IMG/VR virus record: IMGVR_UViG_3300046535_000406
Location: 45,498 to 109,497 of that record
Origin: a virus
Length of the DNA stretch: 64,000 nucleotides
Strand: one strand, 5' to 3'
Positions 1 through 64,000 of the stretch are shown here, piece after piece (position 1 is the first letter of the stretch; each line of letters begins with the position of its first letter). Under the pieces are notes generated by a model. The model searched no databases. It saw only the letters and a list, made by a program, of their open reading frames with translations, and was not told where the DNA came from. The position numbers and the translations under genes were made by a program.

Positions 1-2170
1 GCACGGTCACCCAGTCGCCTTGGTGAAAGCCCGGTTGGACCTTGACCAGCGTCAGGTCCTTCGTCTCCTGAGTGAGGTTCGCCGTCATGGTCGTGACATG
101 GGCCGTCAGGCCGTCGGGAGAGAGGTAGTTCACGACGCCCTCGTCGCCGCCGTAGGTGAGCACGGAGTCGCCGACCTTGATCTGAGGCTTGGGCGTGAGC
201 TTCGCTGGGTTGTAGATTTTCGATGACGGGGCGTTGGGCGACGTGAGCGGGTCGAACGACACCTCGACGGTGGCCGAGTTGACTTGGGCGATCGTGCCGA
301 TGCCGTAGTCGTTCGTCAGCACCTTGTCGCCGACGGCAAACTTGGGCGCAGGCGTGGTCGCCGTGATCCAGCCCTTGTTCACGCTCTCCGGGACCAGCAC
401 GAATGGCGTGCCGTCCACGCCCATCGCCTGCACGTTGCCGGTCACCGGGAACAGCTTGGTGACGGTCAGGTTCTGGCCGCCATAGTTGACGTGTTCGCCG
501 ATGCGGAACGGCGCCGGGTTGGCGTTCTCCAACTCGCTCGGCTCGAACGTCACCTGTGTGGCGTGCTCGTCGTTCAGGATCACTTCGATGTCCAAGCCGT
601 CAGGCGAGATGGCCGTGATCGTGCCCGTCTCGCCGTCGAAGGCGCCACCGATCGCCTTCACGGTGACCTTGCCACCGACCTTGGGACCGACAGCCGCCGA
701 CAACTGGGAGGTTGGGAAGTAGCCCCATACGGGCTCGCCCGGGAACTCGACTCCCCACGTCATCTCGCCGTTCACGATCCCGTGGGTGCCCATGACGGTC
801 CCTGTCTTGCCGTTCACGCTGACGGTGTCTCCGGCCTTGGGGGTAAGCGGGCTCGGGACAGCGGCAGGCGTCAATGTGCCTGCCTTGGCAGAGACGATCA
901 CCTCGTTCTGGGCGAAGGTCCCCGTACTCCCATCGAGCATGGTCACGTCCATCATCTGGCCGTTCAGTGACACGTAGTTCACGGTGCCCATCTGCCCGCC
1001 GTACGTGGCGACATCGCCGGTGGCGTCGCCGCCGCCGGGCTTGACCACGATTTCGTCGCCCACCTTGGCGAGCACAGGCGGCGGAGCACCGACCAGCTTC
1101 AGGTTCACCTGCGGCGACTCAAGCCCCTGCGCTCCACCGAACCCCGGCCACTTCACATTGGCGGTCTTGGATACGTCGTTGATCGCCACGACCGTGCCGC
1201 CCTTGTATGCGGAGTTGCCGTTCATGTGGTCCACGATGTCGCCGACCTTCAGGCCAGCTGGCTCAGCCGGTTTCGCGAGCAGCATGTCCTTGCCGAAGAA
1301 GGGCAGGCCCGGCGCACCGGCAACGTGGTATTCGTCCACGCCGTCGATCGAGGCGATCACGTCCACCTTGCCGTTCGGGAGCACGACCTGATCGCCGATG
1401 CTGAAGGCCGCCTGCTTGGTGGGCTCGGCCACCTTCGTCACGCTGCCCGCCGGAACGATGTCGCCGGGCGCGAAGGTGTTGCCGATCGACAGCTGCACGT
1501 TGCCGTTGTCGAAGGTGTGCATGACCTTGGCGTACTTGCCGTCCGGCTTCAGCGCCCAGTCTCCGACCTTCAGGCCCTCGGGCGGGATCGGCGTGAAGGC
1601 CGGGACCACGCCCACCTTCACGGCGTGCTCGCCGTTCATGTCGGCCCAGAGATTGCCGTCTGAGTCCTTCACGTCGATCAGGCCGTTCGGCTTCACGGCC
1701 ATGACCTCGTACGTGGGCGGACCGGAGCCGACGAACTTCACCTTGTCGCCGACAGCCAGTGTCGTCGGCGGCGGCTCGATCACGCCCTTCGCGAAGGAGA
1801 CGGCAGGCGCGACCTTCGAGAGGTTGGGGTTGGTGGCGGCCTTGTGCACGACCGCGCCGGACTGGGTCGTGATCGTAAGCTCGCCGGACTGGCTGATCTG
1901 GGTGACGGTGCCGGTCTGCATGGGCGTGCCCAAGCTCGGCTTCCCCCACTGCACCTGATCCCCGAGGTTGTAGCCGCCCGCCTTACTGCCCGGGAAGACG
2001 ACGTTCGGGGTGGTCGCGGTGTAGGGCGTCACGTCCTCGGGCTTCAGCTTGAACGTCGTGCCGCTGACGGAGGTGACGCTCAGCTTCCCGTTGTGGTCCA
2101 CGGAGGTCACGAAGCCGTTCAGCCCCTTGCCCCAGACGATGTGATCGCCTGCCGCGTAGCTGCTTGCGAC
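1..2170 (-). repeat. Block B: >=13 tandem KOW/SH3-like protein repeats (continues off window)
   Basis: YAAGDHI, YNLGDQV, LAVGDKV, LKVGDWA, FSIGDQV, FAVGDKV, IKVGDSV, FHQGDWV etc. Confidence 0.75.
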
Positions 2171-5100
2171 GGTGGTGGCAGGGACCGGCTTGGGCGCTGA
2201 CTGGATCGTCGGCGCGATGCCGGGCGCAGCCTTGGCTTTGACTTCGTCGGCCTTCAGGTCCTTCAGCAGGGCCTCGGCGTCGAGTCGGCCCATCTTGATG
2301 TCGCCCTTGGTGGCAGCGGTGCCGTAGGCCACCTCGAACAGGTTGCGCAGGTCGAGCGGCATCCCGCCCACGATCGACGCCCGGACGACGGTGTATTCGA
2401 TGCCCGGCGTGGTTTCCATGGCCTCCGCCATGCGCTTCATGTGGGCCAGCAGCAGGGTGGGCGTGTAGTCGCCTTCGGCGCTTGACACCTCGATGCGCTG
2501 GCCGATCCGCCGCCACTGGACCTTCAGGGCCTGATTGCCGTCGCCGTAGATCGTCTCCTTCAGGGCCTTGTTGGCCGTGCCCGCGAGGTGCACCGGGTGG
2601 ATCGTCTGCTCGATGTCAGGGATCGACGCCAGAGCGATCGCCTGCGGGTCGTAGCCCTCGATGGTGCCGAGTGTCGAGAACGTCGGAGCGACCGGCGGTG
2701 GGGCGACGGTCACGATGGTGGGCGCCTGCCCATCGGCCACCAGCTTGTCCCGGATGGCCTGCACGTCCTCCGGCTTGAACGCCATGTCGTTGGTCTTGGA
2801 CAGCACGCCGCCGTACGCCTTCAGGGTGTCGCGCATCGACAGGCTGGTCGCGAGGAAGGCGTCGGAGTCAATGCGCAGCCGGTACAGGGAAGGCGTCTTG
2901 TCGAACAGGTCCGCCGCGTGCTGGATGAACGCGAACGCGACGTTGTCCGCGATGTGCTCGGATGGCGCGGTCAGCTTCAGAAGCTCCACCCGGTTGCCCA
3001 GTCGGCGGTAGTCGAGCGAGGAACCGCCGCCCCAGACGACGTGCTTGACGCTCGTGTTGGCACCCGACAGGTAGGCCGCCTTCTCGTTCGTCTCCACGCC
3101 CCAGTGCATGGCGAAGTTGTCCACCACGGCGGGGTCGTATCCGGGCACTGAGCCGAAGGCGAGCGTCACCGGGACAGCGTTGGTCGCGGCTCCCACCTCG
3201 GAGTCGAGGTCGGACACGATCTGGTCCACGTCGGACTTCAGCAGCTTCTGGCTCGGGTCCCAGCCAGCCTCCTCCAACCATGTGCGCACGGGACCCGGTT
3301 CGAGGATCGGCCCCTTCAGGTTCAGGTGAGTCAAGGACGGCGTCGCGTCCATGTAGTCGTTGAACTTCCGCATCTGGGCGGCGAACACACCCAGCTGGTC
3401 GCCGGTGGTCTGCCATAGCTCCAAGCGGTTGCCGATGCGCCGCCACTCCGCCGTGCCGCCGTCGATCGCGCCGGTGCCGTAGTGCGTCTGCTTCATGGTC
3501 GTGTTGGCGCCCGACAGGAGCGAGTGGCCGCTGACCGACTTCTCGTACTGGACGGTGTAGAGGGACGCCGTCAGGGGGTCGTACGCGCCGACGGTGACGG
3601 GATTGGGCACTGCCAGCGTCGCGCCGGTCAGCACGCCCGTCTGGGGCGGCACAGGGAGCGCCTGTGGACTGGCGATGCCCGACGCCTGCTTGATGTCCTT
3701 GGCAAGCTGCTGGGCGTCTTCGTAGGGCAGGATGATGCGGGTCTGGGAGCCGCTGAGGTCCAGCGATCCGTTGTAGTGGTCGAGCAGCATGTTCTTCCAG
3801 TGCTCATCGATCACGGACAGCGCCTGATCCTCGTAGATGAGCTTCTGCCCGTAGCTCAGTGACTCACCGGCGTACTGGGTGACGACCATGAAGGTCGTGT
3901 TCTGCATGGCGATAGGCGAGGTCAGGTTCAGGATGCGCATCGGCTTGGTGGCGTTGGGCGGGTAGTCGAGCGTCCCGCCGATGTCGAACTTGCCCGCCTT
4001 CCATGACAGGCTGAGCGCGCCACCTCCGAGGGCCAGCGTGTCTGGGATGGCTCCGATGGCGGCTGCCATCTGGGCGATGTCCTCGGTGGCCCAGCCTGCG
4101 AAGTCAATCGACCCGGCGACCTTGGTGCCACCGGCTGCCAGCGATCCGACGGTGATCAGCTGGGTGTCCGTGGAGAGTTTCGTCGCGAGGTCCGTGGCCT
4201 GCGCAGCCGTCAGCGTCAACCAGCCGTACTGGCTCTCGACCGCGCCCGCCTGCTTCATCAGGTCGCTCAGCGTGGGCATGGCGTTGAGGAACGAGGTGGG
4301 CACGATCAGGTTCTTTGGCGCGATCTTCAGCGGGTCGAGCGGGAACGAGGCGATGCCGGACAGCGCGGCCAGATACGAGGCGTCGCTGCCCAGCGTCGTG
4401 CCGCCGATCGAGTAGAGGACCAGATCGCCTTGCAGGTTCTTCTTCATCGAGGCGTACAGGCCGCCGATCGCGCCGCCGACGGGCTTGACTTGGTACGCAG
4501 ACTCACCCGTGGCGAGTTGGGTCTGCCAGCCCTTGTCGAACTCAGCCTTGCTGACGCCCAGCTTCTGGAACAGGCCGCCGACTGCCCCCGGCGGACGGGT
4601 CATCTTCAGTGTCGCGGGGCTCGTCACGAGCGAAGTGCCGTCGGGGAGCTTCATCACGATCATCCCGCCGGACACGCCCTGCGGCGGAGTGATTTCGCTG
4701 ACCACGCCCGAGGAGCCTGACGGCGTCGTCACGTGGTCGCCGATCTTGAACGGATTGGTGGGTACGACAGGCGTCGGTGCGGCCCCGGCTGGCTTCACCA
4801 GCGCCCAGACAGGCCACTTGTCGATGTGGCCGTCGGCGTATTGGACGGTCGCGCCGTAGAAGTCGAGGCCAGTGATCGACTTGATTTCGACCTTGGTGCC
4901 GCTCGGCAGCAGGGCCGTGTCACCCACGTTCCACGTCAGGAACGGGTGCAGGTTCTTGGCGCTCACGTCCTGCGCGGTCGCGCCGTCGAGCTTGGTGACC
5001 GCGTACGTGCCGTTCGGGTGGATGGCAGAGATGATGCCGTCTTGGCCGTCGAGCGAGGACACGCCGGTGCCAGAGATGTGGACCTTGCCGTCGATCCGCA

Positions 5101-8100
5101 ATGGCGGGCCGTGCTGGACCATCACCACCTTGGCGTCGCCGATCCCATAGGCCGTGGTCGAGCCCCCGGTATCGACCGCGATGGTCAGGATGCCGTTCGG
5201 CGCGATCTGGGTGACCGTGCCGGTCAGGCCCTCGATTTCGACCTTGGCCCCCACGGTGATGCCCGCAGGCACCCCGCCGGGAGCCATGACGCCGGGCGCC
5301 GTACCCGGAGCGGGCGCCAACTCCTCGGCCTTGAACGAGACATAGGGAGCGCCGGGCAGCGCCACGTCGTAATACGTCTCGCCGGACGAGAGCAGCCCCA
5401 CGTGGGTGATCGAGCCGACCTGCCCGCTGAACGCAGCGCCCTTGGTGACCAGCACCGCATCGCCGACCTTGAACGGCTCGGTAGTCGCTGCCGGGACCCG
5501 CGCCAGTTCCGTCGGTGCGACGGGGAAGGCGTTGGCCGCAGCGCCCTTGACGGTGATCAGGCCGCTGGGCGAGACTGCTTGGATGGTCACCTGCTCCGGG
5601 TGGGCGAAGCCGGGTGGCTGCCAGAGAGCCTGATCGCCGACCTTCCACGGCTCGGCAGCAGTCGTCACGGCACCCGTGCCCGGCGTAAGGCCCGGGTACT
5701 TGCCGAGCTTCAGGTCCTTCTGAACCTCGGAGACGGGGCTGGTGAACTTCGCGCCGCCCGTGACGGCGATGACTTGGTTCGCGTCGATGGTCTGGACGAT
5801 CGCTCCGTGTTGGAGCTTGTCGCCGACCTTCACCACGTTGTCCGGGTTAGCCCACGCCCAAGCCTCGCTGCCGACAGCCTTGACCTGTATCTGGACCGGC
5901 GTGATCCCGGTGTCGATCTTGGTGATCGTGGCGTGGCCCAGCGTCGGGTGGATGACCGCGTCGCCCACCTGCGGAGCCACCGAGGACAACTCGCCGACGG
6001 TGAAGCTCTTGTAGGCGCCGGACGGCAGGGTCACCTCGATCACGTCACCGGGCAGGACCTTGTTGACCTTGCCCACGCCGAACGCGGTCTTCACCACGTC
6101 GCCCTGCACGAAGGTGGTGACGGCGGCCACGGGGGTGGCTGTTCCGACCGCCCACGCCGGGCTGCTGAAGCCGGGTTTCACGAGCGACGACACGGCCATC
6201 CACGTGGTCGAGCCATCCGGAAGCTCCACGAGCGCGAGTGTCCCGACCGGGTCGATGGTCTGAACGGTGACCATCTGGCCCTTGCCGCTGATCTGCTCGA
6301 TGACCGTGTCGCCGACCTTCAGCGGCGGCTGGGTCACGCCGACATCCGGTACGTGCTTCAGGCCAACGGTGGTCGGGTCGATCAGCAGCCCCGCTCCCGC
6401 TCCGGGCGAGATGTCCCACGTGATGCCGACCTTGCCGTCCGCCACGTTCGTGATCGTGCCGGTGGCGTCCCACATATTCGCGACGTGATCCCCGACCTTG
6501 AACGTGGCCGACGGCTCGACGTGCTTCAGCATGACGTTCGGGTGCGTGGGATCGAAGGCGGTGCTCGTGATGCCGCTGTCCCACGTGACGGTCACCTTGC
6601 CTGCGTCTGGGAACACGGCAGCGATCACGCCCTTGGTGCCAGAGAGGCCGCCGGACTGGACCTTGTCGCCGACGCGGAAGCCAGCAGCAGAGGGAGCCGC
6701 AGGCGCAGTAGGCGCACCGAGCGACCCGGTCTTGGTGAGGGGAACGCCGAGCGTCGTCGCGTTGGGGTCCACGTGGATGGAGGGTGAGGTTCCAGTGGCC
6801 CAGTGCACGTCGATGAAGCCATCGGCATGGACGAACGTCACCGCGCCCTTCACGCCTGCGCCGTTGACGAGCGTGTCGCCGACCTCCCACGCGGGCTGCG
6901 ACCCGATGAACGTCAGGTTCGCGTTCCATGGCTCGGTCGCGAACAGCTTGCCATCGGCGGTGGTCTTCAGGAACAGGATGTCCGGCTCGATCTTGGTGAT
7001 CGAGCCCTCGTTGCCGAGATAGTTGACGAGGTCGCCGATCTGCCATTGGTGGGCCAGCGACAGGTCGGCGATCGAGAAGGTCTGCTCCCCGAAGCCGATC
7101 TTCACGAGGGCCTTCTGCCCATCGGCGCTGATCGAGGCGATCAGGGCGGGCTTGTTGTCGAGGGTGTGCACCATGTCGCCGGGCTTCAGCGACGTGATCG
7201 CCTTCACGATCGGCTTCAGCTGGTCCGCGAGGAAGTAGCTCGTCACGCTCGGGAACTTCACGTAGAACGTGCCGCCCGCCACGGCATCGATCACCGTGCC
7301 GATCCCATAGGTCGCGTGGAGCACGGTGTCGCCGATCGCGAACGCTGCCGGGGCGACCGAGGCGACCGCCGCCACGTCGGTCAGGTCGTTCAGCAGCGAA
7401 TGGACGAGGCCGATGGTGTTGGGGCGGCTGAGTATCCAGCCACCGAGCACGCTCGACGGCTTCAGCCCGGCAGCCGTGAGCATCTGCTTGGTCTTGTCGC
7501 CCAGCACGTTCATAACCGCGTCATCGATGCGGACCGCGAGGTGGTTGACCCCGTACAGGGCGGGGTTCTGCATCACGCCCGCGAAGTATTGGAGTTGCCC
7601 CACCAGCGCCGCCGCCACGTCAGGCTCGCTTACGTTCTCGCCGGTGATCACTTGGTTCAGCCGGAGGTTGCCGTTGGGCGACGTGTCCCAGTAGAACTCC
7701 ACGTCGCCGCCCTTGCTGGTCGTCCACACCTGCTTCTGCGGGTGCGACTTCAGGTCAGGGCCGTCAGGCGTCGGGATGCCGGTCCCGGTGCCGTTGACGA
7801 AGTTGTACGCCTCGTGCTGGTCGAAGCCCCACTTCTCGCCGATGCCCGTGGTGCCTTGGGCCGACAGCTTGTTCGGCGTGGCCGTGACCACGTGGCCCAG
7901 CGTCTGATCGAGCGACTTGGCCTGCGCAGCAGGGTGCATGGCAGCCGTGGTGATCCCGGGTGGCGGCAGCAGTGACGTGATCGAGACGTTCTGGTCGGTG
8001 GCCTTCCGGAGCAGCTGAAGCTGCGGAGCGTCAAGCCGCCACGAGCCACCCTCGCTCTTGCTGCCGAGCACGGTGAACAGGTCCGCCAGCTTGGCCGTCT

Positions 8101-11100
8101 CGGTGGTGGAGACGGTGACTTCGACCTCCATGCCCTTGTCGGCCTGTCGCAGGATTTCCTTCAGCAGGATCGCCCGGCGCGTCTCGATGCCGGTGACCTT
8201 CCACTCGGGCACGCCCATGCGGACGAAGCTGCTGGCCGCGTTCGGGTAGAACAGGTTGATGGGCTGATCGGTGGTGCCGATCTTCCAGTGCACGCTGCTC
8301 AGGACTTCGTCCGGTGCCTTGCCTTCGCTGACGAACAGCGAGGTGTCCCATGCGGGCTTGGCGACGCCGTACGTCTCGAAGAACGGGTCCGCCGGAGCCT
8401 CCACGCCATGGGTGGCGAAGTGCGTTGGCGTGTTCGTGCCGACGATCTGTCCCACGGCGATGGTCGGGTCAGCCGGTCCCAGCTTGGCCGCGAGGGTGTC
8501 AGTGACAGCCGGTGTCAGTGTCAGTGTCGGGGCGTCAGCCGACAGGGCGGTGGGATCGGCCATGATCTTGGCGACCTTCACCGCATCGCCGTTGCCGATC
8601 AGCAGGGTCTTGCCGAAGCCGGGCACCTCGCCCGGGATGCCCAGCAGGGCGAAGTCAGCCTTGCCGAAGCCCATGGAGCCCTCGATCGAGAGGTCCCAGC
8701 CCTTGGGCAGGTTGGTCACCATGGCGAGCATCGCGTTGGCCCGAAGCTGGGCCATGGCCGGATCAGCCGCCGCCACCAGCACGCCGCTGTCGTTCTTGAA
8801 CGCCGTCAGCACCCAGCGACGTGTCTTGGCCGCTTCGTCGTCGCGGAAGAACACCGAGGACGTGCCATCTGGTCCGCCCGGAAGCTCGACCTTCATCAGC
8901 CCGGTCGGCATCGAGGTGGGCGTCCAGACGCCAGCCGATGCCTCAGCGATCTGGGGGTCGTACCCCAGTTGCTCGTGGAGGAACGGCGATCCGCCACTCA
9001 CGTCATCGGGGGACATGCCCAGCAGGCGGGCAGGCGGCTCGGTGATCGGAGGCGCGACCGGCGGCAGGCCAGCCTGTTCGAGGTAGGAGTCGAGCACCTT
9101 GGTGTCGCGGGAGTCGGGCTTGTCGTAGCGCAGCAGGACCGGGCGCACCTCGGACGGAGTGCCCAGTCTTACGCTGTACGTCTCCTTGATCGTCTTGGCC
9201 CACGCCGGACCGCCGCCTGTCCGGTGGGCCACGTAGTAGCGGGTGATCGAGCCGTTGTCGGTGGCGGTGAAGTCACCGAGGTACTTGTCAAGCTCCACGC
9301 TGAAGCCCATTTCCTCACGGGCCTCGCGCACGGCAGCCTGCGCGGTCGTCTCGTTCAGGTCCACGCCGCCCTTGGCGAAGGTGTTCTCGTAGCCCGCCCA
9401 GCGGTTGCGCGGGGAGATGATCCACATGCGGCCATCGGGCTCGACCAGCACCACGCCTGCACGGAGGCTGTGTGTGCCCTTCTTTGCCACGTCGTAGGCG
9501 TCGATCGTGTCCAGCTGCTTCTGGCTGTAGCCCAGCGTGTCCTTCCAGAACGCATCGCTGTTGGTGTCGAGCCCACCCTTGACGGCCTTGTCCAGCGCAT
9601 CGAGGTCGGCCTTGGACTTGGCCGCGTAATACTGGCTGCCGATCTTCTGCTCGAACAGGCCAGCCTTCTTTGCGGCGTCCGACTCGGCTTGGCTCCACGT
9701 GATCGCGTACTTGGCCTCGCCCGACTGGACGGCCTCCCAGCGCAGCCACGCCTTGTCGGCGGCCTCGCGCATGTCCTTCAGCTGCCAGTCCGCCACGGCG
9801 CCTTCAGGCAGCGGAGGCTCCTCGGGCACATGGCCGGTCCAGTCAACCGGCGGCGTGTTCAGCGGAGCGATCCCTTCGACGGGGATGGGCTCCACCGTGG
9901 TGCCGGGTTCGAGCACCGGCGCCTTCTCATCGATCTTGAACGTCAGCCCGTCGAACGGCGTGTCAGGCTTTGGCGGGGCCGTGAACGACTTGAACGGGAC
10001 GCCCGTGTATTGGTAGCCCGGCACGACCCCGGTGTCCGGCACGAGGTCTACGACCGAGACGTTCTCGGCCAGCCCAAGCTCCTTGCCGTCGGTGACGCGC
10101 ACGATCCGCCAGCGCAGGTTGCGCGGCAACTGGACCTGATAGGTGGCCTCGCCTGCGCTGAGCCGGAAGCCCTTGGGCACGTGCATTCGCTGGACCACCC
10201 CGCCGGGGATCGCGAAGTTGTACGCCTTGTTGCCGCTGCTCGTGGCGAACGGGATGGCCTTGTCCACGTAGCTGTCGCCGACCTTGCCCAGCGCGCCCGC
10301 CTTCAGGCTCTGGCCTCGGTACAGGATGCCCGGGGCCGTCGTCTCGGCTTGGGTGGACAGGCGGTCGTAGTAGTCGAGCAGGTCCTTGCCCTTGACCATG
10401 GTTCCATCGACCGACTGGTCGGCGACGTGCTCCCCTGCGCGAAGGGACTTGTTGATGGCGCCCGTGTCCACCGCGTTCCACTCGGCGGCGTCCGCGATGG
10501 GCTTCAGGTTCGGTTCCAGCCACCACTCGTCCTTCGGGTTCAGCAGCTGGGTGACGATGCCAGCCGAGCCCTCCGGCGCAAACTCGGCGGCGGTGGGCGC
10601 TGGCGGCAGTGGCACTTCTGGCTTGGACCACTGCGGCGTGAGCTTCTTGTCCCAGAGCGTCGCCGCAGCCGGTAGCACCTCGGTGGGCGCCTCGAACGTG
10701 CTGCCCTTGATGAGCCACACCTGCCAGTCGGTGGGCACGACGGACACGTCCTTCTTCCACAGCGTCGCCATGTTCCGGATCAGCTTGGTGGCGCCTTCGC
10801 GCTCAGCCTCGGGCAGAGCGAGCACGGCGTCGCGCACCGCCTGCGGCGTGTTGTTCTTGAAGAAGCCGGTGTCCTTGGGCTTCATCACGTCCGTCAGGTT
10901 CACGCTCGGCAGGTCCTGCGGAGAGAAGCCCAGCAGCGGATCGGCTGGCTTGGCCGGGTAGAACTTGTCGAAGATCGCGGCCAGCTGCTTCGTCTCGGGC
11001 TGGTTCATCCCCTCGATGGCGCCCGCGAACGTCTCGGCCCATAGCTCGTGCTGGTTCGAGCGGGCGTACTTCGAGATGTGCGTCGTCTTCAGGGCAGGCC

Positions 11101-14100
11101 AGAGGGTTGACTTCAGCCACGGCTCCAACTCCTGCCGCACCGGCGCGTAGCGATCCGCGCCCAGCCGCGAGTGGAGGTTCATGCCCAGCCATTCGTGGCC
11201 CATCTCGTGGGTCACCACGTCGGAGGCCCACTCGTCGGCGTTGGTCGCGATCTGGCCGCCGACGCTGAACGGGACGTTGGCCTTGTCCCGCAGGAACGCC
11301 TTCTGCAAGGCCGTCGAGTCGGTGAACATGGCGCGGTTCAGGAACACCTTGGAGCCGGGCACGTTGGGGTCGATGCGGGCCACTTCGGCGATCGTGCCCT
11401 TGCCCGGCGCGTAGGTGCGCAGCGCGACGCCACGGAAGCTGGGGATCGTGCCGAAGCGGCTGAACAGCATGTCCATGCGCTTCGCCAGCACCTTGCCGGT
11501 GTCAAACGGCACTTCGAGCAGGCCGCTCCAATCCGTGCCCGGGTAGCGGGCCTCCATGCGCGCCACAAGCTCGGACACGTTGGTGACCTCGGACACGGTC
11601 GCGCCCAGATCAGCCGGTGGCGTGTACGGGAAGGTGCCGCCGTCATCGAGCCACGCCTTCCACGCTGCGCTCGGGTGGTCGGCGATGGTGGTGCGATCTG
11701 CGAACAGGTCCTCGACCGATTGACGCAGGTTGTGCTTGCGGCTCAGCAGGTCGGCCTTGGCGGCGTCCGTGGTGAGCGCGTCACCGACGGCGTTCAGCAA
11801 CTGCTGGTCGGTGACGCCATCGAAGCGATCGAGCGTGGTCGCCACGTCCTGTGGGGTGAGGCGCAGCAGCAGGTCCGGGGAGTGGTCGATCCTGCCGAAC
11901 ATCGACGCATCAGCCCGCTCATAGAAGTCCGTCAGGGATGGCGTCAGGCCGGAGCCCAGCCGGTCGAAGCCGTAGCCCTTGTCGATCGCCCACACGCGCC
12001 CGGAGTCGTAGAGGTAGTTCCCGCCGTGGCCGTCGGCGTTGTGGATCAGGTAGTCAACGAGCCCGTGGCCGAACAGCTGCCGTTCCTCGTCGTGGCCCAG
12101 CACCCGGGCCAGCGTGGCGGCGTCGGGCGCTCGGACCCAGTAGCTCTGGGCGGTGCGAGGCACGAGTGCCTGCCACGCATACCACGGGTTGTCGCCGGTG
12201 CCGAACGCGATCCGCGCAACCGGCGGAGCATCGAGGCCAAACAGGGTGGTGACGCGGGAGCCTGCGACTTCCTCCGAGACGCCGTAGGGCTTCAGCAGGA
12301 ACTCCTGCCCGGTCGGGTCCTTCAGCAGGACACGCGGCGTGGTGCCCTTGCCCAGCTTGTCCGCGCTGCCCCACTTCCAGCCGGGCAGCAGGCCGCCGGT
12401 GCCCCACTTGCTCGGGTCAACGAGCACCTGCTCGGTCGGGAAGGCGCCGAACTTGGTGACCGGGAACGTAATCTCGGGCGTGTGCCACACACCCCCTTCG
12501 CGCATCAGCGACCACGCCTCGGTGTCACCGGCCAGCGTGCCGGGAATGTAGTCGGGCCGGGTCATGGCGGTGAACGCCTCGGCCCAGAACTCCTCGTCCG
12601 AGGTGTCGGCGTAGGACTTCAGCTTCAGCAGGTTGTCGCCCCGGAAGTCAGCCTTGAACGTGTTCCAGCGATCAGCGCCCAGTCGCTGAGAGAGGCGGTT
12701 CGACACGAGGTGGCCGTACTCGTGAGCCCATGCGTCGCCGAAGGTGTTCGAGACGGTGATCTTCCCGGCCAGCCCCATCTCGGGTTCGAGGTTGATGCGC
12801 CCGTCGCTGAAGGCTCGGCCCGCGTAGCCCACGCCGTCGCTTGACTCGATCACGGACAGCGCGCTGTTCAGGGAGCGGTCGATGCCCAGCTGGTCGAATA
12901 GCTCGGCCTTGGCTCGCAGCATGTCCCACTGGGCAGACGAGAACGCCTCGCCCGCGAGGTTCTTCATGCCCGGGAACAGGGCCATGGCGTCGGCCATGGG
13001 GTGCTCCGGCGACGGCTCGAAGGCGGTCTGGACGATGGCGTTGGCGTTGCTGACGTGCGGCTCCGCCGCAAGGGCGCGGAAGCTGGGCATCTCCGGCATC
13101 TCGCGCATCCACGTCAACTGCGGCCCGGGCAGGATCGGGTGCTCGGTGAAGATCGAGGCTCCGGCGGCGATCGTGTCGGGGATGCGCTGTGCCAGCGGTA
13201 GCTCGGCGGACACCGCGCCCAGCCCGTTCAGGAAGTCGGCCAGCCCCTGATTGACCAGCCGGTTGTCGAACTGAAGGCTGAGCCCGCGCTCTGCTGCGCT
13301 CTGAGCGGCCCAGCGGATGGCCGCCACGGTCATTTCCGGCTCGAAGGTGTGTGAAGACGCACCCGTCATCGCGCCGGTGATGAAGCGCAGGTTCTTGGCG
13401 TCCTCCTGATAGACGGCGGAGTAGGTGTTGTCGCCCAGCGCGAACTTCTGGACCAGCACCGGACCGACGCCCGGCTCGCGTATCCCATCCCGAATGTACG
13501 GAGCGTGCAGATCGGGCGGGTGCTTCAGCCACGCAAGCTCCTCGGGCAGGGCCAGCGCCGGGGCGTCAACGACGATCTGGGAGGCCACGTCGGTGTCCCA
13601 CGTGAAGGCGTTCTGGTCGGCCACCGGCTGCTGCGACGGACCGTAGTCAGGCAGGTCGCCCAGCAGCGACGCCACCGGGATGGGCGTGCCGCAGGCGTCG
13701 GCCTCCTTGATCCACACGAGGTTGATCGGTCCCTCGGTGACCATGGACTCGGCGAAGTCGGAGATGCCTGCCAGCGGGTCGCCGCAGACGGTGTCGGGCA
13801 CGTCGTACTCGAAGCGGCACTTGCAGTTGAGTCCGCACTGGGTGTGGCCGGAGCCCGGGAACAGGCCCATGCTCATCAGCGCGTCGTAGCTGTACGGGCT
13901 CATGTCCGATAGCTCGATGCAGTCGTCGCAGTGGTCCGCGTCGCCCAGCGTCCACCAGACTTGGATGATCTGGCCCATGGGCGTCGGCGAGAACACGTGA
14001 TCCTGACCGATGGCCGACTGCACGTTCGCCACGTCGGCAACCGTCTGGGCCGTGGGTGTGGCGCCCGTCACGGGCGCGATGTTGTCGCCCACTCGGAAGG

Positions 14101-15283
14101 CTGCGCGCTCGCCCGCCTGCGCGAGGGAGTGGAAGTCGTTCAGGGCACCGCCGACCAGCAGCGCCCGGAGCCACTTCACCGTGTCCGGCTGTGCGAGGTT
14201 CCACGGGTTCAGGACGTTCTTCACGATCCAGTTCAGCAGGCCGCCCTTGGCGTGGAGCGCGGCATCTGCCGCCACCATGCTGTCGGTGATGTCGCCTTGG
14301 TTGTCGGCGCTCAGCTGGTTCGCGTTGCGAGCACCAGCGGCCCTGCGCGCTGCCCGCATGGCACGGAGAGCTTGGGCGTGCAGGATGGCGTTGACTCGGG
14401 CAGCGGCCTCCTGCGGCGTGATCCTCCCGGATTGGAGCAGCCGGGTGACCACGGCCAGCTGGTTGCGCACGGCGGCCTGAGCACTGGCGCTGATCTTGGC
14501 GATGGCGGCCAGCAGCTTCCTGACTTGGGCCTGCTGCACCAGCGTCTGGTTGGCCTGTGCCAGCTTCGCTCGCTCAGCCGCGATGCGATCGAGGATGACC
14601 GGGATTGACGTGTTCTCGGAGTCGGCCACCGCCCGAGCGAAGCCCTTGCGCATCACGTCGTCCATGCGCACGGCGACCGACTGCAACAGCAGGGCCTCCA
14701 TGGCCGGGGCGTCCTTGGCCTGCTTGGGGTCCTTGCCGTTGGTGGTGGTGATCAGGCGCCCGATCAGGTCGCCCACGGAGCCGACCGGGATGACCGTCTC
14801 GGCGGGTGCCAGCCCGGCGGCCATGAGCGTGCGCTGAATGTCCTGCTGGTCCTGCGTCGAGAGCCGTGACAGGTTGCCCAGCGATCGCTTGCCGACGGTG
14901 TAGGCGTTGCTCGCCTGACGCAGGTAGGCCGCGCTGAGCGCCGCCGTGAACTGGGTGCTGGTCAGCGTGCCAGCCTGAAACTGCTCGATCAGCAGCAGCG
15001 CCGACTCCACGAACTGGCGCACTGCCCGGGACAGGCGCTCATCGGCGCCGGGGTTGCGCTGGGCCGGTCCCCAGCCGATCACCGGCAGCCCTGCGCTCAG
15101 CGCGTAGGCGATCGCCTGAAGGTGGTTGATGTCCCGGTCCGAGGCGACGATGCCCGTCGCGTCCTCTTGGATGGCAACGTCGTACTGGGGGTCGTACCAG
15201 AGAGGATCACTGGCGCTTCGCAGCGCCTCGGTGATCTGTTCCAGCAGCGCCTCGGTGAGGTCCCGGTCAGTCTCCGCGACCAT
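1..15283 (-). CDS. Giant (>=5,094 aa, runs off window) MuF-like minor head protein / polyvalent effector: MuF-type Cys motif, 2 zincins, HipA-like kinase, ART-like, NUDIX, ~29 KOW/SH3-like repeats
   Basis: ATG at 15283 overlaps the portal 3' end, with GAGG upstream. Manual translation stays in one frame to base 2 (MVAETDRDLTEAL...FHQGDWVTV). The ORF track lists no stop-terminated minus ORF in this frame. WWTLGDADHCDDC...HTQCGLNCKCRFEY at 13805-13960 resembles the MuF Cys motif. Confidence 0.88.
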   Translation of the reverse strand, partial: MVAETDRDLTEALLEQITEALRSASDPLWYDPQYDVAIQEDATGIVASDRDINHLQAIAYALSAGLPVIGWGPAQRNPGADERLSRAVRQFVESALLLIEQFQAGTLTSTQFTAALSAAYLRQASNAYTVGKRSLGNLSRLSTQDQQDIQRTLMAAGLAPAETVIPVGSVGDLIGRLITTTNGKDPKQAKDAPAMEALLLQSVAVRMDDVMRKGFARAVADSENTSIPVILDRIAAERAKLAQANQTLVQQAQVRKLLAAIAKISASAQAAVRNQLAVVTRLLQSGRITPQEAAARVNAILHAQALRAMRAARRAAGARNANQLSADNQGDITDSMVAADAALHAKGGLLNWIVKNVLNPWNLAQPDTVKWLRALLVGGALNDFHSLAQAGERAAFRVGDNIAPVTGATPTAQTVADVANVQSAIGQDHVFSPTPMGQIIQVWWTLGDADHCDDCIELSDMSPYSYDALMSMGLFPGSGHTQCGLNCKCRFEYDVPDTVCGDPLAGISDFAESMVTEGPINLVWIKEADACGTPIPVASLLGDLPDYGPSQQPVADQNAFTWDTDVASQIVVDAPALALPEELAWLKHPPDLHAPYIRDGIREPGVGPVLVQKFALGDNTYSAVYQEDAKNLRFITGAMTGASSHTFEPEMTVAAIRWAAQSAAERGLSLQFDNRLVNQGLADFLNGLGAVSAELPLAQRIPDTIAAGASIFTEHPILPGPQLTWMREMPEMPSFRALAAEPHVSNANAIVQTAFEPSPEHPMADAMALFPGMKNLAGEAFSSAQWDMLRAKAELFDQLGIDRSLNSALSVIESSDGVGYAGRAFSDGRINLEPEMGLAGKITVSNTFGDAWAHEYGHLVSNRLSQRLGADRWNTFKADFRGDNLLKLKSYADTSDEEFWAEAFTAMTRPDYIPGTLAGDTEAWSLMREGGVWHTPEITFPVTKFGAFPTEQVLVDPSKWGTGGLLPGWKWGSADKLGKGTTPRVLLKDPTGQEFLLKPYGVSEEVAGSRVTTLFGLDAPPVARIAFGTGDNPWYAWQALVPRTAQSYWVRAPDAATLARVLGHDEERQLFGHGLVDYLIHNADGHGGNYLYDSGRVWAIDKGYGFDRLGSGLTPSLTDFYERADASMFGRIDHSPDLLLRLTPQDVATTLDRFDGVTDQQLLNAVGDALTTDAAKADLLSRKHNLRQSVEDLFADRTTIADHPSAAWKAWLDDGGTFPYTPPADLGATVSEVTNVSELVARMEARYPGTDWSGLLEVPFDTGKVLAKRMDMLFSRFGTIPSFRGVALRTYAPGKGTIAEVARIDPNVPGSKVFLNRAMFTDSTALQKAFLRDKANVPFSVGGQIATNADEWASDVVTHEMGHEWLGMNLHSRLGADRYAPVRQELEPWLKSTLWPALKTTHISKYARSNQHELWAETFAGAIEGMNQPETKQLAAIFDKFYPAKPADPLLGFSPQDLPSVNLTDVMKPKDTGFFKNNTPQAVRDAVLALPEAEREGATKLIRNMATLWKKDVSVVPTDWQVWLIKGSTFEAPTEVLPAAATLWDKKLTPQWSKPEVPLPPAPTAAEFAPEGSAGIVTQLLNPKDEWWLEPNLKPIADAAEWNAVDTGAINKSLRAGEHVADQSVDGTMVKGKDLLDYYDRLSTQAETTAPGILYRGQSLKAGALGKVGDSYVDKAIPFATSSGNKAYNFAIPGGVVQRMHVPKGFRLSAGEATYQVQLPRNLRWRIVRVTDGKELGLAENVSVVDLVPDTGVVPGYQYTGVPFKSFTAPPKPDTPFDGLTFKIDEKAPVLEPGTTVEPIPVEGIAPLNTPPVDWTGHVPEEPPLPEGAVADWQLKDMREAADKAWLRWEAVQSGEAKYAITWSQAESDAAKKAGLFEQKIGSQYYAAKSKADLDALDKAVKGGLDTNSDAFWKDTLGYSQKQLDTIDAYDVAKKGTHSLRAGVVLVEPDGRMWIISPRNRWAGYENTFAKGGVDLNETTAQAAVREAREEMGFSVELDKYLGDFTATDNGSITRYYVAHRTGGGPAWAKTIKETYSVRLGTPSEVRPVLLRYDKPDSRDTKVLDSYLEQAGLPPVAPPITEPPARLLGMSPDDVSGGSPFLHEQLGYDPQIAEASAGVWTPTSMPTGLMKVELPGGPDGTSSVFFRDDEAAKTRRWVLTAFKNDSGVLVAAADPAMAQLRANAMLAMVTNLPKGWDLSIEGSMGFGKADFALLGIPGEVPGFGKTLLIGNGDAVKVAKIMADPTALSADAPTLTLTPAVTDTLAAKLGPADPTIAVGQIVGTNTPTHFATHGVEAPADPFFETYGVAKPAWDTSLFVSEGKAPDEVLSSVHWKIGTTDQPINLFYPNAASSFVRMGVPEWKVTGIETRRAILLKEILRQADKGMEVEVTVSTTETAKLADLFTVLGSKSEGGSWRLDAPQLQLLRKATDQNVSITSLLPPPGITTAAMHPAAQAKSLDQTLGHVVTATPNKLSAQGTTGIGEKWGFDQHEAYNFVNGTGTGIPTPDGPDLKSHPQKQVWTTSKGGDVEFYWDTSPNGNLRLNQVITGENVSEPDVAAALVGQLQYFAGVMQNPALYGVNHLAVRIDDAVMNVLGDKTKQMLTAAGLKPSSVLGGWILSRPNTIGLVHSLLNDLTDVAAVASVAPAAFAIGDTVLHATYGIGTVIDAVAGGTFYVKFPSVTSYFLADQLKPIVKAITSLKPGDMVHTLDNKPALIASISADGQKALVKIGFGEQTFSIADLSLAHQWQIGDLVNYLGNEGSITKIEPDILFLKTTADGKLFATEPWNANLTFIGSQPAWEVGDTLVNGAGVKGAVTFVHADGFIDVHWATGTSPSIHVDPNATTLGVPLTKTGSLGAPTAPAAPSAAGFRVGDKVQSGGLSGTKGVIAAVFPDAGKVTVTWDSGITSTAFDPTHPNVMLKHVEPSATFKVGDHVANMWDATGTITNVADGKVGITWDISPGAGAGLLIDPTTVGLKHVPDVGVTQPPLKVGDTVIEQISGKGQMVTVQTIDPVGTLALVELPDGSTTWMAVSSLVKPGFSSPAWAVGTATPVAAVTTFVQGDVVKTAFGVGKVNKVLPGDVIEVTLPSGAYKSFTVGELSSVAPQVGDAVIHPTLGHATITKIDTGITPVQIQVKAVGSEAWAWANPDNVVKVGDKLQHGAIVQTIDANQVIAVTGGAKFTSPVSEVQKDLKLGKYPGLTPGTGAVTTAAEPWKVGDQALWQPPGFAHPEQVTIQAVSPSGLITVKGAAANAFPVAPTELARVPAATTEPFKVGDAVLVTKGAAFSGQVGSITHVGLLSSGETYYDVALPGAPYVSFKAEELAPAPGTAPGVMAPGGVPAGITVGAKVEIEGLTGTVTQIAPNGILTIAVDTGGSTTAYGIGDAKVVMVQHGPPLRIDGKVHISGTGVSSLDGQDGIISAIHPNGTYAVTKLDGATAQDVSAKNLHPFLTWNVGDTALLPSGTKVEIKSITGLDFYGATVQYADGHIDKWPVWALVKPAGAAPTPVVPTNPFKIGDHVTTPSGSSGVVSEITPPQGVSGGMIVMKLPDGTSLVTSPATLKMTRPPGAVGGLFQKLGVSKAEFDKGWQTQLATGESAYQVKPVGGAIGGLYASMKKNLQGDLVLYSIGGTTLGSDASYLAALSGIASFPLDPLKIAPKNLIVPTSFLNAMPTLSDLMKQAGAVESQYGWLTLTAAQATDLATKLSTDTQLITVGSLAAGGTKVAGSIDFAGWATEDIAQMAAAIGAIPDTLALGGGALSLSWKAGKFDIGGTLDYPPNATKPMRILNLTSPIAMQNTTFMVVTQYAGESLSYGQKLIYEDQALSVIDEHWKNMLLDHYNGSLDLSGSQTRIILPYEDAQQLAKDIKQASGIASPQALPVPPQTGVLTGATLAVPNPVTVGAYDPLTASLYTVQYEKSVSGHSLLSGANTTMKQTHYGTGAIDGGTAEWRRIGNRLELWQTTGDQLGVFAAQMRKFNDYMDATPSLTHLNLKGPILEPGPVRTWLEEAGWDPSQKLLKSDVDQIVSDLDSEVGAATNAVPVTLAFGSVPGYDPAVVDNFAMHWGVETNEKAAYLSGANTSVKHVVWGGGSSLDYRRLGNRVELLKLTAPSEHIADNVAFAFIQHAADLFDKTPSLYRLRIDSDAFLATSLSMRDTLKAYGGVLSKTNDMAFKPEDVQAIRDKLVADGQAPTIVTVAPPPVAPTFSTLGTIEGYDPQAIALASIPDIEQTIHPVHLAGTANKALKETIYGDGNQALKVQWRRIGQRIEVSSAEGDYTPTLLLAHMKRMAEAMETTPGIEYTVVRASIVGGMPLDLRNLFEVAYGTAATKGDIKMGRLDAEALLKDLKADEVKAKAAPGIAPTIQSAPKPVPATTVASSYAAGDHIVWGKGLNGFVTSVDHNGKLSVTSVSGTTFKLKPEDVTPYTATTPNVVFPGSKAGGYNLGDQVQWGKPSLGTPMQTGTVTQISQSGELTITTQSGAVVHKAATNPNLSKVAPAVSFAKGVIEPPPTTLAVGDKVKFVGSGPPTYEVMAVKPNGLIDVKDSDGNLWADMNGEHAVKVGVVPAFTPIPPEGLKVGDWALKPDGKYAKVMHTFDNGNVQLSIGNTFAPGDIVPAGSVTKVAEPTKQAAFSIGDQVVLPNGKVDVIASIDGVDEYHVAGAPGLPFFGKDMLLAKPAEPAGLKVGDIVDHMNGNSAYKGGTVVAINDVSKTANVKWPGFGGAQGLESPQVNLKLVGAPPPVLAKVGDEIVVKPGGGDATGDVATYGGQMGTVNYVSLNGQMMDVTMLDGSTGTFAQNEVIVSAKAGTLTPAAVPSPLTPKAGDTVSVNGKTGTVMGTHGIVNGEMTWGVEFPGEPVWGYFPTSQLSAAVGPKVGGKVTVKAIGGAFDGETGTITAISPDGLDIEVILNDEHATQVTFEPSELENANPAPFRIGEHVNYGGQNLTVTKLFPVTGNVQAMGVDGTPFVLVPESVNKGWITATTPAPKFAVGDKVLTNDYGIGTIAQVNSATVEVSFDPLTSPNAPSSKIYNPAKLTPKPQIKVGDSVLTYGGDEGVVNYLSPDGLTAHVTTMTANLTQETKDLTLVKVQPGFHQGDWVTV
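2250..3600 (-). repeat. Three copies of an unrecognised ~145-aa domain
   Basis: Each copy has YDP...AN..[MVL]K...[YW]G.G...[WY]RR[IL]G[NQ]R[LVI]E...TP[SG][LI]. Confidence 0.75.
4600..7350 (-). repeat. Block A: ~16 tandem KOW/SH3-like protein repeats
   Basis: Recurrent [FWL]-x-[VI]-G-D-x-V units of about 55 aa (FAIGDTV, WQIGDLV, FRVGDKV, FKVGDHV, FKIGDHV etc.). Confidence 0.75.
9090..9470 (-). other. NUDIX hydrolase domain of giant protein
   Basis: Intact Nudix box GGVDLNETTAQAAVREAREEMGF at about 9302-9370. Confidence 0.9.
10040..10500 (-). other. VIP2/C3-like ADP-ribosyltransferase-fold domain (catalytic Glu apparently substituted)
   Basis: INKSLR...LYRG...FATSS...EATYQVQLPRNLRWRI. Confidence 0.7.
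10980..11560 (-). other. Zincin metallopeptidase domain 2 of giant protein
   Basis: VVTHEMGH...ISKYARSNQHELWAETF. Confidence 0.82.
11730..12380 (-). other. HipA/PI3-4-kinase-like domain of giant protein
   Basis: KLGKGTTP...FLLKP...EVAGS...DYLIHNADGHGGNYL...AIDKG. Confidence 0.8.
12560..12900 (-). other. Zincin metallopeptidase domain 1 of giant protein
   Basis: WAHEYGH...SYADTSDEEFWAEAF. Confidence 0.8.
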
Positions 15284-17342
15284 ACGTCGCCTCGGCAGCA
15301 TCTGCGGCCTGCCGTGCAATCTCTACCAGACGGTGGACGCGGACCCGCTCGTCCGGCGGAGCCCACGACTCCTGAATGGGAGGCGCGGTGTCCTGCTTGA
15401 CTCCGGCCTTCTGTGCCGCCGTCGGCATCATGCCCGGCACCGGCGAGAGCTTCGTCGGGAAGCCGCCCTGAGCCGCCAGTGGCGTCAACAGCGACTGCGG
15501 GTCGATCGGCTGTGGGCCGGTGGCGCCCTTCATCATGCCCTCGGGCAGCGGCGGGAACAGGCGGTCCATCAGCTGGTCCACGTCCTCGATTTCGAGCGCG
15601 ACCATGGCGATGGACAGGACCCACTTGCCAGCCTCGGGGTTCTGAAGCGGCAGCATGTCGTAGAGCGCCTTCAGGGCCGTGAAGTAGGCCGCAAGGTCCT
15701 TCTTGATGATCGGCGGGAAGACGACGCTCACGTACCAGTCGATCGGCTTGCTCGGCCCCGGGTCTTGGTCCGACAGGGCCGTGAAGACCATCGGCTGGAC
15801 GGCAGGCGGCGGCGGCGGCACGAACGGCTGGGGCGGGCCACCCGGCGCGGCGGGGTCGGCAGGCTTGGACGGATCGGCAGTCGCCTTGGCAGGGTCGGCG
15901 CCGTTCACCTTGGCGCTGTCGCCCTTCACGTGAATGTTGATGTCGCCCTCGTGCAGTTGCACCGGCGAGCCTGCGCGACCGGCAGGCGGTCCACCTGCGC
16001 CGACGGGTGCCGTGGTCGGACCCGGGTTCAGCTGAGGCGGTCCAGCTGGCTGTGCGGACGAGGTGTCAAGCACCTGCTGCGCCGTCATCGACCGCTCGCT
16101 GTATTTCGTGGAGTCGTCGCGTGGGCCGAGCTTGCCAGCGTCGTGAGCCGTCTCCAACGCGAAGGTGACGATGTCCGACATGATGTCGCCCAGCCACTTC
16201 TGCCACGACTCGTACATCTTCAGGAGCGGAAGCTCCATGGCGGTCGCGGTCGCGAGGTTGGCGTTGGCCTCGTCGCCGAAGTAGTGGTTCGGGATGCCGC
16301 CCATGCCCGAGCCGCCCATCATGCGGAGGATGCGCTCGTCGGCCAGCGCGTTCGTGCCGCCGGTGTCGTTCTTCATCCATTCGAGGGACGAGTAGTCGTT
16401 CTCCACGATGGTCGAGCCCGGCGCCGGAGCAGGGTTGGTGTCGTAGCCGGTGGCGCTCACCTGCATTGACGACTGAAGCCGGGCGACCTCGGCGGCCACA
16501 TCCTGAGCCGTGCTGTTCTTGCGCTTCTTCTTCCACGCGAACGTGGCAGCTGCGTCAGTGATCGTGGAGCGGTTCTCCATGAACCGCTTGTGCGCGTTGA
16601 CCCAGTCGAGCGCGGCCTCTATCTCGGACTCGCCCATCTTCGACTTGCCACGGCGGCAGAGCATGACCAGCCCGTCCTCGACCGCCTTGGGCGCGGTCTG
16701 GCCCTTGGGGTCCAGAGGAGCGTCGTTGCGCCACTCGCGATACCAGATGAAGTCGTCTGCCGTGGTGGCGGAGTAGGAGCCAACGTTGAAGTCGTAGCTG
16801 CCGCCCAGCTTGCGCACCTTCACCCAGAGCGGGATGCGCCAGTTCTCGGGATCGGTGACCACGTCCTCGATCAGCAGCGAGTCGATCGAGCCAAGCTCGA
16901 CCTTGCCTTCATCGGTGTCGGGGAACATGACCAGCACTTGCAGGCCGTCGGTGAAGGCACCCTTCAGGAAGTCGGACTGGGCCATGTAGCCGAAGAACGT
17001 CTGCTGGTTCACCGGGTTCTGGACAAGCTCGTCAACGATCTTCGCGACACGGGTCTTGTTGGCGGCGGAGAGAGTCACGCCGCGCCCGATGGTGTAGTTC
17101 ACGAGCAGGTTGGACGCCTGCTTCACGAGCGGGCTGCGCCGGGCTGCGCGTCGCGCACGGCGGATCGTCGTGATCCGCTCGTCTCGGGTCAGGTACGTCT
17201 CGTCGCCGGAACGGTCGTACGAGAGGTTCGTCCAGTTGGCGTCTTCGAGAGCGCGCTCGACCGTCAACAGGGCTTCGCGAATGCTGACCGGCTTGGGTCC
17301 AGCGAAGGCGGGAGCGCCGTTCGGCTGCACGGTGAGTCCCAT
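15267..17342 (-). CDS. Phage portal protein with Pro-rich insertions
   Basis: RRSPLVKQASNLLVNYTIGRG...GIPNHYFGDEANANLATATAMELP pattern; sits immediately before the MuF-like gene; start moved to MGLTVQ. Confidence 0.8.
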   Translation of the reverse strand: MGLTVQPNGAPAFAGPKPVSIREALLTVERALEDANWTNLSYDRSGDETYLTRDERITTIRRARRAARRSPLVKQASNLLVNYTIGRGVTLSAANKTRVAKIVDELVQNPVNQQTFFGYMAQSDFLKGAFTDGLQVLVMFPDTDEGKVELGSIDSLLIEDVVTDPENWRIPLWVKVRKLGGSYDFNVGSYSATTADDFIWYREWRNDAPLDPKGQTAPKAVEDGLVMLCRRGKSKMGESEIEAALDWVNAHKRFMENRSTITDAAATFAWKKKRKNSTAQDVAAEVARLQSSMQVSATGYDTNPAPAPGSTIVENDYSSLEWMKNDTGGTNALADERILRMMGGSGMGGIPNHYFGDEANANLATATAMELPLLKMYESWQKWLGDIMSDIVTFALETAHDAGKLGPRDDSTKYSERSMTAQQVLDTSSAQPAGPPQLNPGPTTAPVGAGGPPAGRAGSPVQLHEGDINIHVKGDSAKVNGADPAKATADPSKPADPAAPGGPPQPFVPPPPPAVQPMVFTALSDQDPGPSKPIDWYVSVVFPPIIKKDLAAYFTALKALYDMLPLQNPEAGKWVLSIAMVALEIEDVDQLMDRLFPPLPEGMMKGATGPQPIDPQSLLTPLAAQGGFPTKLSPVPGMMPTAAQKAGVKQDTAPPIQESWAPPDERVRVHRLVEIARQAADAAEATYGRGD

Positions 17343-17485
17343 CACCAGCACCTGAAGTGCGCCCCATCCTGAACGTCGAAGCTCGGCACGCCCGGATGGG
17401 GCAGAACGCCGCTCCTCAAGAACCGGGGTTGCCGGTCGCGGGGAAAGCCTATCACGGGCGTCCAGACTGCTGGTACTGTGCGCGC

Positions 17486-17713
17486 ATGACCCGCCCCCAT
17501 CCACGCCAAGCGGACGCGCTTGCGCTCGCCTCGGGCATCGCCATCGTCTCCGTGGCCCTCATTGCCGTCGCAGACATCGTCGCCCACGGATCACTCGAAC
17601 CGGCGGTGATGACGCTCGTGGCCTCCACGATCGCGCCTCTGACGCCCGCCCTGATCATCCGCTACGGGATCAACCCGAACCGTAGCGGGCACGAGCAGAG
17701 CCCGCCCCAGTGA
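17486..17713 (+). CDS. Small 2-TM membrane protein (holin-like?)
   Basis: Two hydrophobic segments; GTGA-coupled to the next gene. Confidence 0.5.
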   Translation: MTRPHPRQADALALASGIAIVSVALIAVADIVAHGSLEPAVMTLVASTIAPLTPALIIRYGINPNRSGHEQSPPQ

Positions 17714-18027
17714 ACATTCCCGACTGGCTCGCGTGGGTCCTGCTGGCGATCCCCGTATTCACGTCGGTCGTGTTCGTGCGCATGGCGTGGCGAGCAGGGA
17801 AGGACATGCTCGGGCTGAAGGCGACGACGCTGCCGCTGGTGGAGGCGCGGCTGGTGGTCGGCTGCGGGTTGGCCCTGATCAGCCTCGGTAACGTCCAGAC
17901 CGGGATCGGCTACATCGCCCAGATCGGGAGTGCGACGGACATCAACATCGCCGTCGGCGCCATCGTGGTCCGGGGAGCCCTCCTGCCGGTCGCGCTGTAC
18001 GTCCTGCTGCGGTATCGGGGCGGCTGA
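17710..18027 (+). CDS. Small 3-TM membrane protein
   Basis: Three hydrophobic stretches in 105 aa. Confidence 0.6.
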   Translation: MNIPDWLAWVLLAIPVFTSVVFVRMAWRAGKDMLGLKATTLPLVEARLVVGCGLALISLGNVQTGIGYIAQIGSATDINIAVGAIVVRGALLPVALYVLLRYRGG

Positions 18028-18271
18028 GGAAGTTAGCACCCGGGGGTTGCTACCGGAGTCCCAGAGCGGCGTTCTGATCGCTCGCCCCAGACCTTCCTGC
18101 CGGTCAGAGCTTCCCTATCACCTCAGTTGCGGCTACCGCAGAGACAGTTGGCGTCCAGCACGCTCGGGCCACATGCAACCCGGGCTGCGCCCTCCCGTGA
18201 GACGGCGCGAAGCTGACGCCCGTCGTCATTAGCGCCGGGCTCCGCCAGTGTACCGCAGGGAGTCAATAGGT

Positions 18272-19639
18272 CTAGTGGAAGCGTCCCGTGGAGCGGTGGC
18301 TCCCAAAGCGCCTCATGCGGGCTCCCGGCGCTCCCGTTGGCGGCGGGATGCCAACGGAGACGGCTGGCGTACCCGGGCGAGCGTGCGCCACGACCGGGTC
18401 CGGGTGGAGCCCGTAGGCCCAGTTGATGGTCGGAGCCTTGGCAAGCGCGGCCACTGCGGTCGGCGTGAGGGTGACGTTGTTGTAGCCGAGCAGGACCGTG
18501 GCCGCTATGCCGTCCATGTAGGGCACGGACGCGATGTTGTTCGAGAAGCCGCCACGCATCTTCAGGGAGTTGACCTTGGCGGCAGTCCACGAGCCACCCG
18601 ACGGCGGAGCCGAGAGGAACACGTGCCTCACGACCACGGTCGTGTCTGACACGTCCTCGTTGGTCAGCAGGCTCGTGGTATGAGCCCAGTTGTCGTCAGA
18701 CACCTGAATGCTGATCTGATCGGCGGTCGTGCCGCTGGCGTGGAACGTCATGGTGAAGCCCACACCCTTGATGACCTTGCTGCCAGTCTCGGGCAGGTCG
18801 GACATCAGCCATTCGAGGTAGGCGGTCGAGCGCGCAACCTTCTGGCGCAGCGGGTTGGTGATGACCGACAGGTCAGTCTTGCCGACGTAGGTGTTCGTGT
18901 CGGTCGCGTTGGTCGCCACGTCGCCGCCAGCCGTCCCGTATCCGAAGTCGCCAGCCGTGAAGCTGTGCGAGCCATCAGAGGTTGGGCGGAGCACCACCTG
19001 CTCGCTGCCGAACGCGCCGGAGGTGGCGTAGTCCGCGCCGGGAGTTGTTCCGGGAGCCGACCAGATGTCCACCCAACGCGCATTCAGCACGGAGGTGGCG
19101 CCTCCGGCGGCAACCGACCAGTTGGAGATGTTGAACGACTCGGACAGGCCGAGTGAGCCGTTCGTTCTCGTCGTCCAGACGCCAGTCGAGCTATCCCACG
19201 TGCGCCAGCGCACCGTGTTGGTGCCGGTCGTGGCGTCAATCTCGAACGCCAGCGCATACAGCCGGTTCGCCACGAGCGTCGGCCCGCTGACGGTGCCGTA
19301 GTTGCATTGCAGGACGCCGCCGGTCGTCACCTGAAACGTGAGGTTGTTGCCGCCTGCCTTCACGACATTCACGAGGGCGACCGTTGCGCCGACGGGTAGC
19401 GCGTCGATGGTGAAGTAGCCCTCCCACGCCAGCACCTTGTTCCCAGATGGAATGGGGTGGCGGTGTAGTTGGACCGTCGCGTTAGGCGACTCCTTGTAGC
19501 AGTGCGAGCGCCCGGAGCGGATGCTCGACGCCTCGATGGACGCCGCGCCGTTCACGAGCGACCAGTACGGGCTTGTGCCCTGCGTCGCGCCCGTGACGTT
19601 GATGCCCTCCTCGGAGGTGGTGCAGAAGTCAACGGCCAT
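18272..19639 (-). CDS. Putative virion/tail protein with LamG/concanavalin-like beta-sandwich
   Basis: Thr/Gly/Ser-rich beta protein; TGATG coupling sets the start at MAVDFC. Confidence 0.55.
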   Translation of the reverse strand: MAVDFCTTSEEGINVTGATQGTSPYWSLVNGAASIEASSIRSGRSHCYKESPNATVQLHRHPIPSGNKVLAWEGYFTIDALPVGATVALVNVVKAGGNNLTFQVTTGGVLQCNYGTVSGPTLVANRLYALAFEIDATTGTNTVRWRTWDSSTGVWTTRTNGSLGLSESFNISNWSVAAGGATSVLNARWVDIWSAPGTTPGADYATSGAFGSEQVVLRPTSDGSHSFTAGDFGYGTAGGDVATNATDTNTYVGKTDLSVITNPLRQKVARSTAYLEWLMSDLPETGSKVIKGVGFTMTFHASGTTADQISIQVSDDNWAHTTSLLTNEDVSDTTVVVRHVFLSAPPSGGSWTAAKVNSLKMRGGFSNNIASVPYMDGIAATVLLGYNNVTLTPTAVAALAKAPTINWAYGLHPDPVVAHARPGTPAVSVGIPPPTGAPGARMRRFGSHRSTGRFH

Positions 19640-20934
19640 CAGAGCACCAGCCCGGTGACGAACGGATGGCCGTTGTCGATGGTGTTGTCGCCGCCCCATT
19701 CAGTCGTGAAGAACTGCCGCTTCCCGTCCTGCGACGGCACCGCCATGGGATCGTTGTTGTAGTGATCGTTGCCGTGGTGGGAGAAGCAGAACGGGTGCCA
19801 CGTGCCGGTCCCGTCGAGGTCGAGCACGCCCACCTGATCATTGCCCTTCAGCCCGGCACCGGCGGTCGAGTCGTAGCAGGACAGCGTCACCTTGCCCGGC
19901 TGCCAGATGTTGCGGCACGAGATGTGGCCGAAGGCCATGGCCCCGGTGCCGGTTAGCTCGTTCCGCTCGGTGCCGTCCGAGAGACGGTGCGTGATCAGGT
20001 TGGAGCCCTTGTAGACGACGGCGACCTCGTTGCCCGCCGAGTCGTAGCCGAAGTCCCAGTGCTGCCCACCCGAAGTGCTCATCTGGCGGATGCGACCGTA
20101 GTCGTTCGCGCCGGTGAAGAAGTCCGATGCCCGGAACAGCCAGATGCCGCGATCCGTCGTGCCCGTGTTCAGGCCCGTCTCGCTCGTGGCGAACTGGACG
20201 CCCACGTACTGGCCCGATTGACTCACGGTGGCGTTGTTGGCCCGAGGCGAGCACGGGAACAGGACCCCGACGCCATCCGAGTTCGTGCCGCCGGTGCCAG
20301 CCATGCTGTAGAGCACGACCTTCTCGGCACCCGACACCGAGCCCTGAAAGACGACCCACAGATCGTCGTTCGACAGGTTGCCCTCCGCGTCTCCAATCTC
20401 CATGTTGGCGAGCCCGAGCCCGGAGAAGTCATGGATCGTCGTCAGGGCGAGCGACGAGATGGTGCGCTTCGAGAACACGCTCTTGGGAGAGCCCCCGGTC
20501 GTGTAGAGGAACGGTGCCGACAGGAAGCCCGCCGTCACGGTGTTGGGCCATCGCGACCCCGAGTTGATCGTGACCGTCGGGCCTTTGGCGACGGATAGGT
20601 CGCTCATGTTGACGATGATGCGTCCGCTCGTGCTGTCCAGTTGCAGGAGCTTGCCGTCAGGCGACAGCGGCTGCTGGCGGGAGTAAAGCTGCTTCGACCA
20701 CGTCGTGTCGCTGAGCTTCTTGACTTTGGCTCCGAACGTGGAGTCCGTGATCACGGAGCCTGCCGATGCAGGGGCAGAGTCACCGTTGGTGGCGGTGTAT
20801 GTCATCGCGACACCAGCTGGGGTCACCCCGGACGCACTCAGGACGGGACGGGCGTAGGCCCGGACCGCCTGCGGGTTCAGGTTCCGAGCCGGAGGCGACC
20901 AGCTATGAGTGATGGTGACGCTGCGACCGGCCAC
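19639..20934 (-). CDS. Beta-propeller protein (TolB/oligogalacturonate-lyase-like), probably virion-associated
   Basis: Blade motifs LSPDGK, LSNDD, VSQSGQ, PSQDGKRQFFT. Confidence 0.55.
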   Translation of the reverse strand: MAGRSVTITHSWSPPARNLNPQAVRAYARPVLSASGVTPAGVAMTYTATNGDSAPASAGSVITDSTFGAKVKKLSDTTWSKQLYSRQQPLSPDGKLLQLDSTSGRIIVNMSDLSVAKGPTVTINSGSRWPNTVTAGFLSAPFLYTTGGSPKSVFSKRTISSLALTTIHDFSGLGLANMEIGDAEGNLSNDDLWVVFQGSVSGAEKVVLYSMAGTGGTNSDGVGVLFPCSPRANNATVSQSGQYVGVQFATSETGLNTGTTDRGIWLFRASDFFTGANDYGRIRQMSTSGGQHWDFGYDSAGNEVAVVYKGSNLITHRLSDGTERNELTGTGAMAFGHISCRNIWQPGKVTLSCYDSTAGAGLKGNDQVGVLDLDGTGTWHPFCFSHHGNDHYNNDPMAVPSQDGKRQFFTTEWGGDNTIDNGHPFVTGLVL

Positions 20935-20940
20935 CGAGGG

Positions 20941-21384
20941 TTACCCGGCTGCGACTTGCAGCAACCCTGCCACGTCCACCGTCACGTTCACGGCACCGCC
21001 ACCACCGGCGAAGGGGAAGCCGCCGCTGTCCACGAACGCAATCGGGATGTCGTTCGCACCACCGTTCACGTTCTTGACGATCACGTATCCCTGCGCCTGA
21101 CGGGTGCCGGGGCCGACCGTGGTGCCGAACGTGAAGTCAGCGGCGTCGGTCCATGAGAGGTGTGTGCTGTTGTTCTCCGCAGAGGCGGACATGCTCAGGG
21201 TCGGGCGGGAGTAGCCCGAGCCGTCGAACTCATCCAGTGTCGTGAAGCCGCCGACGGTCGCCTTGTCGCGCTCCGTGTCGGCGGTCGTGTTGGTCATCAC
21301 GAGGATCGCCCGGAGGTCAGACGTGCCGGGGTTCAGGGCCGCCGTGTTCAGCAACTGCAACGCATGGTCGTACCAGAAGCTCAC
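20941..21384 (-). CDS. Putative minor tail/virion structural protein
   Basis: E.DGSGYSRPTL...DAADFTF pattern typical of small phage structural proteins. Confidence 0.55.
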   Translation of the reverse strand: MSFWYDHALQLLNTAALNPGTSDLRAILVMTNTTADTERDKATVGGFTTLDEFDGSGYSRPTLSMSASAENNSTHLSWTDAADFTFGTTVGPGTRQAQGYVIVKNVNGGANDIPIAFVDSGGFPFAGGGGAVNVTVDVAGLLQVAAG

Positions 21385-21386
21385 GG

Positions 21387-21737
21387 TCAGTCCCTTCCGT
21401 AGGTCAAGTGCACGACGGCGGCAGCCGACGTGGAGCGGACATGAGCGGTGTCGTCAGCGCCGACACCGCTCGCCTTCGTGGGATACGTGATGGACGCTCC
21501 GGCACCCTGCCAGTAGCCGATCCCGTTCGTCGTCGCCTCGCCCATCGCCACGGCGCACTCAGCCGAGCAGTAGACCGTGACGTAGGTCGTGCCAGCTGGC
21601 ATCGCGCCGCTGGCCGGGTAGTCGGTGTTCGCGTTGGTGCAGGTGACCGCCTCGTGTGCACTCCGGCCCTTCAGGAGAGGGTTGGCCGTCACGGCGGCAC
21701 CCGTTACCTCGACCCCGTACAGCGGCTGCGAACCCAC
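21387..21737 (-). CDS. Small beta-rich putative structural protein
   Basis: GGAG RBS; Ala/Thr-rich; first gene of the structural cluster. Confidence 0.5.
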   Translation of the reverse strand: MGSQPLYGVEVTGAAVTANPLLKGRSAHEAVTCTNANTDYPASGAMPAGTTYVTVYCSAECAVAMGEATTNGIGYWQGAGASITYPTKASGVGADDTAHVRSTSAAAVVHLTYGRD

Positions 21738-22207
21738 GTGTCACTCCCAGTTGGCGATGGCGTGGTGATCCTACACGATGCAGGAAGTGCCGGGCGGGTG
21801 CCCCAGTGCCCAGAGCCCCCAGTCCTTGACGAGCCCAGCCACTTCCGCCCGGCCCGGCACAGCATACGTTGCCCGGGGCCTACTTGCGCAAGCCCCGGGC
21901 TGCCCAAACGGCTCCTCGGTTACCCGGGGCGCTGGAACAGCCTAGCGGACACGTCTCTTGGCGGGCGGCTCGACCTGTAGGCGGATCAGGTCCTGAAGGG
22001 CGGCCATCTCGGCGAGCACGCGGACGGATCGACTACCCATCTCGTCGGCGTCCTTGGAGAGGCGTACGGCGCTCGCTGCACTCGCCCGTGTCGCGGCGGC
22101 CTCCGTGGAAGCCTGCCGCCCCGGAGTGAACGCCCGGCGCAGGCGATCGATCACGTGCCACAGATTACCCCCTACGGCCAATAGGTCGTAGTGCTTAGTG
22201 GCCCGGA

Positions 22208-22558
22208 CTATGCGTTCCGGATGCAGGCGATGAACAGGTAGCCCAGCGACAGGGCGATCACGCCGCGAGCCAGATCGACCGAAGTCGCGACCCACTCCGG
22301 GAACACGGTGTGTCCCGCCGGTGTCGAGGGCAGATACAGCTGGCGGAGGATGCCGATCGCGCACAGGTAGACGGTAGCGACGGCGACGCCGGTGAGTGAA
22401 GCTGCCAGCACATGGGTGAGCCACAGAGTCTTGCGACCTTCTGCCACGGCGAGCCTCCGGTCAGTCAGGTACAGCCGCCACATGAACGCCGGTGCGCTCA
22501 CCGCGAGAGCCCCGAAGATTGCCAGCGCGAGGATGATGACCATGCCGGAGAGGTCCAT
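22208..22558 (-). CDS. 3-TM membrane protein
   Basis: Hydrophobic segments. Confidence 0.55.
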   Translation of the reverse strand: MDLSGMVIILALAIFGALAVSAPAFMWRLYLTDRRLAVAEGRKTLWLTHVLAASLTGVAVATVYLCAIGILRQLYLPSTPAGHTVFPEWVATSVDLARGVIALSLGYLFIACIRNA

Positions 22559-24344
22559 TCACGTGGATCGTAGCGCGCTTGCACCCGCATTGCGAGCTTC
22601 CTGAGCCCTTCGATAGGTTCGCCGTCCGATTGCAAGGTGGCATTCCTTGCAGCGAGCGCGATCAGGCCGGTCGCGCCCAGCTGAGTGGATCACCGTGTTT
22701 GACGCCTCTCGGGGATGCCCGCACGGGTAGCGCGCCTCGATGGTGACGTGAGGCTCGGCCAGCCGACAGGCTCGGCATCGGGAGTAGGACCAGACGCGGC
22801 CATCCGGCCTCTTGCGAAGGTGCCAGAACTCGGCGTCGAACGGCCACCACTCACGGCAGCCGAAGCACAGGCGCTGAGGTCCAAGCTCAGGCTCGGACGG
22901 CACCACGAGGGTCAGGCTCACTCGCCCAACTCCGATCGCGCCCAGTCGCGCCAGCACTCGGGGCAGAAGTCGAGATACCGTCCGTAGTGGACGACGTACA
23001 GGCGACCGTATCCCTGCTTGCGAGCGGCGGTCCGGGCCTCGCGCTTGGTCGGCTCCATGCTGGACTCGTTCTCGCAGTCTGGGTCGTCGCAGTGGACGAC
23101 GTTGTAGGCGCGGCTGGTCACCCCGTCACCTCATCGCGGGCCTCGGCTGCGCGGAACGCCCTGTCACGGTCACAGTGCGTGCATTCGCCCGGTGGGCAGA
23201 GATAGAGCAATCCATCAGCCACCACCGCATCCCGCTCCGCGCTGGCGGGTGGCGTGGCGGCTAGGATCAAGTCGCAGACTTCGCACTCGTCGGTCGGTGT
23301 CTCGTCGTCGTACTCCACCCAGCCATCGCGGATGCCGACGTGACCGCCGAAGTTGCCGCTCCACTCTGATACGGCCTTGCGGTGCTCTCCGATCAGCGCC
23401 TCCCGCTCCGCGCTGGCGGGTGGCGTGGCGGCGAGGGCGGTCAAGATCGCATCTGTCGCGGCTGTCGCTTCGCCTTCAATCTCCCTGACCGCATCGGCGT
23501 AGTCCGAGTGGTCGGTGGCGACACCGTAGATGTGCGTCAGCGACTCGAAAGCGTGTACCAGCGCCTCCCGCAGCAGCGCGTCCGGGGTCACGACCGGGCC
23601 TCGGCTGCGCGCTGTCGGCGTCCACCCTTCGGGTGACCGCCTCGGGTGTGCCGGGTTGCGGGACTTCGCTCCGCGCTGGCGGGTGGCGTGGCGAGTCCTT
23701 CGCGACGCACCGCGTCGTCGTAGCCGTTCTGATACGCCTGCTTCAGTTCAGTCGCTTGACTCGATAGGTCACGAGCACAGTGTTCGCAAACGGTGAGGCT
23801 GCTGGCGAACGGCATCACTCGGTCGCAATCACCGCACATGCAATGGCGATCTTCGTTGGCGCGTCCCGTGGTCGGGGTGGTCATTCGCGTTCCTCGATCG
23901 CCTGACGGAGGTAGACCACGAGGTCCAGCGCCTCCTGATAGGCGTCAACGAGGGCGTCGCGTCCGTTGTGCGCCTGCAAGGGCGTGCCGTACCGCGCTCG
24001 ACCTACCCGGTCGCGCTCCTGCATGTCGGCCACCACAAGCTCCCAGATCGGCTTGCCCGGCGTGGGGATCGGCGGCGGCTGGTCGATGATCTTCACGACG
24101 TTGACTTCGAGCGGGGCGACCAGCCGTGCGGGTGGACGCCCTGCTCGGTCGTGTAGTCGAGGCCGCACTGGGCGCACCGTGCGATGGCCTCCGGCGTGGA
24201 GAGCCGCTTCACCACGGCTCGGCATTCCCGGTCGATCGCCTCCGCGTAATCAGGGGCGTCTGGCTCAGGGAAGCCGTACATGCGAACCCGCTCGACAAGC
24301 TCAGAGAGTGTCGAGCGGAGAGCGCCGGTGCGAGGTTCGGTCAT
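22559..24344 (-). other. Run of small coupled ORFs, many Cys-rich Zn-binding (22559, 22918, 23118, 23588, 24093)
   Basis: ATGA/GTGA overlaps; CxxC pairs. Confidence 0.55.
23881..24096 (-). CDS. Small MazG/dNTP-pyrophosphatase-like helical phage protein
   Basis: RYGTPLQ...DAYQEALDLVVYL; GTGA-coupled start. Confidence 0.55.
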   Translation of the reverse strand: MKIIDQPPPIPTPGKPIWELVVADMQERDRVGRARYGTPLQAHNGRDALVDAYQEALDLVVYLRQAIEERE

Positions 24345-24373
24345 GCCTGTATCTTACTACAGGAAGTCAATAG

Positions 24374-25054
24374 CTACCCGCTGACGCCGGAGTCCGTGCA
24401 GCTGCCAGAGTCGGCCTCAGCACGAGCCTGTCCGAGCAGCCTGCCAGCCTGCGTGAAGCCGTCACCGATCGACTTGGGCGGTGTGCCCGCGCCGTTGGTG
24501 CGCACGATCCAGCGGAGGAAGGCGACGATCTTGCCGTGGAGGGTGGACATGCCCTGCCGGTAGCTGTTCCACGCATCGGTCATGCAGGCCGAAGGCGTGT
24601 AGCTCAGGGCGACCTGCTGCTTGGCGAAGGTGCCGATCGAGACGTAGGCGTTGATCAGCTGCCGCAGGGTGGACATGGACGCCACCGAGTTGGACCAGTC
24701 GAACACCCGCTGGACGCCGTCGTCAATCGTGGTGACGATCAGCTGGTCGTCGTTGGCGGCGGTGGGCTGAGGTGTGGGGTCAGGCGTCGGAGCCGTGGTC
24801 GGCTCGGTGGTGGGAGCGGGACTGGCGCACGGTCCTGCCGCGATGATGACGACGGAGTGGTCCGCGACGGCGGCTGCCAGCGTGATCGGGTCCCAGCCCT
24901 GAGACGGCACTGGGCCGTACACGTCAACGCACAGCGAGGTCGTGGTGGGAGCCGGTGCCTGCGATGGCGACTGGGCGAAGGCCGTGCTGCCGATCGCCAC
25001 GAAGGTGGCGGCCAGCACGGCGATGGCGATGGGTGAGAGAGAGCGAGTGCGCAT
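24374..25054 (-). CDS. Secreted protein with signal peptide and PT-rich linker
   Basis: MRTRSLSPIAIAVLAATFVAIGSTAFA|QS; PTTAPTPDPTP linker. Confidence 0.7.
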   Translation of the reverse strand: MRTRSLSPIAIAVLAATFVAIGSTAFAQSPSQAPAPTTTSLCVDVYGPVPSQGWDPITLAAAVADHSVVIIAAGPCASPAPTTEPTTAPTPDPTPQPTAANDDQLIVTTIDDGVQRVFDWSNSVASMSTLRQLINAYVSIGTFAKQQVALSYTPSACMTDAWNSYRQGMSTLHGKIVAFLRWIVRTNGAGTPPKSIGDGFTQAGRLLGQARAEADSGSCTDSGVSG

Positions 25055-25056
25055 GA

Positions 25057-26232
25057 TCAGCCTTCCTGTTCGGTGATGACGTTGGAGTGAGCCTTGGTGT
25101 TCTCGACCAGCGGCTCGTTGCGGTCCCGGGACTGCCAGCCCTCGCGGAACCACGCCGAGTGCTCGTCGTCCGGGCCGGGCGTGTCGCCCAGTGATTGGGT
25201 GGCGTAGTGCCACGGGTTGCCGCACCCGATGACCGGGATCGGCTTGGAGTCCTTCCAGAACACCGGCCAGCCATCGGCCAGCCGGGCCATGATCCCGTCA
25301 CCACAGACAGGGCAGACCTCGACCGGGCTGCCGCCACCAGCAGGCTGAGCGGCCATGTCCCGGAGCGCGTCTCGCAGCGCGGCGTAGGTGAGCGCGTCGG
25401 CCTCGGACGGACGGACGGGTTCCTCGAAGGACATGCGGATGTCCGCCTCCACCTCGACCTCGTCGTCCGACGCTGGGGCCAGCGGCTGCCAGATCGTGGG
25501 CGGATGCGGCTGCCCGTACCACGGGTTGTGTGACGTGTCGTCCTCGCTGAGCGTGTCCTCGACAGAGGCCGTCAGGTGGTTCTGCCGCCACTCCTCCTCG
25601 GCGATGGCGCGGTAGTCGGCAGTCGAATACAGGTCGGCGAGCACCGCTGCCCGGGCGACGTAATACTCGGCCATGTAGCGGTTCTGGTCCTCGATGTCAT
25701 CGGCCTGCTCCAACGCACGGATGGCAGCGAGGCGATAGCTCTCCGGATCGGGGCGGGGATCGGTCATGGGAGCCTCCTTGTGCTCAGGTGGGGTGGCTTG
25801 GATGGCAAACTCCCCGTGGGAGTGGTCATCGAACCAGCTGTCAATCCGCTTCTTGCGGGCCATCAGAGCCCAGAAGTCCTCGAATGCGCCCTCTGGATTG
25901 TTGGGAACCGCGCTTATGGCGCGATCATCGATGTAGACCTCGGCTGGCACCTTGTCCGCCGTGATCAGGTCGAACGGCAACTCCCACTTGTTCAGCCAGT
26001 CGCGGACCCACTTGCGCTCGCGCTTCACGTCCCCCGGGGAGATGGAGGTCCGGCTGCACCGCGTGGTGTGGATCACGATGCGGTAGCCCTTGGCGCGAAG
26101 GTCGTCAAGGAAGGTGGTGGCGCCCGAGAGTGGTGTCGCCCCCATGTGGTAGAGCGATGTGTTCGGGTAGATCACGCCGTCGAAGTCAACGGCCACCACT
26201 CCGGTGCCGGTGTGCAGGTTGGGCCAACTCAC
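25057..26232 (-). CDS. HAD-superfamily hydrolase fused to unknown C-terminal domains
   Basis: VAVDFDGVI...HTTR...K.PAEVYIDDRA. Confidence 0.75.
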   Translation of the reverse strand: MSWPNLHTGTGVVAVDFDGVIYPNTSLYHMGATPLSGATTFLDDLRAKGYRIVIHTTRCSRTSISPGDVKRERKWVRDWLNKWELPFDLITADKVPAEVYIDDRAISAVPNNPEGAFEDFWALMARKKRIDSWFDDHSHGEFAIQATPPEHKEAPMTDPRPDPESYRLAAIRALEQADDIEDQNRYMAEYYVARAAVLADLYSTADYRAIAEEEWRQNHLTASVEDTLSEDDTSHNPWYGQPHPPTIWQPLAPASDDEVEVEADIRMSFEEPVRPSEADALTYAALRDALRDMAAQPAGGGSPVEVCPVCGDGIMARLADGWPVFWKDSKPIPVIGCGNPWHYATQSLGDTPGPDDEHSAWFREGWQSRDRNEPLVENTKAHSNVITEQEG

Positions 26233-27962
26233 AGGATTGGGTTCCTCCGGTCATACAGGGCGATGCCAACGAGCGCCCCGGGGATGCCGCACAGCAGACC
26301 GAGGATCAGGCCAACGATGAACGCGACGCCGGTGCTCCACGAGCCGATGCCGCCGGTGAGCGTCATCAGCAGCAACTCGACCAGCCAAGCGAACAGGCAG
26401 CCGATCAGGGCTCCCCCCATCACGTAGGCGGCGTACCTCACAGATCGGCCCATGGGCGCTGCCCGGCGTATCGGCACTTGGCGCCGGGGTGGAGGTCGTG
26501 CCATGCCCGGTGCACTGACGGCTTGGCCGTGCCCTTCACCGGCTGGTCGTCAAGGTCGGGCTCGCCCATCATCGTCACGATGGTCCACGCCAACGCCAGC
26601 GACGGCTCGGCCATCCCATTGGCTTCCAGCGCCGTGGCGATGTCGATCAGGGCGTGCCACGGAGAGCCCGGGGCAGCATTCCGCAACGCCTCGATCAGCC
26701 AGTCCTTGTGCTCGGCCACCGGGCTCGCGGTGTAGAAGCCCATCCGCTGGGGGTTGCGCAACTGCATCAGGGTGACGAACGCCTCGGCTCGCCGTCGGCA
26801 CGTCACGCAGTCGGCGGCATCGCCGGTGTGATGGCGATCGAGGAAGTGGAAGGACGCCGCCACGTCCTCGATGCTCAGGCTCACCAACAGGCTCCGTTCG
26901 ACCCGGGCCTGCCCACTGCGCCACTCGCACTTGCAGCCCTGCATCGAGCAGCGCGAGCCACGCGGGTGGTGGTGGTGATCCTCGATCACGCAGCTGCCGC
27001 ACAGGTCCTCGAACGCGGTCATCGCTTTGGGTTCTCCCTAGCCAGCACGGTCATGTCGCCGTTGTCGTCAGCGCCGACGGAGGCGTTCGGATACCACTGG
27101 GACACGGCCTGAAGGATCGCGGCGGAGCAGCCCATGTCGATGGGCAGGTGGAGCGTCACCAGTGGACGGGCCACCACGCCCCGCGCCTTCAGGTCGCGGT
27201 CAATCTCCTGCCGGTGCCGCTTGGTGGGCGTGCTCATTGCGCAGCCAACGCGATGGCCTTGCGGACAGCGCCTGCGATGGCCTCGGATGCCTCCATGATC
27301 CAGACCTCGCGCAGGTGGGCCTCCAACTGTTCCGACTCGTCGTCAGGCACGTCGATGGGGCGCTCCTTCGGCCCCCAGCCGCAGTCGCAGGACACGTGCT
27401 CGTACGCCCAGTCGATCCGGATGCCGTGCTTCACGTCAGCCATCGGTCGGCTCCTTCACGGTCGGCTCCTTCACGTTGCGCCATACGTCAGGCGAACGCT
27501 GCGCCCAGTCGAGGACGTTCCGGTACAGCAGCTTGCCGACCACCTGATCGAACGAGGACTGCTGCCAGACCGAGGCCCCGCGCTCCTGCCCGCAGGGACA
27601 GGTGTACCAAGCCTCGGTGACGTGCTCGACGGACAGGATGCCGCTCACCTCGAAGGGGATGACGCCCGGGTCATGGACCTCGGACCGGCGCACGGTCAGC
27701 GGGTGGTAGAGCCACGCGCAGCGGAGTCGGCGGAGTCGGCGCCTCATGCGGCCACCAGTCTCAGCGCCACGTCACGCTCGGGATCGAACACGGCCATGAC
27801 GATCAGGTCATCGGGCAGGTCGAGCGTCGCCATCAGGTTGCGCTCGAAGAACTGGGAGTGGCCGCACAGGCAGGGATCGCTGTCGCCGTACCCACCGAAG
27901 CGGGCGGGACACGGCTGGTCGCCGTGGGCTCGATGTGCGCAGCTGGGGCAGGAGGGGAGCAA
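26229..27962 (-). other. Run of small coupled ORFs (2-TM protein 26229-26441; Zn-binding proteins)
   Basis: Overlapping start/stop codons; CxxC/His motifs. Confidence 0.5.
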
Positions 27963-28073
27963 CGGTTACCTCGGTCAGTGCTAAGCGCGGTCCCAGAGCC
28001 CTCGAAGTGGAGCCACCGCCGTTCTTCCCGGGGGATGAATGGTGGTTCCTGACTCTCAGGACCGCGTCCAGAG

Positions 28074-28105
28074 AAGGTACAGGAAGATGTGCAGGAAGTC
28101 AACAG
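28074..28105 (-). promoter_or_regulatory. Repeated phage promoter
   Basis: TTGACT-17-TACCTT. Confidence 0.65.
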
Positions 28106-28503
28106 CTAGGTTTGGTCCGGGTGCCGCTCGACGGCGGCACCCGGCTGCACCACATGGACACCGCTCGTGCTTGCATCCTCTCGCGACCGTCGAGTCCGGA
28201 GGCTGGACTATGGGCACGTGCTGGTCCGTACCACGCCCGGGTGGAGCAAGCGACCAACCACCGTCACGGGCCGTGTCAGGGCAGACGGTGGGGCTTCCCG
28301 ATCGACGGCTCGCCCCTGCGCAGTGTGCCCGCGCATCATACATGAGGTCAACAGGTATGATGCCCTCGCGAGGCTGTCCGGCTAAGCGCCTTCGGGCGTT
28401 ACGGTTAGGAGGGTGGCGGGCAGTGACGGCCACGTCCCCGTGAAACATCGGGGCTCCGTGAAGGCCATGGCACGCGGTGACGTTGTGCGCTGTAGCTGCC
28501 GGA

Positions 28504-29952
28504 TCAGCCTCGCAGGATGATGCCGTCCACTTCGGCGATCTGGGACTCGTGGAGCGCCTTGCGGGCGATGCCCTCATTGGCGGCCCACTGGTCGGCGTTG
28601 CGCAGCAGGGCGACAGCTGGCATGTCCACCCGGAGCACCGGCACCCGGTAGTCGGCAGCCGTGCTCATGTCGTGCGCGATCGAGGCGGCCCATTGGTGGT
28701 GGCCGTCGATCACATAGTTGTCGGCGGAGATGAGCACCGGCTTCATCGGCTGGCCGCTGCCGTGCCCTTCGAGCGAGTCCAAGAAGCCAGCCGTCTTGGC
28801 GACATTGACTTCATTCTGGGAAGGCTTCAGGTCCTGCGGTCTGATCCGATCGCTGGTCACAGCGATGCCATCGTCGCGCAGCCCGTTCAGGTAGTCGTTC
28901 ACCTTGGTCGCCGGTATCTGGGGCATCTCGTCACGTGGGATGCCCAGCGACGGGCCGAACGTCTCGTTGCCGTCCACCCTCAGCTTCGTCAAGTCGAGCG
29001 GAGCGCCATCGTGGGACTGGGACGCCTGAAGTGTGGGCTTCAGGTCGGACCGGGCGACGTTGGCGTCCTTCCCGGCAGCCAAACGCTGGATGGCCTCGGA
29101 CGGTGAGTGGGCCGCGTGTCCCCCGGCACCAGCTGATCCGCCCAGCCACGCGCCATAGAAGTGGCCGTCTTCCGACTCCTTGACCGGCACGAAGCTCACC
29201 GTCCGGTGGTCCATGGGTCCGCCGTGCACCGCCGTGTAACCCCGGGTCGGGTAGCCGTTCCGCCCGGCTGCCGCCATGACGGCGTCGATGAACGCCTTGG
29301 CCCCACCCTCGTAGCCGCCTGAGCCGTACAGCATCCCGTCCGCATAGGCGTCGGCAATGTCTTCGCTGAGCGATCCGCCGGTGATCGAGCCGTTGCCCTG
29401 CACGGTGAACAGGCCCGGGACGTTCCAGTGGTTCTCTCCGACCTTGTATTGGTCCAGCACCGACTTCACGTCCGCGTAGGCAACACTCGTTCGGTGCCCG
29501 GCCTCGTGGTACATCAGGTTCATCAGCCGGTTGTTGCGCTCCTCCGGCGTCTCGCTGATCCGCCCGCCGGTGCCCAGCACGTTCGACCCGAGGGTGATGT
29601 TGCGATCCGTGTTGTAGCCCGCATGGCCCACGATGGCGCCTCCGCCGGGATGGCCCTCGTCGTGTGCCGCCGCAGCGTTGATCGAGCCGAGACTGCCCGT
29701 GATCACGATGCCCGGGGCCTCACCGTTCTGAAGCTGCTGGTCGGTCATCGCCCACGGCTTGGTCTGGGGCCAGCCGTTCACGTCCTTCCTGAGCGCCTGA
29801 GAGGCCGGGAAGTCAGCGAAGCGGTCCTTGGTCGCCGGGTGACCACCGGCTGAGGCGCTACCGCCCGTCCAAGCGCCGTAGAAGTGATTGTCGTCGTCCG
29901 ACTCCCGGTAGCGACCCATCGCCGCCTGAATGTCGTCGCGAATGCCGCTCAC
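28504..29952 (-). CDS. Tagged modular protein: zincin (HEAGH) module + ParB/Srx-like module
   Basis: YHEAGH...SEDIADAY; LKPSQ...VLISADNYVIDGHHQWAA; two HFYGAW tags. Confidence 0.75.
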   Translation of the reverse strand: MSGIRDDIQAAMGRYRESDDDNHFYGAWTGGSASAGGHPATKDRFADFPASQALRKDVNGWPQTKPWAMTDQQLQNGEAPGIVITGSLGSINAAAAHDEGHPGGGAIVGHAGYNTDRNITLGSNVLGTGGRISETPEERNNRLMNLMYHEAGHRTSVAYADVKSVLDQYKVGENHWNVPGLFTVQGNGSITGGSLSEDIADAYADGMLYGSGGYEGGAKAFIDAVMAAAGRNGYPTRGYTAVHGGPMDHRTVSFVPVKESEDGHFYGAWLGGSAGAGGHAAHSPSEAIQRLAAGKDANVARSDLKPTLQASQSHDGAPLDLTKLRVDGNETFGPSLGIPRDEMPQIPATKVNDYLNGLRDDGIAVTSDRIRPQDLKPSQNEVNVAKTAGFLDSLEGHGSGQPMKPVLISADNYVIDGHHQWAASIAHDMSTAADYRVPVLRVDMPAVALLRNADQWAANEGIARKALHESQIAEVDGIILRG

Positions 29953-30146
29953 GCGATCGCCTTGTTGACTTCGTCCATGGACACCCGGTCGATGTCGGCG
30001 CCGGTCACCAGCAACTCGATCAGCCGGGGATCAGGGACCCACTTCTTGGACGCCCAGTCCCAACGCTCAGCCGTGGAGCCGTCATCGGCTCGCCGGTAGG
30101 CGACCTCGACCTTGCCGTGGTTGTCGTGGATCAGGTAGCCGATCAT
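29949..30146 (-). CDS. 65-aa putative immunity/antitoxin
   Basis: ATGA-coupled directly behind the RelA/SpoT-like toxin; ERWDW...W...DIDRVSMDEVNKAIA. Confidence 0.6.
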   Translation of the reverse strand: MIGYLIHDNHGKVEVAYRRADDGSTAERWDWASKKWVPDPRLIELLVTGADIDRVSMDEVNKAIA

Positions 30147-31273
30147 GGGTTGCGCAACTGCACGCCACTGGGCGGCCACCCGCCGGGGACCGGCACGGTG
30201 TTCTGGTTGGCCTCCATCTGAAGCCACAGAGACGCCCTTTCGTCAGGGCTTGACGAGGTCCGCCACGCCTCGTAGAGCACGTGCTGCGAGCGCGCCGTCG
30301 CGACGGACTCCGGCGTGTGGAACTGCAACTCGAAGCGAATGTCGGTGCCCGGCTTCTCGAAGACGGCGTTGACGCCCTGATAGACCGCCGGTGGTGGCTC
30401 ATGGTCCCAGAAGTTCTTGGGCGCCTTGCCGCCCAGTGGGGCGTAGCCCTTCCGAAGCAGGTCGGTGTAGGCGCTCTGGAAGGTGTCCCGGTACGTGGAG
30501 TCGTCAGCCACCATCGTGTAGCGGAGGCTGTCGTTGATCCCGCCCGCCGCCTCCGGGATGGTGAGGTTCTTGTCCCGGGCGTCAGCGGCGATCTTCTCGG
30601 CCAGTCGGTCCTCGCCCTTCAGCCGGGCGTCAAGGCCCTGCATGGTCGCTCCGACCTTGCCGGAGATGGTCTGAAGGTCGGCTGTTACCTGCGGCTCGTT
30701 CTTCACCGCCGCCAAGCGCATCGCGTGGGCGGCTGCCGCCACCGTCGTCATGCCAGCTGGGATGGGATGGCCGCCCTTCCCGCCCCACCACGCGCCGTAG
30801 TAATGGTCGTCGTCGCTGGCCTCGTGAAGGGGCTTCCACTGCCAGTCCCACGCCTTGCCAGCATCGGTCAGGGCCGGTGTCGCCTTGGCTGCCTTGTCCG
30901 CTTCCGCCTTGGCTGCCTTGGTGAGCATCGCCGACACGCTGTTCGCGACATCGGGTGCCCAGATGCCTTGCGAGTGCGCGGTCATGTACCAGATGTCACC
31001 GACACGATTGAACGTGGCTGACGCCTTGCCCTTCGTGATCGTGACTGCCTGCCCGTCCGGGTGGACCTCCACCTTGTCCGGGTGAGCGGCCAGCCGCTTC
31101 TGCTCGTCGTGCCCAGCGTGCGCCGACAACTCGTGACCCATCGCCTCCGGGTGTCCGCCGGACGATGCCTTGCCGCCTTCCCACGCTCCGTAGAAGTGAT
31201 CGCCGCCCGACTCGACCAGACGGTGCGTGTCCATCTCGGTGGCGATCGCCTCGCGGAGGCTGGGCTCCCTCAC
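30143..31273 (-). CDS. Tagged modular protein ending in RelA/SpoT-like (small alarmone synthetase/toxSAS-type) domain
   Basis: RLKGEDRLAEKI...DSLRYT...YQGVN...FELQFHT...HVLYEAWR; GTGA start at 31273. Confidence 0.8.
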   Translation of the reverse strand: MREPSLREAIATEMDTHRLVESGGDHFYGAWEGGKASSGGHPEAMGHELSAHAGHDEQKRLAAHPDKVEVHPDGQAVTITKGKASATFNRVGDIWYMTAHSQGIWAPDVANSVSAMLTKAAKAEADKAAKATPALTDAGKAWDWQWKPLHEASDDDHYYGAWWGGKGGHPIPAGMTTVAAAAHAMRLAAVKNEPQVTADLQTISGKVGATMQGLDARLKGEDRLAEKIAADARDKNLTIPEAAGGINDSLRYTMVADDSTYRDTFQSAYTDLLRKGYAPLGGKAPKNFWDHEPPPAVYQGVNAVFEKPGTDIRFELQFHTPESVATARSQHVLYEAWRTSSSPDERASLWLQMEANQNTVPVPGGWPPSGVQLRNP

Positions 31274-31482
31274 GACACGAGCCTTGACTGGCGTGGGGCG
31301 ATCAGCGTCGGGTTGCAGCAGCAGGCGTAGGCGTTCATCACCGCACAGATCGGCTGGTGCATGACGACGAAGTTGCCCTGATCGTGGTTCTCGCCGGTCC
31401 GGGGCCAGACGCTGAGCAGAGCGTCCAGCGTGGAGTCGTACTCGCCCGCCGCCGGGAGCACATCGATCGACGTGTGTTCCAC
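31270..31482 (-). CDS. Hypothetical Cys/His protein
   Basis: Coupled to the downstream gene. Confidence 0.45.
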   Translation of the reverse strand: MEHTSIDVLPAAGEYDSTLDALLSVWPRTGENHDQGNFVVMHQPICAVMNAYACCCNPTLIAPRQSRLVS

Positions 31483-31506
31483 CCGGGCACGATAGCGTGA
31501 TCGGGA

Positions 31507-32550
31507 CTAGAGCGCCAGCCCGCGTTGCAGCCAGTGGAGCCGGTCCTCGGCGATCAGCACGTACTCGTGCTCGCGCTCGATGCCGATCCAGCGGTAGCCC
31601 TCCAACTCGGCGGCCACGCCGGTCGTCCCTGACCCGAGGAAGGGATCGAGGACCACGCCGTCCCGGGGCGTCACGAGCCGGACCAGATGGCGCATCAGGT
31701 CCACCGGCTTGCACGCCGGGTGAGTGTTCTGGCGCATGGTCTTGCGCTCGTAGACCTTCTGGTCGGCGTCGCCCCAGTTGACTGCCGTGACCTTCGAGCT
31801 TCCCGTGCTCGCGACCGGCTGCGCTTCGCGGTCGGACAGGATCGGCTCCCGATCGGGTCCGGCTTTGGGCACGAGGAACATACGGGAGTAGTCGCCTCGC
31901 AGGACAGGGTCGGTGAGCAGCAGGTTCGCGGGCCAGCGGTCCCCGACCCGTGCCCCCTCGATGTTCAGCGCGCCGGTGCCGGAGCGGAGCACATTGGCGG
32001 CGATCGAGCCGGGGTGTGGCTTGCGCGCCATGACGATCGGCTCCCACGCTGGCTTCAGCGCGGTGCCCCAGCCTTGCCACTTCTGGGCGTCAGATGTGAT
32101 CGCCACATCTGAGAGCACGTCGAAGTCCAGCTTCGAGCGGCCCTGATCGCCCTGCTCGACGTTCGTTGACGCCATTCCGGGTGCGCGCATGGTGCCGACC
32201 ACCTCGCGCTGTGCGCCTTGGAGCCGGTCGATGTCCTTGGAGATGTTCCGGGACTTGGGGAAGCCCTGAGCGTAGGCCCAGCAGAGGGTGTCGCGAAGCT
32301 CCCAGCCAGCGTCCTCGATCGCCACCATCATCCGGTGGAAGGTGCGCGTGCCGCCGAAGGCGAGCAGGTAGGCTCCCGGCTTGGCGACCCTCAGCATCGC
32401 CGACCACGTGGCCGGGTCGAAGGCGATGCCCGTGCTGTCCCACGCCTTGCCCATGAAGCCAAGCTCGTAGGGAGGGTCTGTGGCGATTGCGTCAATCGAG
32501 TCCGCTTCCATGTCCGCCATGGCCGCGATGCAATCCGCCTCGATGATCAC
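31507..32550 (-). CDS. DNA N6-adenine/N4-cytosine methyltransferase (beta class)
   Basis: TDPPY...HPACKP...VLDPFLGSGTT; GTGA start. Confidence 0.92.
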   Translation of the reverse strand: MIIEADCIAAMADMEADSIDAIATDPPYELGFMGKAWDSTGIAFDPATWSAMLRVAKPGAYLLAFGGTRTFHRMMVAIEDAGWELRDTLCWAYAQGFPKSRNISKDIDRLQGAQREVVGTMRAPGMASTNVEQGDQGRSKLDFDVLSDVAITSDAQKWQGWGTALKPAWEPIVMARKPHPGSIAANVLRSGTGALNIEGARVGDRWPANLLLTDPVLRGDYSRMFLVPKAGPDREPILSDREAQPVASTGSSKVTAVNWGDADQKVYERKTMRQNTHPACKPVDLMRHLVRLVTPRDGVVLDPFLGSGTTGVAAELEGYRWIGIEREHEYVLIAEDRLHWLQRGLAL

Positions 32551-34863
32551 GGGAGTGTCCGGTAGACCAGCGCCCAGACGACCGCCGTCAGCACGACAAC
32601 GAGGACCAAGCTGGCAGCGCCAACGGTGTTGTCGTGTGGCAGGCCGAGCAGGTTGATAGCCGTCGCCACGACGGCGCCCACGCCCATCAGGACGAGCCCA
32701 GCGCACCATCCCCAGAGGTCACGGGTCATTCGGTCGTCCCCAGACCCGGCAGAGGCTGCTCGGACTCAGGCGTCGGGATCGGATCGTCGGCGTGCCTCCA
32801 CGGGATCACCGGGCGCAGGAACGATCCTGCCAGCCGCCGACCGCATCGGATCGTCCGCTTCTCGTTCAGGAATGTCTCGCAGAACCAGTCGCCCTTCTCG
32901 TGGCCGCCGGGCGCGTAGTGCGGGTCGATCACGTGCTCGGTCAGGGCAGCACCTCGATCGAGGAACGGTCCACGTCGTACTGACCGTTGATGCCGTCGAG
33001 CATGATCAGGGCGCGGATGCGCTTCGCCCCGGCCCCAGAGCCGTCGTAGACAGCGAGCACGGTCCCCATGACCCCGGGCTTGGCGACCCGCTCCGTCGCC
33101 CACTGGCGATGGCCGAGCGGGATCGCCCGGGCTACGCGGCAGCGCGGCCCGGGAGGCGGCTTGGGGAACGCAACGACATCGCCCACCTCAGACGATCAGG
33201 CCCGTCTTCCGCTTGGGCTTCAGGCCGAAGTAGCGCACGTCGTACTGGCAGTGGAAGCAGCGGGCGACGTTGCGCTCCACCGCCGGGTTGGCGTCGTTCG
33301 GGTCCATGCCCTTGGGCACGGAGGCGTACCACTGTTCGAGCGCCCCGGGCTGGGCCACGTTGGTGTGGGTGACAGGGTCAATCTCGACCTGCTCGATCGT
33401 CGGTGCCCAGATCAGGTAAGCGTCGCAGCACTTGCAGTAGAGCGGAGGACCCGACAGATCGAGGCTGTTCTGCTGGAAGATGGCGGCGGCCTCGCCCAGC
33501 CGTTCACGTGATCCACGGCAGTAGCCGGTGCACGGAGGGATGATCGGGCGCTGGTCGTACTCAGCTGAGACGGGCATCAGTCGTTGTCTCCCATGGGCAG
33601 GTCGCCTTCCTCCCAGATCGCGAGAGGCACCTCGGCGAGAATGCGGGACTCCTCGGGCTCGGCGCCCTCGGCGATCAGCTTCGCCAGTAGCTCGTGACCG
33701 GCGTCAAGCGCCTTCTGAAGCATGTCGTCGGAGACTGGGACACCGGGCCTCACGAGCGCGCCGGTGCGCCGGTCGATCACCGGCATCTTCTCCATCGGGT
33801 CGCCCAGATACTCCCTGATCTGCTTCAGGCTGTAGCCGTCGCGCTGCATCCGGGCGGCGGCCAAGATCGTGTCCTGAGCCGACACCTTGGTCAGCTTGCC
33901 GGGCTCACCGATGCGGTCGATCGAGAGCAGACCCATGGGCTCCTGACGAATGTGCTCGCCGGACACGCTGATCGTGCCGTCGGCGTTCTTCACGAGCCTC
34001 GGGCCACCGCGCCCGGGGATGATCAGTCGGTCCATGCGCCGTTCTCCTTGGCTGCGTCAACGAGGACGTGCAGCTGCTTCTGACCGGCTGGCCCGATCAG
34101 GCCCCACATCCGGTTGGCCTCCATCAGGTGGGCCGAGCAGGGCGGGCTGACGGCGGGCACACGGTGGGCCGCGACGCACAGGCGCCTCGCAAGCTCGACG
34201 TTGGTGATCTGGCCGCTCATATCATCCTCTCCATTGCCTTGGGGTCGAACACGACCAGCTGGTCAGGCGGGCACACGGGGTTCACCTCGATCAGGTCCAG
34301 CAGGCCGCCCGTCAAGCCGCGCTCCCGGAGGCTCTCAATGGTCGCAGCCGTGGCGTAGACATGAGCGCCATTGCGGATGGCCTCTCGGGCGCGCTCCCAG
34401 CGGGCTTCCTCGTCGGGGCTCATCCGGCCACCAGCATCTTCTGGCCGTCCCCGGCCACCCAGTCGGCCATCGTCTGGCCGTTGGCGAGCATCAGGTAGGG
34501 CATGAACTCGCGCTCGACCGTCGTCTCGCCGCCGTCGGCAAACTCCATCTTGGCCTTGATGAGCAGGACGATCGCCCGCCACCTTCGGCGCCACTCGGCA
34601 TCGAGCGCGACCTCCTGATCAGCTTGGTGACGCCAGCCCCAGTCGGTCTTACCGGCGGAGAGGAACGACTCGCGGGCGTCATCCATGGACGGTCGGTCGA
34701 TGCTGAACTTGTAGAGCTTGCCGCCAATCTCGAACTGAAGGAAGTCGCCGGTCGGCTTGGTGCCCCACGCCATCGTGGACACGCCGTGCTTCGCGAGGAT
34801 GCCCGTAATCTCGCCCCGGCTGTCTGTGGCGCTGACCTTGGTGCCGTAGGCGTATCGAGCCAT
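32547..34863 (-). other. Run of small coupled hypothetical ORFs (32547, 32726, 32941, 33188, 33577, 34023, 34217, 34420)
   Basis: Coupled ORFs with typical codon usage. Confidence 0.55.
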
Positions 34864-35076
34864 CAGTCTGCCCACTCCGTAGCGAGTCCGATGCGATGGG
34901 TGGAGCAGCGCCAGCACATCGCGTTGCGATAGTCCGGGTCCTCTGGGAAGGTGGCGCTGCTCACCGCTGGGTGCATGACCTCCCCGCAGTCGGCGGTAAC
35001 GGCGGTTCCGCCGGTGCGCCAGTAGTCCGGGAAGTCAGCAGGTAGTGTAACGGTGTGCCACCAGCCGACGAAGCCG

Positions 35077-35475
35077 TCACGCTTCGGGCGGACCCACCAC
35101 CTGCTCGATATGGACGTGGACGGCTGAGAGCTTGGGGGTGACGACGATGACTGGGCTCCCGAGGATGACGTGATCGGCGGAGTCGTCCGGAATGAGATGC
35201 GCGTCTCGGATGCCGTCAAGGATGGGCTTGCAGGCGGCGACGAGGTTGTCGCGATCACGCCGGGATCGACTCGGTACGTGGAACTCGTAGGTGATCCGAG
35301 TGGTCGGCCACGGAAACTCACTGGCCCGAGCCTCGTTTCGAGCCGAGACGGCTGCGAGGTAGGCGTCGGATCGCCACTGTCGGACGATCTTCCCCTTGGA
35401 GCCCCAGTGGAGCCGGTTGAGTTGGTTGGGTCCGGGCGGGATGCCTGCGAGGACGACCGTGATGCTGTCTGCCAT
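35077..35475 (-). CDS. rusA: RusA-like Holliday junction resolvase
   Basis: PGPN...RRDRDNLVAACKPILDGI...IPDDS. Confidence 0.75.
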   Translation of the reverse strand: MADSITVVLAGIPPGPNQLNRLHWGSKGKIVRQWRSDAYLAAVSARNEARASEFPWPTTRITYEFHVPSRSRRDRDNLVAACKPILDGIRDAHLIPDDSADHVILGSPVIVVTPKLSAVHVHIEQVVGPPEA

Positions 35476-35988
35476 GCGTACATCATCAGGCACCCGAGCA
35501 CATAGGCACCGGCCACCATGATGGCCGTTCGGACATCGATCCCCACCCACGCGATCGCCAAGCATGTGACCCCCTCGATGATCAGACCGATGCCGAGCGT
35601 CGCGAGGAACGCCGCTCGCCTCACGGCCTCATCTGTCATAGACACGAAGCTCCTTCCCCCGGCGATGCACGCCGAAGTGGCCCCCGCACACGTCAACGGG
35701 GTCGTCCTCGGTGAACAGGCGGATCACCGCGTCCTTGGGGCACTGGCCGCCGCTCGCCTCGGAGAGGGACATGCAGCGCGTCAGTGGGCAGGTCGAGCCG
35801 CAGTAGTCGTACACGTCGTTGGTCGGTACGGGTGGCGCCGGGTCGCGCATGATCACCGAGCCGTTGGGCCGGTGCTCAGCCAGTTCGAGGGCGTGGTAGG
35901 CGTTCGGGTCGATGTGGGCTTGCAGCCGGTAGGTGTTCCGATCGTCGGCTTCCTGCCGGGCGCAGCAGAGCGTGTGGGTGTAGCTCAC

Positions 35989-37152
35989 CTAGCGGACCAA
36001 CTCGAACACCCGGGACTTGCGGACGATCAGGTCCTTCTCAGGCGGACCCTTGACGAAGCTGTTGATCCAGACCTGCCGGTGGATGCCCAGAGACTTGTAG
36101 GGCTGGTTCCGCCAGAAGCCACGGACGATCCAGCGTCCACGCCACTCCACGTGGCGCACCGGCTGGCCGTCGGGGGGCTCGTGCTTGGGGCGCCGGAGCC
36201 GGATCACGGTGATCGGCTTGGCCGTGAGGTTGGCCCGCTCCCAGCGGCGGCGGAAGTTGTTGGGCGCCCGGACCTGCTCGCGGGTGGCGAGCGTCTGCTG
36301 CATCAGCCGCCACAGCGACTGGACGTGGACTTCGATGCTGTCGGTCTTGGTGCGGGCCGCCTCGAACTCCGGGGAGCCCGGCTCGTAGATATGGCCCTTG
36401 CCGTCGCGCTCTTGGACCTCCACGCGCTCCATGCCGTGGCTGGTCCCAAACTCCCACGTGTAGAGCATGTCCACCGTCAGGGTGCCGTTCCGGAACGGGA
36501 TGCGCGTCCGGGTCACGCCCTCCGTGCCATCCAACTCCGAGGGCGGGATGACGTGATCGTCCAGCACGTGAGTCATGGACAGGTCCTCGTCGGGCCGGAC
36601 TTGACCCCCGGACAGGCGGCGGCGTTCCTCGTCAGCCTCTGGGCCGTTGTAGTGCAGGAAGTCACCGCCCAGATCGTAGTCGTCGGTGTCACCGACGGCA
36701 TGGAAGGCGTAGATGGCGATGCCCTTGGCGTCGGCGGGTGAGTCGTCGCCCATCCCGGGCAGCATCTTCTTCTTGGGCATCTTCAGCTTGGCGGGCGACC
36801 ACATCAGGGCGCGGTAGGTCGTCTTGCGACCGTGCACGTCGAGCGTCGTGTGGGGGCGCGGGAACAGGACGAACCCGGCGGGCATGATCAGGTCTTCCGG
36901 CACCAGTGGCTCCGGCTGGAAGGTCGGGATGGCGGCCTCCCAGAGCGTCTGCATGTCGGGATCGACCCACACCGGGTCAGCCGCCATGGCGCTCCATCTG
37001 ATCTTGGCCGCGATGTCGTGCGACGGTGCCAGCCGCTTGGACTCGACCTCCTGATCGAACCAGCCGTTCACGTACATCTTCATCGTGGGCTCGTCCATGG
37101 ACGTGATCAGGTCCAGCTGCGCGTCGAGCGCGTCTTCCCATCGGGCGGTCAT
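35989..37152 (-). CDS. Conserved-looking phage protein of unknown function
   Basis: Basic C-terminal WIVRGFWRNQ...WINSFVKGP motif. Confidence 0.6.
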   Translation of the reverse strand: MTARWEDALDAQLDLITSMDEPTMKMYVNGWFDQEVESKRLAPSHDIAAKIRWSAMAADPVWVDPDMQTLWEAAIPTFQPEPLVPEDLIMPAGFVLFPRPHTTLDVHGRKTTYRALMWSPAKLKMPKKKMLPGMGDDSPADAKGIAIYAFHAVGDTDDYDLGGDFLHYNGPEADEERRRLSGGQVRPDEDLSMTHVLDDHVIPPSELDGTEGVTRTRIPFRNGTLTVDMLYTWEFGTSHGMERVEVQERDGKGHIYEPGSPEFEAARTKTDSIEVHVQSLWRLMQQTLATREQVRAPNNFRRRWERANLTAKPITVIRLRRPKHEPPDGQPVRHVEWRGRWIVRGFWRNQPYKSLGIHRQVWINSFVKGPPEKDLIVRKSRVFELVR

Positions 37153-37724
37153 TACGCGCCCCCCATCGGGGTCGCGTACGTCTTGCCGCCAGCGAAGATG
37201 ATCAGGCGCTCGCTGTGCCGGTGGCCGGGCTTCATCTTGGGCTCGCTCGTGGTGTACGGGCACGTCTCCCCAGCCGCCTCGACCGGACAGGGCACGAGCT
37301 TCCCGCGCTTGGCTGCGATGCGGGCCTGATACGCCTCGTACCGCTTGGCTTCAGCGGGGGCTCCGAGGGCGATCACGGCCTTCTTCCAGCCGGGTCCGTG
37401 GCTGCCCTTGCGGATGAGGTGGGCCACCTCGTGGATCAGCATGTCGGTGGCCTTGCCGGATGGCGTCAGGACGCGCTTGGCGGAGCGGAAGCACACCCAG
37501 TCGAGCCACGGGTCGCCCAGTCGGTTGTGGGCGTGGGCAGAGCGGCGGAACGCGCCCTGCCGGTCGGTGCCGATGGCCTCGACGCAGCCACCGACCGAGA
37601 CGCCGCGAACGGCGTCGATGGGCAGCGGGTAGAGACGGGCGTCGTCGGCCCGGAGGGACAGCGCGTTCAGCGCGTCGCGGACCGGGCCGTAGAGGTTGAT
37701 TTCGTCGTACAGGACCTCAGCCAC
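37152..37724 (-). CDS. SprT-like zinc metalloprotease
   Basis: LIHEVAH...SHGPGWK. Confidence 0.7.
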   Translation of the reverse strand: MAEVLYDEINLYGPVRDALNALSLRADDARLYPLPIDAVRGVSVGGCVEAIGTDRQGAFRRSAHAHNRLGDPWLDWVCFRSAKRVLTPSGKATDMLIHEVAHLIRKGSHGPGWKKAVIALGAPAEAKRYEAYQARIAAKRGKLVPCPVEAAGETCPYTTSEPKMKPGHRHSERLIIFAGGKTYATPMGGA

Positions 37725-38612
37725 GGGACACCGCCTTGGGCTTGGGCGCGTGGAGCAGCCCGGCCTCGGCGGCGTGATGCCAGCAGTACCACTTGCCATT
37801 GCGCTTGTCCTCGACGTTGCCGCGACGGCCATCGCGGCCATCGCAGAAGCCGCGCCGGGGAGCGCGGATCGTTGCCTTCACGGTGCAGTCTCCTGAGTCT
37901 TGGGCTGGAATGTCCAGCCGGGGAGGGTCCCGGCCATCAGCCGGTTCAGGTCGCGCCGGGCTCCGGCGACGTAGAGCTTGAACTTCGTCTCGCGGCTGCC
38001 CTCGGTGTCGGGCTTGTCGGCACCGCCGACGTTGACTGGGTTGGGGCGCAGGAAGCGGGTGAAGGCCGCCTTCCGCTGGCCCTCGATGGTGGATAGCTCG
38101 GGCCATGCAGCGCAGACGCGCTTCGAGGCTTCGAGGCGGTGCTCCCCGAAGACGATCGGCTCGCCCTTGGCGGGCAGCTTCGCCTTGCGCTCGGGCAGCT
38201 TGTTCTTGTCGTCGGCGGTCAGCTTGCGGGCCATTACGACTGCACCATCCCACGCGACTCGGCCATGGCCGCGACGAGCGCCGTGATGCCGTTGGGGTCG
38301 AGCCCGTCGCCCGGGGTGTTGTACCCGCTGGGGCGGAAGGCGAGCTTGCCGTCGGTGCGGAGCGTGGCGACCACTTCCGTCGAGTCGCCCTCGCGACCGA
38401 CGTAGATCACCGCGCCCAGTTCGCGCCGGTAGGTGTCGCGGGCCTGAGCACGAGCAGCTGCGATGGCAGCCTCGTGGTCCATGGCCGTGACCATGAATGA
38501 GTATCCGTCTGGGACTACTGAGAAGCCCAGTGCGCGAAGCGGATCGTTGACGCTTGGAGTCGTCATCGGAACCTCCTGTGGGGGCCGGGTCACTCGCTCG
38601 GCCTCCACCTAG

Positions 38613-38645
38613 AGCCTAGCAGGTCAGCTACAGGGAGTCAATAGG
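38613..38645 (-). promoter_or_regulatory. Repeated phage promoter
   Basis: TTGACT-17-TAGGCT. Confidence 0.7.
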
Positions 38646-38941
38646 TTAGATCAGGACCCGGGTCGGGTGGCACCGCTGCGCGATCTTCGGATCGGTCGCG
38701 TCCATCCCGCACCGCTGGCAGAACCGGCTGTCCGGCTGCCCAGTCAGGGAGTGGGTCCAGTGGCGCTTCCGCTTGATCGTGGCCGAGAAGCGCGGCTTCG
38801 CTAGAGCCCGCTGGTGGGTCATGCCGTGGGTGTGGTCCCGGTAGAACCCCTTGGGGTAGTGGCCGTCGCATCGGCGGCAGGTCGCTTGGGTGTTCATGGC
38901 TTGGAGCCTCCATGTTGACGGGGTGGTCCCCGCCTAGTACC

Positions 38942-38974
38942 AGTCTACCACAGTCGCGACAGGAAGTCAATAGG
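38942..38974 (-). promoter_or_regulatory. Repeated phage promoter
   Basis: TTGACT-17-TAGACT with TG extension. Confidence 0.75.
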
Positions 38975-40887
38975 TTGTTGGGCGGGCCTCGACAACTTGA
39001 TCCGACCGGACGACTCCGTAGGTCCCGTCGCGCCAGCGGATCACCGGGTCGTCGCCTCGGTGCCCGACCACCATGCCGCTCTGCTCGGCCTCGAACGTCA
39101 GGGGGTCGTCGCCTCGGGGGTCAAGGTTGTCGGCGGCCTCCTTCAGCTGGACCGTGGTCCCGGAGGCGATCATCGGACGCGGAGCACAACCGGCAGCCTG
39201 ACTACCTCGAAGGTGGCGTGCCATCGGTCCGGGGTGCCCTCGACCGAGCGGCACACGGCCTCGCGGTCAGGGAGCTTGGTGCCGTCGTTGCCGGTCAAGG
39301 ACCAGCGGTCCCCGAGCTTGGGTGGCCGGAGCTTCTGGCTGTAGGACCAGCCCGGTCCCGGCTCAGGTCCATCCACCGCGAACACCCAGCCCACGTCCCC
39401 GAACCGGGGCTCGCTACCGGACCCGGAGCCCGGCACAGACGGCGCAGCGCATGGCGGCGTGAGGCGACATGGTGAAGCCGCCGCCCGGGGCAGCACCCAC
39501 GAGGTTGTAGAGCACCCGGCGCTTGCCGCATCCGGCGCACCGGGCTCGGTCGCTCATCCGGCGAAGCTCGATCGTCAGCGACAGCCTGCGCTCGCGGACC
39601 GGCTTGACGAGCGTCCCGATCAGGGCTTGCACCCGGGCGTACTTCTCGTCCGTGGAGTGGCCGTCCCACGTTCCTCCGAGCGGGCTGACGTGCCTGAACA
39701 GGGGCATCTCGGAGTCGTGCACGTGCCATGACACCTGCCCGGTCGGCAGATCGACGTACACGACGTTCCCCCAGCCCTCACCAGCCGACAGGTCGCGGCC
39801 CAGCCACGACGGGTAGAGGGCAGCCAGCAGGGCGACCAGCTGGTCACGCTCCTGATAGGCGGCGTTCTTGTCCTTGACTGCCGCGAGAGCGGCGTCATCC
39901 GACGCCTTCAGTAGCTCGCTGTCAGTCGGTGCTCCCATCGTCGTCCTCCACGGACAGGACCACGGTGCCGGTCGTCATGTCTGGTTCGAGCTTCAGCCCG
40001 CCGGGGGCGCGTAGCTCGTCAGCGCGGAGCACCAGCGGCCCAGTCCGGCGCACGAGCGCCCGGATGATGGCGTAGCTCCATTGCAGCGCACCGGCTTGGT
40101 CGATGATCTGGGCGGTGGCCTCGATCGGGTTGTCCTCGACCGCCTTGACGGTCCGAACAGCGCCGGTCAGGTCCTCGTCGGAGAAGGTGGGCTCGCTCAC
40201 GAGGGCACCGGGTGTCGGCGGGCTTCAGCGCACACGTGGTCCGGGCACTCCTCATAGGGGTAGGGCTCGCCAGTCCACTTGTGATGGGTGCGGACATGGG
40301 GATGACAGGAGCACCCGCCTTCGATGTGGCGTAGCCGGGCCATGGCGTGCATCCCCTTCAGGTAACGCTCGGGATAGTCGCTCACGAGGCCACCGCGCAA
40401 AGCTCGCAGAGCATCTTGTCCTCGACCTCCATGGCCGACTCGGCGGAGCGCACGCGCTTCAGGGCGATCGCCCGGCCACAGCGGGCCACGATGGTCTTGC
40501 CCGGGCGGACGGCAGAGACGATGTGCCAGCGTCCTCGGCGCGATACCCGGGCGTACTTCGGCTTCCGGGCGGTCATCCGAGCGCGGGGAGGGCCGCCTTC
40601 AGGGCGCCCAGTCGTGTGCTGGCCCGGACGGTGATGGCCTCGATGGTGGTGATGCGGATGACCGTGCAGGTCCACACATCGTCCGTGCCCTTGGCGATCG
40701 ACGCGATGGTGGCTCCTGCCGCCCTGATCTTGTCGGCGACTGCCGCCTCACTGGGTGTGGCGTGCTCGATCTGGTGGTCATCTGGCTGGGACAAGGAGCC
40801 TCCTGCGAAGTTGCCGACCGGGACGTTTGCACCGGCCACCGGACCCGCCCTTGGATCAGAGTGGACCCGCCCCGGTCGGCTGCGCTG

Positions 40888-40921
40888 AGTCTAGCAGGAA
40901 GTCCAGCAGGAGGTCAATGGG
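40888..40921 (-). promoter_or_regulatory. Repeated phage promoter
   Basis: TTGACC-18-TAGACT. Confidence 0.65.
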
Positions 40922-41278
40922 TTAGACGGTCTGCGTCTCCCACGGCGCGTGGCCCTCGACCAAGACGCCCGGGCCTGCCCGCTCCACCGGCGCGACCGGC
41001 TCAGGCGGCTCGGGGACGGGCAGCAGGCCAGCTGCCTCCTTGTCCCAGTAGTCGGCGTTGGTGGGCTCGCGGTACTTGCCGTTCATCAGGGCCACGCCTG
41101 CGGCGGTGGGGATGGGCAGGTACTTCTCCACGAACGTCGTGTCGTACTCGCCGATGGGCATGGACCACGACGTGGGCAGCGCCTTCATCACCACGATCGA
41201 GGCGTAGCCGGACGAGACGCCCTCGACCTTGACGACCACGTCGTTGTCGCGCTTCCGGAACAGGGGACCGTGCATCGC

Positions 41279-41524
41279 TTAGACCTCCAACCTGCCAAGC
41301 AACTCTGGGGGCAGGCTTCTCTGCCAATAATCGACGTTGTTCAGCGGGATGACAACCTCACCGGGCAGCGACCGCCACGCCACGTTGTTGGTGTTGGGCA
41401 CCTCACCGGCGATCTGGGCCGCCGCGAGGATGAAGCCGTTCTCGCCCACCTCGCGCAGGACGCCACGGATAGTCGTGTCGGTCTTCAGGGTCACGATCAC
41501 GACCGCCAACGGTTCAGTAGGCAT
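41279..41524 (-). CDS. Small Sm/LSm-like fold protein next to terminase
   Basis: VTLKTDTTIRGVL...GEVVIPLNNVDYWQ. Confidence 0.5.
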   Translation of the reverse strand: MPTEPLAVVIVTLKTDTTIRGVLREVGENGFILAAAQIAGEVPNTNNVAWRSLPGEVVIPLNNVDYWQRSLPPELLGRLEV

Positions 41525-43169
41525 TGCCGATCCTCACTCGCTCGTACTCCTCATCGAGGTCTTCGGCCATCACCACGTTGGTTTCACCCGGCTTCAAGCC
41601 GTTCACCTCGATCATGCGGATGCCTCGCTCGGCGAGCCACCACGCCATCACGGTGTCGTCGTGCTCGCCGACGGACTGCAACTTGCCGTCAGCGTAGCCG
41701 AAGGCGTTGGCCTCGGTGCGCCACGTGCTGGCAAACTCCGCCGACTCGGCGTCGCCGGACGGGATCATCCAGAGGTTGTTGGCGAGGATCACCTTCAGCG
41801 ACGGGACGCCCTCGATCAGGGACTGCTTCTCGATCCCGGTGGTGTGCCCGAACACCCGGCTGGCCGTCTCGGCGTACTTCATCAGGTGCTGGGCCAGCCA
41901 CTTCTGGAAGGCGTTCTGCTCGATGATCAGGACCTCGGGCCAGAAGTCCTTGCACACCTGCCGGACCATGGCGACCTGCTCGTCAAACGTCAGCCCGCGC
42001 AGGCGGCAGGCCCACAGCAGGCGCCGTTTCCCGGTCACCCGGTTGTAGCTCACCATCCAGACGACGGTGTAGTCGGCTCCGGCTGTCTCCGACACAGCCA
42101 AGTCCATGCCGCCCACGACCGCCTCGTTGGGCTCTCGATCGGCAGGCAGGTAGGGCCGGACGAAGTTCAGGCCCTCTCCGCCCATCAGAGCCCGGCCTGT
42201 CAACTCCCACGGGAAGGTGGAAGTGGCGTCGTCGCGAGGGTCCATCTGGTACTCGCGGCTGAACAGGACCGGGTCTGTCTTCTGAAGGTCCAGCAGGTAC
42301 TTCAGCGAGTAGCGTTCCTCCCAGAGCGCCTGCCCGGTGTCGAGGTTGGCGGCCCGGGACTTGACCCACGTCCAGCCCGGCTTCCCGCGCAGCCGGTGGA
42401 GTGCGTCCTCGTAGTGCTGGGGCGTGCCGACCACGATCAGCTGGCCCGTGGCGCCCGCCATCGGCATCAGGGTCGAGACGATGTACGACCAGACGCGGCC
42501 TCGCTGAAGCGGCGTGCGCCCGTTCTTCTCCGTCACGATGTCGTCGGCGATGATCACCTGCGGGTGCGGGCCTCGGATGGACGAGCCGATCGACTTGGGC
42601 TGAAGCGTCGCGTGGTTGCGCAGCCGGAGCTTGGTTCTGGACCACACGTCCTTGATGACCGACTGCGGCAGGCCCTTCAGGCGGATCGGGAGGATGTCCT
42701 CGAAGAACTGCTCGTTGTCCAGCATCAGCTGCTTGACTCGCTCGAACCGCTCCTTGGCGATGTCGATGTTCGAGGTGAAATACATCACTTCGAGGTCGCC
42801 CTCGGGCCAGCTGGGGATCAGGAACCCGTCCGGGCCTCGGTTGTGCCGCCACATGCGCCACGCGATGTAGGCGTAGCAGACGAAGGTCTTGCCGTGGTCG
42901 CGGGCCGCCATGAGGCACAGCAGCCGCTCGTCCTGAAGGAGGTTGCACCACTCCCGGTTGTGCCAGCGGCTGATCAGGTAGGCGCCCTTGTCGTCCTTCA
43001 GCTTCGACAGGAAGTAGGCGAACGAGCCCCACAGAAGCGCGGACTCGGTGACCTCGTAGCCCTGACCGACCAGCCGGACGGCGGCTTCCTCGCGGGCTGC
43101 CGCCGCTTGGATCGCTGCGCCGATCCGGTTGTCAGCCGCGCTCGATGGTGACCAGTCCTGAGCGAGCAT
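41514..43169 (-). CDS. terL: Terminase large subunit
   Basis: Walker A ARDHGKT; RGPHPQVIIADD; GTP; nuclease GMDLA...ADYT...IEQNAFQ...HDDTVMA. Confidence 0.93.
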   Translation of the reverse strand: MLAQDWSPSSAADNRIGAAIQAAAAREEAAVRLVGQGYEVTESALLWGSFAYFLSKLKDDKGAYLISRWHNREWCNLLQDERLLCLMAARDHGKTFVCYAYIAWRMWRHNRGPDGFLIPSWPEGDLEVMYFTSNIDIAKERFERVKQLMLDNEQFFEDILPIRLKGLPQSVIKDVWSRTKLRLRNHATLQPKSIGSSIRGPHPQVIIADDIVTEKNGRTPLQRGRVWSYIVSTLMPMAGATGQLIVVGTPQHYEDALHRLRGKPGWTWVKSRAANLDTGQALWEERYSLKYLLDLQKTDPVLFSREYQMDPRDDATSTFPWELTGRALMGGEGLNFVRPYLPADREPNEAVVGGMDLAVSETAGADYTVVWMVSYNRVTGKRRLLWACRLRGLTFDEQVAMVRQVCKDFWPEVLIIEQNAFQKWLAQHLMKYAETASRVFGHTTGIEKQSLIEGVPSLKVILANNLWMIPSGDAESAEFASTWRTEANAFGYADGKLQSVGEHDDTVMAWWLAERGIRMIEVNGLKPGETNVVMAEDLDEEYERVRIGNAY

Positions 43170-43674
43170 CTTCGTCGGGCTCTGGGCCTGTCAACTGGGA
43201 GAGGAGGCGCTGGTTCCCCATGGCTTCGAGGTCGGCTCGGGTGATGACGACCACGTTGGTCTGCTGGCCGATGCGGGGACCACTGGCGATCGCGGGCGGC
43301 GGCGCGGGCGGCGGAGGCATGTGGCGTTGACGCCAGTGTGGGTCCTCGTTCTCTAGGAACCACATGGCGGCCTTGGGGTCGGCGAGCATGTGGAGGTTGA
43401 TGGACGACATGGCCCGGGCGTGGGCCTTGGCACGGGCCATCCGGATGTCCTCGGCCAGCTGCCGGTAGAACGGCGTCGCCGGGCGCTCGTCTCGGCCCTC
43501 GCCACGCCGGACCCACTCCTCGATCGTGTTGGCCGGGACACCAGCCAGAGCGGCGGCGACTTGGAGCTTGTTGCCTTCCTCGATCCGGGCCAGCAGGACC
43601 TCCCGCTGGTCCTCGGCGAGAAGCGGCTTCCGCCCGCCCTTGTGCCGGATGATGGTGCCCTGTTCAGCCGCCAT
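43132..43674 (-). CDS. terS: Terminase small subunit
   Basis: N-terminal HTH (AAALAGVPANTIEEW), AAMWFLE motif; directly upstream of TerL. Confidence 0.75.
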   Translation of the reverse strand: MAAEQGTIIRHKGGRKPLLAEDQREVLLARIEEGNKLQVAAALAGVPANTIEEWVRRGEGRDERPATPFYRQLAEDIRMARAKAHARAMSSINLHMLADPKAAMWFLENEDPHWRQRHMPPPPAPPPAIASGPRIGQQTNVVVITRADLEAMGNQRLLSQLTGPEPDEDARSGLVTIERG

Positions 43675-43784
43675 GAGCGAAGTGTTGCACAGCCCCGATA
43701 GGAGTAGGATCACTGGTCCTAGAAAGCGGAAGGCCCCCCTCCAATCGAAGGGGAGCCTCGCGCAAGCTGACCGAGCCTGCGCAC

Positions 43785-43817
43785 ATCTTAGCCCTTGTGG
43801 TCACAGCAAGTCAACAC
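43785..43817 (-). promoter_or_regulatory. Promoter upstream of terS
   Basis: TTGACT-18-TAAGAT. Confidence 0.6.
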
Positions 43818-43829
43818 CACAAGATGTAG

Positions 43830-44309
43830 ATGTTCCGCCTCGGTACGAAGGAGTATCAGGTGGACCACTGGCAACGCCGTATCGACCGACCGAACGCCCC
43901 GGCAGTCCCGATCAGGGTCCGGCGAATGCACCGCACGTTCTGGGCACCTCCCCGCTACGAGGCCCTGTGCCGCTACGTCGCCTCCCACCCGGAGTTCGAC
44001 CAGCGCACCGCCGCCGAAGCCACCGGCTACTCGCTCACCGGCCTCCACCGCGCTCTGGCGCGGCTCGCCGAGTGGGGCTGCCTGATCCTCTCGGCGACCC
44101 GGGGCAGGCTCGGCAGGACCCGCGTCACCGTCCAGTCCGACGTTCGCTTGGCGAATGTTTCACCCACAGGAGAGACTTCGTATCTCCCCCCTAGATACAG
44201 GTTCTTAGAGAGTGCTTCTGTGGCTGAAACATTCCCGGAGGTGACGGTCCCGGAGTCATGGACGGCGCTCCGAGGGCTAAGCTGGAATGCGACCCGCACC
44301 GCGCTCTAA
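43830..44309 (+). CDS. HTH DNA-binding protein
   Basis: DQRTAAEATGYSLTGLHRALARLAEWG winged HTH. Confidence 0.6.
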   Translation: MFRLGTKEYQVDHWQRRIDRPNAPAVPIRVRRMHRTFWAPPRYEALCRYVASHPEFDQRTAAEATGYSLTGLHRALARLAEWGCLILSATRGRLGRTRVTVQSDVRLANVSPTGETSYLPPRYRFLESASVAETFPEVTVPESWTALRGLSWNATRTAL

Positions 44310-44362
44310 CACCGCCCAGTTCGGCGGAGCACGAGAGCGGGTCGCCTGTGGAGGGTAAGCGA

Positions 44363-44974
44363 ATGGGCAAGCTGCCGGTGGTCGTTGTTGCGGGGCTGGG
44401 CCGGTGCGGGACCAGCTTGGTGTTGCAGATGCTCGACAAGGCGGGCGTCGCCACGGTCGGGACCTTCCCGGACTACGAGTCCCGGGGCACCCATGCCTCA
44501 CCCGGTCAGGCCGTGAAGTGGCTGGACGCCTTCCGCACGAACCCGCCGTTCAATCGCTCACGACGGGCGATCGTCATCTGGCTGGACCGTGACCCGGAGC
44601 AGCAGGCGCTCTCGATGGTGAAGATGCTCGGGCTCGGCCTCGCGGTTGACGTGCCCGAAAGCGCGGTGGTCCAGATCGCCACCTCGATCGGCCCGGACAC
44701 GAAGCGGTGTCTGGCGGTTCTCGGCCAGTGGCCCAAGCTCCTGCTCCGCTTCGAGGACCTGATCGACCGGCCCCAGATGGCGGCGGAGCGGATCACGGAC
44801 TACCTCTCCCGGTACGGCTTCCCGGAGCTTGATCCCTCGGAGATGGCGGGCTGCCTGATCCCACGCGAGTCGGCGTGCACGCCGGACCTGTCGATCGAGC
44901 TTGCGCTGATCGCTGAGTCAGCCCCAGCGGATGTCGGAGGGATGATCGAGCACATCACCGGGGCTCGGGTCTAA
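44363..44974 (+). CDS. Sulfotransferase-like P-loop protein
   Basis: VVAGLGRCGTSLVLQML...WLDRDP...LRFEDLI. Confidence 0.7.
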   Translation: MGKLPVVVVAGLGRCGTSLVLQMLDKAGVATVGTFPDYESRGTHASPGQAVKWLDAFRTNPPFNRSRRAIVIWLDRDPEQQALSMVKMLGLGLAVDVPESAVVQIATSIGPDTKRCLAVLGQWPKLLLRFEDLIDRPQMAAERITDYLSRYGFPELDPSEMAGCLIPRESACTPDLSIELALIAESAPADVGGMIEHITGARV

Positions 44975-45241
44975 CGGCGCGAGGGTGATCGTGCCCTTCG
45001 CCACGACGGGGCCGAACGGGTCCGGCAGAGGGTCGTCAAGGTCAGGAACGTCGGGCAGTGGCTCCTCCTCCGCCTCCGTCTCGGTGGGCTGAGAGTCCTC
45101 GATCAGGACCATTCCCCAGCCTTCGCAGGTCTGGCACGGGTCCCCAGTGGAGTCAATGCAGGCTCCGCCGCAGTCGGGGCAGAGCGGCGGGATGCCCTTG
45201 GGCTGGACTTCAGGCATGTCGATCATGGCCGGATTGTAGAC

Positions 45242-45292
45242 ACAGAGACGCCCCCGCCAGTCGCTCCAATCGACCTACGGGGGCGTCTCTGT
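45242..45292. terminator. 15-bp inverted repeat hairpin (terminator-like)
   Basis: ACAGAGACGCCCCCG...CGGGGGCGTCTCTGT, intergenic. Confidence 0.5.
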
Positions 45293-45377
45293 TCGCTCGC
45301 GTCACCCCGACCCCGAAGGGTGGGCTCCACTCCGGGATCGTACCCTGACAGGCAAGGGCTGCGAGCTATGTCAATGG

Positions 45378-45995
45378 CTAAGTAACGGGCTCGAACCCGG
45401 GAGGGGCCTCCTTGTAGCCGTCTCCCAGATCGACCAGTGCGGCGACGGCCTGACCGGCATTGGCGTACCGGATGGTCACGGACTTGACCGCCATGGTGAG
45501 GGTGCCGCCGGAGCGGTACATGAACGCGAGGTCGTCCCCCTTGCGGGGGACGAAGCTCTCATCGAGGCTGGCCTCGTAGCGGACCGGCTGGTCGCCCTTT
45601 GGCCCGAGGATGGCGTGGTGGAGATAGGTGGCAATGATCTGCATAGGGGGCCTCTAGTTGGGTCGCTCCCCCTTGGGAGCGAGTCCGGACATGGCGGCGA
45701 AGCCCTCCGCCTCCGGGTCGATGTCGAGCAGCTGGCCGGTCTTGAGCGCCTCGGTCATGTCGGCGGTGATGCCCAGCGCCGCGCCGTTCTTGGCGAGGAT
45801 GGCAGCCGCCTTGCACAGGTCGAGCAGCTGGTCGCGGTCCACGTTGTCAAGCGACGCGAACCGGGACAGGAAGCCGGTCTTGTTCAGGGCCTCCTGCATC
45901 TCGTCGCGGGCTTCGCGGGTCGAGATGAACAGGAGCTTCCCGGTGGACTGGGCGGCCTCGATGGCCGCCTCCTTGTGTTCGTTGGACATGGACAT
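45378..45995 (-). other. Two small hypothetical ORFs (45378-45644, 45654-45995)
   Basis: RBSs; co-oriented with DUF932. Confidence 0.55.
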
Positions 45996-46014
45996 GGTGG
46001 TGGTTCTCCTTCGA

Positions 46015-47007
46015 CTAGGACAGCAGCGCGAGCGCCTTGTCCTTCAGCGCGGCGGCAGGGCCGTCGAGGATGGCCTCAGCCCGAACATCGGCGGGGCTGG
46101 CGCCCTTCTTGCGGTAGGTCCGGAAGTGGTCGGCGTACTCGATCGTCGCCTGAAACAGCCGGTAGCTGGTGTTGGGGACTCCGACCAACGTCTCGCTGTT
46201 CACGAACAGGTCGGCGATCAGGTCGCGTGCGGCCTCGCGGCGGGGAGCCTGCTCGGCCTCCGGCGGGGTGGGGATCAACTTCTCCGTGAAGGCGAGCACG
46301 TCGTCCAGAGAGAGGGTCCGCTTGGTCAGCGCGATCATCTTCTGCTCGAACGCCTCGTCATACGCGGCGACCATCTTGAGTGCCCGGCGGGCCTCATCGA
46401 CGTTGACATCCATGTGCTTGGTGTGGCGGACGGTAATCTCGGGGCTGACCTCACCCATCGCCGCACTGGCGGTGTTGGAGCAGACCACCCGGGTCTGGAC
46501 GCGCTTGGCCTTCATGGCGTGGCGCCCATCGTGGCCGGTGATGCCCAGAAGGCGTCGCTGCCACGGAGAGTCGTCGCCCGGAACCTTGAACTTGTCGCTG
46601 TCACCGAGGTCCAGCTGGGCGAAGACGATGCGACCGTTGTAGAGCGAGCCCGCCGTGTCGTACTCGGCACCGGACTCGTCCCGGACCGCGTCGAGGAAGT
46701 CGGTCAGGTCGGTGAACTGGAACAGGCTGTAGGACGGGCGCACGAGCCCAAGCTGGGCGTTCGTGTCGGTGCGGATGACGGCGTTCCAGTCCGGAACGGC
46801 CACGTGGAGCGGGCCGTCGGGCGTGGGGACCACGGCCTCGACCGGGACCTTGGCGACCTCGAAGGCCACTTCGGCGCAGACCTCTACGATCTTCTTGGCG
46901 GTCATGCCGCCCGGGAAGGCGGTGCCGTCGCCGTGCCACGGCTTGCCGTTCAGGGAGTTGTAGACGAAGGCCGCTTTGCCGGTCGTCTTGTCGATCATTG
47001 CTGGCAT
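46015..47007 (-). CDS. DUF932 / TIGR03299-type phage-plasmid protein
   Basis: PWHGDG...YDTAGSLYNGRIVF...HDG...RVVCSNT...VRHT...EYADH. Confidence 0.8.
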   Translation of the reverse strand: MPAMIDKTTGKAAFVYNSLNGKPWHGDGTAFPGGMTAKKIVEVCAEVAFEVAKVPVEAVVPTPDGPLHVAVPDWNAVIRTDTNAQLGLVRPSYSLFQFTDLTDFLDAVRDESGAEYDTAGSLYNGRIVFAQLDLGDSDKFKVPGDDSPWQRRLLGITGHDGRHAMKAKRVQTRVVCSNTASAAMGEVSPEITVRHTKHMDVNVDEARRALKMVAAYDEAFEQKMIALTKRTLSLDDVLAFTEKLIPTPPEAEQAPRREAARDLIADLFVNSETLVGVPNTSYRLFQATIEYADHFRTYRKKGASPADVRAEAILDGPAAALKDKALALLS

Positions 47008-47179
47008 TGGAGCTACCTCGTGTGGGGGAGCGAAGCGATTGGAGTGATGATCCTGCCCCGGGGGTTCAGCCCATGTTCCGGGGACAGGTCATCAGCGGGA
47101 ACAATCCGGCGTAGCGTCGCGCCGGTCGCTCGTGGGTGCCGTTGGGCCTCCTTCCTGACTGGGTGTTCCATCTGACGTG

Positions 47180-47212
47180 ATTGTGCTCCTGTCGGAGCAG
47201 GAAGTCAACAGG
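47180..47212 (-). promoter_or_regulatory. Repeated phage promoter
   Basis: TTGACT-17-CACAAT. Confidence 0.7.
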
Positions 47213-47999
47213 TTACTTGGTGGGTTCGCAGGACAGGTGGTTGCCCGTCTCGCCGTTCCAGCCGGGCGTCAGGTCGTCGGCCCACTCGATCTTGGTGCAG
47301 TAGTCGCAGTGGAGCATCCCCTCCGGCTCGGGCTCGATAGGCTCGTTCCCGGGCGGGTCGCCCTTGCGCTCCATGAAGTGTCCGTTCGGCTTCCAGCGGG
47401 AGCCCGGGTTGGAGGCGTGTTGCTTGCAGACGGCCATGGGGCCGCTATCAGACTCGATGACGAGGGTCGGCTTCCGCTCGCAGCGCCACGTGTGCGGGGC
47501 TCGCCCCTGCTCCCAGACGGCAGTCTGGCAACGGGCGATCGTGCCGCTGTACGGGATGGCAGCGACGAGCCGGTCGGCCCGCCGCTGCTTGTCCTTCGCC
47601 TTCTCCCACTCCGGGTAGTCGAGCGATCGTGGCTGGTGAACGAGGCCATCCTTGGTCTGTGTGAGCGCCCGGTGGCAGGTGCCACAGGCGTAGGTCACGA
47701 CCGGGACGGCCTCGTGGCCGTAGAAGTCTTCGGGTGGGCGGTAGCTCACTTGGAGCCCGCCTTCGGGAGCGCATGGGCGTTGATGCCCTGCGTGAGAAGG
47801 CGATCGAGAGCGCCGTAGTAGGCGGCGAGAGCCGCGTCCTGCGCCGCGTCGCCGACAGGTCCGTCGCCGAAGTAGGCGTCGTACGGGTTGCCCTGCTGGA
47901 CGACCGCGATGTCCGCGTCGTTCTGGGCGGTGGTGGGATCGGTCATCTTGCTGGACCTCGCGGCGGGGGGCCTCTTGGAGCGGGCCTCCCGACACACGT

Positions 48000-48032
48000 A
48001 GTCTGCGCCTTCCTGCTCAGGAAGTCAACAGG
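48000..48032 (-). promoter_or_regulatory. Repeated phage promoter
   Basis: TTGACT-17-CAGACT. Confidence 0.7.
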
Positions 48033-48277
48033 TCACGCCGAATAATCACGTCAATCGTCGTCTCGATCGAGCCCGAGTGCGCCACGAGCCCAGTTCTGGA
48101 CGGCGGTCTTGCGCAGGTCCCTCTCTCGCAGGATCGCCCAGAGGCTGTCGCGCTCGACGCGCCCGATCGGCGGCACGGCCTGTCGCTCGACCTCGATGGG
48201 TTCGGCTGGTGCGCCACATCTGGTCAGGGCCGGGTGGGACTGCTTGCAGCTGGGGCACACCCGGGGGTTCAGGGTCG

Positions 48278-48802
48278 TCATGCCCAGCCTTCGTCGTCGG
48301 ACCAGCCCATCAACTCGCGCAGATCGAAGCGTTTGCCCAGCGCATCCCGTATGCCGATCAGCGGCCCGGAGAACTTCGGGCTCACCAGACGGCCATCGTA
48401 GACGTGCGCGTACTTGGGTACATACAGCGTCCCGAGGATGAAGCGCACGCCGTCCGGGGTGAGCCGCCACCAGCCAGCACGCCCGCCGTCGGGGCGCTTC
48501 TCATGTGCTTCGAGGGTGAGTCCCCAGTAGACCAGCTTGGCGTCGTCGCCTGCGCGACCGGGTCCCCGGCCCAGCACGGTCGGCACGTCTACGAAATCGT
48601 CAGCCGCGCCCGCCCGGTACATCTTGACCAGTGCCCACGCCATCGAGGACGTGATCGTTCGCTTGTAGACCTTCGCGAACTGGGTGCAGCAGGGGCACTT
48701 GGCGCCTTCGAGGCGACGGTCGCGGAGCCATTGACGGGCATCCCCGAGCGTCATGTGATCGGGGAGGTTCGGCCCCTCGTTTGCGTCGGTGGCAACAGTC
48801 AT
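48278..48802 (-). CDS. Zn-ribbon + winged-helix phage protein
   Basis: CPCCTQFAKVY...KLVYWGL...GWWRLTPDG. Confidence 0.55.
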   Translation of the reverse strand: MTVATDANEGPNLPDHMTLGDARQWLRDRRLEGAKCPCCTQFAKVYKRTITSSMAWALVKMYRAGAADDFVDVPTVLGRGPGRAGDDAKLVYWGLTLEAHEKRPDGGRAGWWRLTPDGVRFILGTLYVPKYAHVYDGRLVSPKFSGPLIGIRDALGKRFDLRELMGWSDDEGWA

Positions 48803-48818
48803 GCAGTCCTCCAATCGC

Positions 48819-49235
48819 TCATCCGAGCCATCCATTCGCGATGCCGAACAGGCTGCGTGAGTAGAGGGCGGCAGCCAGTGCGCCCAGATCGTCAACCTTG
48901 GACAGATACGTGCGGATCACATCCCGGTTGGCAAGCTCCCATCGCTGGACGCCGTGACCGGCGCAGGTGACGATCAGGTGGGCGGCGTCCGACGGGGCGC
49001 GCTTCCCCATCATCGCGTGGTCCCGAACGTGGTCGAGCGTCATACGCTCCACGTTGGTGGCAGCCAGCACGTTGTCGAAGGTGTCGGTGCACAGGCCCGG
49101 AGCGCCCAGCATCGACGGCACGCAGGCGCCGTCGCGACGGAACACGAACGCGGCCACGTCCGGCGTCACCTTGTCCTCGGGCTTGCGCCGCCATGCCTTC
49201 AGGGGCGTCCGGCGGATCGGGGCGCTGCGCTTCAC
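48819..49235 (-). CDS. HNH endonuclease-like protein
   Basis: VFRRDGAC...TLDHV...LIVTCAGH. Confidence 0.6.
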   Translation of the reverse strand: MKRSAPIRRTPLKAWRRKPEDKVTPDVAAFVFRRDGACVPSMLGAPGLCTDTFDNVLAATNVERMTLDHVRDHAMMGKRAPSDAAHLIVTCAGHGVQRWELANRDVIRTYLSKVDDLGALAAALYSRSLFGIANGWLG

Positions 49236-49679
49236 TTGTCGTTCTCCTCGATGAACCCGGCCCACTGGTCGAGCCTCGCGGCACCTTCTGGGTGCACTCG
49301 GTCGTGCTCCTCCCGTATCTTCCGCACGACCTCCGCCGGAAGGCGGGCTGCCATCATGGCCCCGGCGATGAACAGGCCAGCTGCGAGCTTGTTGCCCTCG
49401 AAGCCGTTGACGCCTGCGTACGCCTCGGCGGTGTAGATCAGGGCGTCAGCCGCATCCGCCTTCCGCCTGCTCATGCCGGAGCCGCCTTCCGCTTCGGATG
49501 CCTGCCTCCCCGGGCCGCGCTCCCACGGTGGCTGGGGGCATCGGCGTAGGGGGACTTGCCGGTGGTCGAGATGGCCCGCTCCACGTCACCGTAGGTGCCA
49601 TCGTCGCGCTGGAAGCGTTCGAGCACGTCCTGTTCGAGCGGCGGCACGATCCGCCAGCCGCCGCCCGGGAGCTTGACTT

Positions 49680-50342
49680 TCATTCCGGGATCAGCCCCCG
49701 ATCCTCGGCGGTGCGCTGGCACATGGCGGCAGTCTGCACCAACTCCTTCAGGGCCTTCCTGTCCGAGGTGTCACGGCCCTTGTGGCCCTGAGAGTGCCAC
49801 CGCTGGACCTGCCGCCAGAACTCGCCCAACTCCTCCTTGATGATGGCGTAGCCCTCGTGGAGGCTGTTCACGGGTCCGTGGGCCTCACGGGCCTTGGCAA
49901 GCTCCGTCTCCACCATCTGGGGGAAGCTGCCGTAGCGAGGCTGCCCGGCGATGCGGCCACGCTCGATGGCGTTGGCGAACCAAGCGTGCAGGTCGTCCAG
50001 CAGCCCTTGGTCGTACGGGATGCCGGTGGCGTGGCGCTCGCCCGGCAGGGGAATGTACCTGCCCCCGAAGCGGGCCTGAAACGCCTTGGCCCATTCCATG
50101 CCGTCGGTGGTTTCGAGGGGGTCCGGCTCGGCCTTGACGGCCTCGGCCTTCACCACGTAGCTCTGCTGCTCCCGGTTCCAGTGCTCGCCGCCCATGGACT
50201 TCCACTCGTCGTGGCTCAGATGATGGACCTTGCGGAGGTGCATCACCCACGACTGGGCGGACCCGATCGGCCCGTGCTCGGAGCACCAGTCGTGACCGTT
50301 CCCGGATATGAACGCAGGGACATCAAGCGGCAATGCTGGCAC
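49680..50342 (-). CDS. Protein with C-terminal MazG-like NTP pyrophosphohydrolase domain
   Basis: HEGYAIIKEELGE...ELVQTAAM. Confidence 0.6.
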   Translation of the reverse strand: MPALPLDVPAFISGNGHDWCSEHGPIGSAQSWVMHLRKVHHLSHDEWKSMGGEHWNREQQSYVVKAEAVKAEPDPLETTDGMEWAKAFQARFGGRYIPLPGERHATGIPYDQGLLDDLHAWFANAIERGRIAGQPRYGSFPQMVETELAKAREAHGPVNSLHEGYAIIKEELGEFWRQVQRWHSQGHKGRDTSDRKALKELVQTAAMCQRTAEDRGLIPE

Positions 50343-52362
50343 TGGCGACTCCTTCGCTGTTCTGGGTGACCTCGATGCGGTGCGCTCCCATGCGCTCCAA
50401 CCGCTCGATGACATCTGGGTGGTGGGACACGACGAGGATGCGGGTGAAGTCGTCGGCGATCGACGCGAGGGTGTCAAGCACGGCGTTGCGCCCAGCGTCG
50501 TCCTGCCAGCGGTCGAAGCTCTCATCGAGCACGAGCGTGTCGATGTGCCGGTCGGACAGGACCGAGGTGATGCCCATGCGGAGCGCCAGATCGACCCTGA
50601 ACTGCTGCCCGCCGGAGAGCATGGCGTAGTTACGTGGCGAGCCCGTCCCCGGATCAACGACCACGTCGAGCGTGTCCGTCGCCGTGCCCTTGGCAGTGGC
50701 CTTCTGGGTCAGGAGCCGCAGGCTGAAGTTGCCCGGCATCCGGGCCAGCACGCCGTTGGCGTGATCCTCGATCACCGGCAGGGCCGCTTCGAGCTTCATG
50801 GTCGGGATGCCGTCCCGACTGAATGCGTCCCGGACCACGGAGAAGATCGAGGCATCCTTCCGGGCAGCCTCCGTCTCGGAGAGCAGCCGGGTGTGTGTCT
50901 CGATGTCGCGGTCGATCGACATGCGCTCCAACGACTCGCTGGCGAAGTCCGACTTGGCCTCTTGGAGTCGCCCGACGATCCGGTCGCGACTCGCCTTGGC
51001 GGCTGCAAGCTCGACCTCAGCCGCGCTGAGCTTGCCTGCCTCAGCTTCCAGAGCGTCGTTCTCGGCCTTCAGGGCGCGACCGCGCTCCGCCAGTGGCGTC
51101 AATGCAGCCAGAGCCTCCGCTACGGCGCTCTGGGCACGCTCCAAGCTCGTTCTGGCATCGGAGTGGCGTCTATCCCAATCCAGCCAGTCGGAGCGCCCTG
51201 AGCGAGCCTTGGAGGCGACGGATGCGGCTTCGATGGCACGCTTCTGCGCCTCACCCAGCAGGGACTCCACCATCGCCAGATCGGCCTGAGCCTGCTCCAC
51301 GGCCACGGCGTCCACGCCGGGCTGGAAGACCTCACCGCAGTTGGGGCAGGTGACGGGCTTTGACTGACCGGCGGCGTCGAGCAGCGCCTGAGCGTGGGAC
51401 TTCTGATCCTTCAGCGCGAGGTGCTGGGCACGAGCGGTGGCGGCATCCTCAGCTGAGGCGGTCACCTGATCCTCGGACACGATCGCGAATGGGGAGGTGG
51501 TGACCAGCGTCAGGGTGGCCTGAGCCGCCGTGACACCCGCCAGAGCGTCGGTGTGCTTCACCTTGGCCGCAAGGAACTCCTTGCGTGCATCCGCAAGCTG
51601 GGCCTCGACCACGGTGGCGCGGTAGGCCCGCGCCTTGGCGTCAGCCAGCGCGGTGACGGCCTCGTCCGCCTCGGTGGTGGCCTTCAGCAGCGATAGCTCG
51701 CCCTCGCGGATCACCTCTGCGGCTGCCGCCAACCGCGCTGCCGCCGCTTCACGGAGCGCAGGAAGGTCGGCAGTCGAGAGGTGTGCCAGCTGGGTGGCGT
51801 TGGAGTCAATGATGGCCTTGGCGGACGCGACGTGGGCCTTGGCGGCCTCCACCCACTCCGGGTACTGCTCCTGATCCAGCAGCAGGTCGATCAGCAGGTC
51901 TTTGCGATCCTTGGGCTGCTCGTCCATCAGGTTCCGGGTGCGCTGCAAGGCGAACGGGCCAGCCAGCAGGGCGTCGTAACCGATCCCGATGCGTCGGCGT
52001 ACCTCGGCCCGCGTCTCGGGGCCGGTGGCAGCGGTCCCCAGACCGACCTTCAGCGGCTGCCCATCAACCGCGAGAGACAGGGTAGCGTCGCGGCCACGGC
52101 CCTTCGAGCGGGTGATCGTCAGGGGCTGGCCCTCCACGACCACGTCCAGCGACACGGAGCACGAGTCGGCACCGTCGCGGATCAACTCGTCCAGCGTCGG
52201 GGCTCGGGACTTGTCCCAGATGGCCCACGTGATCGCTTCGATGATCGCGGACTTGCCAGCGCCGACGGGTCCCGTCAGGACCCCGATGTGGATGCCTCGC
52301 AGATCGAGGTCGGTGTCCTCGTGGGCGAACCAGTTGCGAAGCCGAATGGCCTGAACGTCTAT
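50323..52362 (-). CDS. sbcC: SbcC/Rad50-like ABC ATPase (apparent ATA start)
   Basis: Walker A GPVGAGKS upstream of the track start; CPNC hook; LSGGQ signature; LVLDE; VSH. Confidence 0.9.
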   Translation of the reverse strand: MDVQAIRLRNWFAHEDTDLDLRGIHIGVLTGPVGAGKSAIIEAITWAIWDKSRAPTLDELIRDGADSCSVSLDVVVEGQPLTITRSKGRGRDATLSLAVDGQPLKVGLGTAATGPETRAEVRRRIGIGYDALLAGPFALQRTRNLMDEQPKDRKDLLIDLLLDQEQYPEWVEAAKAHVASAKAIIDSNATQLAHLSTADLPALREAAAARLAAAAEVIREGELSLLKATTEADEAVTALADAKARAYRATVVEAQLADARKEFLAAKVKHTDALAGVTAAQATLTLVTTSPFAIVSEDQVTASAEDAATARAQHLALKDQKSHAQALLDAAGQSKPVTCPNCGEVFQPGVDAVAVEQAQADLAMVESLLGEAQKRAIEAASVASKARSGRSDWLDWDRRHSDARTSLERAQSAVAEALAALTPLAERGRALKAENDALEAEAGKLSAAEVELAAAKASRDRIVGRLQEAKSDFASESLERMSIDRDIETHTRLLSETEAARKDASIFSVVRDAFSRDGIPTMKLEAALPVIEDHANGVLARMPGNFSLRLLTQKATAKGTATDTLDVVVDPGTGSPRNYAMLSGGQQFRVDLALRMGITSVLSDRHIDTLVLDESFDRWQDDAGRNAVLDTLASIADDFTRILVVSHHPDVIERLERMGAHRIEVTQNSEGVASASIAA

Positions 52363-52382
52363 GGGAGCCTCCGGTCAGCGTG

Positions 52383-52480
52383 CGAACGCACTGGTGGCAG
52401 AGTCCGAGGTTCGAGCAGAGCCTCGGACCCCCCGTGAGGACCTGCGAAGGTCGCGGGGCTGGACTGCCACCAGTGCTTCG
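52383..52480 (-). ncRNA. Structured 5' leader (three-way junction) upstream of sbcC
   Basis: 13-bp closing stem GCACTGGTGGCAG/CTGCCACCAGTGC enclosing two hairpins; starts at the predicted TSS. Confidence 0.5.
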
Positions 52481-52483
52481 GAG

Positions 52484-52516
52484 AAGGTACTCCTGCGCCG
52501 ACAGGAAGTCAATAGC
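52484..52516 (-). promoter_or_regulatory. Repeated phage promoter (sbcC)
   Basis: TTGACT-17-TACCTT. Confidence 0.7.
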
Positions 52517-53265
52517 TCAGAGGCTGGCAATCCAGTCATCGAACGTCTTGCCCGGGTTGGCGGTCTGCCACTCGAACAGGGCACGCCGCTGACGCATCGA
52601 CAAGCCCGAGGGCATGTGCGGGCCGCAGGTGCGCCGGTAGCCGGTCATGGTGGGCGTGCCGCACGAGGACTGCTCCATGCACCCGGGCTCGTCACAGCGG
52701 GCCTGTGGGGCAGGCATGGGGTCATCCCAGCCAAGCACCTCGAACGCTTCCTCCAACGCCGACAGGCCGCCGGTCCAGTAGCCGCCATCCCTGTCGGACC
52801 AGTAGGCGAACTGGCGGCACATGCCTTCGAGGGCTTCGCGAAGCTCCTGTTCGGTGGGGTGGCGGGTCAGGGCTTCTTCTTGCGCCATGTGCTGGCCTCC
52901 GGGCAGGTGCTGAAGTGAGAGGTGCCGTCTGGGTTGACTGGCGTCATCCGGCCCTCGCGGGTGCGGCACCACGAGACACGCTCATCGCAGGATCGGCACC
53001 GGCTCACGCTCAGGAAGGAGTAGCCCTCGGGGATCGTGAAGCCGGGTACGAGGTCAGCCACTTTCAGCCGCGTCAAGCGTCTGGAACGCCTTCAGCGTGG
53101 CTTCGATCGCCACGGCCCGGTCACGCTCCGGCAGCGACTCGATGGTGCGGATCAGCAGGTCATAGCACGGGCAGATGCACATGCCCATCTTGTGGAACAT
53201 CTGGTGGTTGGCGACGGACTTCGCCTCGTCCTCGGTGAACAGCGGCACCGTCTGCACGAGGCCGC

Positions 53266-54438
53266 TCACTGCGCCGGTCCGATCAGGGACTGGAAAGCCG
53301 CCACGTACACCTCGGGTTCGAGGCCACGCCAGCTGCAATAGGCGGTCAGGGCGTCAACCGGCGTGGAGGCGCGCTCCAACGCTCGCTCGGTGGGTTCTGC
53401 TCGCTCGGGCACGATCACCTCGGTCTGGACGTAGCTGGCGCCCTTCAGGTAGAACTGCTGCTCGGTGATCCGGGAAGCCCGGGATGACGAGCGATCCGGG
53501 TAGTGCAGCCGCAGGCGCACGATGGCGCCGGGAGCCAGATCAGCCGGTGCGTCGAAGATGCCAGCCTCGATGTCCGCGTCGCCCTCGAATAGCTCCATCG
53601 GCCTCGGGTTCGAGGGGATGACCGTAACCTTGGGCAGCTGTCCGCGCTCCACGTCAACGAGCAGGAAGCCCTTCGACTGACCGGCCTCACCGAAGTCCAC
53701 CCACTCGGGCGCTCCGGCGTACCACGCCTTCTGGCCGATCTGCTGCTGCTTGTGGATATGTCCCAGAGCGGCGTAGTCGAACAGGTCCAGCACGTGGCTG
53801 CCCACGCTCACGTCGTTTTCGAGGCGCATGGTGCGCTCGGAGCCAGCCACAGCGCCGACGGCGGTCAGGTGCCCGGCGAAGATGATCGGCGTCACGGAGT
53901 CCGACGATGCGACGGCTTCCTCGTAGAGCGCCGTGATCGCGTTCTCCAAGTCATTCGACAGAGTCTCGTGGCGCTCCTGATCGTCGGTCAGGTCAGGGCG
54001 GCTTACGTCGTACGCCCGCTTATGCGGGTAGGGCACGGAGACAAGCTGGACCGTCTCACCGGCCACCAGCGTGGTGATGCCGGGGCTCGTGATGACCTGC
54101 CCGCGTTCCCAGTCAATCTCGGCCAGCATCCGCAGGGTGGCACTCCCCGGGTCGCTGATCACCCATCGCCCGTCGTGGTTGCCGTCGAGTAGGACCCACT
54201 CCGTGAACAGGGACAGCTGTTCGAGGAAGCGAGTGGCGACGGCGATCGCCCGGGGCTCTGGCTTCCGCCCGTCGAACAGGTCGCCGACGATGATCGCCAG
54301 ATCGGGCTTGTGCTCGGCGGCGGCTGCGCAGAAGCGGTTCAGGACGGCGTCAAGATCATCCAGCCGGGAGTAGGGCTTCCCCGGCTGGGCCATGTTCGGC
54401 ATCCCCAGATGGATGTCAGCGGTGTGCAGGAGCTTCAC
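53266..54438 (-). CDS. sbcD: SbcD/Mre11-like metallophosphoesterase nuclease
   Basis: HTADIHLG, GDLFD, GNHD, YAALGHIH. Confidence 0.92.
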   Translation of the reverse strand: MKLLHTADIHLGMPNMAQPGKPYSRLDDLDAVLNRFCAAAAEHKPDLAIIVGDLFDGRKPEPRAIAVATRFLEQLSLFTEWVLLDGNHDGRWVISDPGSATLRMLAEIDWERGQVITSPGITTLVAGETVQLVSVPYPHKRAYDVSRPDLTDDQERHETLSNDLENAITALYEEAVASSDSVTPIIFAGHLTAVGAVAGSERTMRLENDVSVGSHVLDLFDYAALGHIHKQQQIGQKAWYAGAPEWVDFGEAGQSKGFLLVDVERGQLPKVTVIPSNPRPMELFEGDADIEAGIFDAPADLAPGAIVRLRLHYPDRSSSRASRITEQQFYLKGASYVQTEVIVPERAEPTERALERASTPVDALTAYCSWRGLEPEVYVAAFQSLIGPAQ

Positions 54439-54586
54439 GCCTTCTTCCTCCGCTGGTGCTGCCAGTGCGACACTTCGGTGGTGGGGTTCCAGATGTAGGT
54501 GACCGGCTCCCCGCAGACGGCACAGGTCATCGAGCCCGTGCGGTTCCACGCCTGAACGCGGTGGCCGCGAGGTGGCTTCGGGGGCA

Positions 54587-54787
54587 TCAGGGGCGCACCT
54601 CGTTGCGGATCGTCACGTTGACATGACTGTGGGGCCGGTGAAAGGCGACGCCGGTCAGCGTGCCCTCGCGTCCGCCTGAGTGGTGGTGCTCGTGTTCATG
54701 CTCCACGAACACGAGCGGGGTCTGGGTGGTGTGTCGGTGCCGGTGGCTGTGGGTGACGTGCTCCGGGGCTCGGTTAGCGCGTGCCAT
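54587..54787 (-). CDS. His-rich small protein
   Basis: HSHRHRH, EHEHEHHH, HRPHSH. Confidence 0.5.
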   Translation of the reverse strand: MARANRAPEHVTHSHRHRHTTQTPLVFVEHEHEHHHSGGREGTLTGVAFHRPHSHVNVTIRNEVRP

Positions 54788-55798
54788 CTACTGGCCCGTC
54801 CAGAACTCGGCATCGTGCTCGTGGCTGCGCGCCGTCTGGCGGGACTTCGCTTCGTCCGCCTCGTGGTCCATCCCGGACAAGTCCACTCGGGCGTTGTCGG
54901 ACGGCTGGGTGTCGGCCTCGTCAGCCGCAAACTGCTGGTTGACAGCCTGATCCAGATCGTCGTCAGTGCCGCCGACCTCGATGTCCTGCAACTCGGTGTG
55001 GCTCAGGCGCCGGACCTCCGGGGCCTCCTGCCCGAACAGGTTGCTGAGCACCCGCTTGGCGGAGTCCTGCCGCTCGACCGGCGTCATCTCGTCCCGGTAG
55101 CCGACCACGCGGACGGTCACGTCACGAGGTGAAGTCAGGCGACCGAGGGTCTTCAGCCCGGTGGCGACCTTCATAATCCGGGTCCGGGCGACGGTCTGGG
55201 CGTAGCGGATGCCCATGGTGCGGGCCTGCATGTACGCCTTCATCGCCTTGCGCTCGGCAGCCGCATCCTTCAGGACGTAGAGCGGGAAGCCGAAGGCGTC
55301 GAAGATGGGCTGCTTGTTGTCGTCAAGCGCCGGGATGGAGTCGTACGACTCGACGCGGGCACCGGCCAAAATCCACTTCGGATCGACCTCGATGTCCTCG
55401 ACGGTGGCGACCATCTGCCCGGCCTCGTTGTACCAGACACCGGCCATCCGAATGTAGACGTAGCCGTTGGCATCGTGGATCGGGTTGTTCGCCATGGCGC
55501 CGTCGCGGCCCACGACCTTCTCCGGGAGCCAGAAGCTGACGCCCAGCACGCGGTTGATGTAGTCGTAGCCGTCGGACGTGATGCCGACCTTGGGCGGGAT
55601 GAAGCCAGCCGTGCCGGGGTTGCCGGAGCCACGGATGGCGTACTGGAAGCCAGCCGGGAGGGCGACGACCGTCTCGATGCGCGTGACCTTGCCACGGACC
55701 GCGACCTGCGCGACCTCGATCAGGGGTCCGCCAATCTCCATGGGAGCGACGGCGTTGGGGTTGGCCTGCTGCTCAGCAGGCGGAGCGGCCTGAGCCAT
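54788..55798 (-). CDS. Hypothetical protein, possible recombination/annealing factor
   Basis: GGAGG RBS; acidic C-terminal tail; precedes sbcD. Confidence 0.6.
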   Translation of the reverse strand: MAQAAPPAEQQANPNAVAPMEIGGPLIEVAQVAVRGKVTRIETVVALPAGFQYAIRGSGNPGTAGFIPPKVGITSDGYDYINRVLGVSFWLPEKVVGRDGAMANNPIHDANGYVYIRMAGVWYNEAGQMVATVEDIEVDPKWILAGARVESYDSIPALDDNKQPIFDAFGFPLYVLKDAAAERKAMKAYMQARTMGIRYAQTVARTRIMKVATGLKTLGRLTSPRDVTVRVVGYRDEMTPVERQDSAKRVLSNLFGQEAPEVRRLSHTELQDIEVGGTDDDLDQAVNQQFAADEADTQPSDNARVDLSGMDHEADEAKSRQTARSHEHDAEFWTGQ

Positions 55799-55852
55799 GT
55801 GCTTGGAGCCTCCTGTGGGGTTTGACGCGAGCGTGGGCGCTGGTCGTGCCAG

Positions 55853-56056
55853 CTAGGGTGTCGCAACCTTGCGACGGGGCGGACCGATCGGCTTGGGTGG
55901 CCCGGATCGGAGGATGGACGCGACCCGCTGCTTCGTCAGCGGCGGATCGAATAGCTCGCCTATCTCGGTCAGGCTCTTGCCGTCGTCCCGGGAAGCGCGG
56001 ATGCGCTCGAAGCGAGCGATGCGTTCCTCGTGGGAAGTCGTGACGACTCCGGGCAT
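55853..56056 (-). CDS. Small HTH protein (sigma region-4-like)
   Basis: GKSLTEIGELF..LTKQRVASIL. Confidence 0.6.
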   Translation of the reverse strand: MPGVVTTSHEERIARFERIRASRDDGKSLTEIGELFDPPLTKQRVASILRSGPPKPIGPPRRKVATP

Positions 56057-56066
56057 GGGCTACCTC

Positions 56067-56450
56067 TCATTCGGGCTCGGGGATGGCGAGCATTCGCCGG
56101 GCCTTCTGCATGGCCCAGCACCCCTTGGGGCGCAGGGCAAGACTCTTGGTCGCCTCGCAGCGACACAGGACGGCTCGGTCGTTGGGGCCGAAGTCGAACA
56201 CCGACACGACATGCGGCGGACCGTCATGGCGCGAGGGGAAGACCAGTGCGACAGGGTCTGGGAACGGGTCCGGCACCGGCACGGGAACGGGCTCCGAACC
56301 ATCCATGGTCAGTTGCTCGAACGGAGCGGGCGGCTTCCGCCCGGACTTGACTTCGAGCACGGTCGCAGAAGCTCCCCCAGAAGGAGCCTCCTCGAACGGG
56401 CGGACGACGGGACCGGCGAACTCCGTGTCCTCGTCGAGCAACGTAACCAT
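56067..56450 (-). CDS. SWIM-like Zn-finger protein
   Basis: VLCRCEA...GCWAM. Confidence 0.45.
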   Translation of the reverse strand: MVTLLDEDTEFAGPVVRPFEEAPSGGASATVLEVKSGRKPPAPFEQLTMDGSEPVPVPVPDPFPDPVALVFPSRHDGPPHVVSVFDFGPNDRAVLCRCEATKSLALRPKGCWAMQKARRMLAIPEPE

Positions 56451-56457
56451 GCGTCGG

Positions 56458-56490
56458 AGTATGGGCTTCCGGGGTCAGGAAGTCAACAGG
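56458..56490 (-). promoter_or_regulatory. Repeated phage promoter
   Basis: TTGACT-17-CATACT. Confidence 0.75.
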
Positions 56491-57759
56491 TCAGGTGCCG
56501 GAGACGGACTCCCACGCGGGCCACCATCGTCGCCGGTATCGGCGGCTGCCACGAGGCACAGGTCGCACATGACCGCGTGGATGCCCTTGCCCTCGGGCCT
56601 CGAACGAGCGTCCAGCTTCACTGACTTGGCTTCGGGGTCAATCGGCAGTCCGCACTCGGTGTGCCCCTCCCCGAACTCGGTCGGCGTGTCGGACACGAGG
56701 TGCCACCACCCGGGGCCCATCGAGTTGTCGATCCAGCGGATGCCCTCAGCCGACTCCGTCGGCTTGCCGGGATCGAGATGGAACACGCCCGTCTCGGCGC
56801 GATAGAGCAGGTCAGGCGAGCCCATGGGCTCAGACACAGGCAGGTCGTAGGGTGGGTGGTCGCCACGAGTGCACACGGCTACGTGCCCTCCACCCACCCG
56901 TCGAAGCCGAACTCATCGAAGCTCGGCACGAGGGTGGTCCCGCAGTCGGCGCACCACGCCTCGCCCCGGCGCTCCGTCGTCCCGTCGGGGCTGAGGGCGG
57001 CCTCCGTGTTCTCGTGCTCGCAGCAGCCGAGGTGGTGGGTGACACTGGCGGAGTCCATGGCGTCCAACTCCTCGTGGCAGACGACGCACTGGCGGTCGAT
57101 GGCAATCATCAGACGGTGACCTCCTCGCATTCCATCCCGCCCGTCGCATCGTGAGCGTAGACCCGACCCGGGCAACGCCCTTCGACCCGCTCGCGTGCGG
57201 TGCGGGTGATGTGGTGCTCCTTGACCCCGCAATCCACGAGCGACACGGGTCGCCCGCAGTGGGGGCAATCGGTCCGGCTCGCTCGGCGGGGGTATCGCTT
57301 CGTCATCACGCCACCTTCGGATCGCGGTCGATAGCGTCCGGGTTCACCGTGAGCTTGTCGGCCCAGACGGTGACCGTCGGGCGGGGTGAGTCGGCGTGGA
57401 CCCAGACGGCCACGTCGGTGGTGCCCCAGCTGACCACGTTGCCGGTGCGCCCGTCAGGGAGCGTCACGTTGGCGGCCCAGTGGGGGACCGGGAGAGGGAA
57501 CACGCTCGTCCCGATGTAGGGGGCGTGGATCATCGCGTCGTACCGACCGTCATCGGAGTTGTCGGGATCGACCATGAACAGGGCGACCACGCCCATGACG
57601 GGGTCCACGTCGAGGAAGGTCATCGCGACCGGGTCATCGGTGTTGTAGTCCACGATGTACCGCTGGCCGGGAACGAGGTCGGCGATCGTGAGGGGAATGG
57701 TGTCAGGCATCTTGGCCTCCTTTGGCCGCCGGGGGAGTGGAGCTTCCGGCGACAACGTC

Positions 57760-57792
57760 AGTATGCGCCTGATCTAGCAGGAAGTCAACAGG
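57760..57792 (-). promoter_or_regulatory. Repeated phage promoter
   Basis: TTGACT-17-CATACT. Confidence 0.75.
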
Positions 57793-59578
57793 TCAGCGGT
57801 GGCGTCCGTTCACGGTGCGCTGGTCGGAGCCGGTGTCGCGTTGCGACCATTCGAGCCGGGGGTCGGAGCCGTGCGAGACGGCCATCCCGGCGAAGCACAC
57901 CCGGCAGCTGGTCTTGGCGACCGAGCCGCTGTAGTGGCCGCGCCGATCTTCCTCGGTGTAGTCAAGGGATCGTCCGCTGCTCATGCCAGTGAGTCCTCCA
58001 AGTCTGGGTGGGTGTGCTCGCCGGTGGCGAGCGCGATGGCCTCGGTCATGGCGTCCATGAACTCGTGGGCCTGCTCGATCGACACGCGGCCACGAGCTTG
58101 CCACGAGATGGAGGGGTCTTGGTGACCCCGGATCATCGAGTCGTACTCGATGTTGCCCCGGCACAGGAAGCCGCTGGGGCTGCTCTCGATGGTGAAGTCG
58201 TAGCCGTTCTGGTTGACATGGACGGTGAGGTCGGCAGTGGGCTCGGCCTGCTTGTGGCGGCGAGCCTCCTGCTTCTCAGCGCGGTCCATCTTGGCGAGTC
58301 GGTCCCGGCGCTCACGGAGCATCGGGGCCGACGTGGCGTGGGTGTTCATCTTGCTTACCACGACAGTCCCTCCACTTCGAGCGCGTCGGGGTCGATGTTG
58401 GTGAGCCACTGGTCCCAGCTGACGTTGCTGTCGGTCACGTCGTACAGCTGGGCGTACTTGCCGTTCAGGTGCTTGGGCGTGGCGAGGATCGTGTCGGCGA
58501 TGGCCTTGGCGTCCTCGTCGGTGAAGATGCCCGCCTCGGTCAGCGTGCGGGCCATGGTGGCGAGCGTGGGCTCGTCCACGTAGACCTTGCGCCCGAGGGT
58601 GTCGAGCGTCACGTCGATCTGGGTGTACGGAGCGCCCATGATGTTGATCCAGTCGGCGGTCATCACGGGCCGCTGGGGGATGCGGGGTGGGGCCTCGGGC
58701 GTGTGGGTGAGGTAGCAGCCGTCGCACAGGGCGACCCGGCCCTCGGGGCTGATCGCTCCGAGGTTGCGATTGGTCAGCGGGACGACGCAGCCGTGTGCGC
58801 AGCCGCATATCTCGGCGGCTGGCTTGGCCGCCTCGAAGGCGGGGCTGGGAGCCGACAGCACGTCGGCTACGGCGTCCCAGTCAATCTCGTTCAGGCGTGG
58901 GTTGTTCAGGGGGCTCGCCTTGGCGATCGCCTCGCGAAGCTCTTGTCCAGTCATCGTGGTTCTCCTCGTAGCACTCGAAGTGCGGTCAGAAGCATCGCGG
59001 TGTCGCAGGGCCAAGCGGCCCCGTCGGCAGCGCACTGGTAGTCGGTGGTGAAGCCCCGCACCGGATGGTTCCGGCGCGGACCCGCGATCTTGTAGTGGTC
59101 GTTCTCCATGCGCCCGATGTCCATGAGCATGGACTCAAGGGTCGCGGTCTGCGGTGCCTCAGCAGCCGCTACGTCGGCCCACGTGTGGCCGTCGGCCAGC
59201 ACCAGCACGCGATGGGTGCCCACGTCGCGGACGATCCCCATCTGGATCAGTGTGTCGGCCACCTCGGGCAGCACGTCGGTGCTGTCGCGGTCGGCCCGTG
59301 CGTCATAGATCGTTGCGTTCACGCTGCCTCCAACGTCGCGGCCATCAGGTCGCTGGTCCAGCGGCGGGGGCTCGTGTCCCAGCCGACGGTGTAGCGGCGT
59401 CCGGCGAACGAGTCGTCGGCCACGAGAGCGCCGTCTCGAAGGTGGAGGCTGCGGACCTCCACGATGGTGCCGGTGGTCCCGGCAGGGATGGCCCCGATGG
59501 GCTCAGGGGTCGAGACTCGCTCGCCCCGGCGCCAGTAGGGAGCCGCCTTGGGGGTGGCGGGGGCCTCGATCAGGTCGA

Positions 59579-59929
59579 TCACGAGGCACCGCCTGCGAGC
59601 ACCACGCTCATGCGGGTGGGCTTGAAGTAGAGGTCGCGCTCGACCGGGAGGCCGAACGGTGGGGCCTTCAGCGCGGCAAGCTCGTTCATGTCGAAGTCGC
59701 CAGCCTCGCGGACGTGAATGTCGGCGACGCCGTAGGCGAGGCCGGTGTCCGGGTCGAAGCCCGCGAGGAACCACGTGCCGACGCCGTAGGGATTGAACAC
59801 CTTCACGCGCAGCATGGGGTCGTCCTGATCGGCTGCCGCGTCCGTGCTGGGCAGCTTGTCCGTCGTGCGGACGTACTGGAAGGCGGGGGTCCCGAAGCCC
59901 TTGCGGGCCTGACCGAGGATCGTTGCCAT
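59579..59929 (-). CDS. DUF2958-family protein
   Basis: KVFNPYGVGTWFL...YGVAD...E.GDF...EL...VERDLYF. Confidence 0.75.
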   Translation of the reverse strand: MATILGQARKGFGTPAFQYVRTTDKLPSTDAAADQDDPMLRVKVFNPYGVGTWFLAGFDPDTGLAYGVADIHVREAGDFDMNELAALKAPPFGLPVERDLYFKPTRMSVVLAGGAS

Positions 59930-59963
59930 TGGTGTCTCCTTGGAGTGGAGGGGTGACAAGGGC

Positions 59964-59996
59964 AGTATGCGCCTGCCCTTGCAGGAAGTCAACAGG
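59964..59996 (-). promoter_or_regulatory. Repeated phage promoter
   Basis: TTGACT-17-CATACT. Confidence 0.75.
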
Positions 59997-60623
59997 TTAG
60001 GCCGATGGGCTGACCATCGTGTAGGGAGCGTCGAGGTCCCGTCGGCGGGCGGTGACCGCCTTCCGCACGTCGTGGTAGAACGCATCCGCCGACTCAGCTG
60101 AGGCGAGCAGCATGTCCTTGACGGGCGAGTCCTTGGGCTCGCGCCGGTAGTCGGCCCACGATCGGGCCGCTTCGCGGTAGGCCCGCTCGCTCATGGCGTG
60201 CAGGTCGAAGGTGGAGACGGTGTCGAACATCAGGAACCTCCTGCGATGGCTAGGTCGGGGGCGACGTAGAAGGTGACTCCCACGTCGTGCCCGCAGAAGA
60301 TCGAGTGGACCGCGAGGATATGCCCGGGGGGCACGTCGATCGGGGCGAAGGCGGGCTTGTTGGCCCACGGTGCGCCGACCACGGTCACGTTGGCGCTGGC
60401 ACCGTCCGGGCGGAGCAGGACCAGCGAGTCTTTGGTGCCGCCGTCCCAGTAGAGGTCGAAGGTCCGGGGCGTCGTGTACGGCGCGACCGTGATCTTCCGG
60501 CCCTTGTAGGTGGGGAACGAGGCGGCGAGCGCCCGCTTGATCAGCGGGTGTGCCCGGGAGACGGTGACGGGAGGGAGCGAAGCGTTCATTGGGCCTCCTT
60601 GGGAAGCGGGAAGGGACAAGGAG

Positions 60624-60656
60624 AGTATGCGCCTGCCCTAGCAGGAAGTCAACAGG
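60624..60656 (-). promoter_or_regulatory. Repeated phage promoter
   Basis: TTGACT-17-CATACT. Confidence 0.75.
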
Positions 60657-62128
60657 TTACTTGCGGGTCCGGAGGTACTTGATGGCGCAGCCCCGGCAGT
60701 AGAAGCGAGGCCCGGGGGCCTCGTCGTCCTGCGTCTCGACGGCCACCTCGGCCCCCTTCGGGCACGCGGTGCCTCGGGGTAGCTCGCCGAAGCCCAGCGT
60801 GCCGACGTGGATCAGGCGGTCCTGCTGCTCGTCGCTCAGGCCGTTCCAGCAGGCCATGTTCCACCAGCCCCGGGTCATCCGTCGATCTTGCGCAGCAGCC
60901 CGATCAGGGCTCGCGACGCATCCTTGCGGCGGTTGTTGTGGCGGATGCGGGTGCCGCCCCAGATGATCAGCACTTCGCCGGTCCGGGTCACCGGCTCGAC
61001 GGTGCCGCCCGCAGCTTTGACTCGGGCGATCGCCGCCCGGAGGGTGGGGACGCCATCGTTGTTCATCGGGAGTGCTCCTTGTGGGGCCGAGCCTCGTCCA
61101 GCGGAGCGCGGGCCGACACGTAGCGCCGGACCTCGTCGTACAGGTCGTACCGGAAGGTGAGCGCCCGGTCGAGGCTGGCCGCGAACCGCTCGAAGTCGGC
61201 GGGGTCCTGCCCCGGGTGGGGCTCGATCTTGACTCGATTGCGGACCCGCTTGCGGATGTCCATGCGGAGGATCGACTCGATCAGGCCCAGCTGGCCCCGG
61301 GTCAGGGTGAGGGTGACGGGCTCGCCGGTGTCCAGTTCCACGTGGTCCGGCTCGTCGTAGCCGGGCACCACGTGGCGCGGAAGGGTCGTGTCGCTCATTC
61401 GTGGCCTCCTACGGGGGTCAGGACGGGCACAGAGGGCACGAAGGCCGTCGTGGGCTCGCTGGTGTCTTCCTTGCCGCTCAGCGTCAGCCGGAGGTCGTCC
61501 AGCGAGCGGCAGAGCGGGCAGCACGTCTCGTTGCCGGGGCGCGGGGCGCTCACCTTGGGGGGCTTGCGCACGAGGCCGCAGGCGAGCTTGGCCGTGGAGC
61601 CATCACTCGCGGCGATGGCGTGCCAGCGACCGAGGTGCTTGGGGTACTGCCAGCGGCCCCACTTGGAGGGCTCGAAGGGTACGGGCTCGGACTTGTCAGG
61701 CATCTTGGCCTCCTTCACTTGCCGGGCGCGGTCAGCGTCCAGCCTCTTGCCGTCAGTGCGGCCTTGACCTTCGCGGTCATCGCCGTGAACGGCCACATGT
61801 CCGTGTGGACCACGGTCTTCTGGGCGGGGACGCCCCATGGCGTCTGCATCTTGGTCATTGGGCCTCCTTACGAGACGGTGCGGATGGTGCCGAGGCAGCG
61901 AGTGCACGAGAGCCACGTTCGGTTCAGGTGCGACATGAGCTTGCCGAAGCGATCGGTGCGGCAGTGGCAGCGGTGGTCCATGGCAGCGCGGGCGCGTAGC
62001 CGGACGCACTTCATGCAGGGACCGCCGTCGGCGATCGCCCAGATGTCGGCGGGCTTGCCGCAGACGGGACAGGTTCGAGGCATCTTGGCCTCCTGTAGGG
62101 CGGGCTCTTGGAGCGGCCCGGCAAGGCC

Positions 62129-62162
62129 ATCCTACACCCGCGCCCTACAGGAGGTCAATAGG
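62129..62162 (-). promoter_or_regulatory. Repeated phage promoter
   Basis: TTGACC-18-TAGGAT. Confidence 0.65.
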
Positions 62163-62352
62163 TCACTTGCGCTTCTTCTTGGGTCGGATCGTGGGGTCCC
62201 GGAGCGCCAGCTTGGACCACGCACGCATGGCCGGGCGGACAGCTGCCGGGTAGGGCGAGTCGTCGTACTTCAGGATGCCGGACCTGACCAGCCTTCGGAA
62301 CCGGACAAGCTCGGGTCCCTCGATCGGCGGCGTGAACGGGTAGGTCAGGGCG

Positions 62353-62724
62353 TCACCATCCGACCCGCCAGTGACCTCGACGGATCGTGTGCGCCGGGCG
62401 ACCGACGAGGTCGATGTCCGTCTGGGCCGTCAGGTCGAGGTGCCACGAGACGCCGTACGGCCCTCGATCCACCACCCGGGTGCGCACGCAGCGGTGCTTC
62501 ACGCAGACGGTGACCCGGGTGCCGCAGGGGAGCGTTCGGTTGGCGACGCCGCGCAGTCCGTGGTCGTGGTACGGGTGCGTGAGCCTCTGCCCACAGGCGG
62601 TCCGGTTGCCGTAGAAGTGAGGCCCGTACCACGTCATGCGTTCGTAGTGCCAGCCGCTGGCCTCAGCGGTGCTTGGCAGGGCGAACAGGGCGAGTGCCAA
62701 CAGAGCGGCGGCGAGCTTCCTCAT
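62353..62724 (-). CDS. Secreted RlpA-like double-psi beta-barrel (lytic transglycosylase-like)
   Basis: Signal peptide; TWYG...TACG...VANRTLPCGTRV...VVDRGPY...LDLT. Confidence 0.8.
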   Translation of the reverse strand: MRKLAAALLALALFALPSTAEASGWHYERMTWYGPHFYGNRTACGQRLTHPYHDHGLRGVANRTLPCGTRVTVCVKHRCVRTRVVDRGPYGVSWHLDLTAQTDIDLVGRPAHTIRRGHWRVGW

Positions 62725-62772
62725 CGGGAGTCCTCCGGGTGGGGTTGGAAGTCGCCACCTTACCCCGGGGTG

Positions 62773-64000
62773 TCAAGCCCGGGGGTTGCGCGGACCCGAC
62801 CTGATCATCGCCTCAGCGCGATCCTGCGCGAAGCCGCACGTGCTCTCGGGGATGCCTCGGGTGCCGTCCCAGCCAGCGAGCCACCAGTACCAGTTGTGCC
62901 CGATCTTCGACACGCTCGCAAGGCGCTGGCCCTCGTGGCGTAGCTCGTATTCGCCGGGCACGACCATGTGCCACTTCATGCCTTCACCGGCTCCTGACGG
63001 ATCGAGGCGAGCATGGCCTGCTTCTCCGTCTCGATCAGGTTCAGGTCGATGTCGAAGTAGCGGGCGAGCACGGGGGTGATGCCCTCGTGGGTGGGGTACA
63101 GGGTGTCCGGGTCGTCGGCGTCGAGGCCGTACTTCGCCATCAGGATGCCCTGCTCGTTCAGCCAGTCAAGGAACTCGCCGATGGCTTGGGACTTGCGCTG
63201 AACGGCGGCCAGCTTGTCGTGCTCGGGATAGTCGCTCATGCTCGGACCTCGGAGTAGCCGTCGAACCAAGCGCCCACTCGGCGGGTGCGCGCCCGGGCCA
63301 CGCTGGACGTGGCCGTGTTGCTGCTCGTCTCGGGGTCATGGCACCACGCCTGAGCCTCGGCGAGAGTCAAGCCGTCCCGGATGGTCCGGCGGCGGTAGCT
63401 GTTCTTGTAGTGGCGGACGATCTTGTAGAACATCAGTGGCCTCCCTTCGGCAGGTCGTCATCGACCCACGGCTTGCGGACCCAGTTGTCGAATAGCTGGA
63501 CGAAGATGACGACGGCGGCGGTGGCGACGATCGTCAGCCACGGCATCCCCTGCGTGATCAGGGCGATCGCTGATCCCACGAGGAATGCGATCCACAGCGG
63601 GATCACCGGCCCGGGATCAGGGCTCAGGCGGTGGCGCTCGCTGAACTGGGGGTCGCCGCAGATGGGGCACCAGTCGCGCCAGTGGGCCGAGGCCACGTAG
63701 CGGTGGCGGGCTTTCAGCGGCATCCGGAACAGGAGGTCTTCGGCCTTGTTCACAGGACGATCCGGAACCCGCCGCCCCGCGTGGCAGACTCGGCGAGCAG
63801 GTCAGCGAGGAACGCCTCGCTGTTCATGGCGGCCTTCACGCACGCCTTGCGGGAGGTCAGCTGGTCGGTCACGAGGACCCAGCGGAAGTGGAAGTTGCCG
63901 TCGGCGATGGCGTCGGACTCCTGCCGGAACAGCATCCAGTCGCGGCCAGCGAACCCGGCCTCGTTGCGCATCGCGCCGTAGGTGGCGCCGGTTGACGGAA
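62773..64000 (-). other. Small coupled hypothetical ORFs (62773, 62976, 63236, 63433, 63750)
   Basis: ATGA/GTGA/TGATG overlaps. Confidence 0.55.

What the first reader, a model, noticed from the sequence alone, without database searches (positions are those of the whole stretch)
1..15283. Hidden >5,000-aa MuF-anchored polyvalent head protein
Seen: one uninterrupted minus-strand frame from ATG 15283 to the window edge, absent from the ORF track. Domain order is helical N-terminus, MuF-type Cys motif, zincin, kinase, zincin, ART-like, NUDIX, unknown modules, KOW array, triple repeat, KOW array. Known: MuF genes follow portals and can carry C-terminal toxin or polyvalent domains. Inference: a virion-packaged multi-effector protein of exceptional size that is injected to act before phage genes are expressed.
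Basis: partly seen in the sequence, partly recalled or inferred. Interest (0 to 1): 0.85.

Follow-up and report, generated by a model that had tools for sequence, protein, structure and literature searches.

The report
Giant 6,703-residue phage head effector protein
An uncultured 110-kb tailed phage encodes, right after its portal gene, one real 6,703-residue (709 kDa) protein that strings proteases, kinases, a NUDIX hydrolase and about 40 small barrel domains behind a head-anchoring module; it is the largest example so far of the known but untested class of "polyvalent" proteins that phages are thought to pack in the capsid and inject.

Summary
The minus-strand frame runs from ATG 15283 off the window edge and 1,609 codons further to a TGA. 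That gives 6,703 aa, 18% of a 109.5-kb IMG/VR phage contig. It is uniformly coding, and at least 14 independent metagenomic relatives of 4,800–7,742 aa exist.

The gene overlaps the portal stop by 17 nt. Portal → giant → protease/scaffold → capsid order recurs in a second phage.

- **Confirmed domains:** two lethal-factor-like zincins, two HipA/CtkA/PI4K-like kinases (fold Z 12.8), and an intact NUDIX.
- **Other repeats:** about 40 Tudor/KOW-type barrels, and a 155-aa unknown module present four times rather than three.
- **Motif-level leads only:** the "ART-like" cassette and an invariant R…S…ExE C-terminal domain.
- **N-terminal Cys module:** it does not match Pfam MuF (PF04233 or PF06152). 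It belongs to phrog_24776 and sits in the MuF slot after portals in other phages. Its fold neighbours are MuF-like minor capsid proteins.

All 7 cysteines lie in that module. The other 6,635 residues have none (P≈1e-29), and this holds across the family.

Packaging and injection remain inference. This scan has met smaller giants of this class on other DNA. Verdict: a new variant of a known kind.

The parts
1..15283 (-). The giant gene: the first 5,094 of its 6,703 codons. It continues 4,829 nt past the left window edge to a TGA at contig 40669-40671.
   Evidence: Open frame. GC3 is 0.87-0.94 throughout and P(no stop) is about 6e-68. It is collinear at about 50% identity with a 5,452-aa relative, P0003.
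15267..17504 (-). Portal gene. Its TGA overlaps the giant's start by 17 nt.
   Evidence: phrog_10963 portal, E 2.3e-34. A 45%-identical portal precedes the 5,712-aa giant of a second phage. Junction sequence read.
14000..15283 (-). Helical N-terminal region (aa 13-440). Residues 60-165 are conserved in all giants.
   Evidence: BLAST blocks 60-165 at 35-53% identity in the giants. The model of aa 301-530 is helical up to the Cys knuckle.
13685..13999 (-). Cys-knuckle module (aa 441-545): W-x-L-G-x3-H-C-x2-C ... P-G-x-G-x-T-x-C-x3-C-x-C. It holds all 7 cysteines of the protein and belongs to the MuF-slot family phrog_24776.
   Evidence: About 150 short relatives share only this module; their invariant residues include five Cys, plus a near-invariant His. 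67 of 82 are phrog_24776 and none is PF04233. AF2 pLDDT 85-97 here. Named BFVD neighbours are MuF-like or minor capsid proteins. Cys positions.
12440..13042 (-). Zincin-like metallopeptidase 1 (aa 760-960; HEYGH at aa 866-870, window 12710-12724).
   Evidence: Pfam ATLF E 0.0014, below cut-off. HExGH and the E..WAE helix are invariant in three copies. The profile's top six PDB hits are anthrax lethal factor, best E 0.0046.
11525..12397 (-). Atypical protein kinase 1 (aa 975-1265), of the HipA/CtkA/PI3-4K type. Catalytic motif DGHGGN...IDK at aa 1096.
   Evidence: AF2 pLDDT 74, pTM 0.71. Foldseek PDB gives 84 hits at E<=1e-3, top CtkA at 4.4e-5. VIA-wide gives PI4KIIalpha Z 12.8, CtkA Z 11.9, HipA Z 10.8 and HipT Z 10.4. 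It is a paralogue of aa 6184-6412.
10925..11527 (-). Zincin-like metallopeptidase 2 (aa 1265-1465; HEMGH at aa 1371).
   Evidence: Paralogue of zincin 1. Pfam Peptidase_Mx E 0.0045, below cut-off. Invariant HExGH plus Glu helix.
9920..10642 (-). ART-like variable cassette (aa 1560-1800). It is absent from the closest giant relative.
   Evidence: No counterpart in P0003. No word-sharing homologues. The nearest ESM Atlas clusters are all PF03496/PF01129 ARTs at score 0.93. No Pfam or PDB sequence match. A lead only.
9056..9976 (-). The most conserved block of the family (aa 1782-2088). Its C-terminal part is a NUDIX hydrolase (aa 1951-2030, window 9230-9469) with an intact Nudix box, GGVDLNETTAQAAVREAREEMGF.
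   Evidence: PF00293 E 3.7e-10, 40 bits against a cut-off of 21. phrog_1185. 40-52% identity in every full-length giant. Invariant columns.
7346..9052 (-). Unknown modules (aa 2090-2658).
   Evidence: No Pfam hit at E<=10. Partly conserved in P0003, P0005 and P0006.
4613..7345 (-). Barrel array 1: 15 detected Tudor/KOW-type SH3-like repeats of about 50-65 aa (aa 2659-3569).
   Evidence: Repeat HMM. 37-repeat alignment A4. The profile's PDB hits are PHF20/SMN Tudor, CarD/CdnL, PcrA Tudor, NusG and L24 KOW at E 0.008-0.1. Pfam CarD_TRCF_RID 25.9 bits and SH3_15.
3611..4612 (-). Unknown linker region (aa 3570-3903).
   Evidence: No Pfam hit at E<=10.
2210..3610 (-). Three tandem copies of a 155-aa module of unknown function (aa 3904-4370). 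A fourth copy lies at aa 6016-6166, outside the window.
   Evidence: Module HMM finds four copies here and 1-5 in each of 16 relatives. The Atlas gives nothing (0.82). No Pfam match.
1..2161 (-). Barrel array 2, window part (aa 4387-5106 of 4387-5779; 23 detected repeats in all).

Beyond the window edge (contig coordinates):
- rest of array 2, to 43480
- fourth 155-aa module, 42319-42771
- kinase 2, 41452-42294
- conserved C-terminal R...S...GExE domain, 40672-41451
   Evidence: Repeat HMM. Kinase 2 gives Pfam PI3_PI4_kinase E 0.0016 and HipA_C, and its motif is kept in 13 of 14 giants. C-terminal invariants are R6578, R6592, G6611, E6660 and E6662.

Best explanation
This is one real gene for a 6,703-residue polyvalent head protein of an uncultured tailed phage.

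**Shown**
- It is translated from a start that overlaps the portal stop.
- Its architecture has three parts: a conserved N-terminal anchor, a variable enzymatic and repeat-rich body, and a conserved C-terminal cassette.
- The anchor is a helical region plus a Cys/His knuckle of family phrog_24776. This family sits in the gene slot that MuF/gp7 occupies in other phages.
- The body holds two lethal-factor-like zincins, a HipA/CtkA/PI4K-like kinase, an ART-like cassette, an intact NUDIX, four copies of an unknown 155-aa module and about 40 Tudor/KOW-type barrels.
- The C-terminal cassette is 155-aa module, then a second kinase, then a domain with invariant R...S...GExE.

**Inferred mechanism**
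1. The N-terminal module binds the portal during procapsid assembly, as SPP1 gp7 does. A few copies are therefore enclosed in the head.
2. This route does not use the separate 'DHFYGAWxGG..GGH' tag that this phage puts on its protease and small cargo proteins.
3. At infection the chain leaves through the portal and tail with the DNA.
4. Its enzymes act on host targets before phage genes are expressed: phosphorylation, nucleotide or cap hydrolysis, and possibly ADP-ribosylation.
5. The zincins may first cut the chain into pieces.

The body contains no cysteine at all, and the same holds across the family. That fits a chain that must stay free of disulfides in the virion and be threaded, at least partly unfolded, through a narrow channel.
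For: **The gene is real**
- establish the frame.
- At least 14 independent giants of 4,805-7,742 aa share the N-terminus, the NUDIX block and the C-terminus.

**Head-module context**
- Portal (2.3e-34), then the giant, then a protease-like/scaffold gene, cement and major capsid protein (6e-39).
- The same order holds in IMGVR_UViG_3300049717_000066, with a 45%-identical portal, a 5,712-aa giant and a 60%-identical capsid protein.

**MuF-slot evidence for the anchor**
- In the cultured Synechococcus phage Sc-Yong805-2 the order is terminase, portal, Cys-module protein, prohead protease, capsid.
- I scanned 27 genes lying upstream of Cys-module genes in IMG/VR. Of the 23 PHROG families they match, 17 are portal or terminase families.
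- Named BFVD fold neighbours are 'head morphogenesis', 'MuF-like minor capsid' or 'minor capsid' proteins.
- The W...H...L...PG...NC[KR]C motif is collinear with SPP1 gp7.

**Enzymes**
- NUDIX scores above the Pfam cut-off and keeps a complete Nudix box.
- The kinase fold scores Z 12.8 and Foldseek 4e-5, with catalytic motifs kept.
- The zincins keep HExGH plus the Glu helix, and the profile hits lethal factor.

**Cysteine pattern**
- There are 0 Cys in 6,635 residues, against 1.0% phage-wide (P about 1e-29).
- 10 of 14 giants have exactly 7 Cys, all in the knuckle.

**Literature**
- gp7 is targeted to the procapsid interior by the portal, and gp7-like proteins carry toxins (PMC6316719, PMC5576092).
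- Polyvalent proteins over 2,000 aa with lethal-factor-like zincins are predicted to be packaged and delivered (PMC5512222).
Against: - No Pfam MuF match, whether PF04233 or PF06152, for this protein or for 82 short relatives.
- Profile-profile probability against the gp7 family is only 4.6%.
- The individual fold matches to MuF-like proteins are weak: E 0.1-1 and TM 0.2-0.43. No solved structure resembles the module.
- There is no virion proteomics, no cultured relative of the giant, and no known host.
- A 709-kDa chain is twice the size of N4 vRNAP, the largest protein shown to be ejected. How it would be packed and expelled is unknown.
- About a third of the protein has no assignable function.
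- The ART calls rest on motifs and language-model features only.
Confidence: 0.6

Rival explanations
1. It is a polyprotein precursor. The giant chain is only a delivery or assembly format. Its own zincins, or the prohead protease, cut it inside the capsid or in the host into a dozen separate proteins, and these are the functional units. This is a variant of the main reading and is compatible with it.
For: - Two zincin modules with intact HExGH and Glu helix lie between other domains.
- Iyer et al. propose exactly this autoprocessing role for zincins in polyvalent proteins (PMC5512222).
- The phage's other cargo genes show a conserved x-E-[SAG] site just before each tag. That would fit cleavage after Glu by a T4-type prohead protease (recalled from T4 biology, not checked here).
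Against: - No cleavage sites were identified or tested in the giant.
- [LIV]-x-E-[ASG] motifs are expected by chance about 25 times in 6,700 residues, so they carry no information.
- Zincins could equally target host proteins.
Confidence: 0.3
2. It is a retained structural head component. The protein is packaged but not ejected. Its roughly 40 Tudor/KOW-type barrels and helical regions organise or tether the packed DNA (an 'inner body' or spool). On this reading the enzyme domains act inside the capsid or are relics.
For: - It lies in the head module and has a portal-slot anchor.
- About 35-40% of the chain is non-enzymatic repeats of a fold class that often binds nucleic acids or proteins.
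- SPP1 gp7 itself binds DNA, according to the title of reference 84 cited in PMC6316719.
Against: - The catalytic motifs of NUDIX, both kinases and both zincins are conserved across distant relatives. That argues for enzymatic function on substrates such as ATP and host proteins, which are not available inside a capsid.
- Cassettes such as the ART-like module vary between relatives, as effector arsenals do.
Confidence: 0.12
3. It is not a virion protein. It would be a late-expressed cytoplasmic multi-enzyme, or a toxin released at lysis against competing bacteria, and it merely happens to be encoded next to the portal.
For: - No direct evidence of packaging exists.
- MuF membership by HMM is not met.
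- The role of MuF toxins in inter-bacterial competition is discussed in PMC5576092.
Against: - The start overlaps the portal stop.
- The portal-to-giant order is conserved between phages whose portals are only 45% identical.
- The Cys-module family sits after portals in many phages.
- The family-wide absence of cysteine is shared with the phage's two largest tail-region genes, 1,910 and 1,568 aa.
Confidence: 0.07
4. It is an assembly or annotation artefact: several genes fused by sequencing errors, or a chimeric or collapsed repeat assembly.
For: It comes from a metagenome-derived contig with no read data available. The protein is repeat-rich.
Against: - GC3 is 0.87-0.94 in all 26 windows, with stops in the other frames.
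- No DNA-level tandem repeats exist, and the protein repeats are only 15-35% identical.
- It is collinear with a 5,452-aa protein from another assembly, and 13 further giants come from the Logan, ENA, NCBI and JGI sources.
Confidence: 0.01

Closest known systems
Polyvalent proteins of phages and conjugative elements (Iyer, Burroughs, Anand, de Souza, Aravind 2017, PMC5512222)
   Same: - One very large polypeptide (over 2,000 aa) that combines many enzymatic and binding domains.
- Encoded in the virion module of a portal-terminase phage.
- Lethal-factor-like zincin metallopeptidases interspersed between the other domains.
- Kinase, ART and NUDIX-type partner domains.
- Predicted to be packaged and delivered with the DNA.
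   Different: - Three times the size the paper cites as 'large'.
- The anchor is a Cys-knuckle family that Pfam MuF models do not recognise.
- About 40 Tudor/KOW-type barrels, a 155-aa module present four times, and a conserved module-kinase-ExE tail define a separate, unnamed family.
- The kinase is of the HipA/CtkA/PI4K type. The paper's text search returned no SH3-type repeat arrays.
- The body is cysteine-free.
MuF superfamily and MuF polymorphic toxins (Jamet et al. 2017, PMC5576092; SPP1 gp7, Mu gpF; MuF1 = PF04233, MuF2 = PF06152, MuF3 and MuF4)
   Same: - The gene lies immediately downstream of the portal.
- An N-terminal head-anchoring region is followed by C-terminal effector domains.
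- The module ends in P-G...N-C-[KR]-C, as gp7 does.
- Predicted-fold neighbours are MuF-like minor capsid proteins.
   Different: - No HMM match to MuF1 or MuF2.
- The gp7 segment D-x-R-T-R-x-x-H-x-x-L-D-G is replaced by H-C-x-D-C, with five invariant Cys.
- MuF toxins usually carry one toxin domain and occur in temperate phages with an immunity gene. Here there are well over 50 modules, counting the roughly 40 barrels, no evidence of temperate life and no conserved immunity-like neighbour.
- MuF3 and MuF4 profiles could not be tested.
Coliphage N4 virion RNA polymerase (about 3,500 aa) and the P23-45 tape-measure/RNAP fusion (5,002 aa) (PMC13434306; bioRxiv 10.1101/2022.12.01.518664)
   Same: Giant virion-carried proteins that are expelled into the host to act before phage gene expression. 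According to Iyer et al., N4-type vRNAPs are also fused to zincin domains.
   Different: - No RNA polymerase domain was found here.
- The protein is anchored in the head by a portal-slot module, not in the tail.
- It is almost twice the size of N4 vRNAP.
- Ejection is not demonstrated.
HipA/HipT toxin kinases and H. pylori CtkA; type II PI4-kinases
   Same: The protein-kinase-like fold has the same atypical catalytic core: D-x-H-x-x-N, then I-D-K. Scores are Z 10.4-12.8 over about 200 aligned residues.
   Different: - Sequence identity is only 10-18%.
- It is embedded, in two copies, in a giant phage protein.
- The substrate is unknown.
- No HipB/HipS-like partner was identified.
CarD/CdnL N-terminal domain, PcrA/UvrD C-terminal Tudor domain, NusG/L24 KOW
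   Same: Small SH3-like barrels that open with the 'x-V-G-D-x-V-x...G-x-G-x-V' hairpin. They are the best, though weak, profile matches of the repeats.
   Different: - Here there are about 40 tandem copies with Pro-rich linkers.
- The matches cover only the first two or three strands.
- There is no evidence of RNA polymerase or ribosome binding.

Membership tests
MuF superfamily (Jamet et al. 2017) | HMM match to MuF1 (Pfam PF04233, Phage_Mu_F) | tested here: not met
   No hit for aa 341-560 at E<=10. 0 of 82 short relatives match at E<=0.01. No six-frame hit in the contig at E<=10, while the control genomes do hit.
MuF superfamily (Jamet et al. 2017) | HMM match to MuF2 (Pfam PF06152, Phage_min_cap2) | tested here: not met
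   The same Pfam-A scans did not list PF06152.
MuF superfamily (Jamet et al. 2017) | Profile-profile homology to MuF1 or MuF2 (the criterion used to admit MuF3 and MuF4) | tested here: inconclusive
   hhalign of a 158-sequence family alignment against 42 gp7-type PF04233 proteins gives probability 4.6% and P 0.0087. The alignment is collinear, W...H...L...PG...NC[KR]C. The reference profile was narrow (Neff 3.6). MuF3 and MuF4 profiles were not available.
MuF superfamily (Jamet et al. 2017) | Gene immediately downstream of the portal gene, in the packaging/head module | tested here: met
   17-nt overlap with the portal stop. The same holds in a second phage, in a cultured cyanophage for the short form, and for upstream genes of IMG/VR family members, which are portal or terminase.
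MuF superfamily (Jamet et al. 2017) | Fold shared with MuF-like minor capsid proteins | tested here: inconclusive
   The AF2 model has pLDDT 76. The best BFVD hits are uncharacterised phage proteins (E 1.8e-4). The named hits are almost all MuF-like, head-morphogenesis or minor-capsid proteins, but at E 0.1-1 and TM 0.2-0.43. PDB has no comparable structure.
MuF superfamily (Jamet et al. 2017) | Binds the portal and is present in the capsid in a few copies | not testable with these tools
   Needs virion proteomics or a portal pull-down.
Polyvalent proteins (Iyer et al. 2017) | Many unrelated enzymatic and binding domains in one large polypeptide of a phage or conjugative element | tested here: met
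   6,703 aa with zincin x2, kinase x2, NUDIX, ART-like segment(s), repeats and unknown modules.
Polyvalent proteins (Iyer et al. 2017) | Zincin-like MPTase: HExxH helix plus Glu on the following helix, related to lethal factor | tested here: met
   HExGH and E..WAE are invariant in three copies. The top six PDB profile hits are lethal factor, best E 0.0046. Pfam ATLF E 0.0014, below the gathering score.
Polyvalent proteins (Iyer et al. 2017) | Encoded among virion genes of a portal-terminase phage | tested here: met
   Portal, protease-like gene, cement, capsid and large terminase were all identified.
Polyvalent proteins (Iyer et al. 2017) | Delivered into the recipient cell with the DNA | not testable with these tools
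   This is a prediction in the original paper too.
NUDIX hydrolases (PF00293) | Pfam match above the gathering score, plus the Nudix box G-x5-E-x7-R-E-U-x-E-E-x-G-U | tested here: met
   40.4 bits against a cut-off of 21.1, E 3.7e-10. The box G-GVDLN-E-TTAQAAV-RE-A-R-EE-M-G-F was read. These residues are invariant in 16 sequences.
Protein-kinase-like fold, HipA/CtkA/PI3-4K branch | Bilobal kinase fold with catalytic D-x-H-x-x-N and a metal-binding Asp | tested here: met
   Foldseek gives 84 PDB hits at E<=1e-3, all kinases. VIA-wide gives Z 12.8 for 4pla, 11.9 for 3akj, 10.8 for 4pu3 and 10.4 for 7ab3. Motifs are kept in both copies and across the giants. Pfam HipA_C and PI3_PI4_kinase hit only below cut-off.
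ADP-ribosyltransferases (R-S-E type; PF03496/PF01129) | Sequence or fold match plus an R / S-T-S / E-x-E catalytic triad, for aa 1560-1800 | tested here: inconclusive
   The Atlas feature neighbours are all ART clusters at 0.93, but share under 170 features. No Pfam hit at E<=10, no PDB hit and no homologues. YRG and ATSS motifs are present, but a clear ExE is not; the sequence there reads 'YQVQLPR'.
ADP-ribosyltransferases (R-S-E type) | The same criteria, for the conserved C-terminal domain (aa 6456-6715) | tested here: inconclusive
   R6578, R6592 and G-E6660-x-E6662 are invariant, and a conserved hydrophobic-[ST]-S strand is present in 14 giants. No Pfam match, no PDB match and no stand-alone homologue.
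KOW / Tudor / SH3-like small barrels | Profile match to a KOW, Tudor or CarD-RID family | tested here: inconclusive
   The whole-protein CarD_TRCF_RID score is 25.9 bits against a cut-off of 23, but it comes from partial stretches. The 37-repeat profile hits PHF20 Tudor at 0.008, CdnL at 0.011, PcrA Tudor at 0.018 and NusG KOW at 0.03. The fold class is consistent; no single family is established.

The most novel reading that the evidence does not exclude
The giants would define a fifth, Zn-knuckle branch of portal-slot (MuF-like) anchors. The roughly 40 cysteine-free Tudor/KOW-type barrels would be functional, not filler. One possibility is that they form a bead-on-a-string tether long enough to span the tail, so that the chain is threaded out ahead of or with the DNA while still held at the portal. 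The other is that they are CarD/PcrA-like RNA-polymerase-binding (or ribosome-binding) modules. In that case the injected protein would act as a multivalent trap, gathering host transcription or translation machinery next to its own kinases, NUDIX and ART-like domains.
Probability: 0.12. Interest if true: 0.85.

Novelty: new variant of a known kind. Interest (0 to 1): 0.62.

Why it matters
Polyvalent head proteins are a computational prediction with almost no experimental backing. This family pushes the idea to an extreme: 4,800–7,742 residues, up to twice the size of N4 vRNAP, the largest protein shown to be ejected.

It raises concrete, testable questions:
- How is a 700-kDa chain recruited by the portal, stored beside pressurised DNA, and passed through a channel a few nanometres wide?
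- Is the strict absence of cysteine outside the anchor a signature of ejected proteins, and could it be used to find others?
- Is the phrog_24776 Cys knuckle a hidden branch of MuF that current models miss?

The conserved NUDIX block and the module-kinase-ExE tail are candidate core activities of early host takeover. This phage also runs a second, tag-based cargo system alongside the giant, which allows a comparison of two loading routes in one virion.

Tried and rejected
- **My own error.** Two references (proteins 1 and 5) were out of frame, so their blank results are void. I repeated them in frame.
- **Annotated phages.** No DNA or protein match for the region or the N-terminus. The terminase is at most 30% identical to any cultured phage, so no host could be assigned. 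No tRNAs were found.
- **Bacterial and archaeal genomes.** Only generic NUDIX cores matched, so no prophage relative was found.
- **IMG/VR.** The single-protein scan found nothing. The alignment scan found one true relative. Alignments A2 and A10 were too divergent for back-translation, so I replaced them with a degenerate DNA motif scan.
- **The look-up of encoding contigs.** The contexts of most giant relatives could therefore not be read.
- **MuF by HMM, profile-profile comparison and solved structures.** No supported match.
- **ART-like cassette.** No homologues and no PDB match.
- **155-aa module.** The Atlas gave nothing above chance.
- **C-terminal and pre-NUDIX blocks.** No PDB match, and no stand-alone homologue of the C-terminal domain.
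- **Database names.** Every cluster looked up is unnamed or labelled 'hypothetical protein'.
- **Loading through the DHFYGAW tag.** Rejected, because the giant has no copy.
- **Conserved immunity or partner gene after the giant.** Rejected for the 107-aa and 95-aa ORFs, which have no counterpart in the second phage.
- **Assembly artefact.** Rejected.


Full report
**Observation.** This is correct. The ORF listing gives one frame, window 2..15319, 5,106 codons, open at the 3' end. The window is the right-hand 64 kb of a single 109,497-bp IMG/VR virus record, classed linear and about 87% complete by CheckV. Extending leftwards, the frame ends at a TGA at contig 40669-40671, which makes 6,715 codons from the first TTG.

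The likely start is ATG 15283. GAGG lies 6 nt upstream, the start overlaps the portal gene's TGA (15269-15267) by 17 nt, and the relatives begin with the same 'MV...' N-terminus. This gives 6,703 aa, 709 kDa and pI 5.2.

GC3 is 0.87-0.94 in all 26 windows of 250 codons, and the other two frames carry stops throughout. The chance of no stop is about 6e-68, and no DNA tandem repeat exists. The gene takes up 18% of the contig.

**Context.** Nearly all genes lie on the minus strand. Upstream is the portal (phrog_10963, 2.3e-34). Downstream come small ORFs, a 769-aa protein with a weak prohead-protease match, a cement-like protein and the major capsid protein (PF25209, 6e-39). The large terminase (phrog_38, 2.6e-62), SbcCD-like nuclease subunits and a DNA methyltransferase lie further along the window. 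So this is a tailed phage, and the giant sits in its head module. No annotated phage resembles it in DNA or in the N-terminal protein. The terminase is at most 30% identical to cultured phages of unrelated hosts. The host is unknown.

**Relatives.** An exhaustive HMMER search with the first 588 residues found 177 proteins. Fourteen are full-length giants of 4,805-7,742 aa. The closest, P0003 (5,452 aa), is collinear at about 50% identity over the whole length. All full-length giants share these parts:
- residues 60-165
- the Cys module and the roughly 200 residues after it
- one or more kinase-like copies
- the block aa 1780-2090, at 40-52% identity, the best conserved part
- a C-terminal block, present in all but one of them

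The middles differ in content and order. The clusters looked up come from the Logan, ENA, NCBI and JGI assemblies, and none carries a functional name. One relative, of 5,712 aa, lies on IMGVR_UViG_3300049717_000066. There a 45%-identical portal ends 26 nt inside its start. Downstream, the homologues of the 157-aa ORF, the protease/scaffold, the cement-like gene and a 60%-identical capsid protein follow in the same order. No bacterial or archaeal genome holds more than a generic NUDIX core.

**Is the anchor a MuF domain?** By the usual criterion it is not.
- Pfam finds neither PF04233 nor PF06152 in aa 341-560 at E<=10, nor in any of 82 short relatives.
- A six-frame PF04233 scan of the contig is blank, while the control genomes respond.
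- I built a reference set of 42 PF04233 proteins from SPP1 gp7. hhalign against a 158-sequence alignment of the module gave probability 4.6% and P 0.0087.
- That alignment is nevertheless collinear. W aligns with W, the H-C-x-D-C segment with gp7's R-T-R-x-x-H-x-x-L-D-G, P-G with P-G, and N-C-K-C with N-C-R-C.

The module is a family of its own. About 150 proteins of 60-1,000 aa share only this part, and five Cys are invariant among them, with a near-invariant His. Of 82 scanned, 67 belong to phrog_24776, which has no assigned function. A few also match 'minor head protein', 'head morphogenesis', 'DNA pilot' or 'DarB-like' families, or the polyvalent-type InPase domain.

Three lines tie this family to the MuF role.
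1. **A cultured phage.** In Synechococcus phage Sc-Yong805-2 a 226-aa member lies in the order terminase, portal, member, prohead protease, capsid.
2. **Uncultured phages.** A degenerate DNA scan for W-x-L-G-x3-H-C-x-D-C returned 80 IMG/VR loci. Thirty-two carry the full Cys signature, and 27 have a sizeable gene ending at their start. Of the 23 PHROG families those upstream genes match, 17 are portal or large-terminase families.
3. **Predicted fold.** An AlphaFold model of aa 301-530 has pLDDT 76 and pTM 0.67, rising to 85-97 over the knuckle. Its best BFVD matches are uncharacterised phage proteins (1.8e-4). Its named matches are nearly all 'head morphogenesis', 'MuF-like minor capsid', 'minor capsid' or 'capsid maturation protease (MuF fusion)' proteins, each weak at E 0.1-1 and TM 0.2-0.43. 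PDB offers nothing comparable.

Jamet et al. admitted MuF3 and MuF4 to the superfamily on just such grounds: position after the portal plus HMM-HMM similarity (PMC5576092). I therefore read the module as a MuF-slot anchor and a probable distant MuF relative. It is not an established member.

**The enzymes.**
- **NUDIX.** PF00293 scores 40 bits against a cut-off of 21. The Nudix box is complete and invariant across 16 sequences.
- **Kinases.** The two kinase-like modules are paralogues. Pfam gives only sub-threshold PI3_PI4_kinase and HipA_C hits. A model of aa 975-1265 (pLDDT 74, pTM 0.71) matches kinases only: 84 Foldseek hits at E<=1e-3, led by H. pylori CtkA. VIA-wide gives PI4KIIalpha Z 12.8 (206 residues aligned, 3.7 Å), CtkA Z 11.9, HipA Z 10.8 and HipT Z 10.4. 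The catalytic D-x-H-x-x-N...I-D-K motif is kept in both copies, and in the C-terminal copy of 13 of 14 giants.
- **Zincins.** The two HExxH modules are paralogues. With a third copy from the relative, they keep HExGH and an E..WAE helix invariant. Their profile's six best PDB hits are all anthrax lethal factor's catalytic domain, best E 0.0046. Iyer et al. describe the same relationship for the zincins of polyvalent proteins (PMC5512222).
- **ART-like cassette.** The segment aa 1560-1800 has no counterpart in P0003, no detectable homologue, and no Pfam or PDB match. Only language-model neighbours, all ART clusters at 0.93, and YRG/ATSS motifs support it.
- **C-terminal domain.** The last 260 residues have invariant R6578, R6592, G6611 and G-E-x-E in 14 giants. 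That is again the ART residue order.

**The non-enzymatic parts.** A repeat HMM finds 38 units of about 50-65 aa, 15 in aa 2659-3569 and 23 in aa 4387-5779. Gaps suggest a few more degenerate copies. The units are 13-35% identical, with the consensus x-V-G-D-x-V...G-x-V...G...V...G...P. The profile's best PDB hits are PHF20 and SMN Tudor, CdnL/CarD, PcrA Tudor, and NusG and L24 KOW, at E 0.008-0.1. Pfam hints at CarD_TRCF_RID, SH3_15, YajC and PcrA_UvrD_tudor. The fold class, an SH3-like barrel of Tudor/KOW type, is consistent. No single family is established.

A fourth copy lies at aa 6016-6166, just before kinase 2, and every relative searched has 1-5 copies. Its function is unknown. Regions aa 2090-2658, 3570-3903 and about 5780-6015 remain unassigned.

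**An unexpected property.** The protein has seven cysteines, all between aa 464 and 543. The other 6,635 residues have none, although the phage's remaining genes average 1.0% Cys (P about 1e-29). Ten of 14 giants have exactly seven Cys with the same spacing and none elsewhere. Three others carry an insertion inside the knuckle. The phage's two other largest genes, of 1,910 and 1,568 aa in the tail region, are also Cys-free.

**Mechanism.** Shown: this is a real, conserved, portal-coupled gene with a conserved N-terminal anchor, a conserved NUDIX block, a conserved module-kinase-ExE tail, and a variable middle of enzymes and barrels. Inferred, by analogy with SPP1 gp7: the anchor recruits a few copies into the procapsid. 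gp7 is brought into the procapsid by the portal, and without it only about 25% of virions are infectious (PMC6316719). The chain would then leave with the DNA, and the enzymes would act early on host targets, perhaps after cleavage by the zincins.

The phage also has a second candidate loading route. Eleven copies of a DH[FY]YGAWxGG..GGH tag occur on the protease/scaffold gene and on small effector-like genes. The giant has none.

The rivals are a retained structural role, a non-virion role, and a pure polyprotein precursor. The last is compatible with the main reading. I rank them lower in the Rival explanations section for the reasons given there. An artefact is excluded for practical purposes.

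**Comparison and novelty.** This is a member of the class of polyvalent proteins (PMC5512222), and by position it resembles MuF-anchored toxins (PMC5576092). It differs in scale: 6,703 aa, with relatives up to 7,742. For comparison, N4 vRNAP has about 3,500 aa and the P23-45 tape measure has 5,002. It also differs in its unrecognised Cys-knuckle anchor, its barrel arrays, the 155-aa module, its conserved tail cassette and its Cys-free body.

Earlier follow-ups in this scan describe smaller giants of the same class on other DNA, of 1,920-5,183 aa. Two report a kinase followed by a DarT-like ART. That agrees with the tail seen here, but it is not independent proof. I rate the finding a new variant of a known kind.

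Noticed in passing
window 29157-31192 (four copies); contig 25598-37144, left of the window (seven copies): A conserved tag, DH[FY]YGAWxGG(x)AS(x)GGH(P), occurs 11 times in the contig. It sits on the 769-aa protease/scaffold gene and on several small effector-like genes. Each copy is preceded by an x-E-[SAG] site. This looks like a capsid-targeting signal with a cleavage site. The giant lacks it.
   Followed up: partly
contig 3492-9224 and 17596-22302 (left of the window; L002, L003): The phage's two other largest genes (1,910 and 1,568 aa, probably a tail fibre and a tape measure) contain no cysteine at all, like the body of the giant. The rest of the proteome averages 1.0% Cys.
   Followed up: partly
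proteins P0003, P0021 and P0026 (relatives): Three giants carry an insertion of about 270 aa inside the Cys knuckle, between the third Cys and the C-x3-C-x-C cluster. The knuckle therefore tolerates a whole inserted domain.
   Followed up: no
contig 40009-40616 (52 nt downstream of the giant's stop; L004:4010-4617): Two small ORFs (107 and 95 aa) follow the giant. They have no counterpart in the second phage, although the next genes are conserved. They could be a variable partner or immunity-type pair, or they could be spurious.
   Followed up: partly
window 28504-29952: This 482-aa tag-bearing protein matches phrog_2859 (4e-26). The same family also turns up in two of the 82 short Cys-module proteins scanned. 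Cargo domains therefore seem to be exchanged between the two loading formats.
   Followed up: no
window 41514-43169 versus 15267-17504: The large terminase lies about 24 kb from the portal, separated by dozens of small genes. This is unusual for a head-packaging module.
   Followed up: no
window 18272-20934: Two genes just upstream of the portal (475 and 431 aa) have no PHROG match. The second has a weak RHS-repeat hit (E 5e-4, below the cut-off).
   Followed up: no
loci L111-L190 (IMG/VR): Cys-module genes of 464-691 aa whose upstream neighbour is a terminase may be portal-module fusions. This was not checked individually.
   Followed up: no

Follow-up and report, generated by a model that had tools for sequence, protein, structure and literature searches.

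What is a short, nearly invariant peptide doing in front of four different enzyme-like modules in two neighbouring phage genes, here called A and B? The window, i.e. the whole stretch of DNA analysed, comprises 64,000 nucleotides of IMG/VR record IMGVR_UViG_3300046535_000406 (positions 45,498 to 109,497); its features are collected in Table 1. The source is an uncultured 109-kb soil phage of high GC content whose capsid protein is Mu gpT-like. The stretch recurs in identical form in contigs from four further runs of soil and rhizosphere samples.

Table 1 Features of the tagged genes and their surroundings (window coordinates unless indicated; a slash marks a predicted cut)
Feature	Position	Strand	Basis
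Core H[FY]YGAW, copy A1	31181-31198	minus	motif scan
Core H[FY]YGAW, copy A2	30788-30805	minus	motif scan
Core H[FY]YGAW, copy B1	29869-29886	minus	motif scan
Core H[FY]YGAW, copy B2	29146-29163	minus	motif scan
70-aa ORF coupled upstream of A	31270-31482	minus	no Pfam or PHROG family matched
Gene A, 376 aa: leader, tag, 85-aa module, tag, RelA/SpoT-type small alarmone synthetase module	30143-31273	minus	ORF, tag profile
Leader of A, 21 aa, ends L-V-E; predicted prohead-protease cut after Glu 31211/31210	31211-31273	minus	
Core tag A1 SGGDHFYGAWEGGKASSGGHP	31148-31210	minus	profile E 1.6e-16
Cargo A1, small 85-aa module (aa 48-132)	30878-31132	minus	one BLAST relative, in P0025
Internal tag A2, LHE/ASDDDHYYGAWWGGKGGHP, short variant	30764-30829	minus	profile E 5e-10
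Cargo A2, RSH / small alarmone synthetase-like toxin module	30146-30748	minus	BLAST cluster 7, 6 members
Small ORF (65 aa) lying between A and B; may encode an immunity protein against the RSH module	29949-30146	minus	ATGA and GTGA coupling
Gene B, 482 aa: leader, tag, HExxH zincin-like module, tag, ParB/Srx module	28504-29952	minus	
Leader of B, 17 aa, ends Y-R-E; predicted cut after Glu	29902-29952	minus	
Core tag B1 SDDDNHFYGAWTGGSASAGGHP	29836-29901	minus	profile E 3.3e-19
Cargo B1, zincin-like module, HEAGH	29224-29820	minus	motif; BLAST cluster 10, 5 members
Internal tag B2, VKE/SEDGHFYGAWLGGSAGAGGHA	29113-29184	minus	profile E 4.7e-13; low-pLDDT coil in model
Cargo B2, ParB/sulfiredoxin-fold module, DdrB-like	28507-29097	minus	fold, phrog_2859
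Giant MuF-type polyvalent protein, 6715 aa, extends past window start	1-15319	minus	
Portal protein	15267-17504	minus	phrog_10963, E 2e-34
Terminase large subunit	41514-43169	minus	phrog_38, E 2.6e-62
Protease/scaffold, 751 aa	L037:13231-15486, outside window	-	model of aa 340-660

The repeated unit spans about 30 residues. Its core, DDH[FY]YG[AP]WxGG-x4-GG[HGR]P, lies 5-6 residues past a predicted cut site and is followed by a flexible Gly/Ala-rich linker. Four copies are present in the window and 12 in the whole genome, every one on the coding strand; they are spread over eight proteins and precede 12 unrelated enzyme modules. The eight copies besides those of A and B are located in five genes of the neck/tail region and in the protease/scaffold gene adjoining the capsid gene. 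A degenerate DNA pattern matched the coding strand 12 times and the reversed control not once, and the 12 tags had profile E-values of 3e-19 to 5e-10 versus 2.1 for the next six-frame match. The tag set is far beyond chance. Among 579 pairs of identical residues 245 differ in codon, all four Gly codons are represented at the invariant Gly positions of the 12 tags, and the longest exact DNA run common to tags of the genome is 20 nt.

An earlier note on this DNA had described four tag copies in two proteins of one coupled operon, conserved at the protein level with synonymous codons, and these observations hold. The order is 70-aa ORF, GTGA, A, ATGA, 65-aa ORF (start 30146), GTGA, B. The similar helix which it noticed at the start of both proteins was recovered as well, both leaders matching [LI]R[ED]xIxxxMxxxR. 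Its assignment of a RelA/SpoT-like cargo to A was confirmed by a match of the C-terminal domain to the solved synthetase 8vx3_A (E 1.7e-14); the same domain matched phrog_7625 and, in tblastn (E about 1e-21), the C-termini of MuF 'head morphogenesis' proteins from S. pneumoniae phages. The ParB/Srx cargo that it proposed for B agrees with the C-terminal fold, which resembles 5k5d and 1xw4 (Foldseek probability 0.98-1.00). This module was modelled with an AlphaFold2 pLDDT above 90 across the domain, matched free serine kinase in Foldseek and phrog_2859 with an E-value of 4e-26, and had 'structural proteins' of Vi1-like phages as tblastn matches. The proposed zincin cargo of B stands in part: the HEAGH motif and four BLAST relatives speak for it, but Pfam gave no match. 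For cargo A1, Pfam and PHROG searches returned no match; P0025, which contains its relative, has the same architecture as gene A. The Pfam search with A and B was empty even at E 10, so no Phage_Mu_F domain was found, and the PHROG matches of both proteins were confined to the toxin ends of MuF profiles. The 65-aa ORF is a candidate immunity gene of the RSH module; a homologous small ORF occupies the equivalent place in metagenome contig L023:1981-2241.

Beyond this genome, a tag profile search of 1.84 billion proteins yielded 148 clusters. Together these contain 206 tag copies, with a maximum of 6 in one protein and E-values down to 4e-69. The 255 non-tag segments of the tagged proteins form 109 BLAST families, and the association of the tag with varied cargo elsewhere, on which the earlier note had made its proposal depend, is thereby established. 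The cargo ranges over ParB/Srx (the largest family, 26 segments), GNAT, zeta toxin, ADP-ribosyltransferases, zincins and alarmone synthetase; Pfam domains counted in tagged proteins were zeta toxin (10), GNAT (9), ADP-ribosyltransferase (4), ATLF zincin (4) and portal (3). Many tagged proteins have a single cargo only, relatives hold up to 6 modules, and GNATs are present in multi-tag proteins too. None of 50,697 phage records matched the region in a megablast comparison. In IMG/VR, the exact tag pattern and an alignment-based scan led to one and the same 6.4-kb contig, and a search for the HFYGPW variant gave no match. A scan of 185,579 species genomes returned 8 matches, which are attributed to chance: none had the GGxP half and several lay outside open frames. 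In these IMG/VR and species-genome scans the motif is confined to viral-type contigs. Zero tags were found in 80 IMG/VR loci with related protease and capsid genes; the tag is therefore not required by this head type.

The genes A and B are situated between terminase and portal, and the remaining tagged genes among the neck and capsid genes. Fusions of portal, tag and cargo occur in two portal families, one with L009, P0044 and P0102 (Pfam Phage_portal) and one with P0033 and P0042, which are 44% and 39% identical to this phage's portal and bear tags and cargo at the C-terminus. The tag is further found in a MuF-like protein, L029 (weak Pfam match), and, between N-domain and body, in the phage's own protease/scaffold. 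As read from these sequences, the portal, MuF-like and protease/scaffold fusions support a link of the tag to the capsid. The cargo types also recur untagged: cultured phages have them at the C-terminal end of MuF or structural proteins, and the giant MuF-type protein, in which the profile finds no tag, has untagged zincin modules homologous to tagged ones.

That the tagged proteins are not virion cargo at all appears very improbable. According to this view, the unit would be a pre-toxin or recombination module of polymorphic toxins, with release by lysis or another route and with the peptide promoting cassette exchange. It draws on a cargo repertoire that is that of polymorphic toxins, on the conserved, immunity gene-like small ORF after the RSH module and on the exact DNA runs common to tags. 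The heavily randomised codons, however, indicate selection on the peptide and not on the DNA, and both the fusions to head proteins and the restriction to viral-type contigs speak against this view.

Within 10 residues upstream of 192 of the 218 cores (88%), a sequence h-x-E-[SAGK] is present. At this predicted site P3 is Leu, Ile, Val, Phe or Met in over 90%, and P2 is Arg in 43-71%. In 84 tagged proteins with an N-terminal leader, the leader is 20.5 aa long at the median (range 3-45) and ends with a hydrophobic P3, Arg at P2 in 71% and Glu at P1; leaders so unequal in length do not represent a uniform targeting signal. The leader of B resembles the 18-aa propeptide of the phage's capsid protein (ending ELRE/SGSTSDF), and in the capsid protein family propeptides of about 10-60 aa are followed by a conserved h-R-E/[AS]xTTSDFP in which Glu is invariant. 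In the protease/scaffold, h[RK]E[SAG] was observed 11 times versus 0.6 expected (about 18-fold) and hxE[SAG] 21 times versus 4.2 expected; about 50 homologues possess 6-24 such sites, most of them 15-21. The model of its protease domain (AlphaFold2 pLDDT 81.6) had T4 gp21 (5jbl) as best PDB match (probability 1.00, E 7e-5, TM to target 0.54), followed by the HSV-1 protease (herpes assemblin), and its His and Ser are invariant across 42 homologues. T4 gp21 cuts after L/I-x-E and reads very few determinants (PMC9026906); it and its giant-phage relatives process packaged proteins by cutting after Glu in short motifs (PMC9026906, PMC10052503). Cleavage after Glu, although predicted from sequence, is well motivated by the gp21-like protease, the site at the capsid junction and the excess of sites in the protease/scaffold. 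Lys or Arg replaces Glu in a subgroup of 15 copies, which includes both Phage_portal-type fusions and contig L009 with an HK97-type Peptidase_S78, whereas both fusions to this phage's portal type retain Glu; this covariation with protease type rests on very few contigs of known context.

Such a site raises the possibility that the 30-residue unit is a processing separator only, a proteolysis recognition element or spacer by which polyproteins and portal, MuF or scaffold fusions are divided into free modules and whose core has no address role, capsid entry being provided by the leader, the fusion partner or an N-terminal 'KDGLPRK...WKLP' domain. The variation of the cut-site residues with protease type fits this explanation, as do the tags between portal and cargo and between the N-domain and body of the protease/scaffold. 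Yet the h-R-E sites of the scaffold and the capsid junction lack a core, which implies that the protease does not need it, and an invariant P' segment of 20 residues far exceeds what gp21-type enzymes are known to read (PMC9026906). Moreover, the first tag lies at most 40 residues from the start in 107 of 156 tagged proteins, where cutting would free only a short leader. We regard this explanation as unlikely.

Our preferred interpretation, to which we assign a probability of roughly 0.55, is that the repeat is a two-part maturation cassette, and that the cargo would be taken up into the head, cut apart there and delivered to the host together with the DNA. A unit would comprise an acidic amphipathic variable leader (or the last part of the module before it), hydrophobic-Arg-Glu, Ser/Ala/Gly, core, linker and cargo. 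The gp21-like prohead serine protease would cut after Glu within the procapsid, strip the leaders and release four enzymes from A and B, which have two modules each. In the whole genome, the eight proteins would give rise to 12 tagged products with the core at each start. It speaks against this reading that modules N-terminal to a first internal tag would stay untagged. The core would most likely act, as a disordered linear motif, as an address or docking element which holds the cargo in the procapsid interior or readies it for exit.

The tag was predicted by AlphaFold2 as a low-confidence coil, with pLDDT 36-51 over most of the core, and across 18 proteins of this phage and its relatives and 137 profile matches no Pfam family covers the tag. 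By these results the tag does not belong to any known folded domain. The earlier note had named such membership as a refutation of its proposal, and the outcome is thus in its favour. In these models the disordered core with its Gly/Ala linker looks as would be expected for a docking peptide. Encapsulin cargo-loading peptides are short, conserved and Gly-rich, are joined by a flexible linker to unrelated cargo, mostly at the C-terminus, and serve an HK97-fold shell. The tag is alike in layout and in having a candidate HK97-fold receptor; it has no sequence likeness to these peptides, and their mostly C-terminal placement is a further difference. An encapsulin-like role, in which the core is a cargo-loading peptide that binds the HK97-fold capsid protein from inside the procapsid and the Glu site serves for trimming and separating passengers, is tentative and rather doubtful. 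The predicted complex of tag and capsid protein supports it weakly, with a score of 0.32 against 0.01 for the best of three controls, the runs agreeing in at least 51% of contacts with a partner pLDDT of at least 49. Among solved complexes, 58 of 80 attained the mark used, and among mismatched pairs 2 of 110; since our own alignments went into the prediction, these counts apply only approximately. Scores of 0.60 or under comprised only 7 of the 80 solved complexes and both passing mismatches. The core is nearly identical among phages with differing portal and protease families, which argues against a lineage-specific receptor. It also persists in portal fusions, which need no further targeting, and a packaging signal is thus only one of several possible roles.

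The same two observations would suit a core that acts after ejection, in the host or at the exit, as a channel threading leader, a refolding or chaperone handle, or a host-factor or DNA-binding peptide, and not in loading. After the predicted cut the core would be the new N-terminus of each module, followed by a flexible linker, and its conservation across portal and protease families fits a generic partner. No result points to a host or DNA partner, however, and the motif is absent from the species genomes scanned, so that we consider a purely post-ejection role improbable, more so than a mere separator.

Further candidates for the core were set aside as mere resemblances. Self-cleavage lacks an Asn-Pro or Asp-Pro and a recognised nucleophile pattern, and a separate protease site is present. 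The likeness to the type VII WxG motif and to double-glycine leaders is resemblance only, and the GGRP ending reminiscent of an AT-hook occurs in only 23% of copies. Docking on the SH3/KOW-like repeats of the giant protein seems less likely in view of the L009-type contig, which has tags between portal and protease and no giant gene in the 6.4 kb covered.

In phage T4, the capsid-targeting peptide (CTS) on the internal proteins IPI-III and Alt is removed by gp21 (PMC9026906, PMC3012670). The present system, known from genes alone, is similar in its short N-terminal leader ending hydrophobic-x-Glu, its gp21-fold protease and its diverse cargo, including ADP-ribosyltransferases like Alt, encoded by otherwise unrelated genes. 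In contrast to T4, a 20-residue invariant core follows the predicted cut and would be retained on the mature protein, tag units are also internal, making polyproteins, and the phage is not T4-like, its capsid protein being of the Mu gpT type. Among the 84 leaders no likeness to MKTYQEFIAE of the T4 CTS was seen; only the terminal h-x-E is shared. What truly corresponds to the T4 peptide is therefore the leader, which would be removed, and not the conserved core. The packaging/ejection reading of the earlier note is supported in part, by the varied cargo, the lack of a known fold and the well-motivated site after Glu.

The cargo repertoire (DdrB-like ParB, zincin MPTase, ART, GNAT and RSH), the location among late or head genes and the notion that the proteins travel with the DNA are shared with the phage polyvalent proteins (Iyer 2017, PMC5512222), for which autoprocessing by embedded peptidases is proposed. 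Like these, A and B each have at least two conflict-type modules per polypeptide. Here, however, the modules are bounded by a conserved tag and a prohead-protease-type site, and a term search of that paper found neither 'linker' nor 'YGAW' and, in the passages retrieved, no description of a shared junction or header peptide. With the MuF polymorphic toxins (Jamet 2017, PMC5576092; Apk2, Ahmad 2023, PMC10083569) gene A shares a related RSH module with a small ORF after it; small immunity genes follow MuF-fused RSH toxins (PMC10083569); unlike them, A and B have no MuF, and the tag takes the anchor's place. In phiKZ-like phages, gp175/gp245 process ejection and inner-body proteins behind Glu residues (PMC10052503, PMC7411985). 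Common to both systems are many head-internal proteins cut, or here predicted to be cut, after Glu, a preference for Ser at P1' and multiple propeptide cuts, but no conserved tag on mature N-termini is reported for the phiKZ-like proteins in these papers.

A second tag, NPxHDxxGRF / PRDxxGKW, likewise stands after a protease-type site and before a Gly-rich linker and cargo, with portal and MuF partners. In L009 the peptide RDERGDWIKG is found in tag position, and its cargo is 40% identical to a HYYGAW-headed cargo of this genome. An hhalign comparison of 34 HFYGAW tags with 27 NPYHD header tags gave no signal (probability 0.4%). The two tags appear equivalent in position, and their homology is unproven. 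Neither HFYGAW nor NPYHD was met with in a full-text literature search, and no published description of the motif was found.

The injected proteins of phages are usually known only via virion proteomics of cultured phages. With a sequence label on the cargo, metagenomes would suffice to list what uncultured soil phages inject, here ADP-ribosyltransferases, acetyltransferases, zeta-type kinases, alarmone synthetase, ParB-like enzymes and zinc peptidases. It would also be a testable handle on the MuF-, portal- and polyvalent-linked toxins, their packaging, their release and what holds them in the procapsid. If the core were indeed a cargo-loading peptide, sequence alone would reveal the capsid cargo of this phage group, and phage heads could be filled with proteins of choice by means of the 20-residue tag, a tool as the T4 CTS has been.

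Four copies of a tag of about 30 residues (a hydrophobic-x-Glu site followed by the core DDH[FY]YGAWxGG...GGHP) had been claimed in the earlier note for two genes, A (unknown module and RelA/SpoT-like, RSH, module) and B (zincin-like and ParB/Srx modules), and all four were found exactly where it had placed them. The window takes up the right-hand 64 kb of a record of 109,497 bp, which is 87% complete (CheckV), has a G+C content of 67% and carries nearly all genes on the minus strand. The genes are translationally coupled in the order 70-aa ORF, GTGA, A, ATGA, 65-aa ORF, GTGA, B, and the stretch recurs unchanged in contigs of four further runs from soil and rhizosphere. The metagenome contig L023 has the window's gene order (tag-zincin-tag-RSH, small ORF, tag-ParB). 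Because a small homologue of the 65-aa ORF recurs there at the same place, this ORF is a candidate immunity gene for the alarmone-synthetase module. Immunity genes of this kind have been described for MuF-fused RSH toxins (PMC10083569).

A degenerate DNA pattern for H[FY]YGAW hit the genome 12 times, always on the coding strand, and gave no match for the reversed control. The tag profile recovered 12 copies at E 3e-19 to 5e-10, the next six-frame match lying at E 2.1. Eight copies are located outside the window, every one ahead of its start, and among the cargo of the five genes that share seven of these are a zincin and two ADP-ribosyltransferases recognised by Pfam. Among the 12 copies, 245 of 579 identical-residue pairs use different codons, the longest exact run in common is 20 nt, and the invariant glycines are encoded by all four Gly codons; selection therefore works at the peptide level. 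The core logo reads D-D-H-[F/P/Y]-Y-G-[A/P]-W-x-G-G-[S/K]-[K/A]-[A/S]-x-G-G-[G/H/R]-P and is directly followed by a Gly/Ala-rich stretch, while hydrophobic-Arg-Glu and then Ala/Gly/Ser stand 5-6 residues ahead of the core's His.

Coordinates of the features in the window, the whole record and related contigs (L0xx, contigs; P0xxx, tagged protein-cluster hits)
Feature	Sequence	Position	Strand	Remarks
ORF A	window	30143-31273	-	376 aa
65-aa ORF	window	29949-30146	-	coupled between A and B; homologue at equivalent place, L023:1981-2241
ORF B	window	28504-29952	-	482 aa
Terminase large subunit	window	41514-43169	-	A and B between terminase and portal
Portal	window	15267-17504	-	6715-aa MuF-type polyvalent ORF comes next
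6715-aa ORF	window; record	1-15319; whole span 40669-60816	-	after portal gene; continues beyond window's left edge
Neighbouring genes, in this order: N6/N4 DNA methylase (Pfam, E 1e-33); phosphoheptose-isomerase/polynucleotide-kinase-like N-domain protein (PHROG name); SbcC-like protein	window	31507-32709, 25057-26232, 50323-52185	-	
Seven tags in five genes	record	25092-29840		interleaved with neck/tail-completion gene, between capsid and tail genes
One tag in 751-aa protease/scaffold	record	35231-37486		just upstream of genes for decoration and major capsid proteins (Phage_capsid_4, E 6e-39)
85-aa N-terminal domain	L037 (piece of phage genome)	13231-15486, aa 1-85	-	KDGLPRKAYAYAP...WKLP; phrog_19463; heads most protease/scaffold homologues; before first tag in P0020, P0030, P0060, P0075 and others, proteins that otherwise differ
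PDHYLGGW.DG motif	L037; L009	3092-4141, aa 263-275; 3631-4437, aa 213-225	- (L037)	internal to cargo family phrog_17808
RDERGDWIKGEKG, then Gly-rich stretch	L009	3631-4437, ~aa 125-150	+	where homologous cargo has HYYGAW tag; resembles PRDxxGKW header

Exact-pattern scans retrieved the tag from a single additional viral contig and from some twelve metagenome contigs (66-73% G+C, up to four copies per contig). Eight pattern matches among 185,579 species genomes lack the motif's second half and were dismissed as chance. Among 1.84 billion representative proteins, a profile built from 34 tag copies matched 148 at E<=1e-3, of which 50 reach 1e-10 and 8 reach 1e-30, and no protein has more than six copies; local re-scoring of the 148 proteins gave 206 tag copies. 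In 107 of 156 tagged proteins, the phage's own eight included, the first tag lies within 40 residues of the protein start. Only a small set of phages from soil and sediment, all of high G+C, has the tag system.

The proposal that the tag is tied to varied cargo elsewhere was borne out by a tally of the sequence outside the tags: the 255 segments that measure 50 aa or more formed 109 BLAST families. The largest, with 26 segments, is the ParB/Srx module as found in B. Of the others Pfam recognised only a part, namely zeta toxins (10), GNATs (9, present in multi-tag proteins too), ADP-ribosyltransferases (4), ATLF-type zincins (4) and portals (3). Among solved structures, the C-terminal module of A matches 8vx3_A, a small alarmone synthetase (E 1.7e-14); it also matches MuF head-morphogenesis proteins from pneumococcal phages at their toxin ends (phrog_7625). 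That of B was predicted as a ParB-N/sulfiredoxin fold (pLDDT >90) and resembles 'structural proteins' of Vi1-like phages; the module before the second tag of B is a candidate zincin, judged from its HEAGH motif and four relatives. One cargo family (phrog_17808) contains a conserved internal PDHYLGGW.DG similar to the core, a likeness that could be chance or a clue to the tag's origin or its shape (strand-turn).

Several head proteins carry the tag themselves, in agreement with the suggested link to the phage head. It follows portals from two families. L009/P0044 and P0102 are composed of Pfam Phage_portal, linker, tag and cargo, in that order, and in P0033 and P0042 portals 44% and 39% identical to the phage's own are followed by two tags and cargo such as zeta toxin. 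The phage's own portal ends in a Pro/Ala-rich extension of about 270 aa (aa 475-745) without a tag, at the end where its relatives P0033 and P0042 bear tags and cargo. In contig L029 the tag is N-terminal of a weak MuF match, and the phage's protease/scaffold and three homologues contain one tag each. The 85-aa N-terminal domain of the protease/scaffold also precedes the first tag in ten further proteins, which brings the total to 11 segments, and may represent a second portable head-targeting module. No tag is present in the giant 6715-aa MuF protein, whose zincin modules include homologues of tagged ones. A Cys motif of the MuF type lies close to its N-terminus; the protein also contains several HExxH zincins, parts that are kinase-like and ART-like, a Nudix box, dozens of SH3/KOW-like repeats and six h[RK]E[SAG] sites (h, hydrophobic; 1.9 expected).

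The 751-aa protease/scaffold contains 11 h[RK]E[SAG] sites (0.6 expected) and 21 hxE[SAG] sites (4.2 expected), an excess approached by no other gene; about 50 homologues have 6-24 such motifs each, most of them 15-21. Its residues 340-660 were modelled with a pLDDT of 81.6, and the best PDB match was the T4 prohead protease gp21 (5jbl, probability 1.00, E 7e-5), followed by herpes simplex protease. One His and one Ser are invariant across 42 homologues. The protease gp21 cleaves after the Glu of L/I-x-E (PMC9026906), and its phiKZ/SPN3US relatives also cleave after Glu and prefer Ser at P1' (PMC9026906, PMC10052503). In the Mu gpT-like capsid family paired with the protease (L037:10763-11755, minus strand, and 30 capsid genes of L039-L117), propeptides of about 10-60 aa all end in h-R-E, with invariant Glu, before [A/S]-x-T-T-S-D-F-P; this junction is a likely maturation site throughout the family. 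The phage's capsid protein has an 18-aa leader ending ELRE↓SGSTSDF, close to the leaders of B and other cargo genes. At most 10 residues upstream of the core, h-x-E-[SAGK] is present in 192 of 218 copies and Lys/Arg-[SAG] in 15. The latter include both Phage_portal-type fusions and contig L009, whose protease is of the HK97 type (Peptidase_S78, E 3.7e-17); both fusions to the phage's own portal type retain Glu. In this small sample, the trend runs in the direction predicted if each phage's head protease were to cut its own tags. For the suggested cleavage after Glu, the site is thus supported by the 192 cores, the capsid junction and the excess in the protease/scaffold, and the cutting itself is what we infer from them.

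In a model of residues 205-482 of B, the core appears as coil (pLDDT 36-51 over most residues) beside a confident cargo domain. Because of this low-confidence coil and the Gly/Ala linker, the core would fit what is expected of a short linear motif acting through binding to a partner. A lineage-specific receptor does not seem obvious, since the core persists in portal fusions, is nearly identical in phages with differing portal and protease families, and is absent from 80 loci carrying related protease and capsid genes. A complex of the capsid protein (31 aligned sequences) with the leader-plus-tag peptide was predicted with a score of 0.32, the best of three controls reaching 0.01, which lends weak support; the runs share at least 51% of contacts, with a partner pLDDT of at least 49. 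Of 80 solved complexes 58 reached the mark, as did 2 of 110 mismatched pairs; at 0.60 or under it was reached by only 7 of the 80 and by both passing mismatches. These counts hold only roughly here, since purpose-built alignments were used. Such a pass is a hint: unless the pairing was already likely, it is false more often than true.

A second type of header tag (NPxHDxxGRF/PRDxxGKW plus Gly linker; 27 collected from L119-L136) gave no signal in a profile comparison with the HFYGAW tag. Its header G-N-P-Y-H-D-x-x-G-R-F contains N-P-x-H, which is reminiscent of NPTH, the autocleavage motif in export switch proteins of the FlhB/EscU type. In L009 the peptide RDERGDWIKG and a Gly-rich stretch stand at the tag position, before cargo 40% identical to HYYGAW-headed cargo of this genome, and for this reason the two tags may be interchangeable or even related.

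The system belongs with head-internal cargo matured by proteolysis and with the polyvalent or MuF toxins. The T4 capsid-targeting sequence with its gp21 processing finds its counterpart in the leader plus Glu site of the tag (PMC9026906, PMC3012670), and polyvalent proteins (PMC5512222) and MuF toxins (PMC5576092, PMC10083569) have the same cargo repertoire and context. The tag motif was not mentioned in the texts covered by a full-text literature search; the terms 'linker' and 'YGAW' are absent from the polyvalent-protein paper, and its passages reached by a term search describe no such peptide (PMC5512222). The first reading, a portable packaging signal cut after Glu to release tagged effectors, holds in part: the diversity of the cargo, the Glu site and the connection to the head stand, and packaging, cutting and the core's role we infer. 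Set against the T4, polyvalent and MuF toxin descriptions, the new element would be a conserved 20-residue peptide, predicted to be kept at the start of each mature module and used as a delimiter within polyproteins and as the joining piece that follows portal, MuF-like and protease/scaffold proteins.
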